In this document: positions 1-64,000 of the stretch, piece by piece | How the letters are laid out: each line of letters begins with the position of its first letter | How positions within the stretch are numbered: position 1 is the first letter of the stretch | NCBI GenBank assembly: GCA_008632985.1 | Contig: QPGO01000077.1 | Location: 1-64,000, forward strand | Origin: Psammoneis japonica | Lineage: Eukaryota | Reading direction: 5' to 3' | Length of the DNA stretch: 64,000 bases | Notes under the pieces: model-generated | What the model saw: the letters and a program-made list of their open reading frames with translations, nothing else | Told to the model about the DNA's origin: nothing | Databases searched by the model: none | Made by a program: the position numbers and the translations under genes

Positions 1-343
1 GACCTGCCAGAAACCGCAGTCAATTCCACCTTGAATTACAATGGCAAAGATTCCCTCGCCCGGTATCTCCATTGGATCCATGGCAAACTTTTGCTCCGGC
101 CTTAACAGCCGCCTTGACGGCAGCATGAATGTCCTCAACAAGCATGTACGGTCGCACAACTGGAGTTTCCGTTTCCCGCATGGGCATGCGAAGCCCAATC
201 TTTCCTCCATTCAAAAAATCTGCGGTTCGGGCCCCACCAAAATTGGCATTGGGCTCGCTAAATGTCACACCGTGAATTGCCGAGTACTGCTCGCACAAGG
301 CATCAACTTTTGATGTGACAATCTCAAGATAATGGACTTTCAT
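1..343 (-). CDS. VOC/glyoxalase-like protein of a bacterial-type family; +1 frameshift near 85-88; 3' end runs to the window edge
   Basis: ATG at 343 gives MKVHYLEIVTSKVDALC...GGARTA...ETPVVRPYMLVEDIHAAVKAAVKAGAKV. Removing one T (gtt t gcc) continues AMDPMEIPGEGIFAIVIQGGIDCGFWQV, a typical VOC C-terminus. No intron. Confidence 0.75.
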
Positions 344-530
344 GGCGTCCCTTTTTGTTGATGAAATCGAATTGACTGTCGAATCAATAATAAACAGCAG
401 AAGACAACCTATCTTCAATCTCAAGAATCTGCAACAGTAGAATGGCAACAAGCAAAAAAAAAAAAAAGATCTTTCGCAAGATCCACCAGCTGTCGTACCG
501 GTACCAGCAATCAAGAAAAAAATGGCCAAA

Positions 531-570
531 GAGCGCATTCACCTAAACTGTAACAAAAGCTCTATCGTGC
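531..570 (+). repeat. ~40-bp motif, copy 1 (copy 2 at 23241-23280)
   Basis: gagcgcattcacctaaactgtaacaaaagctctatcgtgc versus gagcacattcacctaaactgcaacaaaagtttatcgtacg; both copies follow an A-rich tract. Confidence 0.85.
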
Positions 571-1074
571 CTTTGACGACTCGATGACAGGATCCATCGC
601 ATCGGTCCGCCACCATGGTTGTTGTTGGTCCAGCTGCAAAGCTGTGATGCTTGCCATCTTGATCGGCAAATTCAAAGTCGGCCTCACAATGTCGCTGCTC
701 CCTGCTTTCTTCCACATGGTGGTGCGTGGTGCTCTCTGCGATTCTGAAGCAGCCAGCTGCTCCTTCATCACAGGCAGCCCAACCTTCTCAATGCATTTGA
801 GTTGCTCATCGATTGCAGATTTTAGTGGGCATGCCCCATCAAACCCTGCACAAAGCTCCTGCAGTGTCTCTCTGGTGACACCAGCATGATCAGCGCAAGC
901 CAGCGCAACAAGAGAGCTGTGTTTTCTGACGTGAGCTGGCCTGGTGGCTGCTTTGCTTTTTCCACTGGAGCCACCACCCNTTCCTTCTGACAATGGGAGA
1001 ATGCCAAACTTCTTTCAAGATTAATGGCAGATTGGTTCTGGCCACCAAGCATCTTGCATCATGACACCACACTT

Positions 1075-1700
1075 TCAACTGTGATTCAGCGCATCTTTCA
1101 TTCGCTCGTCATCCGCTTTGATGCTGGACTTCCTGCAGCCACCAGCCATGTTGTCAAATGAGTCTAATGCAAAATTTTCTTTGTTGTCAAGGAGCTGCAG
1201 GACTCTTCCTCTGCTTTGCTGCTTCTGCAAAAATCTGCTTGGCTTTCTCATTGGGGAATGACTTTTCCAGGCATGGGAGCAAACCAGAAACGATGAAGCG
1301 GGCATTGGCAGAGTTGTGTGGAATGAAAGAAAATGTGACTGTGTCATCTTTCTTGCTGGCATTGGTTGTCATGGTGCAAAAATCAAGCAAACCATTTGCC
1401 TCACAGGAAATGATCAGTGAGCGGAGAGAAACGATTTTGACACCTTGCGGGGGGGGGGGAAGACCAACCCTGCAATTTTGCAGGATTGACGTTCTGCAGC
1501 ATGCGCTGTTTCCATGATGTTGTCACAGAAGTTTTTCTGATTGTTGCGGAGCCTCTTGCACTTGAACTCACAGTTTGCTGTTGCAAGGAATTTGTTTGCA
1601 GGGATGAAGTGTGCCCAAGTGTCAAGAGGAAACTCAACAGCCACGGATGAGCAAATGTCAGACACAGCATTGATGGCATGGTTGCAGTCTCTTGTTCATG
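1075..1700 (-). pseudogene. Degenerate coding remnant, possibly ORF1 of a non-LTR retroelement
   Basis: Broken frames with protein-like segments (FPLDTWAHFIP...RLRNNQKNF; DDTVTFSFIPHNSANARFIVSGLLPCLEKSF). Family call is from recollection only. Confidence 0.25.
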
Positions 1701-2582
1701 AGCAGCCTCATCATGAAGGATGCACGTGGGGTTCCTTCACTTGCACGCAGTCATTGTTGAGTTAAATCCTGGTCTTCCAGAGGCAATCACATGCCAGCGG
1801 AGGTCAGCTCTGCTCTTTTTCCATGTTTGGATTCTGTGAAATCCTCTTTGGTGGTGGTGCACCAGACTTGGGCACTCATCTGAGGGGATGTGTTCCAGCC
1901 GCACGTGACCCAAATCGTGCACAAAAACGACAATTGCGCGATTTTTGCGCGGTCTCTGACTTGCGAACGGAAGTGGTAGATTCACACACAAATTCGAATG
2001 TTTTGCAACACTGACAAGACTCGTGTGAGTGTTGCAGTGTCATTGTCACTCTGCTGTTTGTGTTTTTTATTTTAAACGAGTCGCAACACAACGGATGATT
2101 TTCGGCAAAAACATTGCCGTCATTTGGATGTCACACAAATGTGTCTTTCTACGATGCTGCTTGGCAGGTTTTCCACCTGCACAGAAATCTCAGCACAAAT
2201 CTTCTGACGTACAATCAGCATTGAGTCTGCTGAGGAAGTTTATGATGCACATCCCATGAGGACTTGAACACCCCACAAAAACCATTTAAATGTTCACATG
2301 TGCTCTGGACGCCTGCAAAAGTCAATCCGTCTAAGTGTTTCACATGAAAATGCTGCGTGCACTGCTAGAAGATACACAATTTATGTTCAAAATTGATTGT
2401 CGTTTTGTGCGTCACCGGGACCAGAACACGTCAAACAGCCATCCAATGTTGGGAGTTTTCTCAACATCTGGGGCAGCATGGAAATGAAGCCCATGTGAAG
2501 CTGCACTCAGCTCAGGTTGGGTCTTGTCAGTGAGTGCATTTGCACTGATTGTGGAGGCCAGAAAAATCAAAGCATGGTGCAT

Positions 2583-3051
2583 TGAAGCAGGCATCCCTGC
2601 CGTGTGGCTGCTGATGATGCCACTTTCCTGCGTCTGCAGGCTGTCCACAGCAAAGCTGATCCCGCAGAAGCATGTTGTAGAAAACATGACTCCCAGTGCA
2701 AGACCTGAGACAGGCTGCAGGAGTGACCCATGCGACTGAGACCAGCGTGACTGGCCATCGCGCACGTGACTCACCTTGCATGAAGGGTCTGCGCATTGCG
2801 CAGGATGCAGGGCCCTGCGCAGTGCCGAGCATGAGCCTGCGAATTGGCTCCACATGAGTGTCAATGAGTGCCACAAAAGACTTGTGCTTGAGTCTTTCCA
2901 ATGACTCATCATGCAACAAGAATTCTTGTTTCTTAGAAAAGAACACCATCGCACATTTGTGCTCTAACTAAAACAATCTCACAATTTTCACAACACCCAA
3001 ATCTATCTCTGCAGCGTTGCAAGCACTTGTTCCCCATTTCTGCATGGGTCA
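2583..3051 (+). repeat. 5' LTR
   Basis: TGAAGCAGGCATCCC...TTCTGCATGGGTCA; aligns along its full length with 4551-5065. Confidence 0.9.
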
Positions 3052-3099
3052 TGGTGACATTGCTCCCGGCAAGTGCAAGAACAGTTTGCTTGGTTGACA

Positions 3100-4287
3100 A
3101 TGAAGGTCGGACAAATGGTGCTTAGCGCATTCATGACACTGGCGGTCGTTCCACCGATTGCCTTTCAACGTCCGGTCCCCAGGGTTCTGAAAGAGAACCA
3201 AAGTCAGACGTGCAAACTGTGCACGAACCCAAATGACCCGGATGGTCCTACGCATGAACTTGCGGTCGCCTGCTTCTCGGCGCAGTCACCTGAAGAATGG
3301 CTCCTTGTCATAAAGGACTGTGACCGTGCATGCATCGGGCAGAACATTGCGACAGGACCCGGTGAATTTTTGCTCACGAGAAGGCTGTTAGAGGGTGATG
3401 CCCTTGCTGCCTTTGACAATGCAGCGGCGAACGAAAATGCAGAAATGGCAATGTCGTTGGCATGTTGCATGGCTGCTGTCACCAAAAGTGTTTTCCCAGA
3501 AAGGGCTGCATTGACACAGAAGCGCCATTTAAGGCATTTCATGCAAAAGCCGTTAGATGTCAAAATTCGTGAGCATGTCGCTTGTGCCATAGAAATCAAT
3601 GAGTGCACTCCAAAATTTCCACCAGTTGAAGACAATGGACAAGCTCCGCAAGCGCCATCCGAAGACGAGTTGGTTGATTTGTTGGAATGTGGCATTCCAC
3701 GGCTGTGGCAGTGCCAAATGAAGTTGCAAGGATTCAATCCTTTGGCACACACTGTTCCAGAATTTGTCTCATTCTGTGAGCATGTGGAAGAAGTTGAGGC
3801 TGCTGACAAGCTCATGGCCTCTGCCTCACCTCAAGATGACCCTGAAGACGCCAAGATGAAGTCAGCAGATGATCTGATTCCACGCAAACGATCAAGTTCC
3901 GAGAGTCGTACACCGAGCGAGTTGATGTCGGCAGCAAAGGAGTGAGTTTCGATGATGTCAGACGGAAAACGTGGTCACCCATGCATGCTTCACGGTGCAT
4001 GCAACCCCAACACTGAAGATTGTTGGTCTCTGAAACGTCAGGTCAAGAAACTCAAGACTTTGGATGCACACAGATCGGAGTGCAAGAATGCGCACAAGCG
4101 TGACACTGGCGCAAGCAAGGAAGAAATCAACATCATCATTGAACGAGCCACAAAAAATGCACTGAAACATGTGGCACATGATGACGCGAAGGCAGACAGC
4201 GAACTTCATGCCTTTGACAATGCACGCCTCTCTGAAGATTCTGATGCTGACACTGATGATGTGGCAGCAACGAGTCTCCAAGAATGA
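3100..4287 (+). pseudogene. gag: gag (capsid plus degenerate zinc knuckle), frameshifted ~3880-3950
   Basis: PEEWLL...IGQN...RRLLEGDALAAF...VFPERAALTQKRHLRHFMQKP...EINE...GIPRLWQ...QGFNP, then CMLHGACNPNTEDC. Positions expected to be Tyr read Cys or His. Confidence 0.8.
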
Positions 4288-4550
4288 TGGCCGACATGGC
4301 AGTGACCTGTGCAACCCCAGTGGCTTGGACAATTTGACAAATGTCCCAATGCTCCTGAGTGCAGCACTCACTTGTGCATGTTCTGCTGCAGGCCACACAT
4401 GGCAAAATGTCCAGTGAAATGGCAACAATGACAATGACATCCTTCGTGCATGAGAAGGCATGTGCGCTGGTTTTTTGGACACACCAACAATGTCCTTTTT
4501 CCAGCAGTGGGACCCTTCTGTCACTCGTGCGACCTTGTCACAGGGGCAAG

Positions 4551-5065
4551 TGCAGCAGGCATCCCTGCTGTGGCCGCCGATGATGCCACTTTCCTGCATC
4601 TGCAGGCTGTCCGCAGCAACGCTGATCCCACAGAAGCATGTTGTAGAAAACATGACTCCCAGTGCGAGCTGTCCGCAGTGATGCTGATCCTGCAGAAGTG
4701 TGTTGCAGAAAAACACGACTCCCAGTGCGAGACCTGCGATGGGCTGCAGGAGTGACCCATGCGACTGAGACCGGTGCGACTGGCCATCGCACACATGACT
4801 CACCTTGCACGAAGGGTCTGCACAGGATGTGCGCAGCACCGAGCATGAGCCTGTGAATTGGCTCCGCATGAGTGTCAACAAGTGTTGCAAAAGACTTGTG
4901 CTTGAGTCTTTCCAATGACTCATCATGCAACAAGAATTCTTGTTTCTTAGAAAAGAACACCATCGCGCATTTGTGCTCCAACTGAAGTGATCTCATGATT
5001 TTCACAACACCCAAATCCATCTCTACAATGTCATGAGCACTTGTTCCCCATTTCTGCACAGGTCA
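4551..5065 (+). repeat. 3' LTR with an internal ~63-bp tandem duplication (~4606-4731)
   Basis: TGCAGCAGGCATCCC...TTCTGCACAGGTCA; the segment ctgtccgcag...gactcccagtgcgag occurs twice. Confidence 0.9.
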
Positions 5066-8000
5066 GCATGATTGGTTTCCCTCAACAGTTTGGGCAAATG
5101 TGGCTTTAAAGTCCTTTTGTGGTTTCACACTGTTGCAGGGGGTGTTGCTTGGGGAAAAGATTGCTGGGTCTTTGCTGTTGGCAGCACAGGCAGCAATTTC
5201 CAAGGCGGAGTCTCCTTCATCTTGGAGGATTTTGAAGAATTCCAGGCACGCAAGCTTGTCGCAGCTCCTCATTCACATGAGAGTGGGGTTTGATGGGTTG
5301 TCCTTGATTTTGCAGTCATGGCAGAGGTGATGATTGCACTTGATTGCAACAGCCGTGTTTGCATTGGATTGCAAAAGGTTTCAGCATTGCAAGGGGGGGG
5401 GAGGGGGAACTCCTCAATGATTTGTGGCAGAGTTCTCATTGTCATGAGCCAAAGTCATCAATGCCATTTGTGTTGGCTTGTTTGTGCACATTTTCTGCAG
5501 AGGGTGCACCAGTGAGGAGCATTGCTGTTGCGCCATTGTTTTTGATGATGGGGGTGCAGTTGACCCTGGTGTGTTTGCTGCATGGCTTGAGGTTGGTGCG
5601 GGGAGGAGGCATTGTTGAGTGAGGTTGAGATGTTCCTGTGCAAAAGAGCAGCAGAAACCATGGGAAGTGTGCAGGACTTCAAAGCATTGTTGTCCACTCT
5701 GCCAAAAAGTGCAGGTCAAGCCCAACATGGTGATGCTCAATGCATGGCTTCTAATCATGCACAGCTGGGGTTCAGCAGTCAAGCTGCGGCAGGTTCTGTG
5801 CAGTCACGAGTCAAACACAGGATGTTTGAGCCTGCATTTGAGGTCTCTCTGCAGGGCTTCAGTGCTTGCATGGAATCATGGTGCTTAAATTGTGCAGGCC
5901 AGCCCAGCTGCATTGGGGTCCCTGAATGAAAATCAAGTCCAGCATCAGCTTCATCTTTGTCAAGATCACCTGTGCACTCATGAGCAATTTGGTGGTGATT
6001 TTCCACATGGTTGGTTGAAGACTGGCTGGGTCGAGCATGGCAAGGTGGTTGGCCTCCTTGGCTCATGGCACAGAAGAAGAAGATCAACCAATCCACAAGC
6101 GCACATGATGAGAAGTTTTTCTGCTCTCAGCTCATGGTGGAGACAGTGCCGAAGCTCCAAACTCAAATCCCAGAACCTCTCGTGCCAAACAGGAGTGTCA
6201 AAGGGGCACTTCTCTTGGCTGGGCTCCTTTGTGCTTTGTGGCTCAAAGCAGCTCCAGTGGCTGGGGTCCAAGAAGTCAACACACTGCTTCTCTGGGCTGC
6301 TGCACAACAATCCCCTCCTTCTGAAAATTTGGTGTCATAAATGCGTACGATCGTACGGGTTGAATGGTCTGTCCATCGAACGATTTTCGATTTCGGCTCT
6401 GGCACTTGTTTCCCATGGAAGTGGTGGGGTCTGCGTGCACTTCTACGCAATGCATGCTAAGAATGCTGCCAACAAATCACTTTTCCCAAGACACTTCATG
6501 GCGTTGTTGACCACTGCTCCTGCCTCACGCTGAAGCTTTCCTGCCTGTCCTTGGCATTGCAGCACTTCTTTTCATCACAATGGTTGTCAACATGAGTGAG
6601 TGTGAAGAAGAAATGGAGTCAATTGGCGAGGAAGACCTGGAGCCGCTTGACCACAATGAGGCGCTGCCGCCAAGCATGACAGCTCTGAAACATTTGAAGA
6701 TCGCCTGACAACACAAGGCATTTTACACGGAAGCTGACATGCCAGACAAAGGATGCAAATGCTTCCGAGTGGAAGAGCCAGAAATCTTTGCGTGAGAGCT
6801 TCAAAGTGCCAAGGAGCGGAAGGCAGTGGAACAATCAACCATCGCATTGTGCTTTTCTGATTTGTCTTGTTTGGTTTGGTCTGGCAAGTTCAGGCTTGCA
6901 CCATCAGATGATGGCAGCAATTGGTGGTTGAATTGATTTGCAAAACCATCTCAACAACTGCACTTCTGGTGTCTGGGTCTCTTTCATTGCATTGAAGTCT
7001 TTCTCATTTAAGGAATCATTGAACACAAGAACAGCCTTCACATGAACCAGAATGAGCAACTTGAGATTCAGGAAGTTGGACTCCTTTGCAAGGAAATGCG
7101 TTTTTGCAAGAGCGTCTGGGTCTTCATGATTTTCATCAAGCAGATTTTCTTGTCAACTCGGGGGGCTCGGGAGAGCTTCTTGTTGCCACAGTGATTCGAT
7201 GCTAACTCTTCTGCCGGCATCTGCCGGTGTGCCATCACCGACCATGCATCAAACCCTGCTGCATCTTTGCCATGCTTTGTTTTTAGTTCTGCGCTGTCCA
7301 CCATCAGCACAAGCCCATCTCCAGGTGCAAATTCTGCCCTGGGCTCAAGGCAGGCTGCAACAGATTCAGAAGCCTTTGCAACACCAGCCGCCAACACAGG
7401 TGTTGTCACTTTGAAGTTGGCAAGAGCATCTCACCAATGAGTCGCCTCGTCTTCCTTGCTTGTTCATCGTCTCCACAAAAGCGTTCACATCAGTGCCATT
7501 GATGGTGAATGCAAAAACAGACAGTGGCAAGGCCGTTCTGTTTTCTTCTGACATGAGGTGTTTGAGTGCATTTTTTGAGCTCATTGGGTCAGCCCCATTT
7601 CCTGTCGTCGCCGCAGGCAAGAGCACGGACAACATGTTCTTGAACATTTTCGCGACGGTGAGTTTGGTTTGATTGTCATTTGCAGCAATGTCTCCTTTTC
7701 CATTGATTGCTGCAAATCTAACTGGGGTGTGCGGCATTTTGCCATCCCCATCTGTTTCAACTGCTGCTTGCTCCGCAAGTGGCAGGCCATCTGTTCTGAT
7801 TGTTCTTGATGCGGTGCCTTCATTTTGTTTCTCCCAGAGGAACTCCAATGTTCATGACTTGGTGGGGTTCCTCTTTTTCTTTTTCTTGACAGGAGCTGGG
7901 CATTCAAACTCGACTTCACTTTTTTCCGATTCACGATTTCTCTTTTGGATGGTGCGAACTGTCTTGTGGCTGGTGACGCGTTGATCACAATGCAATGGGC

Positions 8001-9009
8001 TCTGGGATGTCTTTTCCGCTGGCAAACGAACCATGAGTGAAGACAAATTTTGCAGCCTCAAGGAGTCAGAGTGACAATGCACTCCTCCTCTTGCTCCTCA
8101 GCACATTCAACACCATGCAAGTGACATTTTCAATTGTCGTCGTTGTTGTCGTAATCCGCTGGAGAGTCGCAACGAGATGGTGCAGGGAAGAAAGAGTGGT
8201 TTCACTTCTCCACTTCATGATTTTGAAAATTTGATTTTGGTGTGTTTTTACATGCAAGTCTACAATCATCTGGGATGTTCTCAATCCAAGAATGCGAGCT
8301 TGGAGAGCTTTCTCAGGTCTCATGAGGGCCACAGGACAGAACTGGACATGTGATGGTGCACCCACAATGATGTGCAAACTCAGCAACGAACCTTCTGGCA
8401 GGGCCAGCTGATCAATCCGATGGAGTCAGTCAGAGTGCTTGACAACAAGGGCATGGAGTGCAATCAGAGGGAAGCACTGATGGTGTCAGAGCTGCAGATG
8501 GTTGCTCCAGTCTGGGTGCCCCCACACGTGTCAAGTTGCCCCAGCTGGGGGCGAGCCAACCAGCCGAGCTCGCATGCACACGGAGATCCAAGTGCCTTCC
8601 TGATGCACTGCCTGGATGACCACTCCAGAGCAGCACCTCAGACAGAATGCAATCAGAGAGCATCTGCCAATGAGCAGCAGCAGCAAGAGCCCAGTCAACA
8701 GCTTCACAAAACTGCCAGCGCGGCCAAATCACAAGCTGCCCAAAATGGATCTGCTGAATGTTCCAAAGCAAGGTTCTCCCACACACTTGCACCAGAGACC
8801 AGTGCAAGTTTCAGGGACAACCATCTTCACAACAATCAACCAAGTGCTGCTGAAACAATCTATGGTGGTCCCAACATGTGCCGGTAGACGGCCTGTGATC
8901 CGCAAAGCAACGAGCTAGAAATTCAGGGCGACCGGAAGATTGGTCGGTGGACAGACGACCCTGGAGCGAGGCAACGCCGCCAACGGCACACAAACCGCAA
9001 CCATGATGA

Positions 9010-11594
9010 ATGATGACTGATGCAAGCAATCGCGACGAGTGGCTCTCTCAGATCAAGGGGGAAATCCAGGATGAATTGGGCGCTGCATGGCGTGAAAGCC
9101 GTTGGACGGAGTTTATTGAGGAAGTATTGTGGTCCCTGCACGAGAATGATATCGTTGACGGAGACACGATTCGCACCGCCGAGGGCCTTATCAAGTGCGG
9201 AGTACGAACCAAGAAGCATCTGATTGCAATGGCCGGAAAGCCTCCCGACGATGAAAAATTGTCGAGAAAGCTTGAGGCGAAAGGCGTGTCTCTCGTCATC
9301 TGCGCTGTGTTGTTCAACGAGTACGTCCATGTGAAACAGATTGGTAAGTCTGACTGGCGTTGTACATATTGAATATGAGTTGTCAAACATACTGTACAGT
9401 ATCTCGTTCTTGGTTTCTATTGTTCCATCGCATATACGGTTTCAACTATAAAAACTCATCCTGATTGTGCTTGTCTATTCTATTCAAAGTAGCTTCACTA
9501 CAGCAGCAGCAGCAGCAGCGGACTGGCATGTTTACTGTCTTCGTGAGAAACCACAATTTGTCAGTCACGAATGTTATTAAGTTCCACGATAAGCGTTTTC
9601 CATCGACTGTGGGTGAGTTCTGGGAGGCGACAGGCCTTGAATGGACCGTTGACTCTGCGTGTGTCACGGTAAAAATGCTTATGGGCTGGGAAAAATTGAG
9701 CGACAATCCCAAAAATACAGCAAATTATGCTGAGGGTGACCCCAGCTTCGGGATTATGTTTCAGTTGTCGCCTTACCGTACTCCTACATCAAGTCCTATT
9801 AGCGACGAATACATCAGTATCCAGGCCGAGGAGGAGTCGAATTTTGCTGAATGTATCCAAAACTTATTTCGCGAGAATCCTTTCAATGCAGCTATACCAG
9901 AGCTGTACGAAGACGGGGCGATCCGTGGGTTACGATTGTTCTTCCAGCAGGGAAGAGAAGAAAGAACAAGGTCGTTGGCTTCGGAGGTGAAAACGCTTGC
10001 TCTGATATTTGCGATGCCTGGGGCAGGAAAGACTCGGACTGTACAAGAAGCAGCTCATAGTCTTGGTTTGGAGTATCACAGATTCAAGATGTCTAACGCA
10101 AACTTGTCCACGATGAGAGAGGTAAGGCAGTTCCTCTTGAAAAGGGTAGCAACACTCTGCGACTGCGAAACGAATGCGATACCTCTAGAGAGAAAGGTGC
10201 TGGTGCTTCATTTTGATGAAATTCAATCAATTATGAGAGCTCCACGTGATGACGGAGACAGAGATAATTCCCTTGTGACCACGCTGGCCAAAGAATGTGA
10301 TGCGTTGATTAACAAACATGGGGAGAACCAACGTTCGTGGCTCAAGTTTGTAATGACAGGCACCAATATCTTCTCGGACACACAGATCAATGTGGGCAGT
10401 CAAGTGAAAACAGAATTGATACCGATGGGGGGCTCTTTTTCTCATGACTTTGTATGCCAGCTTGCGAGGAAATATAATCTCATGCCATTTTTCGCTGAAG
10501 ACAACGAGAAATATCTGGAACGCTGTCGCCACAACCGACGCTTTACCGAACGATTTTTCTGTGCTTTGTGGGACAAACGAGGCGAGGGCATCGCTGATCC
10601 CTCCGTTGTGGATGATGCGTATCACTCGGCACTCAGTGCAATGAGTCGACAAATTGCTGGAAACATGGGAGGAGAAACTATCAACGTATCTTCAGTTGCA
10701 TGCACTGTCTTCGCAAAGATTCTGGATATCAACTCTGAGATGATAGTCAACGGCATCGCAATACTCAAAAACTGTTCCATGACTGAGAAGTCTTATATTG
10801 CGGGTGGCGGGTTCAACGTGAAGGAAATGATGGGGAGCGATATTTCAATCTTCTACCCCGCTGGATGTGTTCTCGAGCTCCTTGAACGACTGCTTGCCCG
10901 TACGAACTCACGACACAGCTGCAACACTGTTATATCTTTCCTCCGCGTCAGTGGAGTCCTTCAGTTTGGAATCAAAGGCCATTTGTTTGAATGGCTGGTG
11001 GCCTACGATATTTCGTCTCCTCGTTCAGAATTTGATGCGCTGATGCCGCCTAATCGCAAGCGTCTCTCGGAATGCATTGGCGCAGTTCCACTCTCTTGCC
11101 CAAAAGTCTATGAGAAGATTGCCGGCGGTGACACAACGAACTATACATGGATCGTTTTGGACCAGCACAACGCTCATCAAAATCGATGGATAGACTTTGC
11201 ATACTCAATTGAAGTCCCGGCTGGTTTCAAGGCTGCGTACGTCATAGTGGAATGCAAAACGGGATACAAGAAGGACCGAGCAAAACTGAAGGGAAACTGT
11301 GAAACGTTCTTCGCGAAGGCTTCTGAGTATGCAGGAACTAAATCGGACTTCTTCTTTATGGCCGTCTTTGCATGTGAGCACGAGTTCAATCATGAGAGGT
11401 ATGCAGAACATCCAAGAAACTTGGAGACTGCTGTTGCGGTGGTTAATGAGGTGTCTTGTCCCACAATCGCCCGTTTTCTTTGCGCCGACCACAGCAATTC
11501 AGGTGACGTAAACGCTCTTGTCCACGAACTCACATCTGCGGTGATTCGTGATGATGGGGCAAAGCCGTACCCCGGTGGTACGCCGTGTAAATAA
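9010..11594 (+). CDS. Crinkler/RHS-like protein: helical N-terminal header, polyQ linker, P-loop NTPase, C-terminal PD-(D/E)xK restriction-endonuclease fold; 2 exons (9010-9343, 9493-11594), ~811 aa
   Basis: Phase-1 intron GTAAGT...TAG (9344-9492) joins the frames exactly. Walker A MPGAGKT (~10014), Walker B LVLHFDE (~10200), GHLFE helix (~10977), WID (~11187), VECK (~11247). Normal TA/CG content. Confidence 0.75.
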
Positions 11595-11899
11595 CTTTCT
11601 CTCTCGAGGCACTACGGGCATCGTCGCACGTGTTTACGGCAGTGATGGTTCGACGAAACAAGCTCGTTTGAATGCCTCAGTACCCTTGATGGTGTCCGTT
11701 GTCTGTGGCAACTGGCAACGTGTCTTATTCAACTGAAACTTCTGCCCCGGTGTAACTCGCTGACTGCTTTTTTGGGACTTTTACCTTCCGCTTGGGATCC
11801 CACACAGCAGCTGCTTTAGTTTGTACAATTTTGGGGCGTGGGCGACTCGGTAAAGTAGTTTATGCGAAAGCTTCATCCAAGGATGATAGGAGTGCGAAT

Positions 11900-12224
11900 C
11901 CTGGAATGGCACCGGCACCTAGCTAGACTCGAACATAGTAGAGATCCAACTCATCAAAATGCACTAAATGATGTATGTTGAAATCCACTACTATCCCATC
12001 TATCCCTCTGCCAATTCACTGTATGGCACTTTTCGTCACCATCACAGCACCCTGTACAACAGTCGCAAGTGTTGATTGGATTGGATTTTCTTCAGGGACC
12101 GCAATCTGCTGAGCAGGCGAATTTCGGAGGGGACTTGCCCTTCAAACTCATTGATGTGAATCCATGCGATGTACAATTCACTCAGTTCTGACAGCTCCGT
12201 TGCTGAAAGACAATTTTGGAGCAA
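11900..12224 (-). pseudogene. Leucine-rich-repeat gene fragment
   Basis: LSELYIAWIHINEFEGQVPSEIRLLSRLRSL fits the plant-type LRR consensus LxxLxLxxNxLxGxIPxEIGxL; truncated by the adjacent repeat block. Confidence 0.5.
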
Positions 12225-13129
12225 TCACCTGATGATTGCCCTCTGTCCTCTGTCGCTCGTTCTCATCTTCTCTTGTGGCTGATGATGCACTCCCTGCAGA
12301 GCTCTGTCTCTGGTTGGTTGTGGTGCAAGCCACAAGGAACCAGACCTTGAGCAGGATCTTGCATCTTGGAGGAGCCCAGAGATGCAGAGCTCCAGCAGGA
12401 GAGCTCTCTCTGCTCATTGACAAGTGAAGTGCCATTGATGAAAAGAAGAAGTGAGCCACCAGCTGGTGGAGAAGTGGCTTTGAACTAAGTGCAGAGTTAA
12501 AGAGCCTGTTGAGAATGGAAGGAGGCAGGGAAGCAGCTGCAGCAGTGGAAGAGTGGCAGGGATGCATGATGCAGCATGTGGGGCATTTGGCAGAAGGGAC
12601 AGGAGATGAGTCAGTGTGAAGAAAGGAGGCAAAGCAAAGTGCATCATGGAAAGATGGTGGCTGGGTTGCGCCCAAGCATTTGAGTGGTGCCCATTGAGAT
12701 GGAGAGGCAGAATCATTCATCACTGACCCTTGACAGCAATGAATTGAAAGAGGTGCTTAGAGGCCATGTGGCAAAAGAGACTGTGAAGATGATCCAAGGA
12801 TGCCTTTTTGAGAATGGCCGGACAAAGAATCAAGACTTGGTCAAAGATTGTCACAGACAGCTGGGCAGACAGGAAGAATGTGGCCAATTGGCTCAAACAA
12901 GTCATGAGCCACATGAGCTAGACTTGGGGGCTTGGACTTCTGGCAACCATGGATCACAAGAAATTGGTCTGTCTGACAGCAAACATGATCCACATTGTTG
13001 AGGTTGGTTCTTGAAGAGTGAGAGAGAGAATCAGAGAGCCTGTTGCAAAGGAATTGTTCAGGAAAATTTTTGGCATCCATGAAAGCTTTCAGTCAATCAA
13101 ATGGGGGGCTTCAGTGGAACCCAGCATGA

Positions 13130-15510
13130 ATTTACGGACATGCTTCACCGTGTTGCAAAATTGACAGCATGATGAAAGCAAGCACCATGGAAAGCCACAA
13201 CAGTTTCTGACCACATTTGACAATTGGAAGAAGACTCTGGGGCCTGCCAAATGACAGTTGTGCTTTGACACATCTGACAACAAGTTGTGCCAGTTCAATG
13301 TCAGAACTGAAGTTGTTCATTGACCGCAGCTCTGCGAAGCATTGCAGGACAATTGCCAGTGATTTGTGCAGCAATTTGGCAATTGATTTCCTGTGCTTCA
13401 CCATGGTGAACTTGGGAATTGTCCAAAACAGTTCCTTCAACAAAATTCTGAACAAAAGTTTCTGTTTGCTTGCATCAGAAAACATGTGTCTGGGACAAGC
13501 TTGATGACATCACTGTCTTTCCAATTGTCATTTGGATGTTCTCCGCCACTTGCCAGTTTCACCATGCTTTCACCATGTGATTTCAATTTGCAACATGGCA
13601 AAGTGCATGGTGTGGAATTTCATGCTGTTTGAGTGCCACAGTCCCCCATTTGCCTGATTTCAAAAAACTGAAAGTGTTTGTGGCAGAAAGCAGGCAGCCA
13701 ACAAAGGAAAAACACACGCATTGCATGAGAGCACAAAAACTCAAAATTGTGAGAGTTGAGAACTGTGCTGAAAAATCTGTGTAGAGTGCAGCAGATCTGT
13801 GCACAATTTTGCTTGCAAGATCAGAGCAAGATTGCCACTCTAACCAAACAGCCTTTCACAAGACTGGACATTGGTTGGAGCAGATGCAAAATTTCTGCCA
13901 ACAGAAAACAAAAAGGAGGCCTTCCCTCAATTGATTTGGATCAAACAATTGGATTGAACCTGATGTTGGCTCCAAGTTGCAATTTTGAAAGAGAGGAGTT
14001 GTGAGTGGACACAATGTGCAAAAATGCATGTGCAAAAGGACACACAAGAAAGGGCATCAGAAAATTGGAGAAATTTTGGCGGGAAGTTTTTCTGTTGACA
14101 TCAGAGGGGAAGTTTTTCTGTTGACATCAGAGGCCACAACACAGTGGTTTCCACTTTCCTTTGTAAATTTTTTAATGTGCATTGTCAAGATTTTCAACAA
14201 GCAGAATTTGAAAAATGCCAGCAAAAGTGCTCAACAAAATGATGCGGCTGTTTTGTGCATTTCATCTGATGTCTCATTGACTTTTCTTGCACAAGCTTCA
14301 ATCAAATGCATGCAATGTTTGATTTAATTGGGATCGAAATCTGTTTCTTGTGATGCACAATTTGGTTTCCTTTTGATTGCAGTCAATTTGAACTTGGTTT
14401 TAATTTTGTCCTCCTCACTCACGTGCGTGTGTCTTCACACGTGTGCAGTCTGCTGCACATGCAGTGCTTCACACACGCACATGACCCACCTTCATTTTTC
14501 TTCATGTTTCCCAGATTTGCGCAGCCTGTTGGTCCACAGCATTTTCAGCACATTTTTTACATGCACAATTTTCTGCACACTTCATGACAGCACACCCTCT
14601 CCCCAAAATTTGAAAAACAAGAGCGTGCGCTTGTTGTGACTCACATGGATCCCACATGTGGTCGCAAATCTGCAAATCAACAACTGGCCATGGTGGTGAA
14701 AGACTTTGCTCCATTGGCTGATGACAGTGGCTCAACATGTGGTGAAACCTGCTGTCCTTCTGGTTGGTCAAGATGGGTTTTGATTCGGGCGCAGCTTGAG
14801 TTTTGTGATTGCGAGTGTGCTGTCATGAATCTGTGGTGTCCAAAATGCTGAGCTGCTTGCATGTTGTTGTGTGCACGCATGTCACAAAGTTGCTTTTCTG
14901 CAGTGTTGGCATGATCGCACATGTCAGAGTTTTGCACCCAGAATCATCACAAGTTGCCACAGATGACACTCTTCAAACAAAGCATGTGCAAAAAGAGGTT
15001 CATTGGTTTTTGATGTGTTTGCCAACAATGCATCCTTCTTCTCCACTTTCCATGCCCAGATCCAGAAAGACTGCAGGCAGTGCTGCTTGTTCCTGCAGCT
15101 CTCAGAATCACACGCATGAAAAGTTCTTTGCCATGCATGACACTCTTCAAAAAAGGCATGCTCAAAAAGAACTTCACTGGTTTTTAACATGTTTGCTTGC
15201 ATTGCATCTCTGTCTTCTCCAATCTCCACATCCAGATCCAGAAAGACTGCAGAGGCAGAGACTTTGGAGGCAACCCATTGGAGGTTGCCTGAGTTGTCAG
15301 GCTCATTTTTGAAGGCTTCCCAAGTCTCTCTGCTGTTTCTGGTCCACACTCTAAACATGTTGTCGATGAACCATCCGCAGCATGGGAGGTGCAGGGCAAA
15401 CTCAGTCATTGCCACATGACTTTGTTGTTTGTGCAGCACCTTGCACAGTGTGGCACACATGTGGGCAGCGCTTGTTCCCACAGCTGTTCCAGCAAGTGCA
15501 TTCTGTGGCA
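13130..15510 (-). mobile_element. Penelope-like retroelement reverse-transcriptase remnant
   Basis: GTAVGTSAAHMCATLC, CCGWFIDNMFRVW (the YxDD region), WEAFKNEPDNSGNLQW, VFLDLDVEI, THQKPMNLFLH match PLE RT motifs GTAMG, RFIDD, FLDL and TYQKPMNLYLY. A ~175-bp internal duplication (~14960-15260) and a possible thumb fragment (13132-13485) are present. Confidence 0.7.
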
Positions 15511-15619
15511 CTCAAGATGTTTTTTGCTTGCTCGCATGCTTTCTTTCTGTGTTTTCTTTGAGTTGCAGGGGTGGAGCTGGGTGCTTGACATCTTGCACCA
15601 CACACCGGCATCCATGTTG

Positions 15620-16110
15620 CTCTGGAATCAGTGGTGCTGGATGCACCAATGCACTGGCAAGTGTGTGTTGTGGTTCATGTTAGTTCATCCACATTGTGCT
15701 CTCACAATGCTGTGCTCTGCACTTTTTGGCAATGAATGAGGTGGGTCAGATGAGCAACAGCACTTCTGCTGCAAACCCACCTGCTCCAGAATCAGTGGCG
15801 TTGGATGCACTGGCAAGCCAATGTTGCCATTCCTGTGGGTTGTGTTGGCTCATCCATGTTGTGCTCTCACAATGTGTTTTGCTCTTTTTGGCAATGAATG
15901 AGGTGGAGTGGAGCAGCGGCACTTCAAAAAATGGAACAGCAGCTCCTGATGCAAACTTGCCTGCTCCAGAATCAGTGGCGCCGGATGCACCAGTGAGCCC
16001 ATGTTGCCGTTCCTGTTGGCAGTGTTGGTTCATCCACATTGCACTCTCACAATGCATTCTGCACTTTTTGGCAATGAACAAGGTGGCTGCCATCAGCAGC
16101 ACTTCAAGAA
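15620..16110 (+). repeat. Three degenerate tandem units of ~165-180 bp
   Basis: gaatcagtggYgYYggatgcac...ctctcacaatg...ctttttggcaatgaa recurs at ~15625, ~15789 and ~15969. Confidence 0.85.
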
Positions 16111-16624
16111 AGTGAGCTGCAACTGCTGCTGCAAACTCTGGGGTGTTGTCACCACAAGCATCATTCAACTTAAACATGAACAACAAAATAGAATGTTCAT
16201 GGTGCAATGCAAATGATTTTAATTTACAGGTTTTGCAGGGACAGAGGGTGGGCACTCTCATGGGGAAAACTTGTCCCTGTTTCACAACAAAACATGTTTT
16301 CTTGACAGGGAGTGGGGGTCTGATCCCACAGTGTGAAAATGTTCATCTGTCACAGTTGACATGTTGTTGCCAGCTGCACAACTGTCAAGGTTTGAAACAA
16401 CAGAATTTTGCACTGTGACAGATTTAAAAAATGCTGTGGGAAAGGTGTTCTGGATCACTGCAAAATGTGCACTCTGATGCTTGATCTCAAATGCAGCAGA
16501 CATGACAATGTCAGGCTGCATTGACAACACACTCATGTTCTGACATTGAGATCAGAAAAAACAAGGTCAGTGTGCTGCAATCCCAGTCAATCAATGTGTC
16601 AAATGAAGCAGAGATTCCCAAACC

Positions 16625-17640
16625 ATGAAACGTCTCGTCGTGACGGAACCTGGTCCAGACATCAAGGGATGCAAGATTGAAGTCCAGGAAACACCAGTCC
16701 CCAAACTCGAAAAGGGAGAACATTTGGTCAAAATGGTGGTGGCCACTGTCAATCCGTCCGATTGTGGTTCCTGGTTTCGTGCCAACCAATTGCCCTAGAC
16801 CCATGCCATGGGCAAGGAGGGATGTGGAATCATTGTGGCCAAGGGCGGAGGATTGACTTCAAGTTTGTTGGGACATGCCATTGGTGCACCTGTGGGCATC
16901 ATTGGTTTGACCAAAAAGCAGGGAATGCATTCCAAATGTGCAGTGGCCGACTGCACCAAATTATTTCCCATGCCCAAAGAGTTGCCGATTGAGGATGCGA
17001 CATCCTTTTTTGTCAATCCCTGCATGACTGTTGGCATTGTCGATGCGTCAAGAAAACAGGCTCAAAAGCGTTTGTGCGTGCGGCGGCCGCTTCACAACTG
17101 GGAAAAATGATGGTCAAGCACATGCAACAAGAAGAGCAGGAGTTGGAATTGATTGACGTGGTTCGTCGTCCAGAACAAGCTGAACTTTTGGAAAAGTTGG
17201 GAGCCAAACATGTCGTGGTGACCTCGGAGGAATCATGGAAGGAAACACTCAAGACCAAAATTGACAAGCTGGGTGCCACGTGGCCATGGATGCCATTGCC
17301 TGGAAAATGACGGGTGACTTGATCAAGGTGTTGCCCAACAAATCTTGGGCATGTCTGTGGCGGTTTGGCAGGTTTGGTGGAAAATGTTGATCCCATGGAT
17401 TTGATTTACAAGGAAAAGGTGGTGCGGGGATTCATCATGAACACGTGGGTCTGTGAGGGTGGATGTCTTGGAATGATTCCCCGAATGTTTTGGCGGGCAA
17501 AAAAGTAAATTCCGGCTTGGCGGGTGGTTAGAGCAGTTTGCAATTCAAAGACACTTCCATGGAAAACCTCCAAAAAGACTTGACGCACTGCTTGAAGGCA
17601 AGAGCACAGGTCAAAAACTGCATGTTCGTTTTGACCTTTA
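16625..17640 (+). pseudogene. MDR / quinone-oxidoreductase-like dehydrogenase pseudogene (host-gene copy)
   Basis: MKRLVVTEPG...VPKLEKGEHLVKMVVATVNPSDC, MGKEGCGIIV, LPIEDATSFFVNPC, AAASQLGKMM, VVRRPEQAELLEKLGAKHVV, DLIYKEKVVRG; stop codon and several frameshifts. Confidence 0.85.
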
Positions 17641-17879
17641 GAAATGCATGCACAACTAGAGTGGCAAAACACTCCGACTCTCTAGAGAGGCAACTCCCAA
17701 TGGTTTGGTAGAATGCTGCACGTTGTGGTGTCTATCATGGGGTTGGCAAAACAAGGATGTTTTCCAATTTTGTTGTGTCAACAAGGGATCTCTTGTGAAA
17801 AGATGCAAACAAACTCCAAAGATGTGTTACATTGTTTTTGTTCAGCAAAAAGGACTCTGAAATTGGAGCACCTTTGGCT

Positions 17880-18100
17880 CAATGATGCTTCTTCTTCTTT
17901 GCTTGTCTTTTTGGATTTCCCCAAGGATGCGATTGAGTCTGTTGCTCCTCGTCCCATTTGGTGGACACCTGCAAATGTGCCTGCAAGTGGCAATGCAACC
18001 ACTTTTCCTGCTCCCATGGCGCTTCCCTTGACCAGCCCCTTAACACCCTCTTGTTGAGCTCCCGCAATGGGTTCCACAGGCCCTGAACAAACAAGCAAAC
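17880..18100 (-). pseudogene. Gly-rich amphipathic-helix fragment of a probable host gene
   Basis: EPIAGAQQEGVKGLVKGSAMGAGKVVALPLAGTFAGVHQMGRG resembles ATG2/VPS13 C-terminal-like helices; fragment only. Confidence 0.3.
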
Positions 18101-18499
18101 CCTCCAAAGAATCCCCTTGCAACATTCTTGTCACTGCTGCTCACACCCGCTGTGGTGTTTGCGTGATGTTGGGTGGAAAATAAATTCAAGTTTGCAGCTT
18201 CATTTGGTTTTTGTGGGGCATTGGCAATTCCCAGTTTTTCTTCTTTCTTTGTGGGTTCAGCCTGTGCTGCAACTTCTTCTTCTTCTTCTTCTTCTTGTGC
18301 TCATTCTTGCCGCAATTCTTGCAACTGCTTTTTCAACTCTTCACGTTCTGCAACAGCCTGTTCCAGATCCATTGCAACTTCCACAGCAATGGGAAGTGAA
18401 GATTGGGGAGCAACTGCTGCTGCTGCTTGCAAGGGTTCATCATCATGGATGGATGGCATGGCTGTCTCATTGTTGGATTCATCTTCTTTGCCACCCACG

Positions 18500-18950
18500 C
18501 AATGAGCACTGGGTTGGTGCAACAATCCTTGACTCGGGTGGCATCAAGCAGCTGCTGGTCTCAAATTGTTGTCTCCTGGTGCTCCAGACAATGTCGAATC
18601 TTCATCCTCTTGGTCAGCACTCCTCTCATTGATTGATTGCAAGGCTGTGTTTGGGACAGAATCTTGGTCATTGTTTGTTGGTGCACCCATTGTCTGACTG
18701 CAGAGGCAACCTCATCACACCAAATCTGTGTGCTTGGACTGGCTTGCCATTTGCCCCTTTTACCCGGATGATTTGCAGGCCAAAAATCCTTCAGCCAGCT
18801 TGATGTCATTGAAGAAAAACTGGTTGGTGCTGGTGTTGACACAATGTTCAACACTGTTGGTGTCCATGATGAAGCAGAACAGATGGCTCTCAAGGTTGCT
18901 GGGAGCATTGTCATTCTCTCCACTGTCGTTGGGCAGATGCAAGTCACTTG
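18500..18950 (-). mobile_element. Possible Copia-type protease-region remnant
   Basis: FIMDTNSVEHCVNTSTNQFFFNDIKL resembles the DTDS...CVD(S/T)GA...H motif of diatom Copia pol. Confidence 0.35.
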
Positions 18951-20589
18951 ATTGCAATGAAAAAGGAAGTGGCAATGGCATTGTTGACTGTGGTCTGCCT
19001 CAACACACCCTTGTCATTTGAATGTGTCCAAGGAGGTCTCACCTTTGATCAAAGCATGATTTGTGCCAGGGAGAGCATGTGCAGCAGGTGCAGAGGACAG
19101 GCTCCTGCTCCTTTGCCAGCTGGTGGGTGGAAGTGCAATGGCAGCGAGGTTGATGTGGTCATGTTGCATGATGCAACAGATGCATTTTGCACTGGCCTGC
19201 AGCTGCAATGGTGCCCATTGCATGGGTGTGTTGATCGGCAACAAGGGTTGTGAGGATTCAATGATGGCATCTCTTTGCAGACCCAGGAGACAGAGAAAAT
19301 GAGAATGAGCAGTGATTGGCAGGAAAACAGCTCTCCCTTGGAGACCTGCAACATGAGGGAGAAGATTGGTGGCAATGTTGGGAGAGGTGACAAGGGTGAA
19401 TCAGACACTGCTGGCACAACAGCCACAGCAGAACAATTGAAGCATTCAGCAGAAAGAAGCCCACTGAGAACATCAAAGTTGCAAACCAAGCCATGGCGGA
19501 CAAACTTTTGCTCATGTCAGATGAAGGCAAAAACACTGGCAATCTCACACTGGATCTGAGCATGCCAGGTCTTGTCATCCCATTCAATGGTGCCTCCGAT
19601 CTTTCAAGTCATTGCACGAGCTTGGTTGGCAGCCTTCAAGTGGCACGGCAATGGATGGAATCTTTTTCTTCTGCCTTGATGGCAGGAGGCTTGGCATCAT
19701 TGGAAGGAGAGTCCTTGGGAGAAGGAGCAGTGTGCAAACCAACAGAAGCCGACTGGTTTGGCTGTCAAGACTGGACAATTTCGACAAGTTCTGCCTTTCT
19801 TTCTGGATTGGAGAGACAAAGCTGAGCGTGCGTCAACAAAGACTGACATGATCGGCCGAGAGAAACGAAATTAAGCACATCGGTGTGGCACAGAGGTGAG
19901 TGCAAAATTGCCTTTGAAAGCACCACAAATCTGGGTGCAAGTCCTGCAAAGAGAAAAAGTGTGAGGTTGGTGATGCCGAGCTCTTTTTGGAAGCTTCTGA
20001 TGCAGACTCACCAGTGTTGAAGGGAACCGCAATCCCATGGATGATGTGACTGGCGGTGAAAATTTGCAAGCTCTTGCTGGTGCTTGTCACCTGAGCCAAC
20101 AAGCAGAAAAGGCTGCGCAGCTGCAAGATCAGCACCAACCATGCGGGAAGAACCTGCTGTTGAACTGCTTGTTCTCGAGCAGGTGTTCAATCCCAGCAGC
20201 TACAACCGGAAGTCACTTTTGCTTTTAAGTGCTTTTGCGGTGTTCCGTCGTGTCATTTTGCAACTGCCTGTTCTTGCTTCTGTCATTGCGTTAGACACAG
20301 TGAACAAATGCTGCACAGTTCCAGCATGGGTTGGTGCTGTCCCCACCAATGTTGGACGCAGCAACAAGCAATTGCACTGGCATCACAAATGTGCGGTTTG
20401 GCAACTGCAGTCCTCAGTTTTGGCCTCATCATCTGTTGCCCAATCTACCTGCACCTCAAGCTTTCTGGCAACCTTCATCAGTCTCTGCCTGTTGTGATGC
20501 TGACTGTCAGGGTCCTTTGCCACTGCCTCGTCTCCAGTGCCATCCACTTCACAGAGTTTGGCATGAGTCTCGGGCCCGACCGAAGTGCC

Positions 20590-21260
20590 CTCACTTTCAA
20601 TGCTGGCATTTTGAACCAGAGAAGCTCGCAACAAAGTCGGGGCAGTGGTGGTGCTGGTGTCAAATCTGGTGCGATGGGTGATCTTTCTTCCCTTTCCTCG
20701 GGTGCCACGACGGCGGGCATTGTGCTGAATGGCCGAGTCCCTCACACATTCAATGCTGCTCTTTTGACCTGGAGAAGATCGCAATGAAGTTGGGGCAGTG
20801 TTGGTGCTGGTGCCAAATCTGGTGTGATGGGCAGTCTTTCTTCCCTTCCTCAGGTGCCACGATGGCGGGCACTGCGCTGAGTGGCCGAGTCCCCTGCACT
20901 TTCAATGCTGCTGTTTTGACCTGGAGAAGATTGCAATGAAGTCTGGGCAGTGGCGCCAGTGTCAAATCTGGTGTGACAGGCAATCTTTCTTCCCTTCCCT
21001 CGGGTGCCACGATGGCGGGCACTGTGCTGAACGGACGAGTTTCTCGTTGCCGTTTCCACCACAAAGTCTCCGTTGTGATGCTCAGTCCCATCGATCTTCT
21101 GAAGTGAAGATGGCTGCGGTGGAGTGGCGGGAGTTGATGTTTGTGTTGTCAGAATGATGTCGGTGAGGGGCTTTGAGGTGCTGTTGTCGAAGGTGGCACT
21201 GCAGGAGATCTTTCTTCCTTTTCTGCGGGTGCCACAACCAGTTGAGTTCCTCATCAATGC
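20590..21260 (+). repeat. Degenerate tandem repeat, ~150-bp unit, 3 clear copies plus 1 diverged copy
   Basis: caaatctggtgYga...tctttcttcccttYc.tcgggtgccacgaYggcgggcaYtgYgctga recurs at ~20661, ~20814 and ~20963; weaker copy at ~21187. Confidence 0.85.
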
Positions 21261-21949
21261 ACCATCAACATTGTGGCTCATGCTGTCACGTTCATGGAGA
21301 GCTTGCTCCATTGTCACTTCCATCTCAGTTGCAGTGATTTTGATGTTTGGGACTTTGCTCTTCTGCTCCGGAGATGACTGGAGCATGGCGGGAGTTGACA
21401 GAACGGTGTTCATCTGAGAGAAACGCCTTTCCCCTCTTTGTGCCTCCATTGCTTCACAGGCTCTTGACTCGTTGAGTCACTTGTTCCTGTTTCTCTTTGT
21501 GATGTTGGTGTTGTTTGCTGAAATGACGTGGTGATCGATTCATGTGTCAGTGTGGCTCATCAAGCATGGGCTCAATGATTGCTGGCATGACTGTGACCGC
21601 CATCAACGAATGAACCACTCACAGATCAATCAAGCGAACCCAATCAAGAATTTCAAAGGTTCAAATCTACAATGGAGCCCATCTTCTTGTTCTTCTCATG
21701 CAAACAGAACTTCTTGTTCTTGACAAGTCTTTTGCTCCTGTTCATCTGTGTTGCCTTTGGCACATGTGTTGGTCACTTCTTGTTTCTTTTCGATTCTTCT
21801 TGTTGGTTGTCGAGAAGTGCAATCTTGCTTCTCACAATTTAAAATTTGGCAAAACCAAACACTGTGTGATTGTCCATCATTGCTGTTTTAAGTCTCTGCA
21901 ACCCACAATTGGTGGAAGAATCATTCGAAATGGACCACTTGTGTGATGA

Positions 21950-23215
21950 GACCCAGCACACCCCTGGCTGGCAGGCAGATGCAGAGAGGGTGCACAGGGC
22001 GTGCATGCTGGCATGCAAGGTCCTTGGAAACACATGTTGGAAAGTCACCAGATGCCTCCAAGTTTCTCTGCCACCCTGATGACATCCTGGAGCAGGGCCC
22101 TGCCTTCTCTCTTCAGTGTGCCCTGTTGCTGGTGAAACCACTGTGCATTCCCGCACCCCGCCCTTCATCTCTGCTCAGACCTGGTGTCCTCAAGACTCAC
22201 CACATCTCATGCGCCTCTGCCTCTGCTGCACTGGCCTCTCCCTGACATCGATCACTGTCCACCTGGGCCTTTTTCCTGCTCCCCATCTTCCTCCATTTGT
22301 GATCCTTCCACTGCCACCCCATTTTGCCCGGACTCTCTTCGACCCTTTCTTGGCCCCTCCCCCCACTCTCCTCCCATGCTCCCCTGTCCTTTTCCTGCCC
22401 CCCCCCACGGTCTGCCACTTCCTCCACAAGCTTGGTGCCACTTCCAACCCATCATTCTTTCCCTTTCTGGTGCCAGCCTGAGCTGCAGATCCTGGAATTT
22501 GCACACAGTCCCCAGCTCTCATTCATGGCACAGAGAGCCTCCCCTCCCTTTCATCTTTCAAGTTCCCACCTCTCTTCCTTTCTTTGACAACTTTCTTCTG
22601 CATGTTGACAGCTGCCTTGACAATGCTTTTGGTGTCCCTGTGTGGCTGTGGTTGACCCGCCCTTTGCTGCCTCTCTCTTCTGTGTGACTCTGCCACCACC
22701 TTCTCTTTCTGCTCCACCTGACTCTCTCCCTTATTTTGGCAGCTGCTTTGACACCTCCTTTCTGATGCCACTCATGTCTGCCACACCCTTTGCTTGGTCA
22801 AAGTCCAAGTGCTGGTGCCAAGATCACCACTTTCAATCAATGGCCCTCTTTCCTCCAACACAAGAGGGCTTCGTCCAAAATTGCCCAGTCAGGCCAGCCT
22901 TGTCCAGTCTTGTGCTCACTCATGCCCTCTCCTCACTGAGCCAATGACTCTCTCAGCCATGCCTCCCTCTTCTCATTCCAAACCAGCAACCTCCTCTTGC
23001 CCCCCTGCTCAACGATGCCCGTGCGCGACTGGGTTTCTTGACGGCTTGTCTTTTCTTGGCTCTCCCTTTGGCATCATCCTCAATTGCTCCAAGACCAAGA
23101 AGATGCCAAACTCTGCCCCAACCCCAATGATCTTCTGTCTGCTCCAAAGTCACTGCTGGCACCTGACTCCTTGCCAGATGACCCGCCACACTGGCTCCTC
23201 TGATTTCACCTGCTC
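21950..23215 (+). mobile_element. Pyrimidine-rich degenerate region, possibly a DIRS/YR-type RT remnant
   Basis: Fragments FLCHPDDILEQ, KLGATSNP and LHVDSCLDNAFG are loosely RT-like; heavily decayed. Confidence 0.2.
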
Positions 23216-23240
23216 GTAGCAAGAAAAAAAAAAGACGACT

Positions 23241-23280
23241 GAGCACATTCACCTAAACTGCAACAAAAGTTTATCGTACG
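23241..23280 (+). repeat. ~40-bp motif, copy 2
   Basis: Matches 531-570; lies where normal TA content resumes. Confidence 0.85.
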
Positions 23281-23483
23281 AAGGACAGGACAGACTTTTA
23301 ATTCGGCGTGGGCGTGAATGCAATGAGAATGAACGTGGAACGTGAGGTGTCAACGATGATGCCCAGTTGCCGTCCGTTGTCACTTTACAGCCTGTTCTGG
23401 TTCACCTTGTTCCATTCTTTACAGAGTACTCGGTCGCGTTTGTCGGTCCAACATCATCTTTTGAACCCTCCTCTGTCGTGCAA

Positions 23484-24002
23484 ATGTCAACCAAGAACGA
23501 TTCGACCGCCGACGACGACGACATGAGATTTGGAAAGTTTGTGATACCGTCGAATACTGTCTTTTATCGCAGCAAATTATCAGCTTCCTTTGTCAATCTA
23601 CGTCCCATTGTTCCAGGACATGTGCTTGTGGTCCCAAAGCGTATCGCTCCACTCCTGTCAGACTTGACGAGCGAAGAGTATCAGGACTTGTGGTTGTCGG
23701 TTCGAACAGTGCAAACCATGCTCAAGGCGCATTACAACGCGTCTGCCTTTAATGTGGCGGTACAGGACGGCTTTCATGCTGGTCAGTCTGTACCGCATTG
23801 TCATATTCATATACTGCCCCGGAAAGAAGGTGACTTTGAACGAAACGATGAGGTTTATGACAAACTAGAAGAGTGGGCACCTCGGGAAGGTATGAAACCC
23901 TCAAAATCAAAACTGGATGTGCCGGATGATGAGGATCGAAAGGATCGCACTCCTGATGAAATGGCCGAAGAGGCAGCTTTGTATAGAAACTTGTTGCAAT
24001 GA
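23484..24002 (+). CDS. FHIT: FHIT-family bis(5'-adenosyl)-triphosphatase (HIT protein); N-terminal extension possible (frame open from 23367)
   Basis: FVNLRPIVPGHVLVVP, AFNVAVQDGFHAGQSVPHCHIHILPRKEGDF, RTPDEMAEEA. Confidence 0.92.
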   Translation: MSTKNDSTADDDDMRFGKFVIPSNTVFYRSKLSASFVNLRPIVPGHVLVVPKRIAPLLSDLTSEEYQDLWLSVRTVQTMLKAHYNASAFNVAVQDGFHAGQSVPHCHIHILPRKEGDFERNDEVYDKLEEWAPREGMKPSKSKLDVPDDEDRKDRTPDEMAEEAALYRNLLQ

Positions 24003-24716
24003 AGATCAGAACATCGTGGTTGGGTTGCAATTATCCTACCGTACGGCGCTGAAACTTGACGTGCTTAATGCTCAATGGTTGGCCAAGCGTCTGCGTTAGG
24101 TATGCCTAAAGTGAATTTTACTGTGAGCACTAGAGGTAGCCACTACCTTCACACGTTAACCTGATTCATTGGATCGCTTGTCGAATGTCTTCTTGTAAAA
24201 TATCAGTTCAACTTACCAGAATCAGACAACCTAATCTTGTCGGAACGGGCGAAGAACCTCGTCCTCTTTTTGGAAAAGCCGCTTTTTTGGAAAAGCCGCC
24301 CCACTCTCCAATGACGTCTTTCATGAGAATAATGTCATAACAGCCGCGTGGTCCCACTCCAACGAAAGCACCGGTAAGGAGGCAATCCGCGAATGCTGCC
24401 ACTGTAAGCATCAGTACCGTGCGACGTCTACTCTAAGCCAAAGCTTCAGTTCGCCAGTCATATTCAGAGAAGCAAATTCAAAATACCGACAACTACTGCA
24501 GCATGGTCTTGGCATGCTTCCGTCTAACAATACCTGTACATATGAATCTTCATCCAAGCGCTGTCTTGCTGGCCTGGCCGCAATCCAGCCACGGACGTTC
24601 GTCGAGCTTCATGCTCGACAGAACATTAGACTTTCAATCTCCTCCGGCTGATATGCAGGCCGATTTCTCTTGGGCAGAACGTTTGATTCCAGTCGTCAAC
24701 ACGTGGAGAGACCACT

Positions 24717-26096
24717 TCACAACTCTGACGGTGCCTCTTTTGCTACGGCTTTCAAACCAAACTTTCCCAGAATCTGATACTCCGTAAAGAGCCCTTTGGG
24801 TACTTTGCAGCATACACCCCCTTCTCTTGTTAATCCAACTTGAAAATTCGGTGATAGACGGAGCAAATTCTTATCGGGCTCTCGCACTCGCGCCTCATTC
24901 ACACGCTCCGCAAGCATTCCTGCCTCTACACGAAGCTGAAGGAGCTCCTTTGTCTTTACGATCTTGTCCCAGCTCAACAAGTTTGTATCGTCCTGTACTT
25001 CTCTCGACAATTGCTCGTATCGACGATTCAAGGATTCCTGTTTTTCTCTCAACGTTTCCCGCGTGCTTTTCGAAAAATTCCTTGTTGCACGCTGAGGAAA
25101 GTATCCGCAACTGCAAAAGACTTTGCCTGCTGGGCAGTACACGTCACTACCCCGATGACTCACTTCTTCTGCCACTCGAAAGAAAAACCGAAGAATATCT
25201 GTTCCCAGCGGTCCCTCTCCCTTGCACACACGCCAGCCCCCGTTGCTCACTGGAAACTTTCGTCTCCCCTCGGTGAGCGACGGCCCCAGCGTCAATTCCT
25301 GATTCACAACATGCAACACCTTGGCACCAGAAATGCCATTGAGAAACTCCTCATTCTCATCTAGTTTGTCGGGTTTAAACTCCACCTCGAGACTCATGAG
25401 GAGTCGTTCCCCACTGACGCCCCAGGTTTTCGGCATCCACGTGCCAGAACGTGTTGTTGGTGCATTTTCGGGAAGAAGAGAGCGAGCTATATATGAACAA
25501 GGAGAAAAAGCGTCTCGTCAGTAAAGGCTAGCGAGCTAAGAAAGTAGTGTAGAAAACTAGAAGATAGACCTACCTTCCTCTCGACCAATGTTGAACACCA
25601 GTTTCCAACATGTGCCATGCAGCAACGATAGCTCATCGAGTTGTGTTTTCACTGAATCTTCAAAACTACAAGATCGATTTGTTGTAGAAGTATCTTCGCT
25701 TAGGGACTTCTCAGGCGGAGTAACGTGAAGAGCGGATTTGTGGTGGCGAGCTTTATCTCTGGACACCGAGGCTTCTCTTCCAATGGCAGTCGTCGTGGAT
25801 GCACTCTTGTCATTCAAAGATGATGTCGCCTCGTGTTCCTCTACTACTTGTGAATTCAACGCCTCTATTCTTCGCAGTGCCTCTTTTCTCATCTCTTTGA
25901 TTTCGTTTTTCATCAATTCTGAATCGTCATCTTTTGTCATTATGGAAAGGCAACAGGCACCACGGTGGTCTTTTCCATGTTTCCGATTCGATTGCAGTAA
26001 CTTCCTCTCTCGAAATGGATTTGATCCTGATGGAGCGAACGCTGACACCACCGCATTAGACAAGAGAATCGCCACTGCTAGTCGTCGAATCAGCAT
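24717..26096 (-). CDS. Plastid-targeted protein of unknown function, 2 exons (26096-25574; ~25486-24717)
   Basis: Signal peptide plus VSA-FAP motif (MLIRRLAVAILLSNAVVSAFAP); GTAGG donor at 25573; in-frame AG acceptor at 25487; motif WKLVFNIGREE...GTWMPKTWGVSGERL. Confidence 0.8.
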
Positions 26097-26543
26097 TTTC
26101 TTGGAATGAAAAGTGTTTGGAAAGGTGCGTTGACAGTAGCACTTAAGAGCTATGGAGTGCAGCAGCTGCCGCGTTCTCACCTCTCTTCGATGCTCATTTT
26201 TTCTGCAGGTTGAAGGTTACCCGCCTGTTTCATTTTTTGGCGCCACGTTGACACTTCCTCGTACCTCGTACCAAAACGCCGTAGAATTCCACGCAATGAA
26301 AATAGCCTGAAAACAGACGGAATCGAAAATTTGGAATTGCGTTGCTGGAAACATAGTCTACCCGAATCAACTGACAAACATGCAATCACGCAAGCAACAT
26401 AAATCAGAATCTTACTTGCCTGTCTCGGGCTAAATAAATGATGTTATGTAAAAGGGTTGAGGCCAAAGGCCCTCAATTGTGTTACAGCGGTGGGAGAGGT
26501 AGAGAGGAGGAGAAAAGAAAGCAGAAAAGAGAGAAGGAAGGAA

Positions 26544-29500
26544 TCAAAGTCTGTGGTGATCTTTCAGCCGATGATGCAGCTCATCCACGGCTCCCCGCAT
26601 GTTCAAGCCAGCCGCTTTCAATTTGGATTTGCACTCTCGCTGTGACATTCCATCCACTTGAGCAGCTGTGAGAGGAGCTTGCTTTTGAAATGAGACACTT
26701 CGATGGTGTGCAACTGGAAGGGTGGGCCCCCGTTCGAGCAGGGGAGCAACGGTGCTTGAAGAGATGGGGTGAGGAACAGGGAGCAGCCCAAGGTTTCCTT
26801 TCAGCACTGAGATGCCTTCCTTCTTTAAAATGGCTTTGACTTTCTCTGGTGAAATTTTGCCTCCAAACCCCATGAAGTCTTGTTCGCACTGAGCAATGTG
26901 CCAAACGTTGAACAACAATGCAACACACTCATGCAGCTCCTTGGGCCTCAGCGTGTCACCATGCATCTTGCATGTCTGCTGGTGAGCAGCAAACAACATC
27001 TCCCTCTGCAATGGACTCAACTCTTTGGTGTGGATGCATGAGTTGTGGAGCATGACAACAGGCATCCCACCAGCTCTGGCGCTGCATCTAGCTGCGCCGC
27101 ATCTAACGGGTCACTTTGGGCTTGCAGCTGCTGGCTCATCCATCCTCGGTCTCTTTGCCACATGCTCCAGCGCCGCATCAGAAATGTTGTTCACAGCAGA
27201 GCCAGAGCTTTCAGTGGAAAGGTCAGTGACTGCATCTTCAAATGCACCATCATCCTTGTCAACCTCAGCCGCAGTGTCTTGTCCGTCCGTGACACCAGTC
27301 CCTGCCAAGGCAATGTGCCGTCGGCTGCTTCAACGGCACAATCAGCTCCTGCCACCGCAATGTCGTCGGCCACTTCACAGTCAGCTGCTTCACTGGTGCA
27401 ACAAGCTTCTTCCTCCACAATGGCATCATCCAACATGGCATTTCAAATTCCTTCCATTTCATGGTCAATCTTTTCCCACTCACCGCATTTCTGATGCTCT
27501 TCTCCCACCGGCTCGAAATGTTCGTCAGGGTCGCATTGCACTGGACAGTTGTCAGGGAATGGGTTGGACTCCAGGCATTGTTCCACTTGGCCCGCCAGTG
27601 CTTCTTGCAAGAACCAATCTCCAGGCTTTGCTTTTTTCTTTGTCAGGTGCTCAATCTTCCGGTCAACTTGGAGGTTGTGCAAAAAAGCAAATGTCGTGAA
27701 CCTCCTGTGTGTCAACCGAGAGCTTTGTCGAGCAGCATGTCCAGTGCTTGCTCGTTTGCCATGCAGGTTGTTTGACTCAACCAAATTGGTGCCTCACATT
27801 CTGCCCAATGCTGTTGGACCTCCATGTCTTGGCTTCTCAAGTGAAAGAGGACAGCTCATTTCTCTCACAGGGAATGGATCAACAAAACAACCATGTTGAA
27901 CGTGCCAACAGAAGAATTTCACAGCCTCTTTGGCTCCAATGTCATCACCGCAGGCGATCTTAAAGTGGCATCGACATGACTCACCCTTGTCATCTGCTTG
28001 GCACTTTTGGTTCACATCCTTGGCCTTCAACCTTAAATGCAGTGCCTCGGCATCAACTGCAACGGCTTTCATGTCCACACATGTGCAGTTGTAGATGGCG
28101 TCTTTGTGCCACTCATTTTTCATCATCCTTTCTCTTGCAATTTCATGAGACTGCATTGATTTCCCTTCTTCATCATTTTTCATGAAGTGCTCCAATGCCG
28201 CATCTTGGGACTGCTTCTCCCACTTTAATGCAATCTCCCACAAACCATCTGAGAAACGCTGATGCAGAGGATGACCCCAGCCAGCGGTTTCTTGCAACAA
28301 CAGTTGGATGCCATGGAAGACATCTTTCAGTGGCGCTCTCTTGCAGTTCCCAAAGAGCTTTGTCACAAAATGCTTGGATGGGTCGACCAAGTTCTGACAG
28401 CACGTGTTGGAGTGTGCTGCTTCCAGCTTGTCAACCTCAGCTTGCCCCCAAACCCGCATCGCACGCCTGTGGAGAAAGTGCAGAAGTCGCTTTGCCACCA
28501 GGTTGCTTTCTGAACTTGTCTGTGCAAAGGACAAAATGTGACTGCATTCTCCCAACACCTTGAACAACTGGACATCATTCGTTTCCTTGGCATCGGGCAC
28601 GTCCAATGTTTTCTTCATTGTCCTGAAGGTTCCATTGATGTGAACAACATGCCCTGGCAGACGGCCAAACAAATCTTGATGCAAGTGGTGTTCCACTTTC
28701 TCACAGAGGTCATGGAAAATGCTTGGAGCCAGGAACTGCCAAGTCGCAGTGGCCCTTCATTTCATCCATTCCAAAGACTGGCCACTTGATGCCAGTGCAG
28801 CACTGGCATGCCTCATTGGTCATTCCTTTCAGCTTTTCTGGTTGACTGTCCTTCTGCTTTTCAAGAAAAAGACAGCATGACTTAGCGCCTGCTCAACATC
28901 GATCCAAAAGAGAGTCTTCAATGTCCTGTGCAAAGGCGTCAAAGCTGCCTCTTAGAAACAATGGGTGGTCACAGAATCCAGGTGAGTGCCATGTCTGCTT
29001 GGAATTTTTGTCATCAAAGCTCTCAATGCATTCTTGACAACAACTTCTTACACTCTCTGGATGCTTGCTCCAGATTTCTTTCGAGTGTGTTGTGCAATTT
29101 TTTGGGCTTTCGTGCTTGTGTCCTTTTTTGTTTTTTGTTTCCTTGCAGCACCCAGATTTCACATTGTGGCACTTCAGGTCCCCTCCAATGATGATGGCAT
29201 GAGTCAATTCTTTGTTCAAGACCTTTTGACAAGAGGGTCTCTGAGCGGTGCACCCAGTGAGACGCAACAGCGCACTGCACTGGGGGCATTTTGTTTGTGT
29301 CCTGCCTCCAACATTGAAGCTGTCATCCTTTGCCAGGAGGTCTCTGTCAAACATTTCCAGACAGATAAAAACAACATCCAAGTTAGAAGGAATCATGAAT
29401 TCTTCCATTGCCTTTGCCATGTCAGCTTCTGTCCACAACTGTCCAACGCGATGCTTTTCAGCGCGGAGCCTTGGGGGTGTTGGGATGTGCTTCGGGCAAC

Positions 29501-29800
29501 TTGGTGCAACTCCATCCAAATGCTTCATCAGGTCCTTCTCTGAATTGAAGCAAGTCCTGTCATTCCCAGAAGCCCTTCCTCTCTTTTGATTGCTTGTGGG
29601 TGCCACAAAAGTTGTGCCGCCTTTGTCAATGTGAGGCAGCTTGTCACATTTCGTCAGCTTCCTCAGGCATGCTTGAATGGGGTGAGTTCTTTTTCCACTT
29701 TCAGCACTGGTCCCATCTGAAGGAGTTGCAGAAGATGGTCGCAATGATGCATTCGGAGCAACGTTTTTCCGGCTGAAGAACAAGGCCATTGAAGATTGGG
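26544..29800 (-). mobile_element. Degenerate Zisupton/KDZ-like DNA transposase
   Basis: Ordered motifs HINGTFRTMKK, VLGECSHIL, AHSNTCC, LKDVFHG, HPL and (R>stop)GTNLVESNN fit the D..T.K / NE.GQ / Y.D.CC / DxxH / RG(S/T)xxLE layout; a Cys-rich region lies upstream. Confidence 0.6.
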
Positions 29801-30594
29801 AAGACATGGCAAGTTGTTGAAAACAACAACAGCCAACACAGGCAAGCACCGGTGCCGGTGTTTTTGTCTTGGCGTTTTTTTCTTGCCAATCTCATTGCGC
29901 GAAGCACCATCTTTTATTTGGTTGCCTGTCACAAAGAATTTAAATGCCATGTGGAATGGCACGACATGCTGTGCCAGAAAAACACATGTGCCAAAGATGA
30001 CATCACTCGAAGCTGCAATGCGCCACATGCAGTGATTTTGGCATGCGCGTTGCAGACATGCAATGCGCCACGATGCGCTCCACAGAGCCTCTTGGCATGT
30101 TGTGTTGCAGCGCATCGCAGACACATGAGAAAGCCACGATGCGCTTGCGCAGCCCAAGTGAGTCTTTTTTCGACAGCACTTCTGCATGATCCCGTTCATT
30201 CTCCCATGTCTCAGCCACTCTAGCTGGAGGATGGCTTGACGAGCAGAGGTCTGTTGCAAATTAAAGCAAGCCAACAACATTTTTTGAAAAATGCCAGATC
30301 ATGCATCGCACTGATTGCGCGCATTTGCCAAAAAAATGTTTCAGCGCAGCTGACAGGCGACAGGTCAAGATTTGTCTGCTCCTTGTGCAAAACATCACAG
30401 AACACATGTGTGAAGGCTGCGACCACACATGTGGGATGTCCAGCTTGTCAACTGCTGCAGATGTGTTTTTCTGATCAAATGCTGATTGTTGGCATTTTCT
30501 GGAAAGTTGTGGCTCAAAAATCAGTGGTTTGTTGAATTCAACAACAGCGCCAAATCTGACAACTGGTGTTTGAAGGTTGAAAAATGCAGCTCGA

Positions 30595-31745
30595 TCTCGC
30601 CACACCCCTGTTCCGCAGAAAGAGGGGAGTGACCCACCTTTGTCTGTGTGGCATGGCATTGTTGAGTGCAGCAGCACTTGCTGCATCTGCAATGCCCAAG
30701 AGGACCTCTGCCAGTGGATGCTCCAAGGGGCCATCCTGTGCAAAATCTCAAGGAGGACTCGGGTCAAAGTGGAGGCTTGGCAAAGACTGCCCAATTTCTG
30801 AAGCTCCTGCCTTGCAAATGATGGAAAGATTGCAAGTGTGCAAAGGAAAGGCAGGTGGAGAATGCTCTGTTGATGAACAGATGGAAGAGTCAGGAGGACT
30901 TTGCTTTGACTCACATCCTCCTTTGTCTCCTTGCAGCGCAAGACACAAAGCAAGAGACTTGTTCCAAGAAGATGCTCCAAAGCAATTTAAAAAACAAAGG
31001 TGCAGTTCAGCAGTTTGGTGTGGCAAACTTAAAAAGCATGGCACAATTGCTTGAGGGCTTGAGGGAATGTGATGTCACATTGAAGATGATGTCACCAACA
31101 GCATGTCCCACTTCATTGAAGTGCACATCAGTGTCCCACTTCTTGCTGACGCATGGCACGAGCACTCTGTGCATGTGCAAAAACAATCATCATGGAGGCA
31201 AATTCAGCTCAGTGATTGTCACATCAATGACGTCACAAAGTGCCACGCATGTGCCACACATGTGTCATGCATGTGTTGCACATGCACCACACACAATGGT
31301 GGTGGCACAATGCACCACACATGTGCCACATGCTCAACACACCATGTCACAAAAAATCCTGCTTTTGCATGTGTTTTGTTGAAAAGAGTCAAGCTGCTCT
31401 TCCACATCTCCAGAAATGGGTCAGAAGAAGACTGTGATGCTGGTGGAGACCACATGAGTGTGAGCCATTTTTTAGTGCAGTTTTTCATGCCCGTCTTTGG
31501 TGTGATCTTTGCATTTGAGCACCGCCCTTTATGATGTTGCATTTGAAAAGACAAGACAAACCAGGCTTTGACTCATCACTTGGCTCGTCAAAAGTCAATT
31601 GCCCTCAGACACCCTGGCTCAGCAAAAACATCTTGGCTCACCACTTGATTGCTTGCAGTTGTTGAACTGCAGCAGGATCATTCTCTGCTGTGTTCTTGTG
31701 AGACAACAAACATCATTTGTTCAGATCTTGCAAGCTCACCCATGT
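30595..31745 (+). repeat. ~1.15-kb direct repeat, copy 1 (degenerate coding-like sequence)
   Basis: Colinear with 33660-34905; shared segments include tttgtctgtgtggcaYggcat, tgcaaaggaaaggca, agaagactgtga, cagacaccctggctcagcaaaaa, gtgagacaacaaa. Confidence 0.9.
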
Positions 31746-32243
31746 GAAAGCCATGGGCAAAGCTCAAATGTATGATGTTCATCTTCTTGAATTCATTGTC
31801 ACCAAGTATGATTCGTGGCTCATGAAGTGCACGGCGATGGCTGGCATGGGGACAAGGGCACTGCATCACCTTGGCTGCTAGTGCATCTGTCCATGACTTC
31901 CTTCTGGCTGGCACTGGCAGCAATAACACAAGCAATGTTACATACGGCCAAATTTCCCTCCAGTTGATTGCCCTCCATCGCCCACACCTTCCCAATCTAC
32001 GGTCTACTGTCTAAGTAGTCGTGCTAATGAGCTTAGATGAATTGCTTCTCCCAGATGGGGAGAGCAAGTAGTCAAATCCTCCTCTCACTTTGTTTGTCTG
32101 CCAATGGAAAACGGCACATCCAGCTGGGCAGACCAAAAACCGTTTCCGGCGAAGTCTATTTCCTTCGTATGTATAGGTGCTGGCGTTTCGACATCACGTG
32201 CTGGAGGTCGACTGCTTCATGTCGTGTTTACTATGTAGTGTAC

Positions 32244-33470
32244 TTACTCCATATCAACATCCTCACCCTTTGAGATAATCTTGTACCCAAGGCCTGTCAC
32301 GAAATCAAGCACGTCCGAAGCGTTGGTTCCAGCCAATTTCAACAGACCCGCGTCATACTCGAAACGAAGATGAAGTCTTCCCAAATTTTCCTTGAGTAAT
32401 CTCTCGGCGCCGCGGAGAACGTGCAGCTCGTGGCCCTGGACATCAATCTTTAGATTTTGCACCCGTGTCCCCGGTGGAAAGAAGGAATCCAGTTTTATCA
32501 TGTGCACCTTTTGTTCATAGTCCACATCGTCATGACGGCCCACATTTTTCGTGGCTTGCTCCCTGCTGAATGCGGCATTGTCCGAACGCAAACCGGTAAC
32601 GTATACCGACTCGTTGGCACTGTTTCGGTCTCCCACAAAGGCATTGACAATGGTTAAATGCTCGGAAACTTTGCAGCCATTGGCCAAGGTGGACAAATGA
32701 ATCATGTTTGTATTGAAGCGAACCGGATCAAATACATACGTGTCCATGCCCAGCGCCGCGCTCGGAATGGACGAATCACCAACCCAACCGCCAATATCGA
32801 TAAAAATGCCATTCTCGGCTTTGCTCTTCTTGGCTCGATTCCACGTGTCACGGCTGTTGCCGGCCCCACCAAATCGGCCCGTGGTTTCGTCAATTCGTTT
32901 GGTAAAGCCTCGCGGAAGGGCCAAGTGAATGGGAGGGTCAATGTCCGTGTAGGGCAGCAGGCCCATAATGTAGTTGGCTGTTTTGCCGTGGTCCATCTCG
33001 TACGCGCTGGGAGGCAGCGGAATGGCATGCATGGGTTGAGGCAAACCGAGTCGCTTACAAGCATTGTTATGATGCGGAAACTCTTTATAATCATGATGAT
33101 GATCATGACTGGTGGTGTTCGTAGTAGTGGTGGTGGTAGCTGGCATTTTTTCATCCAGCGCAGCAGGGAGATTGCCAGGAAGAGTACACGAGCGAAAGAC
33201 GAGGTTAACAATGGCCGCAGCAGCAGCAATGACCACTAGACCAACGGCAGGTGCCACGCGTCGGACCGCCATTATTATTTTGGAACAAAAGACTCGAAAA
33301 CGCGAACGCGAACGATGAATGGAAACTTCTTTGATTGGTGTGGATGGAGCAGGTGCGCCGGCCCCCAGGTGCGCCATGGCCAGAGAAGAATCTTGTTCCA
33401 TCACATCCGGGTCCCTTCCCTGAGGCAAAAATCCCTCATTCTTGGTGTGAGAGATGTCATTGTTCATCAA
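32244..33470 (-). CDS. FkbM-family SAM-dependent methyltransferase with an N-terminal membrane anchor (start codon uncertain)
   Basis: IFIDIGGWVGDSS, YVFDP, VHMIKLDSFF, LKIDVQGHELHVLRGA; hydrophobic segment AVGLVVIAAAAAIVNLVF. Confidence 0.88.
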   Translation of the reverse strand: MMNNDISHTKNEGFLPQGRDPDVMEQDSSLAMAHLGAGAPAPSTPIKEVSIHRSRSRFRVFCSKIIMAVRRVAPAVGLVVIAAAAAIVNLVFRSCTLPGNLPAALDEKMPATTTTTTNTTSHDHHHDYKEFPHHNNACKRLGLPQPMHAIPLPPSAYEMDHGKTANYIMGLLPYTDIDPPIHLALPRGFTKRIDETTGRFGGAGNSRDTWNRAKKSKAENGIFIDIGGWVGDSSIPSAALGMDTYVFDPVRFNTNMIHLSTLANGCKVSEHLTIVNAFVGDRNSANESVYVTGLRSDNAAFSREQATKNVGRHDDVDYEQKVHMIKLDSFFPPGTRVQNLKIDVQGHELHVLRGAERLLKENLGRLHLRFEYDAGLLKLAGTNASDVLDFVTGLGYKIISKGEDVDME

Positions 33471-35390
33471 GTGTCCCTTTGCATGACTGAGCTTGCCTCA
33501 ACTTTGGCCACTTCTGCAGTGGATGGCTTGTCCAGGGGTGCCCCCAGCCAGCAACCTGGGCTCTCATGGCATGAGCACCCCAGGGTCACAGAGTGGCAGA
33601 TCTGTGCCCTCAATGAGCACTGTGGCCTTGGAGCATGGCTGCATGTCAGTTGACCTCAATCTCCCCACACATGCCCCATGCTCCACAGCAATGGGTGAGT
33701 GACCTCCATTTGTCTGTGTGGCACGGCATCGTTGAACCCAGCGGCACTCGCTGCATCTGCAACACCCCCAAGTGGACCTCCACCAATGGAGGATGCTCCA
33801 AGGGCCCATCCTGTGAAAGATCTTCAGGACTTGGATCAAAGTGGCAAAGATGATGCAATTTCTGAAATTCCTCCCATGCCAACAATGAAAAAGATTGCAA
33901 ACATGCAAAGGAAAGGCAAGTGGAGAAGAATGCTCAGTTGATGATCAGATGAAAACGTTGGGAAGACTTTGCTTTTGTTCGCATCTTCTTTGCCTTCTTA
34001 CAATGAAAAAGCAAAGCAAGACTTGCTTCAAGACACTCCAAAGCAATGTGCAAAAACAAAGCTGTGGTTCAGGAGTGGTCGAGCATGGTGAACTCAGAAA
34101 GCACAATGCAGCCGCTCCAAAGAAAAAATGTGACATCATGTTGGAGATGATGTCGTCAAAGAAAAACCAAGATTCCCCACTTCATTGAAGTGCATCACCA
34201 GCATCCCAGTTTTGCTGATGCACAGCTTGAGCATTCTGTGAGTGGCATGCAAAAACAAACACCACACCACTGTGTCTGATCATGCCTGAGATGCGTTGTT
34301 TTGCAAGTGTGCGCTGGTCGAGGCAAGTTCAGTTTGGCGATCATTGCATCAATGACATTGCAAAGCATTGCACATGTGTCACACATGTGTCATGCAAGCA
34401 TTGCACATGCGCTGCCACACACAATGGCAGCACAATGCATCGCACGTGTGCCACACATGCACCACACATTCACTGCATGGAGAAAAATTCCTGCTCCTCT
34501 CTTGCATCTCTTGTTGAAAAGAGACAAACTGCTCTGCCACAATTCCAGAAGTGGGTTGGAAGAAGACTGTGACACCAGCAGAAACCACATGAGTGCCAGT
34601 GTTTTTTGTGTGTTGTTTTTCATGCCTGTCTTTGGGGTGAATTTTTGCACTGGTTGGGGGAGCACTGCCCATTGTGATGCTGCATTTAAAGAAGAGGCAG
34701 GACAAAAATTGAGCTCTGGCTTGCCACTTGGCTGGCTCAGCAAAAGCCAGTTGTCTTCAGACACCCTGGCTCAGCAAAAAGCATCTTGGTTCACCACTTG
34801 ATTGCTTGTGGTTGTTGAGGTGTGGCAAGACTGTGTTCTGCTCTGCTCTCCTGCTGTTGTGAGACAACAAATGTCACATTTGTTCAGAGCCTGTGAACCG
34901 GCCCATGCATCGAACATGCAGCAATGTCCTCAAACAGCAGCACCCGAATGGAAAGCATGGTGTCATTTGAAAAATGTCAGTTTTGGGCTGGAAGAATCTC
35001 AACGCAAAGATTCACGGTTGGAGCCCTCTGGTGGCTGGGCCAACATTTTTTTCAGCAAGCGCTCTGCCAAGCTCAGAAAAACACAACAGGGTTCTGCAAT
35101 GCCTCGCCAAACCATTGCAACACAATTGTGATGAGCTGACAACTGCAAAAGAAGCACTTGGGAGCGGAGACAAGGGGCAACCATGAAACTCGCTGTTGCA
35201 CACATTTGCAGCTGTCAGCAGCACCTGCTCAAGCAAGCGACGGCACCACCAGCACTTCTTCTGCTTGCTGCTCAGCATCATGGTCAGCCAGCACTGCACC
35301 CTTGAGTGGGTCTGGTGAGTGGCTTTCTTCATCAGCAGGGCTTGCTCCTGTCAGGTGCTGAGCCTCTTCCTTGTCGTCGGCATGCTTGGT
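33400..35390. other. TpA-depleted block 4
   Basis: TA nearly absent; TA returns abruptly at ~35395. Confidence 0.9.
33660..34905 (+). repeat. ~1.2-kb direct repeat, copy 2
   Basis: Colinear with 30595-31745. Confidence 0.9.
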
Positions 35391-35718
35391 CCCTCTACAC
35401 TGAACGACGCATTCGTACGTACTGTATGTGCGAAGCTCGGAGCGCTCTACAGTACAGTTACCGACGCGCTTTGTACAGTGCCGGTATGTACATACAGAGG
35501 TTGGAGGGATGCTGTGACGTCATCGATCAGTACTGCATCTACGCAGCATACGTGTAGCCAGCTTCATCGCATTATGGGGGGTCTCGACTGCAGAAAAGTT
35601 CCATTCATTTTATCTGGGATCGGCTCTCCATATCTTTATTAGAGAGTATTTAGTGTACGAGTAGTGGCCGAAGCAAATAGAGGACAAAGCGCTATAGAAA
35701 TCAAGAGACGACAAGAAA

Positions 35719-36903
35719 ATGGTCAAGTCTAGAGGAAGTCTGTTGGTGTCGTTTGGCTGCGCTGCGCTTGCAGTAGCCGTCATAGTGTCAAAGTCATTGA
35801 AACCGTCTCCCCTTTCCTCGTCTACTCGCCTCGAGACAATACTTGCGACATTAAAAGAACATCCTCCTGAGACGATTCTTGATTCCAGCTTATTAGAAAC
35901 GCGCGCGAATTATGAAGCTGATGGGTTCGTCGTAGTACGCAACGTTCTCCCCATGTCTGCAGCACAAGAGCTCTACCAAAAGTTGGAAGAACATGGCCTG
36001 TTGGCTGAAAAGGAGCAGAATATTTTTCGAAATGCGTTTGCCGCCGTATCTAAGACCATCTTTCTCCCCTCTTCATCCTTTCAACCAGTGGCAGATGCAC
36101 TCTTTATGAGTAAAATGGCAAGTACAGCACGTCAAGTCCTAGGAAGCCAGCAGCTTTTTCACTTTTTTGATGCCTTATACGTTAAGGCACCCAATGAGAC
36201 ACAAGGAAAATGGCATCGAGACTATCCCGTTACAAGAAGCATTCAAAATCTGGATACAATGGTCAGCATGTGGATGCCCTTGACTCACTCGCATAGCGGA
36301 ATCAAAGGAGGTTCCATGATGATGGCCAAGGGTTCTCACAAATGGAAATTTTCTGAAGGGTGTACCGGACTTGACCACATGGGTGGCGAGCTTGTTCACA
36401 AGAAGTGGAAGGGATTTGATCAATGTATGGAACGATTGAGAAAGGCCTCGGTCGCACTTCCGGCCTTGGAACCGGGGGACTTGGTATTGTTTCATCCGGC
36501 CCTTTTTCACAAGACGGCGGCGTCACATGGCATTGACAAGGCTCGTGTGGCAATGTCTATGGTAGCCGTGACAGAAGAGGCAGCTTATCAGATCGATTCT
36601 TCTGAACGATACCAATGCAATGTTAAACCCCGTATCAACTTTGCCCTTGAGGTGGCAAATGCGAAGGATGGAGACAAGTTCAGCAGCTTCCCTCTCATCC
36701 TACCAGAATTAAGTCCAACCAACGTCTTGGATGGACCACACCACATTCAAGACTACAGTGAGAGGTGCGCTGGTAAGTCTCTGAAAAACTTATTGTATAC
36801 AAATCTTCTTCTTTGTTCCATGAAACGAGCGTTTGGGTTGATTCCCCACTCCTACGAAACTTCGGACAACTTGAAGGAGTTCCACTCAACTGAGCTACGT
36901 TGA
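35719..36903 (+). CDS. PhyH-family Fe(II)/2-oxoglutarate dioxygenase with N-terminal signal/anchor
   Basis: YEADGFVVVRNVL, WHRD (HxD motif), SMWMPL, GSH, LEPGDLVLFHPALFH, ARVA. Confidence 0.9.
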   Translation: MVKSRGSLLVSFGCAALAVAVIVSKSLKPSPLSSSTRLETILATLKEHPPETILDSSLLETRANYEADGFVVVRNVLPMSAAQELYQKLEEHGLLAEKEQNIFRNAFAAVSKTIFLPSSSFQPVADALFMSKMASTARQVLGSQQLFHFFDALYVKAPNETQGKWHRDYPVTRSIQNLDTMVSMWMPLTHSHSGIKGGSMMMAKGSHKWKFSEGCTGLDHMGGELVHKKWKGFDQCMERLRKASVALPALEPGDLVLFHPALFHKTAASHGIDKARVAMSMVAVTEEAAYQIDSSERYQCNVKPRINFALEVANAKDGDKFSSFPLILPELSPTNVLDGPHHIQDYSERCAGKSLKNLLYTNLLLCSMKRAFGLIPHSYETSDNLKEFHSTELR

Positions 36904-37098
36904 CAACATGTGTGTAGATCAATGAACAGATTTTTTGTGTAAAATACCAGTTAAATATACATCCCGAATGAAAAAGAGATTTTAAACTGTTTCCATTGCA
37001 GGATCCATGACGTGATTGATAATAAACTGCTCTGGTTCGGCAATGCGATAGGTCTCATTCTTGCAAACACGGCATGAAAACAAGCCAGCCCCATCTGT

Positions 37099-37600
37099 AT
37101 GGTTTGGTTTGCAGCGCAACGATGGGGAACGCCACATGTGTTCCCATGGGGCCATGCCGGTGCGGATGACCTCGCCTTGGTCTTAGAACGCAACTTCGAA
37201 CACATTCGCATCTTCACGTCGTGGAGAGAAGCATTGGAGTGGAAGGAGCGACTTGGTGAAGTCGCACCTCCGGCCCCTGAAGAAGGCCCACCTCCAACCT
37301 CAGCATGACTCCATTCTGTCTGCCCTCACTCAGTGAGCAAGCCACAACATTCTTGGCTCCATCTCAGCCATCAAAATAGAGTGGCGATGTGGAAATTCAG
37401 CAAGCCCATGCATCTGCTTGAGGCAAAGACCCATCCATTGAAGACAAGACACACATTTGTGGCTGGGGTGCCTGACGTTGATGCAGGAGCCCTCAAGAAT
37501 GCCTCGTGTCCACCAGAATTGACATCAGAGGATCAAGTGGAGTTTCTAAATTGTGATGTTGAAGTGACAACATCACCAGGCATGCACAACACTGACTGCT
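37099..37600 (+). mobile_element. Possible retroelement gag-like fragment
   Basis: IFTSWREALEW resembles an RNase H1 N-terminal-type motif; ALKNASCPPEL...DVEVTTSPGMH follows. The sequence becomes TA-depleted from ~37310. Confidence 0.25.
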
Positions 37601-37799
37601 GAGAAAACAACAGCAACACAGATGACCTCGGGCATCAAGAATGCTGTGGCAGATGAGGGCCATGCAGTGCTCCCAATTGGTGTGTGACAGTCTGTGGCAG
37701 AGTCCAAGCATGCCAACACTCTTGGAATGGTGACATCCAACAAGGACTGCCTCCAATGGTGCTGCAGATTGCAGAGGATGTCCATGTGTGTCCCCCCCC

Positions 37800-38405
37800 C
37801 CCCCTGCCAAGACCTGAGCTGGACCACCGGACAGAAAGACAAAGTCAGGGTCAGGTTTGGCTGGGGCTGACCACTTTCAAAAAGACCAAATTCACAAGCT
37901 GCTTTTGTGTGTGGAATGGCAACCAATGACTTTTGAAGGCTTCAGGCCTTCACATTGCTTTTTAAACCAACACATGAAACAACAAATTTTGCATTGCCTT
38001 GGTCATTTTTGGGTTGGGCCTCCATTGACTCCTGGCCAATCAATTGGCCATTTTTCCATTTTGAGGCCAGCAATCACAAACATTTGACTGCCAGTTGCTT
38101 TTGTCTTTCAGTTGTTCACCTGCATCTGTGGATGTGCTGCAGCACTTCTTTTCTGCTGTTGGGATGACAGATTTTTGGATTTTGTGCTTTTTGTGCACAC
38201 ACTCGCTTTCAAACAGGGATTGTGCACAAACAACTTGGCCCCATTGTTTCTGCACCTGACAAGGACAATCACACATGATGCAAGCCCACATTGTTGCTGT
38301 GTTGTTGAAGATCAATGTCTGATGACTGCAATCTTCAATTGCAGTGCCTTGCACAGTCATTGGCAGCCAGGGCCTGAGAGCCTTCTTGAAGCCCTCTTGT
38401 GTGCC
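37800..38405 (+). repeat. ~600-bp direct repeat, copy 1
   Basis: Colinear with 39530-40145; shared segments include gggctgacc.ctttcaaaa, ttgaaggctt, aatcacaaa, cctgacaagg.caatcaca, tcttcaattgca, agccctcttg. Confidence 0.85.
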
Positions 38406-39529
38406 TCTGAAGGGAAGGCTGATCTCACCCAACAATCATCAGTTCTCACATCAACTCTCCAAAGAAACACCTTCCTTCAGCTCAACTCCCTCAAAATGGC
38501 CAGCAGCACCATTGGCTTCCTTTTTCTTCATGTCCTCATTGAGGTTCATGATCAGCAGAGGGCACAGCCATGGCAAATTTTGACAAGTGCTGGGCTGGCA
38601 TGCCTTGATTCATTTCCAGCTTGCTTGACATGAGAGCATCTGGACAGTCTGCAAACAAAACATCCTTGGACAGCTCATCTTGAAAGCCCACATCATGCTT
38701 GCACCCAATGTTCTGCTTTTTTCACTTGAGGTTGCTTGTGTGGGCTGCAAAAGGAGGGAAAGTGGCCTCTGTGTCTTGGGGACAAAAAAGCCTCCTCTTT
38801 GCATTCAAATGACTGGCACTTCAGTGGATGACATCACTGAGCTTGTGGTTGTGGACAGGGAAAACAAGGCCCAATTCTCTGGGCACCTCTGAGCAAGGAC
38901 ATGAGGAATGAATTGCTGACAGATCAAGGTTTCTGAGTTTCAGATGTTCCCATGAGAGCCAGTTTTGACAATGATGAAGATCCAAAGGAGAGTGGCAGGT
39001 GGTGGCCTGTCAGGACTCACCCAATTGCAATTGACAAAAACACTGCCAAATTGCACCTTCAACTTTTCTTTAGTTTGTCAAGAATTGGGCAACAAAGCAC
39101 AAAGACAACCAGCGGTGCAGACAGAATGTGTTGCTGATGATGAGACAAATTGCACAATTTTGTGCACTCTTCATCCCCATTGCACTCCACTGTTTGTGGG
39201 CTGCTGGCACCATCATCAAGTTGATTGGAGTGTCACTTGACAAAGACATTGCCAAAAGAGACATTTTGTGGCACTTGCGCAAATGTTGCTGCACTCTGGT
39301 TTGCAGGTGATGGACATCCAAACAAAGCCCAAGAGTGCTGTGGATGTCCTTCTTCCCAACACTGACAAACACAATGTTGTTGTCTCAATCATTGATCAAG
39401 CATCAAACATTTTCTCAAACATGTGTGTTCATGAAAACAACGACACACACAGCCACACAGCAAAGCATCCAATCAACACATTGTGCAAGACAGCTCCCCA
39501 TGCAATGACAAATCTGTCTGTGTCCTCCC

Positions 39530-40145
39530 TGCCCTGCTCCTCTCTGACCCTGACTGGACCACAGACAGATGGGCAGGACAAATTTGAAGTCGGTGTTTGG
39601 GGCTGACCTCTTTCAAAATGATCAAATTTGTGCACAGGCTTTGTGTGTGAAACAGCATCCAACAACTCTTGAAGGCTTTGGGACTCCACAAAAATTGCTC
39701 CAAAGAAATGTGAAAGACACTGATTTTTGCATTGCTGCAGTCATTTTTGGGCTGGGATGCCATTGACTGCTGGCCAATTGATTGGCATTTTTCTGTTTTG
39801 AGATCATCAATCACAAATGCTTGAACGCCAGCTGCTTTTGTTTTTCAATTGTTCTCCTCTCAATCTGTGCACATGGCACAGCACTTCTTTCAGTTGATGT
39901 GATGGATGTTGGATTTTGTGTGCTTTTTGAGCACATGCTCATGTTCGTTCAAACCGGTGCCATGTGCAAACAACTCAACCCCCTTGTTTCCATGCCTGAC
40001 AAGGGCAATCACATGAGGCAAGCCTGGGTTGCTGTTGTGTTGACAAAAATGACATCCAATGGTGACATTCTTCAATTGCAATGTCTTGCACAGGAGTCAT
40101 TGCAGCAGGGCCTCCGGCAGCCTTCCTCTTGGAGCCCTCTTGCGT
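39530..40145 (+). repeat. ~600-bp direct repeat, copy 2
   Basis: Colinear with 37800-38405. Confidence 0.85.
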
Positions 40146-40526
40146 TCTTGAGGAGGATGGCCAAGAGGCAGGAGGGGGCTGGAGGCGCTGGCTGCTGTGT
40201 GCTGGTGTGTGTGCAAGAGATTTGTGCTCCCTCTGGCACCTTCTTGAAAATGTGTTGACAGCATTCCTGTCAATGTAAGCGGCAACAGTGTGTGTTGCAT
40301 TGCTTGGGATGCTGCTTTGCTTGAAGCGTTGAACACTTCATCTTGCAGCAGTGGCCCGCGTGGACAATGAGACACTACAGACTACAGTCGTCCAGCGAAG
40401 CGTTCAGTGGGAATCAGCAAAAATTGGAAAATGCTTGGCTGGCTGACACCCAAATTACCTGACAAGCATACAATCACGCAAGCAAAATCTGCACAACAAT
40501 AAAATTATAACGCACTTCACACGACA

Positions 40527-40980
40527 ATGACATCTCGAAAGCGGTCAAGCGATACAGTGGTTGTGACCGAAGCCACACCAAGCAAGCCTCGTCTACGTGT
40601 TAGAATAAAGCGTTTCCATGGTGTATCACGTTGGACATGGAATGCTGGCGACGACGAAGTATGCGGAATTTGTCAGGTGAGGTTCGAAGATTTTTGTTTT
40701 GCTCTCAGCGGATCAGGAATATTGCTGTAAAGACTCATATCTCATACATACATCGCTCTTTCTTTTGCAGAGTGCATTTGAAGGCTTAGCGCCTGGAGTA
40801 AAGTATCCGGGTGACGATTGTCCTGTTGCTTGGGGACGATGTGGCCACTGTTTTCACCTCGCTTGTGTCTCAACGTGGCTTAACAGCAGTAGAAATACGT
40901 GCCCGATATGTAGGCGAGATTGGGAGTTTGACGCCAAAGAAGAGCAACACTCACAGCAGCAAGAAACTGAAAGAGATTGA
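40527..40980 (+). CDS. APC11: Anaphase-promoting complex subunit 11 (RING-H2), 2 exons (40527-40676, 40771-40980)
   Basis: VRIKRFHGVSRWTW...CGICQ|SAFEG...PGDDCPVAWGRCGHCFHLACVSTWL...CPICRRDW; phase-0 intron GTGAG...TTGCAG. Confidence 0.92.
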
Positions 40981-41111
40981 ACAATTTGCGTTTTTTTGGT
41001 GGAGAATTGCCATTTCTTCTTTAGACAAAGGCTCCGCTTCATGGCGTCGTCTGAGAACGACCAACTTATGACAAGGAAGAGCACGAGCTAAAGTATGTAG
41101 AGTTTCTCTAT

Positions 41112-44100
41112 TTACTTACTAGTCAGCGGACGGTAGCCTTCCCAATCTTTAGGCGCTACTCCACCTTGTGACTTCATAAACGCCAGCAAACGTCGGCTAG
41201 GACCGTCCTCGGTTTCGTTTCGGAACTCCTGCTCCGCTAGCCGAGCCTCGGTGTCGTCTCTAGCGTGATTCTGAAGCTCATTCAGTTCGTATTCAACGTA
41301 GCCCTGCTCCACCGTGTTTTGTAGCAGAATCTCATTTGCCGTTTCAAGATGCTTTGTCGCCGATGGCCAGTCACCAGCCAAGTACTCTTGTCGACCCCGA
41401 TCGAACTCCTCTTGGAAGTCTTCTGTAATGTGCTGCCGCATTGCCGTGAGATCTTGATCGGTGTTCCAAATATTTGTATTGTACTGGTCAGAATCCATGT
41501 CAGCTTGCTCATCTGTCTTGCCAAAGAGGAAGAAATCCGCTCCCTTGTGCCTCGCATCATAAGTAAATATCTTCTGCCTGACACTGCTCCCTTTCACCGT
41601 AACCGTGTCAAGGTGCCGTAGCTTGGACTGAGCCACGTCCGAGAGCAGTTCTTGCACGTCCTGACTCACAAGGACACTTACGCCGTACTGCTTACAAGCG
41701 CTCATCATTCGGGACGCCATGTTGACGTGGGGTGAGAGATATGTCGCATCAACCTTGTATTCACTGCCCACGGCACCTTCTTGTGCCCATCCAGCGTCCA
41801 TACCAAATATCATATTTACTGAGAAAGCGCCAACTCCAGCGCCCAGTCTGAAATCCTTTTTCCAATTCAAGAGTTTGTCATCTCGATGTATACCTGCAAA
41901 TGTTTTGAGGATTCCAATTAGCGCACGATCCGTAAAGACTTCGATTCCTGGCAACTGCTCGAGCTTCAGGGTCATGGCGTTCGTTCTGGAAGTGTTTTTG
42001 GAGCGGCGCCCCCTGCCCTTTCTTTTCTTTGTTGATTCTCGGCTCCTGCCTGTAATTCGGGCGTTAGAGAAGACAACGTTCGTGGCCTCCTCTAGTTTCT
42101 TTCGGACATCCTCAAAGGTACCGATCCGAAACACCATCAGCCAAGCGCTACCAAGGTTCTTGTTGCACTGGCCACAATCACCCAGTCCCCAACGGAATAC
42201 TTCACTGTGCAACACCGAAGCCACGTCATTGATCAAAATCATAACATCACCACCGAGAGCCTTCAAGTAATGATCAAACGCATTGACTGCGCAAAACGCA
42301 AACAACGCATACACGCTTGTTCCCTGCTTGTTGGGGTCAAACACTTGATTCGACCGACCTGATTCTCCTTCTTGCGCGAGGTGAGTAGAGATAATGCCTG
42401 CTCCAGCGACACCCCAACACTTTCGAAGCAAGTCGGTAATCTTCGACACGGCGTTGATTAGCCGTTCTGTCTCAAAGCTACCAAGGTCGTTCGCATGTGA
42501 TGAATCATCTCCAGAAGATGCGTCATCATCACTGGCAGCTGTCCCGTTACCGTACGAGCGTTTGGACGACGACTTGGTCTTCACCGTCGCAAGCGGGTTC
42601 TTGGCATCTGTTCGTTTAACAAAACGTGCAAATGTAGGAAAATGAATAAGTGAAATACTCCAGACAAGCGCTGACCACATCTTTTGAACGTACATTGAGC
42701 AACAATCTTTAACATTCGTCTCAACGGTCCAAGAACCAACACACTGGCATCCCGACGCAAAATGGAGAGAAACCCAAGGATACACACCAGGAGAGATAAC
42801 TGCAATAGGAAAGAGCCAAACGCACTACACAAGAGAACCAAAAAGCATGGAGGATAGGCAAAATATAATGAAAGGTTCACACAAAAACATCAGAAGGGGA
42901 ACTTACGCTGGCTCGACGGAGAAGGTATTATTGAATCTAGCCTCGATACGGTACTCGACATTTGCTACGGTTCCGTTGGGGTAAAACAGATCCCCCCTTT
43001 GAGATGCAACCTCCAAGGACACAGCTCCTGGTCGGATATCAGCTCTATCCGCAAGAGCATCGGTGTTGATCGCACCCACAGTAATAGTACCGTTCTCACT
43101 ACGACTGTATCCCCAAATCTCGCAGCGTTCCTGAATTTCTAGCGGGGGCTCCCCAATCTCGTAGGCAAGTTGACAGTAGTAAAGAGTCACCGTACCATTG
43201 AATTGGGGATGTGTTGTCGGGCACCTGCCTAGCGGGAAAATTTGCAGAGACAACAAGTAAATATCCGTTTCGGCGTGAATGTGTGGATAGTTGCCGTTCG
43301 TAATTCCAAAAACCCATGAGGTAACGGTCCGCCCAAACGCGACACATGCTTCAGGGTCGTCCACTACATTGAACGCGACATTGTTTTCCTGAAGAAGAGC
43401 AACCATTCGATCGCTGTTGGCGTTCGCTCCGCCTCTGACTGCCGCGCAGAAAATGAGCGGCGACAAGCCAAAGATAAAGAAGAACACCGTCATTGCCCGG
43501 TGAGAATTGACAACCATGAGTGCAGTACCAATGTGAGAGGCACTGGTCAGAGCACTATCTTTCTGACTTTGCTCGTCCTGCTCTTCGTTTGGCTTGACTT
43601 GTTTTCGTTTCGGCCTATTCTTCTTGACGGACAAACGCGTCGGCAAGAGCGATCCGGCTCCTCGGGGTTTCTTCATGGCCACAAATGTCTTTGTGCTCCA
43701 CATCTTTTTCCAATGCCGGACCAAACCAAACACACGAAGTCGCGACAATGCAATAATAGCACGGCCGTAGAACGTGTCAATTCTCTCAGGCCCCAACACT
43801 GACTCGGTCACGCCGTTGAAAAACGAAAAGTTCAACCGATCGCTGCACGTGTATTCACTGGTAAAGAGACAGGCAAACTCGGGAACGAATGCAAACAGCG
43901 CCACGCTCTCAATGAAAAGATGAAAGCCGTTGATGAACCGCACGGTACGGGGATCGTACGCGTCCTCTGATACAATCTTGGTTCGGTAGTCATCCGGGCG
44001 AATAAAGACCTCCACGAACAGCTCTAAAACAAGGATAAACCAAAACGTGCTTTATATGAAAAACGAGGGGAGATCGCAAGGTGAGTGGAAGATATTGCAA

Positions 44101-45341
44101 AGCAACCCATTGGTTCTGCTAAACACAGCAACTTACCAGGAAATGATTGCTAGTGGCAAGTCCGCAGCCGGCGGGAAGAAGGCCAGTCTGAGTTGATCCA
44201 CAAAGAGAACCCACGCGTTGCAAAACACTGCCACATTCACGGCTGTAATGCGTGCCGAGATGGAGTATGGTTCTTCTCCATATAAAAACAGCTTGGCCTG
44301 TCCTTTAATGTACCTCCAGGCTCGAATGGGATAACGCTTTAATCCAAAGAACCAGAGAATCGGTGTGCAACACACGCGCACGCAAATCTCGTCAACGGGG
44401 TCATGATAGTCATCATCGTCGTCGGCCGCCGCGTCTCGGCGCTGTGAAATGGCGGCATCAATCGCTGCATCGGCTCCGTGGGAACCCATTTGAATCCAAA
44501 CCATTCTCTCTGAAGAAAGAAAAAGAGCATGAAAAAGAGTGGTGAGTGCTTTTCCGTGTTGCTGCCGGATGAAGAATCAGAACACAAATACGACACTTAC
44601 CGGTATCCGCTCGCTGTTCAGCATCGGTATCGAAACGGCATACCGTATAGTACTCTGCATCTTCTTCAAAGTGAACTTTCTTGACTGTCGAAATCACATA
44701 ATGATACGGACCCCGTTGTTCTCTTGGCCTCTCCCCCTTTCCGGGAGGATACCCGTACCTGTTCACCAAATGGGAAATGTCCGGTTCTTGAAAGTCCACA
44801 AGACAGAGCTCTCCCACGCGGTATCGTCTGTAATTGGCAACGCGATTTTCCAACGAGGTCCGGCCCGTATCGACCGCCAATTCGTTGGAGGACGAGTCGG
44901 CATAGGAATCGTCTTGATTGGATAGTTTTAATCTCGAAAAAAAGGCATTGGACTGTCTGCGATTATTCGTCCGACCATTATACGACCCACGAGAGATTGG
45001 TCGCATACCAAAGGGAATACGAAAGGAAGACGACGAACTGGAATTGTTCCGGCTGCTACTAAAGGTTTGGCTCGAAGTTGACGGTGACGGGGAGAAGCGG
45101 TTTCGGCGTCGTCGACTCGGTGAAGCGACATTGCCCGACAAGGCGGTGAAGCGATTTCGCGTGAATAATCAGAATTGGTAGCAGTGGCAGAAGGCAAGTC
45201 TTGTCGAGGATTCGTATCGTCGTTGAGAGAATGCGTCAAGGATACAAAGCTCATGCGCTTTTTTCGGGCGGGGGTAGGGTCGGAACCACCGCGACCTCGT
45301 GTCCAGGGCGATGAGGGTAGATTTGCTTCTTCATCCGACAT
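41112..45341 (-). CDS. Multi-exon membrane protein: ion-transport-like TM region plus class III nucleotide-cyclase-like domain (probably 5 exons)
   Basis: Donors GTAAG at ~44600, ~44136 and ~42906, GTACG at ~42693; S4-like LSRLRVFGLVRHW; LVLGPLRRM; WGVAGAGII; GWAQEGAVGSEYKVDATYLSPHVNMASR; LDTVTVKGS. Confidence 0.85.
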
Positions 45342-45830
45342 TATTTTATTCAATTCAAAGCCTTGCAATCAAAGGCTAAATTGAAATGGCTTTGATGCTT
45401 CGATACACGGAAGGGAGCAGCGACGAGGTGAAACACAGCGGCGTCAACACTGACACAAGGAAAGCTCATGGTGTTTTGGGCACAAGGGTGCGTGGTGCGT
45501 GCCGCATGCCGCGCACCCGTCCGGGGCGCCAAGGCGGATGCTCATCAATGAATAAAAAATATCAAAAAATATCTACTTATAAATTATGACCTGAAGCTTC
45601 AACATGATGTTAAAAAAACACATACTCTTCAAATGTATATGGTTTTGTATAGTAAAATAGACGTCACACTTGCAGCCGAGAGTCGCGCGATGAGTGCGCT
45701 CAGACGACTCAAACGATCGAACGCGCGAGGCTGCGCGCCCCGCGACCCCGACTTCGTCAGTCAGACGCGCACTTTCAAACCTCAATGGCGGTCGCTGCTG
45801 CTCATTACAGGGACAACAACTCGCACCAAC

Positions 45831-48800
45831 ATGGGAAGAAACAAGGAACGAAAGGGACGTCTCAACAAGGGAGCTTCGGGTGCTGGTGAGTTTGTTGGAT
45901 TCAGTGCCTTTGCCAACAACAACAACAGCCAAACAAACAATGAAAGCACCGTCACTTCTCCGAGTACCCCGCAATTGCAGTGGTCCCCCGTTTACACGGG
46001 TTCCGAGTCGGAATTATCCTTGCTCTTTAAAAAGATTAGTCAGAAACGAGACAGTGTGACAAAGGCAAGAGCCTTGACCGAGTTGGAAGCTTACTTTATA
46101 TCTCCAGATGCGCCTCGCAAAGAAAAAGTCTCGGCTACATGTCATTTGCTCTTTGTCTATCATAGCAAGCTTTGCTATGACGCGTCTTCTGCAGTCCGTG
46201 CTGCGGCACTGTTGTGTTTAAATACAGCTCGACAACAAGTTCCCAAAGCTTGGAGTACCCTGTGGGATCAGTATTCTGATTTACAGGGCATGGTGTTTTG
46301 CAGTTCCATGGCGGATCCCGCAGCCGAAGTCAGGGCGGTTCATTTTTCGTTGGATCATAGTGTCTCTTGCTGCAAGGGTGTGTGCGATTTTGTGACTCGT
46401 ATTTTGGGTTATGGCCGTGCTCGGAATATGCACAATGCCTTGTTTACACGCAAACTGGAACAAGGAGACGTATTGTCCGAGAGTGAACGGGAACAAGCCG
46501 AAGAACGTTTTGAACGCATGGTGGGGGTGGCGCTGTCTGGTCTGAACCGGTACGTGCAAGACCACCCAAACGACGAAAGCAACAACGAGATTTATACAGA
46601 ATACTTTTCAAACGGGATGCTATGGAAAATGATGGTTAGTTCAAAACTGTAAGTTGGAAGCAGTAGAGATGGATGCCCATGTTTCTTTCAAGACGCTTGT
46701 TTCTAAGTTCAGCTCCTCTTGACTGTTTCCTTTCTAGACCCTTTCGACGAAAAGCATACGAGTTACTGGCTACCGTGTGTCAGAGTGCTGTGCCATTTGC
46801 CTACCACTCTGATGGACTATCAGTGGCTTCCAAACAGTTGCAGAGTGCTTTATCCATGGAAAAGGAACCATCCAACATACCACTGCTTTTCGAAACCTTG
46901 CTCTTGTTCATCTCGTCGTTTCCAAAGGACGGACCAAAAAGGTGGGAGGTGGTTGATGCGTCCATTCTTTGCAAGGCCATCAACAAGACCTTACGAAAGG
47001 CGTGTTTTGGAGCTTCGGCCAACATGTGGGGACCCAGCATTCTGCCGCTTGTTGCATCCTTACCCACCCATCAAGACGCCGACGAACCCTTTTACTTTCA
47101 ACAGCACATTCTTTCCAGCCTGTGGCAGGGTCGAGAGGCTGCTATCGGTCCCGCAGATATGCTTTCAATTGCGTGTGCAACTGCCGAATGTTGTTCCTTT
47201 CTTCTTTTACGGCGACAGCAGGATCCTGAAAAAGCACTGGACGAGTCGACCGCGAAGAATATTGCAGATTTCTTTCTCAAGGTTCTTGGTTATTTTCTCT
47301 CCATACCAAAGTCTTCGACATCGGCAAGAGATGCGGATGACGCACTGGGAAATGAGTTGGCTCGAGACTTGCACAATATGGAGACTGCCTCGTCTGACCG
47401 ACCCAACAGTGCCATTTTTCTGATTCAAGAGTGGTTCTGGGGCGAAGGTCTTTTCACTACTATCCTTGATGCTTCTGATGTGAATGTCAATTACAGACTG
47501 CACATACTTCTAAAAGCTCTACTCAGGGAACAGAGTGAGAGTGCGACTCCGATGGAAGATAACGTTGAACAAGATAGGAGGATGACACCCGTCATCCGTG
47601 ACAAGTTTCACTCGGTGCTGTCGACGTATCAATTACGATCGGGAAGCGTGCCGGATTTGTCTGCTTATGATCTGCTCATTGTGTGTTTGGAATACAGTGG
47701 TCCTTCGTGTATATTTGATAATGACAAGAAAGAGAGCGAGGAAAATTGTCCAACTCATATTGAGCAGTTTTTGCTCAATGATTTGCTACGCTGGCTTGTC
47801 ATTCACACGTCTTCCCTCTCCTCGCGGTCAGATCATGCCTCTCGGAACGCTCTTGCTGAGCGAGACTTTACTCTTCTTCGACTGTGCCTTTTAACGGTTT
47901 TATCACCCTCTCGTCAAAAATCAATCTGGGAATCTATTCTAAAGGAAGTGATTGCTGCAAAGTGTGACTTGAGTTTGGTAGCAACGGGGTTGACTGTGCT
48001 TCTCAACGGAAGCGATGCTAGCACGGGCGAGTGGGCTGATATCCTTCGGTCAAACAAACTGCTGGATGGATTAGCAATTGAGGCTGGCAAAAAAGTCGCT
48101 CATCGATACCAAACTCATTCTCGCACTTTGCATGACCATGAAAGTGATGACGAAGTAGAGGCTAGCTACGACGAGGACATGGGATACGATGCACTCTTTC
48201 TTCGAACATACGCTGGACTTACTCCAGGTGTTGGTACGAGTCTTCTGACCAAGCATGTTATTGATCAATGGGTTGAAACGGCATGCTCTGGCGACGGCGC
48301 GGACCTCCCTGGGGTTGCTGCAGCGGACGAGGAGGTCAGCAACCCGTTGCTTGACACGCTCCTAACGCTATCGTCTGGAGAGACCCTGCTAAGTCAAGAT
48401 GAAGTCTCACGAATAATTATGGAATCGTGGCGAGAAGGCGGGAGTTCTTGGTTTGGGTCAGCATTGGATCTGTTGCTGGATCCGGAAGGCAAGCCTAGAG
48501 ACACAAAGATCTTTGAACAACTGGTTTTGCGCATGTCGGAGGAATTGAAGAAGCATCTGAAAGCGATTTGTGTTCACCATTCAAAAGACAACTCTCAAAT
48601 CATTGCATGGTGCCATTCTTGGTCTGACAGGGCTTGGCGTTTGGTTCAGCTTTGTGAAAACTCAAGTGGTAGCAAAGGAAACGGGCTAGCTTCGACCTCG
48701 ACGCTTGGTCTGACTGGTCTAGATGATGTGAATTTATGGAATAGAGCGGGTTCCTCTCGTAGCGGTGTTTCAGCTCAGAATCTGTTTCTGTGCCTAGAGC

Positions 48801-51420
48801 TCTTGCTCCAACATAAGAATGTCCATGACAGAGTATCATTCTTGTGCGACTCCGACGGAGACTCTGCTAGCCATCTTGTCGTCAATATACTGATGTCAGT
48901 AACAAGTTTGGGCTTATCTAAGGGAAGCACCGAGACTTCGATTGAATTGTGTTCGCAATTTCTGCGTTTTCTGGGCGCGAAGGAATCGTCGCTTCAGTCG
49001 CAACTGGATGCGTGGTGCCGAGAAACTGTGCATGTACTCGCCACGCGTCTGCACCAACTCAGCAGCGAGAACAGCGAAGACGCCCATCGCGGGCTTGTAG
49101 TACTCTCGGTGCTCATTGCCTTTCTGTATCCGAGATCAGCATCGATTGATAACGACGATGACGAGCTTCGTTCAGAAGATGTGAAGGAAGGAGACACACT
49201 CTGGTACATTTCTGACAAGGAGCACAGCGAAAAGAGAGAGGAAGTTCGGATTGTAAAGGTGCATCACGACGACTATCCGCGATTGTACTTTACAATCCGC
49301 ATTCTTGTACAGAACGAAACTGAAGCGGGTGGAGCTACTGAACGACAGACGGTTGCCGAGAGATTGAGAAGGCATCCTTTCTCAGCTGCCAATGCAAAGG
49401 TCTCGGGCGAGGAAGAGAAACAGAGAGCCAATACCGGCAAACTTATTCTCGAGAAACTTGTTTATCCTTTCCTATCCCCAGTCCCGACGGATTTAAGTCT
49501 AGCGATGGAGCTGGCGGGAGAGTGCATGAACATTGTGGTGTCACAATGCGGGTTGCCCGAGAAAGGAGGATTGGGCACCACTCGGTATGAGGTTTTCAAG
49601 ATTATCTCTTCATTGGAGTCTCAAATTGTTGACGGGCTAGCTTCGTCTGAATTCGATGTCGATACCACGTCTTCCATGCTTCTCTCATTAGCATCAGCTA
49701 TGGGATTGGGGCGCTTCACTATTTCGTCGCGCAGGAACTTTGACATCATGCGATTCAATCCTGAAAAGTGTGTCATTGCACTGGTCGGCTCTGGTGATTT
49801 GCTGACAGACAAGAGTGACGACAGGCTTGATGCGGCTTTGCTATCTTGGATTTCACTGGCAATTACTTCATTAACGAACGAAGATACTATGAATCAAGCA
49901 GCAGCCTTGTCCTATAGAATAGCCTTGCGAATGTTGGAGAAGCAAGCCATGGACTCGGTTGACAGGGCTTGTTCGATTGATTTGCTGGTTGTGCTAAAGT
50001 CAATTCTTGCTATTCAATGTGTCGAGACCTCTTCAGAAGGTCTGACGGAAGAGCTAGAAGCACTTGTCTACTCCGAATTGATTCACAGATTTGTTGGACT
50101 TCAGCAGAATGAAGTCCGTTATGACCTAAGTTTGTTTCTGACCGGAGACGACGAAAAATACGGCCTTGAAAAGCCGGCTTGGCATACGCCATTCGTCTCG
50201 TTTCTTCAATTCAGTTTGACGAGAAAAACATCTAGATTGGCCACGGCTGCGAAGAATCATTTGGATGGACTGGTCGAAGCACTCTTTGTTTCTTCCAAGC
50301 GGTGGTTTGCGTTTCAAATGCTTGTTTGCGTCTCGGGTGCTCGGGAGCAAATCCATGGAGAAGAGGATTCGTCTTTGGGTGAAGGCACTGGAGAGAAGCT
50401 GGAATTATGGCAAAGCAAATTGCACCCGGAAGAAGCAGAAGAGCTAGAGGAGGATGTTTACACTGTCCACAGCTGGTTGCCCGATCGACTGATGGCCCAG
50501 CTTGAGAGTTGGATTGACGTTGAGCTGACTGACCACATGGAGGACGATATGTTGCTTGGCAAAATGCTTTCCTGGCTTTTGTTCCTGACTTTCTTGGATG
50601 ACGCCGCGGCTGTGGATGTGATCAATAGAGGATCGTTCAGTTCGTACATTGAAAAGAGCGGAGCTGTGATCGCGATTCTCTCGTTGGTACTCTCACACGC
50701 GAATATTGATGTAGGAAGAAATAACGCAACATCCGACGACTCGGCCATTTTTGATGAAAATCTCACAGAGGACTCCATTACCCTGTCGAACATTTCAACT
50801 TTGGTTCTCTTTCGAACCGTCGAAGTGCTCCCAACGCTCTTTAAGGATTGGTGGTCGGAGGAATGTCCAAAGTCAATAAGTTCTCGTGTAAGCCGTTTCG
50901 TAGAGAACAAGGTAGCACCAGAAATTTTGAGGCGAGAGCTGGTTCGTATTCGACGAGCAAGTGACCTGGGAGAAATGACGGTCTCCGGAAGTGTCGTGAG
51001 CCGCGAAGTCTCAGCATCCTATGTGCAGGATGAGTGCCGACTCAGTATTGTGATTCATATTCCACCAAACTTTCCACTCCGAAATGTTGAAATTGATGGG
51101 AGCAAGACTTTGGGTATTCCAGAAAAGCGGTGGAAACGCTGGGCTCTGCAGATTCGTTTGATGTTAACAAACAAGACGGCACAATCCTTGATGCTCTGTT
51201 GCTCTGGAAAGAAAATGTTGACAAGGAGTTTGAAGGGGTAGAACCCTGCCCTGTTTGCTATTCTGTCTTGTCGGTCAAGAATCATGAACTCCCTAATCTC
51301 GAGTGCAAAACGTGCAACAATCGATTTCACACAGCTTGTCTGTACAAATGGTTCCACAGCAGTGGTAAGACGCAGTGCGTGTTGTGCCAGCAGCCGTGGA
51401 GTGGTACAAGAATACAATAA
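45831..51420 (+). CDS. LTN1: E3 ubiquitin ligase listerin; intron 46649-46737; apparent 1-nt deletion at ~51165-51171 before the RING domain
   Basis: FVGFSAF; KKISQKRDSVTKARAL; LCYDASSAVR; RWD-like REVSASYVQDE...IPPNFPL; LLLWKENVDKEFEGVEPCPVCYSVL...CKTCNNRFHTACLYKWF...CVLC. Confidence 0.93.
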
Positions 51421-51848
51421 TCATAGCAGAAACTCAAATCAATCTGCCTTCGCTCAATCCTACAAATTGTGCGACCACTTCGCATGTGTTGCTGGTACGC
51501 CTGGGTGAGCTTGCCGGTAGTGGTAGCGTTTTCTTTTCGAGAGGAACTACTGTAGGAATTTGTTGGAGTCCCTCTTGCAAGGAAGGCCAGTCCTTAGTAC
51601 TTTTGCTCTCTTTGACCTACATATTTTTTGCTCCCTTTCATTCAGAAATGAGTCGAGTGAGTCGTCTCCCTATTCGAATCAAACGACTAAAATAACCTCG
51701 TGACGCTTGCTACGCGCGGTTCGCGCATGAGAGCGACGATGCGAGCCGCGAGGGCGAAATCCAAAATGGCGGTGTGTTGGTCGTCTATCGGTATCCCCAA
51801 TCGTGTTGTCACTGAAGTAGCATCACGAATCACACCACTCTCTAAAGA

Positions 51849-54800
51849 ATGTTGACTAATTACCTTGAACGATCTGGTTTGGCACCTTATCTAGACACTT
51901 TGCAGCTAGACGATGGAGTAGTCGATGACGGAGCCGAAGCCATTTCTGATGGAGCGGCAGCAGATTCGAGCGACGGAGAAGCCGATGCTGCCGGAGGAGG
52001 AATGCTGCGTCGGGTCAGTTCCTTTAGCTTACTTGGTGGCAGCAGTACCACTCGTTCTCCAGGCAAAAAGGTGCGTGTTGTACCACAAGAGCAGCAGCAG
52101 AGACCAGAATCAGACGAAATCAGCGAGAGCAAGGTCGAACCCACTTGGCGTCTCAAAGATCGAACACGAACGTTCGGAGTTGGTTTAGTAATGGCGCTGA
52201 ATATAGGATCGGAACCACCTCCAGGCGTGACGAGGCCTCATCCATGTGCAAGACTGCAGTGTTGGATTGACCCTCGAAACTACAGCAGAGCAAAAGCCAA
52301 GGAGAAGATTGCAGAACAGCTCGAGGCTCAGTATTCAAACTGGCAGCAGCAAAAACCTCGCGCTCTAAAGTACAAGAGAGCTCTGGATCCCGCAGTCGAA
52401 GACGTGAGAGCGCTATGCTTGGGACTTAGGCGACAAGCTCAGCAGGCCAAAACAGAGCGAATTCTGCTACATTACAATGGACACGGTGTTCCAAACCCAA
52501 CGGCGCAAGGCGAGATTTGGGTGTTTGATCGGAGCATTAATCACAGACACTATGTTCCGTTGCCTGTATCTGATATGAGACAGTGGCTCGGGAAACCGAG
52601 TATGATTGTGTTGGATTGTAGTAACGCAGGAGTGTTAATGCCTTATCTTACGACCCCGTTGGAAGGTTTGGGTGGTGGTCCCACCTCATCATTCGGTGCC
52701 TCTCTTCCACCGAGAGATATGGACACTACAATGGCTGAGACAGTAAAAGACACGATTGTTCTTTGCCCTACATCCCAGTCTGAGTGGTTACCGATGCTTC
52801 CCGAGTATCCAGCAGATATTTTTACGGCTTGTCTCACGACTCCTATTCAAATGGCGCTGCGGTGGTTTGTGCGGCGTAGTCCTCACAGCATGGGCGGTCT
52901 GTCACCGGAAGTTGTTGACGAGATTCCAGGCAAGCCAAATGATCGCAAGACGCCACTTGGTGAATTGAATTGGATATTCACCACTGTTACGGATTCTATT
53001 GCCTGGAACGTGTTGCCCAAGCCGCTGTTCTCGAGACTCTTTCGTCAGGATCTGCTGGTCGCCAGCATGTTTCGAAATTTTCTGCTTGCCGATCGCATCC
53101 TTCGTAGTCTCAATTGTACGCCACAGAGCTTTCCACCATTGCCTCCTGGGGTATGCGATCACCCTCTCTGGCAGGCATGGGATTTGGCTTGCGAGACGTG
53201 TCTTCATGGGCTAATCAGTGATGGCCTCTTGGGTAATCACATGCTGGGGCCCAGATCAACGCCAGAGCCATCTGATGGCGCTGCCAAACAAAGTCCCAAT
53301 ACCAGTCCGAAAACGGGACCGAAACCTTCTCCACCAGAACCGCAACAGGTTGCTGCTGCACCACCCAAAGCCAATGTTTCTTCGCCCTTCTTTTCGGAAC
53401 AGCTGACGGCGTTTGAAGTTTGGCTAGAATTTGCTGCTATTCGTAAAGATAGTTTGCTGTATTCCCGCTCCACAGATGCATACGATGCACCTGAGCAACT
53501 ACCGGTTGTCCTACAAACCTTGCTCTCTCAAACACATCGTGTGCGAGCATTGGCACTGCTACGGCGCTTTCTTGAACTGTACGTTCCTTTGATTTCTTGC
53601 TTGCCTTTTGCTTTGAGAATGAATTCGTCTTCTCAACCTTCTCCTTGTTTGATTTTGCAGTGGAGACTGGGCAACCAACATGGCCCTTTCCTTGGGAGTC
53701 TTGCCCTATGTATTGAAACTATTGCAGAGTCCAGAATACAAACAAGTGCTGGTTGGCATTTGGGCAAAGATTCTTGCTTTCGATCCATCGTGCCAGCGCG
53801 ATTTGGTGGAAGACGGTGCATTGCCTCACTTTATACTTCACCTTAGCTGGGGTCTTCGCGAGGCGAAATTGAATCCTACGAAGACAACGTCCTACAATGA
53901 TGCAGCCGAACAACGCACCATGGCAGCTTTCATCATTTCTTTGTCGTGCGCTGGTTATTCTCGAGCTCAGGAAGTGTGCATTGAAAAGAATCTCCAGGGT
54001 ACCTCTTGCGCATTACTTTCGTCTGCCGAGTTTTCTGAAAGTGGAGGAATGGAGCATATTTTCCCTGGCGGTGTTCCTATTTCATCTTCCAAGTCTGATT
54101 TCCCGCCTTTGTTTAGGCTATGGTTGTGCATAAGCTTGGGAAATATGGTAAAGGGCAACGATCAAGCCCAAACAGAAGCCTACGTGTCTGGAGTGCACCT
54201 TTGCCTCTTTGCTAGACTCAATGACGACTCCCCTGATGTCCGGGCAGCTGTCTGCTATGCATTAGGATGTCTTCTAGGATCGCCAGAAGGACACAAGTCA
54301 AAGAGCGACAGCAAAGATTCACCGCAGCGTCGACCTTCCACTCCGACCTCGCGCAATGACTTTTCTCCAGGCTATGCTCCTGTTGGCGGAAATCCAATGC
54401 AACGACACCCTGTTCCTGTTCGTTTCCATAACACAGCTGATCCGTCACTTGGCCCCACGGTAGTGGGAGCAATACACCCGAATATGACTGGCGCCCCCGT
54501 TTTGCAGTGGAATCAGCAACCGCTGAGGGAGGGCATGGTACCTCAGTTATCACAGGTTGCAGTGCCTCCACCACAGTTTGGCACTAGAATGGTGGCGCCA
54601 CATCCAGTTGCAACTGCTATGCCTCATGCTGGGTATCCATATGGTGGCCAGGGGCAACCCGTCATGCTATCCCCACAATTCAATCGCCAGCCAAGTGACA
54701 CCCGACAGCAGCCACCTTCCGTTTTCGAGGATCGCAATCGACTGGTATTGGATTTGACGGTCATGGAGAGCTTGGTGCAGTGCATGGATGATGTCAGTCC

Positions 54801-56978
54801 GCTTGTTCGATACGAGGTTCTCATGTCAATTGCACGTGCAGTAGAGAGGTACCTTGAAGCATTCTGTGCGATTGCTGAAGGAACGGTATTGCATGCATCA
54901 GGCAACGATGACGAAGAACGACCTGTAAACAGCGAGGGCAAGACAGAATCCGACGACTCCTCCAACGTCATTAAGTTCCCATCTGGTGTTGATAGCGATC
55001 TTCAAGTCAAGTTTATTTCAGTATGGCAAGCAATTAGGTCTTTCCAACATGAGGATTTGCATCCCGTCATCAAAGCATCAGCAAGCACTATTGTCAGTGT
55101 CGTTCACGAATCTATCTTGAGACGTAAAATGGAACTTTCAAAGGTCACAGAAGACGATGATCGAGATACGCCAAGCGACAGCGATTCTCCAAGACAAGGC
55201 AAGAGTGCTCCGATGGTGCGAAACCAATCCGATGCGAGGCTTGTGCTGTCATCAGAAGGTATTGTACCAGCTGCGTCGTCTGGCCATACAGAACATCTCC
55301 ATGGCGTGTCCGGTGAAAGTGGGAGAGATATTACTACACACACCGGGTCTCCTTCGTCGATTCGTAGAATCGCCTCTGAAGTGATGCCCAGATTGCCGCC
55401 CGGTTTCGATGTCTCGTCGTCGGTTAGTTCACATCATCATGCTCATTCAACACCAGGAAAGAGCTCACAGTTCAAAATAGAGTATGTACTGCCAAGATCC
55501 AGCTTTTACGAATGGAAACGGGATGCGTTTGTGCGCTCGGGGTTCACTACATCAATGACCGATGACACGGAGAAAGAAGTTGACGCACTGTGTATGGAGG
55601 GGGCGCTACATGCTTACCGGGAACGCCGGAACGCACAAATGCATAGTTTGAGTGACAAACTAGCCGAACGATATGCAGGACTGGTACCAAAACCCAAGCC
55701 CCCACGGGCCTTCGATGATGAGCTAATGTTTGAAGACGACGCAGCCGATGCCGCCGAAGCCGAAGCCGCGTCAAGGAAACGAGAATTGAAGTTGAAACAA
55801 AGTGCTCTATTTTCGACTGGTAGCGAGAACACGTCCATTTTAAAGTTTCACCCTTACGAGGAAGTTCTTGTCGTTGGCGACGGCGCAGATGAGATTTCAG
55901 TCTGGGACATCAAAAACTCTACTAGAGCAAAGCATTTTCAGAACGGAAACCCGAAAAATTGTCGGATGACGTCTGCGTCCTGGATAAACGAAAGGTCCTC
56001 GAGCCTTTTCCTTGTCGGATGCGATGACGGTTCCGTCAGAGTGTGGGACGGACTAGTAGAAGCCGACGGAGAGATTAGTTCGAAACGGCCATCTTTATCA
56101 TCGGCTTTCTTCGCGGCCCCCGATATAGTTGGAGGTGGTTCGAAGGGCAGTGGGTTGATAACAGAATGGCAACAGTATAGCGGCAGGTTGCTTGCCGCCG
56201 GAAATAGCAAGTTGATTCGATGTTGGGACATGAATACCGAAAAATGCACTGCAACATTTGATACGAATGTTGACGCATACATCTCAACACTTACGACCGC
56301 CTGGGAAGACACTCCTTACGGCGGTCAGCTGTCAACAGAGGGTTCGGCTGGGATGGGACCTGATATTGTGGTCGCCGGCTGTAGCAACGGGTGCTTAAAA
56401 ATGTTTGACCTCCGAATCCGACCAGAGGCAGCGGAGCTCAATAGCAGTTCGCAACGAAGCAGTAGGAGGCAAAGGTTGATGAATTACTCAGAACATAAGA
56501 CTTGGATAGTAAGCACTGCTTTCGTTAGAGTTGGAGGGAGGCACGCGGTACGACCTATTGTCCTCAAGATTTGTCAAAAATGAAGTGAACCTGCTTTCTC
56601 ACGCACTTTTTTTGTTTCCGCATGTTTCGTTTTCAGGTTATTTCGGGGAGTTCCGCCGGAGACGTCAAGATATGGGACCTCCGCATGTCGACTTCTGTAA
56701 AAACAATGGAAGTGCAGAGGGATCCTTTGACTGCGCTGTCTGCCCATCCCAGGATACCCCTTGTTGCAACAGGCTCAAACGCGCAATTCATTAAAGTTGT
56801 GTCGTTGGATGGAGACACGCTGCAAAGGTTTCGATTCCACGAGAAGCAGTCAGGACAAAGAATTGGTCCAGTCAGCTGTCTTGAATTTCACCCGCATACA
56901 CCGATACTGGCCTCTGGAACGACCGATAAGACAGTCAGCATCTATTCACCAACGACGAATATGGCGGAATTGGTTTGA
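51849..56978 (+). CDS. RAPTOR: Regulatory-associated protein of TOR; 3 exons (51849-53578, 53661-56547, 56637-56978)
   Basis: RNC domain (WRLKDR...ALNIG; ERILLHYNGHGVP; PADIFTACLTTPI; RKTPLGELNWIFT), HEAT repeats and a C-terminal WD40 region; both GT-AG introns preserve frame. Confidence 0.96.
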
Positions 56979-57104
56979 GTGGCGGGCAGTCGTTGTTTTA
57001 GTGCCCCATTCACACGAGTTGAGCTCATCGACAATAACTGTTTTCGTACAACCTGTCATGTTCTAATTATTAACAGAGTTTCAAGCTATTGAATACAAGT
57101 TTAT

Positions 57105-57803
57105 CTAAAGATCACGGTCCAAGTGACTCTTGATGGCGTTTTTGAGCTGGCTTAAAGTTGCTCCATGATGCGCTTCAATGCTGTTTCCATCCGGGGTGAC
57201 GAGAAAGAACGTGCTATAATCAGTTTCAATTTCTTTCATGCTGAATGTCTCCTTCAAAAACTTGTACACTGGGTGAGTACTCGGCCCGTTGATTTCCACT
57301 TGCTCCATAACATGGATGGGTCTCCCTTCTTTTATAATTGCATCTTTATGACTGCTGCAATCTTGAACGTGAATGTAACTGATACCTGGGTGTTCAAATG
57401 GGAAAATGACGATTTCTAGCGTGTAAGGCCAAACCAAGCTTAGCTGTTCGTACATTTGGAAAGCTTTCTCGGAAATTCCGTCCACACATGACTTTGCCAC
57501 ATTGGAAATGATTGTTACGTATCCTTCGAAACGATCGAAACTGATGGTAGATCCAGTCGCATTCGATGCCTTCAGTTCAAAGAACGCCGCATCGTCAATT
57601 GGCTGAACCTCAACTTTGCTCACCCTCTCAAGCCATCCGGCGCATTCTTTCTTACAAAACTGCATCATAAAATTGGGTTCCGATCGGCACATTCCCTTCT
57701 CGACGAGTGAGTCACAATCATTCGAAGTACTTCCGTCCTTCGAATCAGCTCCGGTCGACGAAAAAATGATCAACGCAAAAAGGATCAAAAGTGCGAGCTT
57801 CAT
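57105..57803 (-). CDS. Secreted ShKT-domain plus divergent glutathione-peroxidase-like (thioredoxin-fold) protein
   Basis: Signal peptide MKLALLILFALIIFSSTGA; C...C...NFMMQFCKKEC; FEGYVTIISNVAKSC; VEINGPSTHPVYKFLK; FFLV. Confidence 0.8.
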   Translation of the reverse strand: MKLALLILFALIIFSSTGADSKDGSTSNDCDSLVEKGMCRSEPNFMMQFCKKECAGWLERVSKVEVQPIDDAAFFELKASNATGSTISFDRFEGYVTIISNVAKSCVDGISEKAFQMYEQLSLVWPYTLEIVIFPFEHPGISYIHVQDCSSHKDAIIKEGRPIHVMEQVEINGPSTHPVYKFLKETFSMKEIETDYSTFFLVTPDGNSIEAHHGATLSQLKNAIKSHLDRDL

Positions 57804-58199
57804 TTTGTGAGCGTCAAATCGGAAGTAATCCTGACAAATCTCCTTATCATCTGAGGAGCAAATGAGATAATGATAGCAGAGCGATGTCTGTAAAGAGTCG
57901 CCACCCAATCCGATTGCCAACAAGTCTATCTGAGGTCATCGGTCATGGTTCAAATTGTGACCGACTGTTACCGGTAAATACCGGTACGACGCGTACGACC
58001 AGCGTTGTCGGTTGCTTGCTTGTCCGCTTGTCGGTGCAACACCGACCGTAACGCTTTTTGAAGCAGTTGTTTTTGGTCCTGTCGCGACTTCTCCTCTGCT
58101 TTTCAGCTTGCGTCTTTGCATTTTGGTTATCCCGCAAAGAACGAAACACAACACAAGCACACACAACAGCCGAGCGTGCACTGTGTGTGGTGTTTCTAT

Positions 58200-58930
58200 C
58201 AAAAACACAGTGGGGTGGGGGCGGCCATCTGCTCTCTTCGCAACAAAACAGGCTTTTGCGCCAGAAATGACTCATGAAGAGAGCAGATGGCACCACCCCA
58301 TCTCTGCTGCACTCTCCTGGATCCTCTGAAGTTGCCATGGTTGTGGTGTTGTAAGTGTGGCAACATGATGAATTTTCAGATGATGAAAATCACGTGCCAA
58401 TTGGGTCAGATTCCAGCCAAAAAGAGTGGCAAAAGGGCAAGTGGCTTTGCGCCAGCTGCAAAATTCCCGGATCCGGTCCAGAAAAAAAAAAAAACAAGGC
58501 CCATTTTTTATTTGAAGTGTGCAACACATTCTCTTTTGACTGTGTTCTGTGCCCATGGTCAGTGCAGCAGTGCCCCCCCCCCCACCCCCCCCAAAGGGCC
58601 ACTGCTCTTTCTTTTTTGCGCACACCTGAGGGCCCTGCGCTCCATTGTCTCCCATGGCGATGCACTTGCCAGAGCAAGAGAGGCATCTCTCACAAACTTT
58701 AAAGCATCCAAATCAGCTTTCCACAAGGTTTGGCAGCCCATTTTCTTTGAAAATTGATTGGCAATGAGTGGGAAACAAGCATGGAGAAGAGGTTGATTGA
58801 AGGCTTTGGAGACTTTGTTGTTGGCAAAGCGCATGATCTCTGCTTTGCACAGGTCACAAATGCTGCAAGCTGCAGCATTATGGCAACGTGGGCCTCAGAG
58901 TGCCTCTTTTTTTGCAGTGGAGCAAGGAGA
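58200..58930. other. Short TpA-depleted block 6, probably a non-autonomous insertion
   Basis: TA and CG depleted within an otherwise normal intergenic region; starts with an inverted repeat. Confidence 0.7.
58211..58300. repeat. Inverted repeat / hairpin
   Basis: ccatctgctctcttc (58225-58239) pairs perfectly with gaagagagcagatgg (58276-58290); the stem extends with tggggtgg / ccacccca. Confidence 0.8.
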
Positions 58931-59575
58931 GGGTGTTACAGACCTTCCTCTGGTAGGAGGAGAGCCACCAGTCTAGCAGGACGGCATTCCTCACAACGCG
59001 CAACATGAATGACAGCACCGCCCGTGTGTTTTATCACATCACCGTCTGCGGGCGCGAAAGGATTCTTTACTACCAAGCACTTTTTAGTTCTCTAGTTCTT
59101 ACAATAGAAGTTAAAAACATAGTCAAAATCACAGTTGGGAAGTTGCTGACGCAACGAGCCCTCATTCTTGTTCTTTCGCGGGCTTTTTGGAAACCGTGCT
59201 GACGTTTGTCGCGGAACGAACTCTTGACAGAAATCAACATGCCAGTGACCATGGCCAAAAAGTCGTTCCATTCAAGAGTGTTGTTGTTGTCAGACCATGA
59301 CTCTTCGACTCGAACCCTCCTCTTCTGGTGGCATCTCGTTGGCCACAGCAGTAGCAGTCATCGTTGTACCGGTAGCCCGGATGGACGTCGAGTCTTTTGC
59401 TAGTGCCGCAACCCGATGGATTGTGGACTCGGTGCAGCAGGCTTTCCAACCCACAAGATGATCTTCGGTTATGCAACTAGCGGTGGTCGAATACGCGCCT
59501 TCGTTACTCCTCCTCCCTTGACGACAAAGACAGTGAAAGCTACGATGATGGAGCAAAAAGAAACAATTTGATTCC

Positions 59576-59836
59576 ATGGAGGCCGCCAGTGCCATTTCAG
59601 GCAAGTCCCCGCTCCTTATGTACCTCAACGAGATTGAACGGGACATCAAGAAGAAGAAGCAAACGGCGCCGCACTACATGGACCTACTCGAACGTGATGT
59701 CCAATTGCAACGAACCTTACCTCGAGAAAGTACGCAAGATATGGAGCGATTGCGATCTTGCAACTCCATCAGGCCCACGACCACTGTCAAACCCATCTGG
59801 CCCAAGTGCACCGCGACTATGCGACGCGTCTCTTGA
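59576..59836 (+). CDS. Small hypothetical protein
   Basis: 86-aa ATG-initiated ORF in normal-composition DNA; no recognised motif. Confidence 0.3.
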   Translation: MEAASAISGKSPLLMYLNEIERDIKKKKQTAPHYMDLLERDVQLQRTLPRESTQDMERLRSCNSIRPTTTVKPIWPKCTATMRRVS

Positions 59837-60211
59837 TCCATGTCGTTTCGCCGGGCGATTCGCGTCTTTGTGGCGCGGTTTCCATGGCGGGGGCACACCA
59901 AAACCACATCGCCGAAAATAATGATAGCGACGCTCCTCGACGCAGTTGTCTGCTGGTTTTTGACGTGGTGAAGTAGGGAAGGGTTGACAGAAGAGATGTT
60001 TTTCCATACACCGACTCTTCGGATTGCTCTGTCACGAGTCCTTTGTGTAATCTTTTTTTTTTGCCTTTTACTAAGAGAAGCTGCGTATTATTGGCGCAAC
60101 ACGTGGAATGCAGGTTGAAGTAGAGCCGTCCCGTTGATCGAAACTGCTGCAGACGCTTGTGTAGCAGAGAGGAAAGTTCAACAGGAAGCAAAAATGTCCT
60201 TGCTACCCCCG

Positions 60212-60897
60212 TCAACCCCTATTCTCGGACTTTTCGCTCACCCACAAGGCAACCGACCCACTCGAACCTCTTGCTATGCAAATTTCATTGTCCACGTAGT
60301 GCCACAAGTACGTATTCGGTCGTTTCTCAAACTCCTGCGAAGTCTTACCCTCCTTCTTCTTTTTCTTGCCTCCACGCAAAAATCTCTCAACGACTTGACG
60401 AATGGGACCAGCTTCATTGGAAAGATCCAAGGTTGGGAGATTGACTCCAAACAAGCAAGGCTGTACTGTCGCAAACTTCAGAGTCATTTTGCAAGGCCCC
60501 TTCATTTCGTAGCTCCCCTCAAAGAGGGCCGCAACGGGGCCCAATTGGAGCTGGTTGGAAACGCTCCATCTTGGCGAAAGCTTTGGACTCCCGTGACGGG
60601 TAGAAAACGTCCCGTCTCGTGCGCATTCATGGAAAATTGGGCCCTCCAGGGCGATCCCGCTGTCAGCCGTTCCCGGCAATCATTGTTCTCGTCCGGACGT
60701 TGTTTCGTCAGCGCGGTGACAGACGCCGAAAGGGCCTCCACGTCTCGCTCGGCAATCTGCTCAAGAATCGCCCTCGTACTTCCCGTCGTACCTTTTGCAG
60801 CAGTAAGCGACAGTGCCGCGAGGGGAAAGAGAGCGAGAACGAGCAGCAGCAATGGGAGGATGCTACTACGGCGGAGTGTTGTCATCGTCTGCTCCAT
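60212..60897 (-). CDS. PAP/fibrillin-like protein with signal peptide; apparent 1-nt deletion in a T run at ~60559-60561
   Basis: Hydrophobic leader; WRAQFS...RFLPVTGVQSFRQDGAF joins SNQLQLGPVAALFEGSY...YLWHYVDNEICIARGSSGSVALW if one T is added. Confidence 0.7.
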
Positions 60898-61169
60898 AAT
60901 ATCTAGCCCTACTCTACTAAAACTTGGAACTGCTCATCAGTCATCAGCGTTCTCATCATTCTGATTTGGCAAAAACCCACAAACGCACTGATTGACAGAC
61001 TCTTTCAGGACAGTTCTGCGCTGCCTGCGTGCGCTGCCGGCATTTTACTGCATGAGTTCACAAGAGTCTTCGGCCAGCAGCTGGCTGGAGACATCCCCAT
61101 AGTCACCGGTGTGATGTGTCGTGTGCACTGCACATAGAAAAGGTGACCAAACACCATCTGCAACATAAT

Positions 61170-64000
61170 GTTTGCTAAGAAGGGTGACCTTGCGATGTGT
61201 GCCAAGCACACCGCAACACCACATGCTGCAAGCCATCCAAAGCAACAAGGTCGCAAGCCACCCCATCTCGCACACCTCAAAGCATTGCAACCTCTGCTCA
61301 AAATGGCTCTTCTTCAAGTGACCTGCAACCTCTTGCAACTTCTCACTGTTCTTGTTGCTTCTCTTTGGAAGTGACCTCTTTGGCAACAACCAATCTCTTT
61401 GAACTGCCCCAGCGCCGTTGCTTGTCACCGCAGGATCGTGAGGTTTGGCTTGGCTCTGGCTTTGCAATGCGCACTTTCTCTGTGTGCTGACAAGAAAGAG
61501 ACATGGGTGCAGAATCTCCTGTGCAACTGGCAAAAGGTCAGCCCTCTTTGTGTTGACCCCTGCTGCAGTCTTAAAAATTGCTGGAAGACTGTGAGAAAGA
61601 ACAAGGCTGGGCAGCCAAAGGAGGCATCCTGTGGGCTGTCTTAATGTCAACTGCAGCCAGCTTGGAAATCTTCTTCTGGGGATGACTTCTGACAGAGTTG
61701 AAAAAAATGTGCATTTGAGGTGACTTGCATCACTTGGTCAAACCAAGCAGCAGCTCAAAATGCACACATGACAGTCAACAAGGCTGTTGTGTTTTCCCTC
61801 TCAAAAGAGGACAGCACAAAATTGGCAGACTCATCTCTGGATGTGTTCCAGCCCCAGATGGGGGGCCATGTGAGACACTGACCCACAGAGCTCTGCATGT
61901 GAGCTCTGCAGCAAAAGCAACTGTCAGGTGATGAACAAATCAATGATCACCAACAGAAAGAGAGGCAATTTGCAATTGAACAAACTCACCCATGCTTGAA
62001 GTGCATCATTTGTGTGGTGTGCCCAGGTGTTTTCTTCAGACACCAAAGGGAGCACACCCAGCCTGATTTTTTGGCATTCTCAGAAACGGTCAAAACAAAC
62101 CCCTCTTTACTTTGGCTTCACAAAACTGGGCATGTGTGAAACAATTTTGTAAAAGAGCACACTTGGAAATGTGCACATGTGTTGTGGCTGCCACATGACA
62201 AAAAAAGTTCTGTGACAGTCCAGTGCTGCGAGGCAGCCCCCCACCTGCCAGAGCTCAAACGCATGTCTGGAAACTTCCTCTTGAAAGTGGTCATGTTTTG
62301 GGGGAGTCACTCAGATGTGAGCACCGTTGCAAGTGTGATCCAAACCAACTTGTCTGAACTTCACCCCCACTTGCCAACCATTGGTTGCATGCCACAAAGT
62401 TTGGCCAATGTGTCTTGCTGCTCTTGGCAGCCCTTCACATGAGAGGAGAAACTGTGGAAGACTTGTTGGCCAACCCATTCATGGGCCATTTGGCAGCATC
62501 CAATGAGGCATTTGTCAAGTGCACTCCTCACAAGCAAGAGGAGCATGAAGATGAAAATGACTTGTTGGGGATTCAGCTCATGACTCTGGCTGACAATGGA
62601 CAAAAGGCACACAAGATGCTCCTTCAGAAGAAGAAAATGTGAAATGCTCCCAGTGAGACCAAGGAGAAGATCTTGGTGCCAGAAGCTGTGGCACTTAAGA
62701 AATTTCACAGCAGCAAAAGCAAAAAGGGAGACAACTCTCAGAACAAGGACAAAAAGGACCAGAAAAAGGACAAGGACCACATGCACATGGAGAGGGAAAT
62801 GAAAAGCCAAACAAGTGGCTCTGCTGCCACACCAAGCCCAAGACAACTTGTTTGACTGAAACCTGCACCTGGATCTTCAGTGCATTTCATTGATGCAAAT
62901 GGATGCTGGTGGCAAATGCTTTGGCAAGTGATGAGCACATGAACCCAACAAATGCAAGGGTCATGAGAGTTCAAACTAGAAAAGGAAAGAGGGAAGAGGC
63001 AAGCCAGCAAGCATCTAAAGCTGGCCAAGGCTGGTGTGTCCCCAGCTCAAAAACTAAGATCTGGTGAGGAGTCTGAACAATGACCATGTGAGTGCACCCA
63101 TGATTGTTGCAAATGCTCAGCTGCTGATCATGAAAACAAAGGCAGCAGCTCCTGCCCCCCTGATGAGCTGCTGGCTTCAGCTGCACAATTCGTCATGCAA
63201 GCAACTTCACAACCTCCAGTTGTCTGTTGCTCACTCTTCTGTGAAGTGTCAGATGCATTCAGAAGCAACATGGTCATCACTTGGGCTCACTCAATTGTCA
63301 CACTCATCATCGTTGTCTCATCCTTTGTCTGCCTTTTGCATGACAGATGACTCTCCACATTGAAAGCCATGGCACATGTGGTCACAATGGCTGTTTGTCA
63401 GATGTCAGATTGTCATGACATCATGGTTGCAGAAGAGTGCAAGAGCAACAATGAGAAAAGTCTTTTGATGTCAGACAGCACACCTTGTTGGAAGATGAGT
63501 TGAGTGCTTCATTGATTGACTCACTCAGCAAGATGCTGCATGCAATCAATCCCAAAGAGGGAGAAGCCAATGATCTTCACAATGCATCAAAAAAATCACA
63601 TGAAGCCAAATGGCAATTGTGGAGCCTTGCACACACGTTGTCAGTGACCATCACCAATGAAGAAGCCACACACACACACACACGCACATGCACACACATG
63701 GAACTGCAAGATTGTGTTTGATGCAGACTCAGGATCAGCTGGAGTTGACAGCCAATGCTTGGGACACATCTCTCATGTGGCTGAAGATTTCCTCACAGGC
63801 AAAGTCAGAGATGGCAACAGAGTGACAAAGGGATTGAGAAGAACATGGATGAAAGGCATCAAGGCTGGAGCACTGCTGTGGAGGTGGAACAATGATGAGA
63901 GAAAGACACGTGTGTCAGCCCACAGTGCCATGCGAAGATGCAGAGAGAATTCAAGCTGATCAAATGAGCCAAGTGTGAAACCAATTTGAAAGAAGTGACT
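61170..64000. other. TpA-depleted repeat/TE block 7
   Basis: TA and CG both rare. Confidence 0.9.
62400..64000 (+). mobile_element. Degenerate diatom Copia (CoDi-like) retrotransposon: gag and start of pol protease region; runs off the window
   Basis: RGETVEDLLANPFMGHLAASNEAFVKC...KQEEHEDE...QLMTLADN...NAPSETKEKIL (gag, with Tyr->His/Cys); VFDADSGSAGVDSQCLGHISHVAEDF...NRVTKG...GALLWRWNND (protease region). Confidence 0.75.

Follow-up and report, generated by a model that had tools for sequence, protein, structure and literature searches.

Features of the window

We analyzed a 64,000-nucleotide stretch of a Psammoneis japonica contig (the window), about half of which is dead transposon DNA in which almost all TpA and most CpG steps have become TpG or CpA. 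This DNA lies in seven sharply bounded blocks that occupy 33 kb of the 64 kb (Table 1). Six of them, totaling 33.2 kb, were called with a two-state HMM on TA density; the seventh is below the length resolution of the HMM and is real by composition. The block coordinates of an earlier, sequence-only reading of this DNA agreed with the HMM to ∼250 bp, and its hand count of 20 TA between 12241 and 16600 was exact on recount.

Table 1. Low-TA blocks and other features of the window (TA, CG, TG, and CA values are observed/expected ratios)
Feature	Position	Strand	Basis and properties
Low-TA block 1	564..9113	.	HMM; TA 0.09, CG 0.49, TG 1.63, CA 1.73; houses LTR-gag-LTR relic
5' LTR-like direct repeat	2583..3051	+	Self-BLAST; TG start, CA end
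gag-like ORF	3058..3942	+	295 aa; Tyr 0, Cys 13, His 7
3' LTR-like direct repeat	4551..5065	+	Self-BLAST; aligned to 2583-3051
Low-TA block 2	12056..23216	.	HMM; TA 0.06, CG 0.28; MDR pseudogene inside
Tandem repeats of block 2	14954-15252, 15618-16137, 20592-21040		Self-BLAST
Medium-chain dehydrogenase/quinone-oxidoreductase-type pseudogene	16625..17641	+	In-frame stops, at least 3 frame changes
Low-TA block 3	26501..31770	.	HMM; TA 0.06, CG 0.39
Two long coding-like ORFs, block 3	27797-28756, 28896-29891	-	652 aa, one Tyr
1.2-kb repeat copy A	30590..31725	+	Self-BLAST; 69% identity to 33655-34888
Unmutated island, FkbM-type methyltransferase gene (ORF 32244-33497)	31771..33276	-	Pfam PF05050, E 3e-11; TA 0.60
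Low-TA block 4	33277..35395	.	HMM; TA 0.02, CG 0.30; repeat copy B at 33655-34888
Unmutated island, PhyH-type dioxygenase gene (ORF 35698-36903)	35396..37098	+	PF05721, E 7.5e-20; TA 0.66
Low-TA block 5	37099..40375	.	HMM; TA 0.03, CG 0.18; multicopy repeat family
Direct repeats inside block 5	37862-38402, 39598-40145		Self-BLAST
Small low-TA block	58198..58936	.	TA 0.12, CG 0.28
Low-TA block 6, continues past window end	61177..64000	.	HMM; TA 0.04, CG 0.12, TG 2.02, CA 1.67

A total of 270 open reading frames (ORFs) of at least 70 aa overlapped the low blocks, and 268 of these entered the main Pfam scan; the other two were one ORF containing an N at position 980 and one scanned separately. 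Just 4 of the 268 had a Pfam match at E ≤ 0.01, all under curated cutoffs and none transposon-related. The two long ORFs of block 3 had no match in Pfam or sequence-relative searches, and six read-through frames in block 6 had no Pfam family. The gag-like ORF had 1,523 HMMER relatives at E ≤ 0.001 (best, 1e-56, 44% identity), and one homologue, P0156, has a weak downstream match to a retroviral-type aspartyl protease (E 1e-4, just under the curated cutoff). Within the MDR pseudogene, ORF 16993-17307 matched PDB entries 3pi7_A (E 2.9e-6) and 3iup_A (E 1e-5), ORF 16799-17107 matched the same two entries (E 0.006 and 0.0044), and Pfam ADH_zinc_N was found at E 0.0011, under the curated cutoff. 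These searches verified two of the five sequence types named earlier, namely the gag-like ORF product and the medium-chain dehydrogenase (MDR) pseudogene; the labels Copia gag, Penelope RT, and Zisupton transposase were without support. As previously remarked, no causal gene is visible here: there was no deaminase, TET/JBP enzyme, or DNA methyltransferase among the ORFs scanned.

Composition and borders of the low-TA blocks

Over the whole window, observed/expected ratios were 0.29 for TA, 0.63 for CG, 1.46 for CA, and 1.47 for TG. The pooled low blocks (130 TA; TA, 0.06; CG, 0.33; TG, 1.72; CA, 1.73) differed from the pooled normal segments (30.8 kb, 1,091 TA; TA, 0.53; CG, 0.96; TG, 1.19; CA, 1.17). 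The near-absence of TpA also held at the coordinates first proposed for the seven blocks, with 132 TA in 33,182 bp, where the flanking rate would give 1,165. The borders are abrupt; for instance, there was no TA at 35196 to 35395 and 16 at 35396 to 35595. The loss of CpG in the same blocks, to which the sequence-only reading gave little weight, is equally real (CG ratio among blocks, 0.12 to 0.49).

There was no shift in G+C content (0.487 in low blocks versus 0.485 in normal segments). Per kb, low blocks and flanks had 3.9 versus 35.1 TA, 19.6 versus 56.4 CG, and 215.7 versus 147.5 TG plus CA, so that the YpR sum was constant (239.2 versus 238.9), as expected with nothing but transitions inside YpR steps. 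Counts of TG and CA were approximately equal in five of six blocks.

Direction of change and the flanking-base rule

We compared residue columns of the gag-like ORF with those of 150 homologues. Tyr was kept at none of seven Tyr-consensus columns, five of which held Cys or His (both occurred), while Phe was kept at seven of eight Phe columns (Fisher P = 0.0014). Arg was kept at 6 of 11 columns, the remaining 5 being Cys, His, or Gln. Relative to the homologues, 6.6 Tyr were expected and 0 observed, and 3.0 Cys were expected and 12 observed. Tyr and Arg columns are thus altered as single transitions predict, with Phe, Pro, and Ala columns retained, and the direction of change read from this one protein family appears to be Tyr to Cys/His. 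The earlier statement that Cys or His stands where Tyr is expected was verified for the gag-like ORF family and for one aligned site of the MDR pseudogene. The same pattern was shared by 8 of the 150 homologues, which come from public data. Two homologues, P0197 (Cys/His at 4/7 Tyr columns, Arg kept at 11/11) and P0165 (4/7 and 9/11), lose Tyr yet mostly keep Arg codons, and the TA signature is therefore separable from CpG decay.

The loss of TA follows a flanking-base rule, new in this analysis and enzyme-like in its specificity. The target preference per strand (5'-T-A-Y) was TAT > TAC > TAG >> TAA, and a multiplicative per-strand model with retentions of 0.84 (TAA), 0.46 (TAG), 0.165 (TAC), and 0.077 (TAT) reproduced all 16 xTAy counts (LRT chi2 170, df 3, P = 1e-36). 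Only 6 RTAY sites survive versus ∼377 expected (98% lost), YTAR retention ranged from 0.09 to 0.53 across the six blocks, and TTAA was mostly spared; the rule recurs in each of the six blocks. Seen from the T strand, it reads A > G > C >> T preceding T-A. Because A→G on one strand is T→C on the other, sequence data are the same whichever base is attacked.

Divergence between copies and read comparison

Eight paralogous pairs, when pooled, differed by 371 transitions and 156 transversions. The most frequent dinucleotide difference was the CA/TG doublet (n = 79), with 56 CG-versus-TG/CA and 9 TA-versus-TG/CA differences. The two copies of the 1.2-kb repeat differed by 169 transitions and 62 transversions, including 32 CA/TG doublets, and the LTR-like pair differed by 42 transitions (39 at YpR steps) and 3 transversions. 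This pair is the youngest element among those compared. A flank-context mixture model rejected a pure-CpG origin of the doublets (delta lnL 10) and assigned TA ancestry to 54% (95% CI, 28 to 79%) of 54 doublets. For the nine doublets of the LTR pair, ∼7 are expected from CpG and ∼1 from TpA; because CpG sites explain almost all of them, the TA loss of this element may largely predate its insertion, having come from a mutated source copy.

The change is mutational and, judging from these comparisons, at least in part postinsertional. The proposal that it was imposed after insertion thus stands in part, with copy divergence concentrated at YpR steps, although the LTR element may have inherited much of its TA loss. 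The Tyr-to-Cys/His columns, the CA/TG doublets, and the constant YpR total support the proposal that TpA undergoes A:T→G:C change in either strand, and only within dead mobile or pseudogene DNA.

It is important to note that run X1 (word depth, ∼62) is not independent of the assembly, since both come from the same sample and the platform is not on record. Its contigs matched 26001 to 29013 with 2 differences and 30153 to 38014 with 8. In the low blocks, where few TA targets are left, 11 differences between the window and X1 were at full depth, 8 of CpG type and 1 of TpA type. Contigs of run X2 covered 32021 to 33360 (FkbM island) and 35658 to 36950 (PhyH island). An assembly quirk is an unlikely source, as the contigs from these same-sample X1 reads reproduce the window. 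Most low blocks are single copy at the 31-mer level in X1; in four bins of block 5 (37340 to 40007), summed contig word depth in X1 was 161 to 495 versus ∼62 elsewhere. Repetitiveness itself may be the trigger, as the "reverse RIP" suggested earlier implies, but chromatin state could mark the targets just as well.

Proposed explanation and alternatives

We think it likely that the blocks are mobile-element relics and one pseudogene of the nuclear genome of this diatom-like ochrophyte stramenopile, rewritten by two separate context-specific transition processes. The first would be a TpA-specific A:T→G:C hypermutation that turns TA into TG or CA on each strand independently, limited to these domains, which end within less than 200 bp, and close to saturation. 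The second would be ordinary CpG→TpG/CpA decay, such as deamination of 5-methylcytosine leaves behind in transposons that are methylated. Jointly, the two would collapse the self-complementary YpR steps to TpG/CpA with G+C constant. Beyond the composition, sharp borders, direction, postduplication copy divergence, and flanking-base rule observed here, we infer a host enzyme that is brought by a silent or foreign-DNA chromatin state and acts on the TpA step. Tentatively, we favor a chemistry in which a TadA/ADAT2-like deaminase would read the 5' T on one strand and convert adenine to hypoxanthine; thymine oxidation is its main rival. The tRNA substrates of eukaryotic ADAT2/3 mostly carry G or A at position 35. 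The 3' preference here (T > C > G >> A) is at odds with these substrates, which counts against an ADAT2-like deaminase. A likely consequence would be the irreversible inactivation of an element through loss of Tyr codons, TATA-like elements, and AATAAA-type signals.

If thymine were attacked instead, which we consider unlikely, a TET/JBP-type dioxygenase would oxidize T at R-T-A in silenced DNA, and 5hmU or 5-formyl-U would mispair with G, giving T→C. Oxidized thymine is mutagenic toward C, and the strand equivalence noted above suits this reading as well. However, we know of no occurrence of 5hmU in diatoms, the window yielded only one dioxygenase-like gene, which is PhyH-type and not TET/JBP, and the small dip in TpC (observed/expected, 1.03 in low blocks versus 1.14 in normal segments) can be accounted for by TCG→TTG decay alone. 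Dinoflagellates, which also belong to SAR, make transposon-silencing 5hmU by a TET/JBP enzyme, and in C. cohnii it replaces thymine preferentially in TA and TC dinucleotides; this is a base modification for which the portion of the article available to us reports no mutational signature (PMC11572971).

It is improbable that editing took place off the chromosome, with RNA or cDNA hit during element replication, much as APOBEC or ADAR edit retroelements, so that elements arrived TA-poor and block borders are insertion borders. The sharp borders, the homologues sharing the Tyr→Cys/His pattern, and the TA loss of the LTR pair, which seems mostly older than LTR divergence, are consistent with such editing, but it predicts strand asymmetry, and both the TG/CA gains (symmetric in five of six blocks) and the replacement of Tyr by Cys as well as His contradict this. 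Moreover, a frameshifted host-type dehydrogenase pseudogene and noncoding tandem repeats were hit equally, and in-place duplicates (tandem units, LTRs) differ by TA-versus-TG/CA and by doublets. In clonally growing Bigelowiella natans, the mutations appear in DNA that is integrated and single copy (bioRxiv 10.64898/2026.01.13.699255).

Polymerase-eta-like error-prone repair synthesis in heterochromatin (WA→WG), one of the candidates of the sequence-only reading, is very improbable. Polymerase eta makes A→G changes at TA and AA motifs, and the TA changes fit this spectrum; the overall fit is poor because ApA is not depleted (1.26 in low blocks versus 1.19 in normal segments), ApG is not enriched (1.00 versus 0.96), and the 3' base has a strong effect, which to our knowledge is not a feature of this polymerase. 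We likewise give very little credence to the reading that nothing mutated and that the blocks reflect intrinsic or selected composition or a base-calling or polishing artifact on modified DNA, which the shared sample and unrecorded platform of assembly and X1 would allow, given the Tyr and Arg columns, the constant YpR total, and the doublets between copies, and given that an artifact would need a consistent TG-or-CA choice per site, a per-strand flank rule, a halt at gene borders, and agreement with the X1 k-mer contigs.

Comparison with known systems

Fungal RIP in ascomycetes is likewise a dinucleotide-context transition hypermutation that strikes only repeated or mobile DNA and inactivates it permanently. 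Its polarity is opposite, since RIP changes C to T mainly at CpA and makes TpA and AT-rich isochores, whereas the present process removes TpA and leaves G+C constant; RIP also needs premeiotic repeat recognition and RID/DIM-2. Editing by animal deaminases (ADAR, A→I; APOBEC3, C→U) resembles the present case in being hypermutation with a 5'-neighbor preference, but these metazoan enzymes act on RNA or single-stranded cDNA and leave a strand-asymmetric footprint. The 3' preference of ADAR is G, whereas here TAG is a poor target (retention, 0.46 versus 0.08 for TAT). The 5' preference of ADAR is U (bioRxiv 10.64898/2026.01.13.699255, Discussion). The CG→TG/CA loss in the low blocks resembles the 5mC-driven decay of transposons in vertebrates and plants, which is unable to remove TpA, and diatom TEs carry CpG methylation (PMC9998398).

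The sequence-only reading knew of no described system with this signature, but the same signature has been published by Mettrop et al. for integrated NCLDV/virophage DNA of B. natans, which undergoes TpA→TpG/CpA hypermutation (bioRxiv 10.64898/2026.01.13.699255). In that preprint, two integrated viral regions gained 231 de novo mutations, of which 230 were A→G or T→C, every GC-biased mutation was on TpA according to the text, and low-TpA coding sequences were enriched in RT and DDE domains. By analogy, the first process here appears to be the same phenomenon as in the B. natans mutation accumulation lines. Both cases share changes to TpG and CpA on both strands, restriction to integrated foreign or mobile DNA, and lasting low TpA with high CpA plus TpG in clustered windows and RT/DDE-bearing coding sequences. 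TA-specific editing of foreign DNA has so far been reported elsewhere only for B. natans, an unrelated alga, in this single preprint of 2026; the window would be a second case of the TpA-erasing signature, in a stramenopile (B. natans belongs to Rhizaria), near saturation and with CpG decay overlaid. Rates in B. natans were measured directly in mutation accumulation lines, whereas here the process is read from its footprint. The targets also differ, being giant-virus and virophage insertions there and retroelement relics, repeats outside identified families, and a pseudogene here. The CpG decay and the 3'-neighbor rule are particular to our data as far as the main text of the preprint goes, from which the words "CpG," "diatom," "trinucleotide," and "flanking" are absent. 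Depletion is near saturation here (0.06), compared with a Rho of 0.45 in the NCLDV region of B. natans.

TpA-depleted blocks in the window

Over the whole window, the observed/expected frequency (o/e) was 0.29 for TA, 0.63 for CG, and 1.46-1.47 for CA/TG. A two-state HMM on TA density divided the sequence into six long low-TA blocks, which ranged from 2.1 to 11.2 kb and summed to 33.2 kb, and 30.8 kb of ordinary sequence; there is also a seventh, small block. The low blocks contained 130 TA (o/e: TA, 0.06; CG, 0.33; TG, 1.72; CA, 1.73), compared to 1091 in the ordinary segments (TA, 0.53; CG, 0.96; TG, 1.19; CA, 1.17). G+C was equal inside and outside the blocks (0.487 and 0.485, respectively), so plots of GC content are blind to them. 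The borders were sharper than 200 bp; at 35395/35396, for instance, the TA count was 0 in 35196-35395 and 16 in 35396-35595. The TpA depletion is real and striking, and the sequence-only reading had described it correctly: its block coordinates agree with the HMM segments plus the small block, and its hand count of 20 TA in 12241-16600 was exact.

Features of the low-TA blocks
Feature	Coordinates	Strand	Description
Low-TA block 1	564-9113		HMM segment
Low-TA block 2	12056-23216		HMM segment
Low-TA block 3	26501-31770		HMM segment
Low-TA block 4	33277-35395		HMM segment
Low-TA block 5	37099-40375		HMM segment
Low-TA block 6	61177-64000		HMM segment
Seventh low-TA block	58198-58936		0.74 kb
LTR-like pair	2583-3051 and 4551-5065		Direct repeats with TG..CA ends, flanking a 295-aa gag-like ORF
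Gag-like ORF	3058-3942	+	In block 1
Further direct and tandem repeats			Inside low blocks
Repeat family	37.1-40.4 kb		Multicopy in sequencing run X1 (summed word depth 161-495 vs about 62 elsewhere)
Medium-chain dehydrogenase (MDR) pseudogene	16625-17641		Frameshifted; stops interrupt the frame
Coding-like ORF, 320 aa	27797-28756	-	No Pfam family
Coding-like ORF, 332 aa	28896-29891	-	No Pfam family

Contents of the blocks and of the ordinary segments

Block 1 carries an element (2583-5065) in which, as in LTR retrotransposons, direct repeats with TG..CA ends surround a gag gene, with about 1.5 kb between the repeats. The gag-like ORF has 1523 relatives at an E value of ≤0.001 (best, 1e-56, 44% identity), one of which runs on into a weak match to a retroviral-type aspartyl protease (E value of 1e-4, just under the Pfam cutoff). 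As for the pol genes (RT, RNase H, and integrase), Pfam matched neither RT nor integrase in any of the block 1 ORFs. Based on the LTR-like pair, membership in the gag-like family, and the protease match of the relative, we classify the element as a gag-only retroelement relic, truncated or non-autonomous.

The gag-like and MDR frames were first picked out by eye from read-through translations. A homologous-protein search, whose word index probably fails on such heavily mutated sequence, returned no relatives for the MDR ORF or the 320-aa ORF. The MDR pseudogene has a Tyr-to-Cys change at one site aligned with its PDB relatives, which are too distant for column counts. The two minus-strand ORFs, with 1 Tyr in 652 residues and no sequence relatives in our searches, could encode a transposase whose family is either undescribed or much mutated. 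We ran Pfam on 268 of the 270 ORFs of at least 70 aa that overlap low blocks, as well as on read-through translations (X at stops) of all six frames of 61177-64000 and the three minus-strand frames of 26501-31770. No transposon domains were found in these ORFs and frames, which leaves the earlier labels of "Copia gag," "Penelope RT," and "Zisupton transposase" without Pfam support there.

The ordinary segments carry host genes encoding an AAA ATPase, HIT, an FkbM methyltransferase, a PhyH dioxygenase, ANAPC11, a cyclase-domain protein, a listerin-like E3 ligase, Raptor, and glutathione peroxidase. Those between blocks (FkbM, PhyH, HIT, ANAPC11, Raptor, and listerin-like) had a TA o/e of 0.5-0.66. 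The best relatives of the Raptor gene were 59-66% identical; among named organisms, the diatom Fragilaria crotonensis ranked first, ahead of Nannochloropsis and Phaeothamnion. Contigs from a second sequencing run, X2, mapped within 26001-46000 almost only to normal segments; nearly every low-block bin had a depth of 0, the traces (≤0.8) falling in two border-straddling bins, and this missing cover does not indicate silence. One X2 contig matched four pieces of 41253-45448 (minus strand) and skipped 42608-42906, 44050-44136, and 44510-44600 (299, 87, and 91 nt), suggesting that introns are few and short. Run X2 behaves like cDNA, and the gene at this position is the cyclase-domain gene, with three short introns. 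From the Raptor relatives and the intron structure, the host is an ochrophyte stramenopile, in all likelihood a diatom, and is distinct from Bigelowiella natans.

TA and CG were converted to TG and CA

Per kilobase, the low blocks held 3.9 TA, 19.6 CG, and 215.7 TG+CA (YpR sum, 239.2), compared to 35.1, 56.4, and 147.5 in the ordinary segments (YpR sum, 238.9). The YpR total was thus unchanged, an outcome left only by transitions within YpR steps.

To determine the direction of change, we aligned the gag-like ORF to the best 150 of its 1523 relatives. At the seven columns with a Tyr consensus, the ORF had no Tyr and had Cys or His in five; at the four of these with a Tyr majority of at least 50%, it reads H, C, H, and C. 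Arg was present at 6 of 11 Arg-consensus columns, the other 5 holding Cys, His, or Gln, and Phe was present at 7 of 8 Phe-consensus columns (Fisher P = 0.0014 versus Tyr). The column frequencies predict 6.6 Tyr and 3.0 Cys for the ORF, which has 0 and 12. These residue swaps are exactly those produced by TAY→TGY/CAY and CGN→TGN/CAN.

As a test of change after duplication, we pooled eight paralogous pairs, all within low blocks, which differed by 371 transitions and 156 transversions. The most frequent dinucleotide difference was a CA-versus-TG doublet (79 cases), as arises when one ancestral TA or CG mutates differently in two copies; in addition, there were 56 CG-versus-TG/CA and 9 TA-versus-TG/CA differences. 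A flanking-base mixture model on 54 doublets assigned 54% (95% CI, 28-79%) to TA ancestors. The same model rejected both a pure-CpG and a pure-TpA origin of the doublets. Of the 42 transitions between the two members of the LTR-like pair, 39 were at YpR steps. By an arithmetic estimate, CpG accounts for nearly all 9 doublets of this pair, so much of the TA loss of the element may have been inherited from a source copy mutated earlier.

The target rule

Survival of TA depended strongly on its flanking bases. It was lowest in ATAT (0.00), ATAC/GTAT (0.01), GTAC (0.05), and CTAG (0.17) and better in CTAA/TTAG (0.40) and TTAA (0.73). A model of independent hits on the two strands, in which the base 3' of the adenine determines how probable a hit is, fit all 16 contexts (likelihood ratio test versus uniform loss: chi2, 170; df, 3; P = 1e-36), with a per-strand retention of 0.84 for TAA, 0.46 for TAG, 0.165 for TAC, and 0.077 for TAT. 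The rule was seen in each of the six blocks (RTAY survivors, 6 versus about 377 expected; YTAR retention, 0.09-0.53). The multiplicative fit suggests an agent that recognizes a local single-strand motif (5'-T-A-Y) and not a palindrome in the duplex. TG and CA gains were about equal in five of the six blocks; thus, both strands were hit alike. A pattern of this kind resembles the action of an enzyme.

The signature in other gag relatives

Among the 150 aligned relatives, which come from public data, 8 had Cys or His in at least 3 of the 7 Tyr columns (P0175, P0130, P0165, P0197, P0236, P0265 [3 of 6 aligned], P0141, and P0260). These eight shared at most 43% identity with one another. Two of them kept Arg at most Arg columns (P0197, 11 of 11; P0165, 9 of 11). 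The TA process thus occurs elsewhere and is possible without CpG decay. As read from these proteins, the shift from Tyr to Cys or His hints that TpA editing may be widespread. In single-protein scans, P0175 and P0197 had no match in metagenome contigs, and the gag ORF of the window had none in viral contigs.

Comparison with known systems

Unlike fungal RIP, which changes C to T at CpA or CpG/CpT and leaves a TpA excess and AT-rich DNA, the process seen here took TpA down to 0.06 and CpA/TpG up to 1.72 with unchanged G+C, so the polarity of RIP does not apply. As for a duplication trigger of the RIP kind, one block was multicopy (depth of 161-495 versus about 62), and the other blocks compared were single-copy at the 31-mer level; blocks that are single-copy today may have been repeats when they were targeted. 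The CpG component resembles 5mC-driven CpG decay, in which silenced repeats lose CpG and gain TpG/CpA, given the CG o/e of 0.33 versus 0.96, the 5 changed Arg columns, and the CG-versus-TG/CA differences between paralogs.

The closest match to the TpA component comes from the chlorarachniophyte Bigelowiella natans. According to the main text of a 2026 preprint (bioRxiv 10.64898/2026.01.13.699255), 231 of 302 nuclear mutations in mutation-accumulation lines fell in two integrated viral regions, at about 6e-7 per site per generation, or about 1000-fold over background; 230 of the 231 were A→G or T→C, and the GC-biased ones were all on TpA. That text also describes an enrichment of RT and DDE domains among low-TpA coding sequences and proposes an ADAT2-like DNA adenine deaminase. 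The words CpG, diatom, trinucleotide, and flanking are absent from it, although the supplements may hold flank data.

We found the same type of change in the window, A:T→G:C at TpA giving TpG and CpA on both strands, as indicated by the balance of TA against TG+CA, the Tyr columns turned to Cys or His, and the near equality of TG and CA in five of six blocks. A B. natans-type footprint, defined as Rho(TpA) of ≤0.43 with Rho(CpA+TpG) of ≥1.52 clustered over three or more successive 1-kb windows, was also present: all 1-kb windows wholly within the six long blocks had a TA o/e of ≤0.20 and TG/CA of ≥1.54. In both cases mobile or foreign DNA was hit and neighboring host genes were spared, since the blocks here hold an LTR-gag relic, repeats, and a pseudogene, with unaffected genes between them and sharp borders. 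The present case differs from B. natans in lying in another branch of the SAR supergroup (stramenopiles, alveolates, and Rhizaria), in being near saturation, in its combination with CpG decay, and in its explicit flank rule. In our literature search, the B. natans preprint was the sole match, and nothing on TpA-specific hypermutation turned up for diatoms or any other stramenopile; in view of this preprint, the statement of the sequence-only reading that no such system had been described is out of date. The window is therefore a second instance of TpA hypermutation, in another branch of SAR, and not a categorically new system; its worth comes from the new lineage, the saturation, and the flank rule.

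Mechanism and rival explanations

We consider it likely that the TpA hypermutation is a host activity directed to silent or foreign-DNA domains. This activity would be drawn to the silent or foreign-DNA state of the low-block domains. For its chemistry, we tentatively propose that adenine at 5'-TAY on either strand would be converted to hypoxanthine, with replication then fixing G, and that cytosine methylation in the same domains would separately drive the CpG decay. No deaminase was found among the ORFs scanned in the window. Inferred consequences would be the loss of Tyr codons, TATA-like elements, and AATAAA-like signals, as well as the destruction of TAA and TAG, with TGA arising only from CGA. 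In the six frames of the low blocks, we counted 1668 TGA, 128 TAA, and 72 TAG stops. Destruction of TAA and TAG would let long open frames persist in dead DNA, and gene finders would be misled by them.

In the main rival reading, which we regard as unlikely, a TET/JBP-type enzyme would oxidize thymine at R-T-A; dinoflagellates are reported to silence transposons by 5hmU, a base with a reported preference for TA and TC dinucleotides (PMC11572971). An artifact, by which the TA-poor pattern would not be real in the DNA, would need a consistent choice of TG or CA at each site, a flank rule, and a halt at gene borders. X1 contigs (k-mer depth of about 62) differed from the window at 2 positions in 26001-29013 and 8 in 30153-38014, and the full-depth differences in low blocks numbered 11, all transitions (8 at CpG, 1 at TpA, and 2 elsewhere); as X1 shares its sample with the assembly and has no platform on record, this is supporting and not independent evidence. 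Editing of a single replicative strand does not fit the pattern; a polymerase-eta WA→WG bias was rejected in view of the untouched ApA, and ADAR-type RNA editing in view of the strand symmetry and the non-retroelement targets.

To our knowledge, targeted hypermutation as a genome defense is well established only in fungal RIP and in animal deaminases. The TpA-specific form has one report so far, the chlorarachniophyte preprint (bioRxiv 10.64898/2026.01.13.699255), and a second, near-saturated case in a diatom-like stramenopile shows that the process is not peculiar to one alga or to giant-virus insertions. It is conceivable, if rather doubtful, that both cases reflect an ancient, chromatin-guided DNA base-editing defense common to stramenopiles and Rhizaria, in which a strand-local 5'-T-A-Y editor acts beside cytosine methylation on silenced mobile or foreign DNA. 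If so, both self-complementary YpR steps, TpA and CpG, would end up as TpG/CpA, and the result would be "TG/CA deserts" that are neutral in G+C and permanently disabled; in functional terms, the system would mirror fungal RIP. Since the TpA and CpG processes cancel in G+C, GC-based scans miss these islands. The two processes were found together, yet they are separable. Any candidate enzyme can now be measured against a more precise target rule (T-A-Y per strand, with TTAA spared). If the host is a diatom, the question enters a group that has genetic tools. Phylogenetic profiling also becomes possible, with genes common to both hosts and missing in footprint-free algae as candidates; in this way, comparative genomics may reveal the enzyme.

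Borders and other local features

The outermost 200 bp at four block ends (564-763, 8914-9113, 33277-33476, and 37099-37298) had 0-1 TA and a normal CpG count (10-16), which indicates that the TA-depleted zone is slightly wider than the CpG-depleted core and that exact borders are not shared. Block 2 was the sole block with a strand asymmetry between TG and CA (1287 versus 1096; P = 1e-4). The two copies of a ~45-bp direct repeat, with an identity of about 85%, sit immediately beyond the left border of block 1 (531-567) and the right border of block 2 (23238-23273); TA/CA and CG/CA are among the differences between them. Because this repeat flanks blocks 1 and 2, the 22.7-kb interval between its copies, together with its unmutated AAA-ATPase island (9114-12055), may be a single insertion or duplication unit. 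The assembly has a single N at position 980 in block 1.

Runs of (CA)n/(TG)n with at least four units numbered nine in low blocks (e.g., at 63667-63698, 39444, 39642, and 40206) and two in ordinary DNA, both of the latter about 10-40 bp ahead of the small block at 58198. CA/TG microsatellites may have been seeded by the hypermutation. CA-unit length variants were present in X1 contigs at 29550 and 40253.
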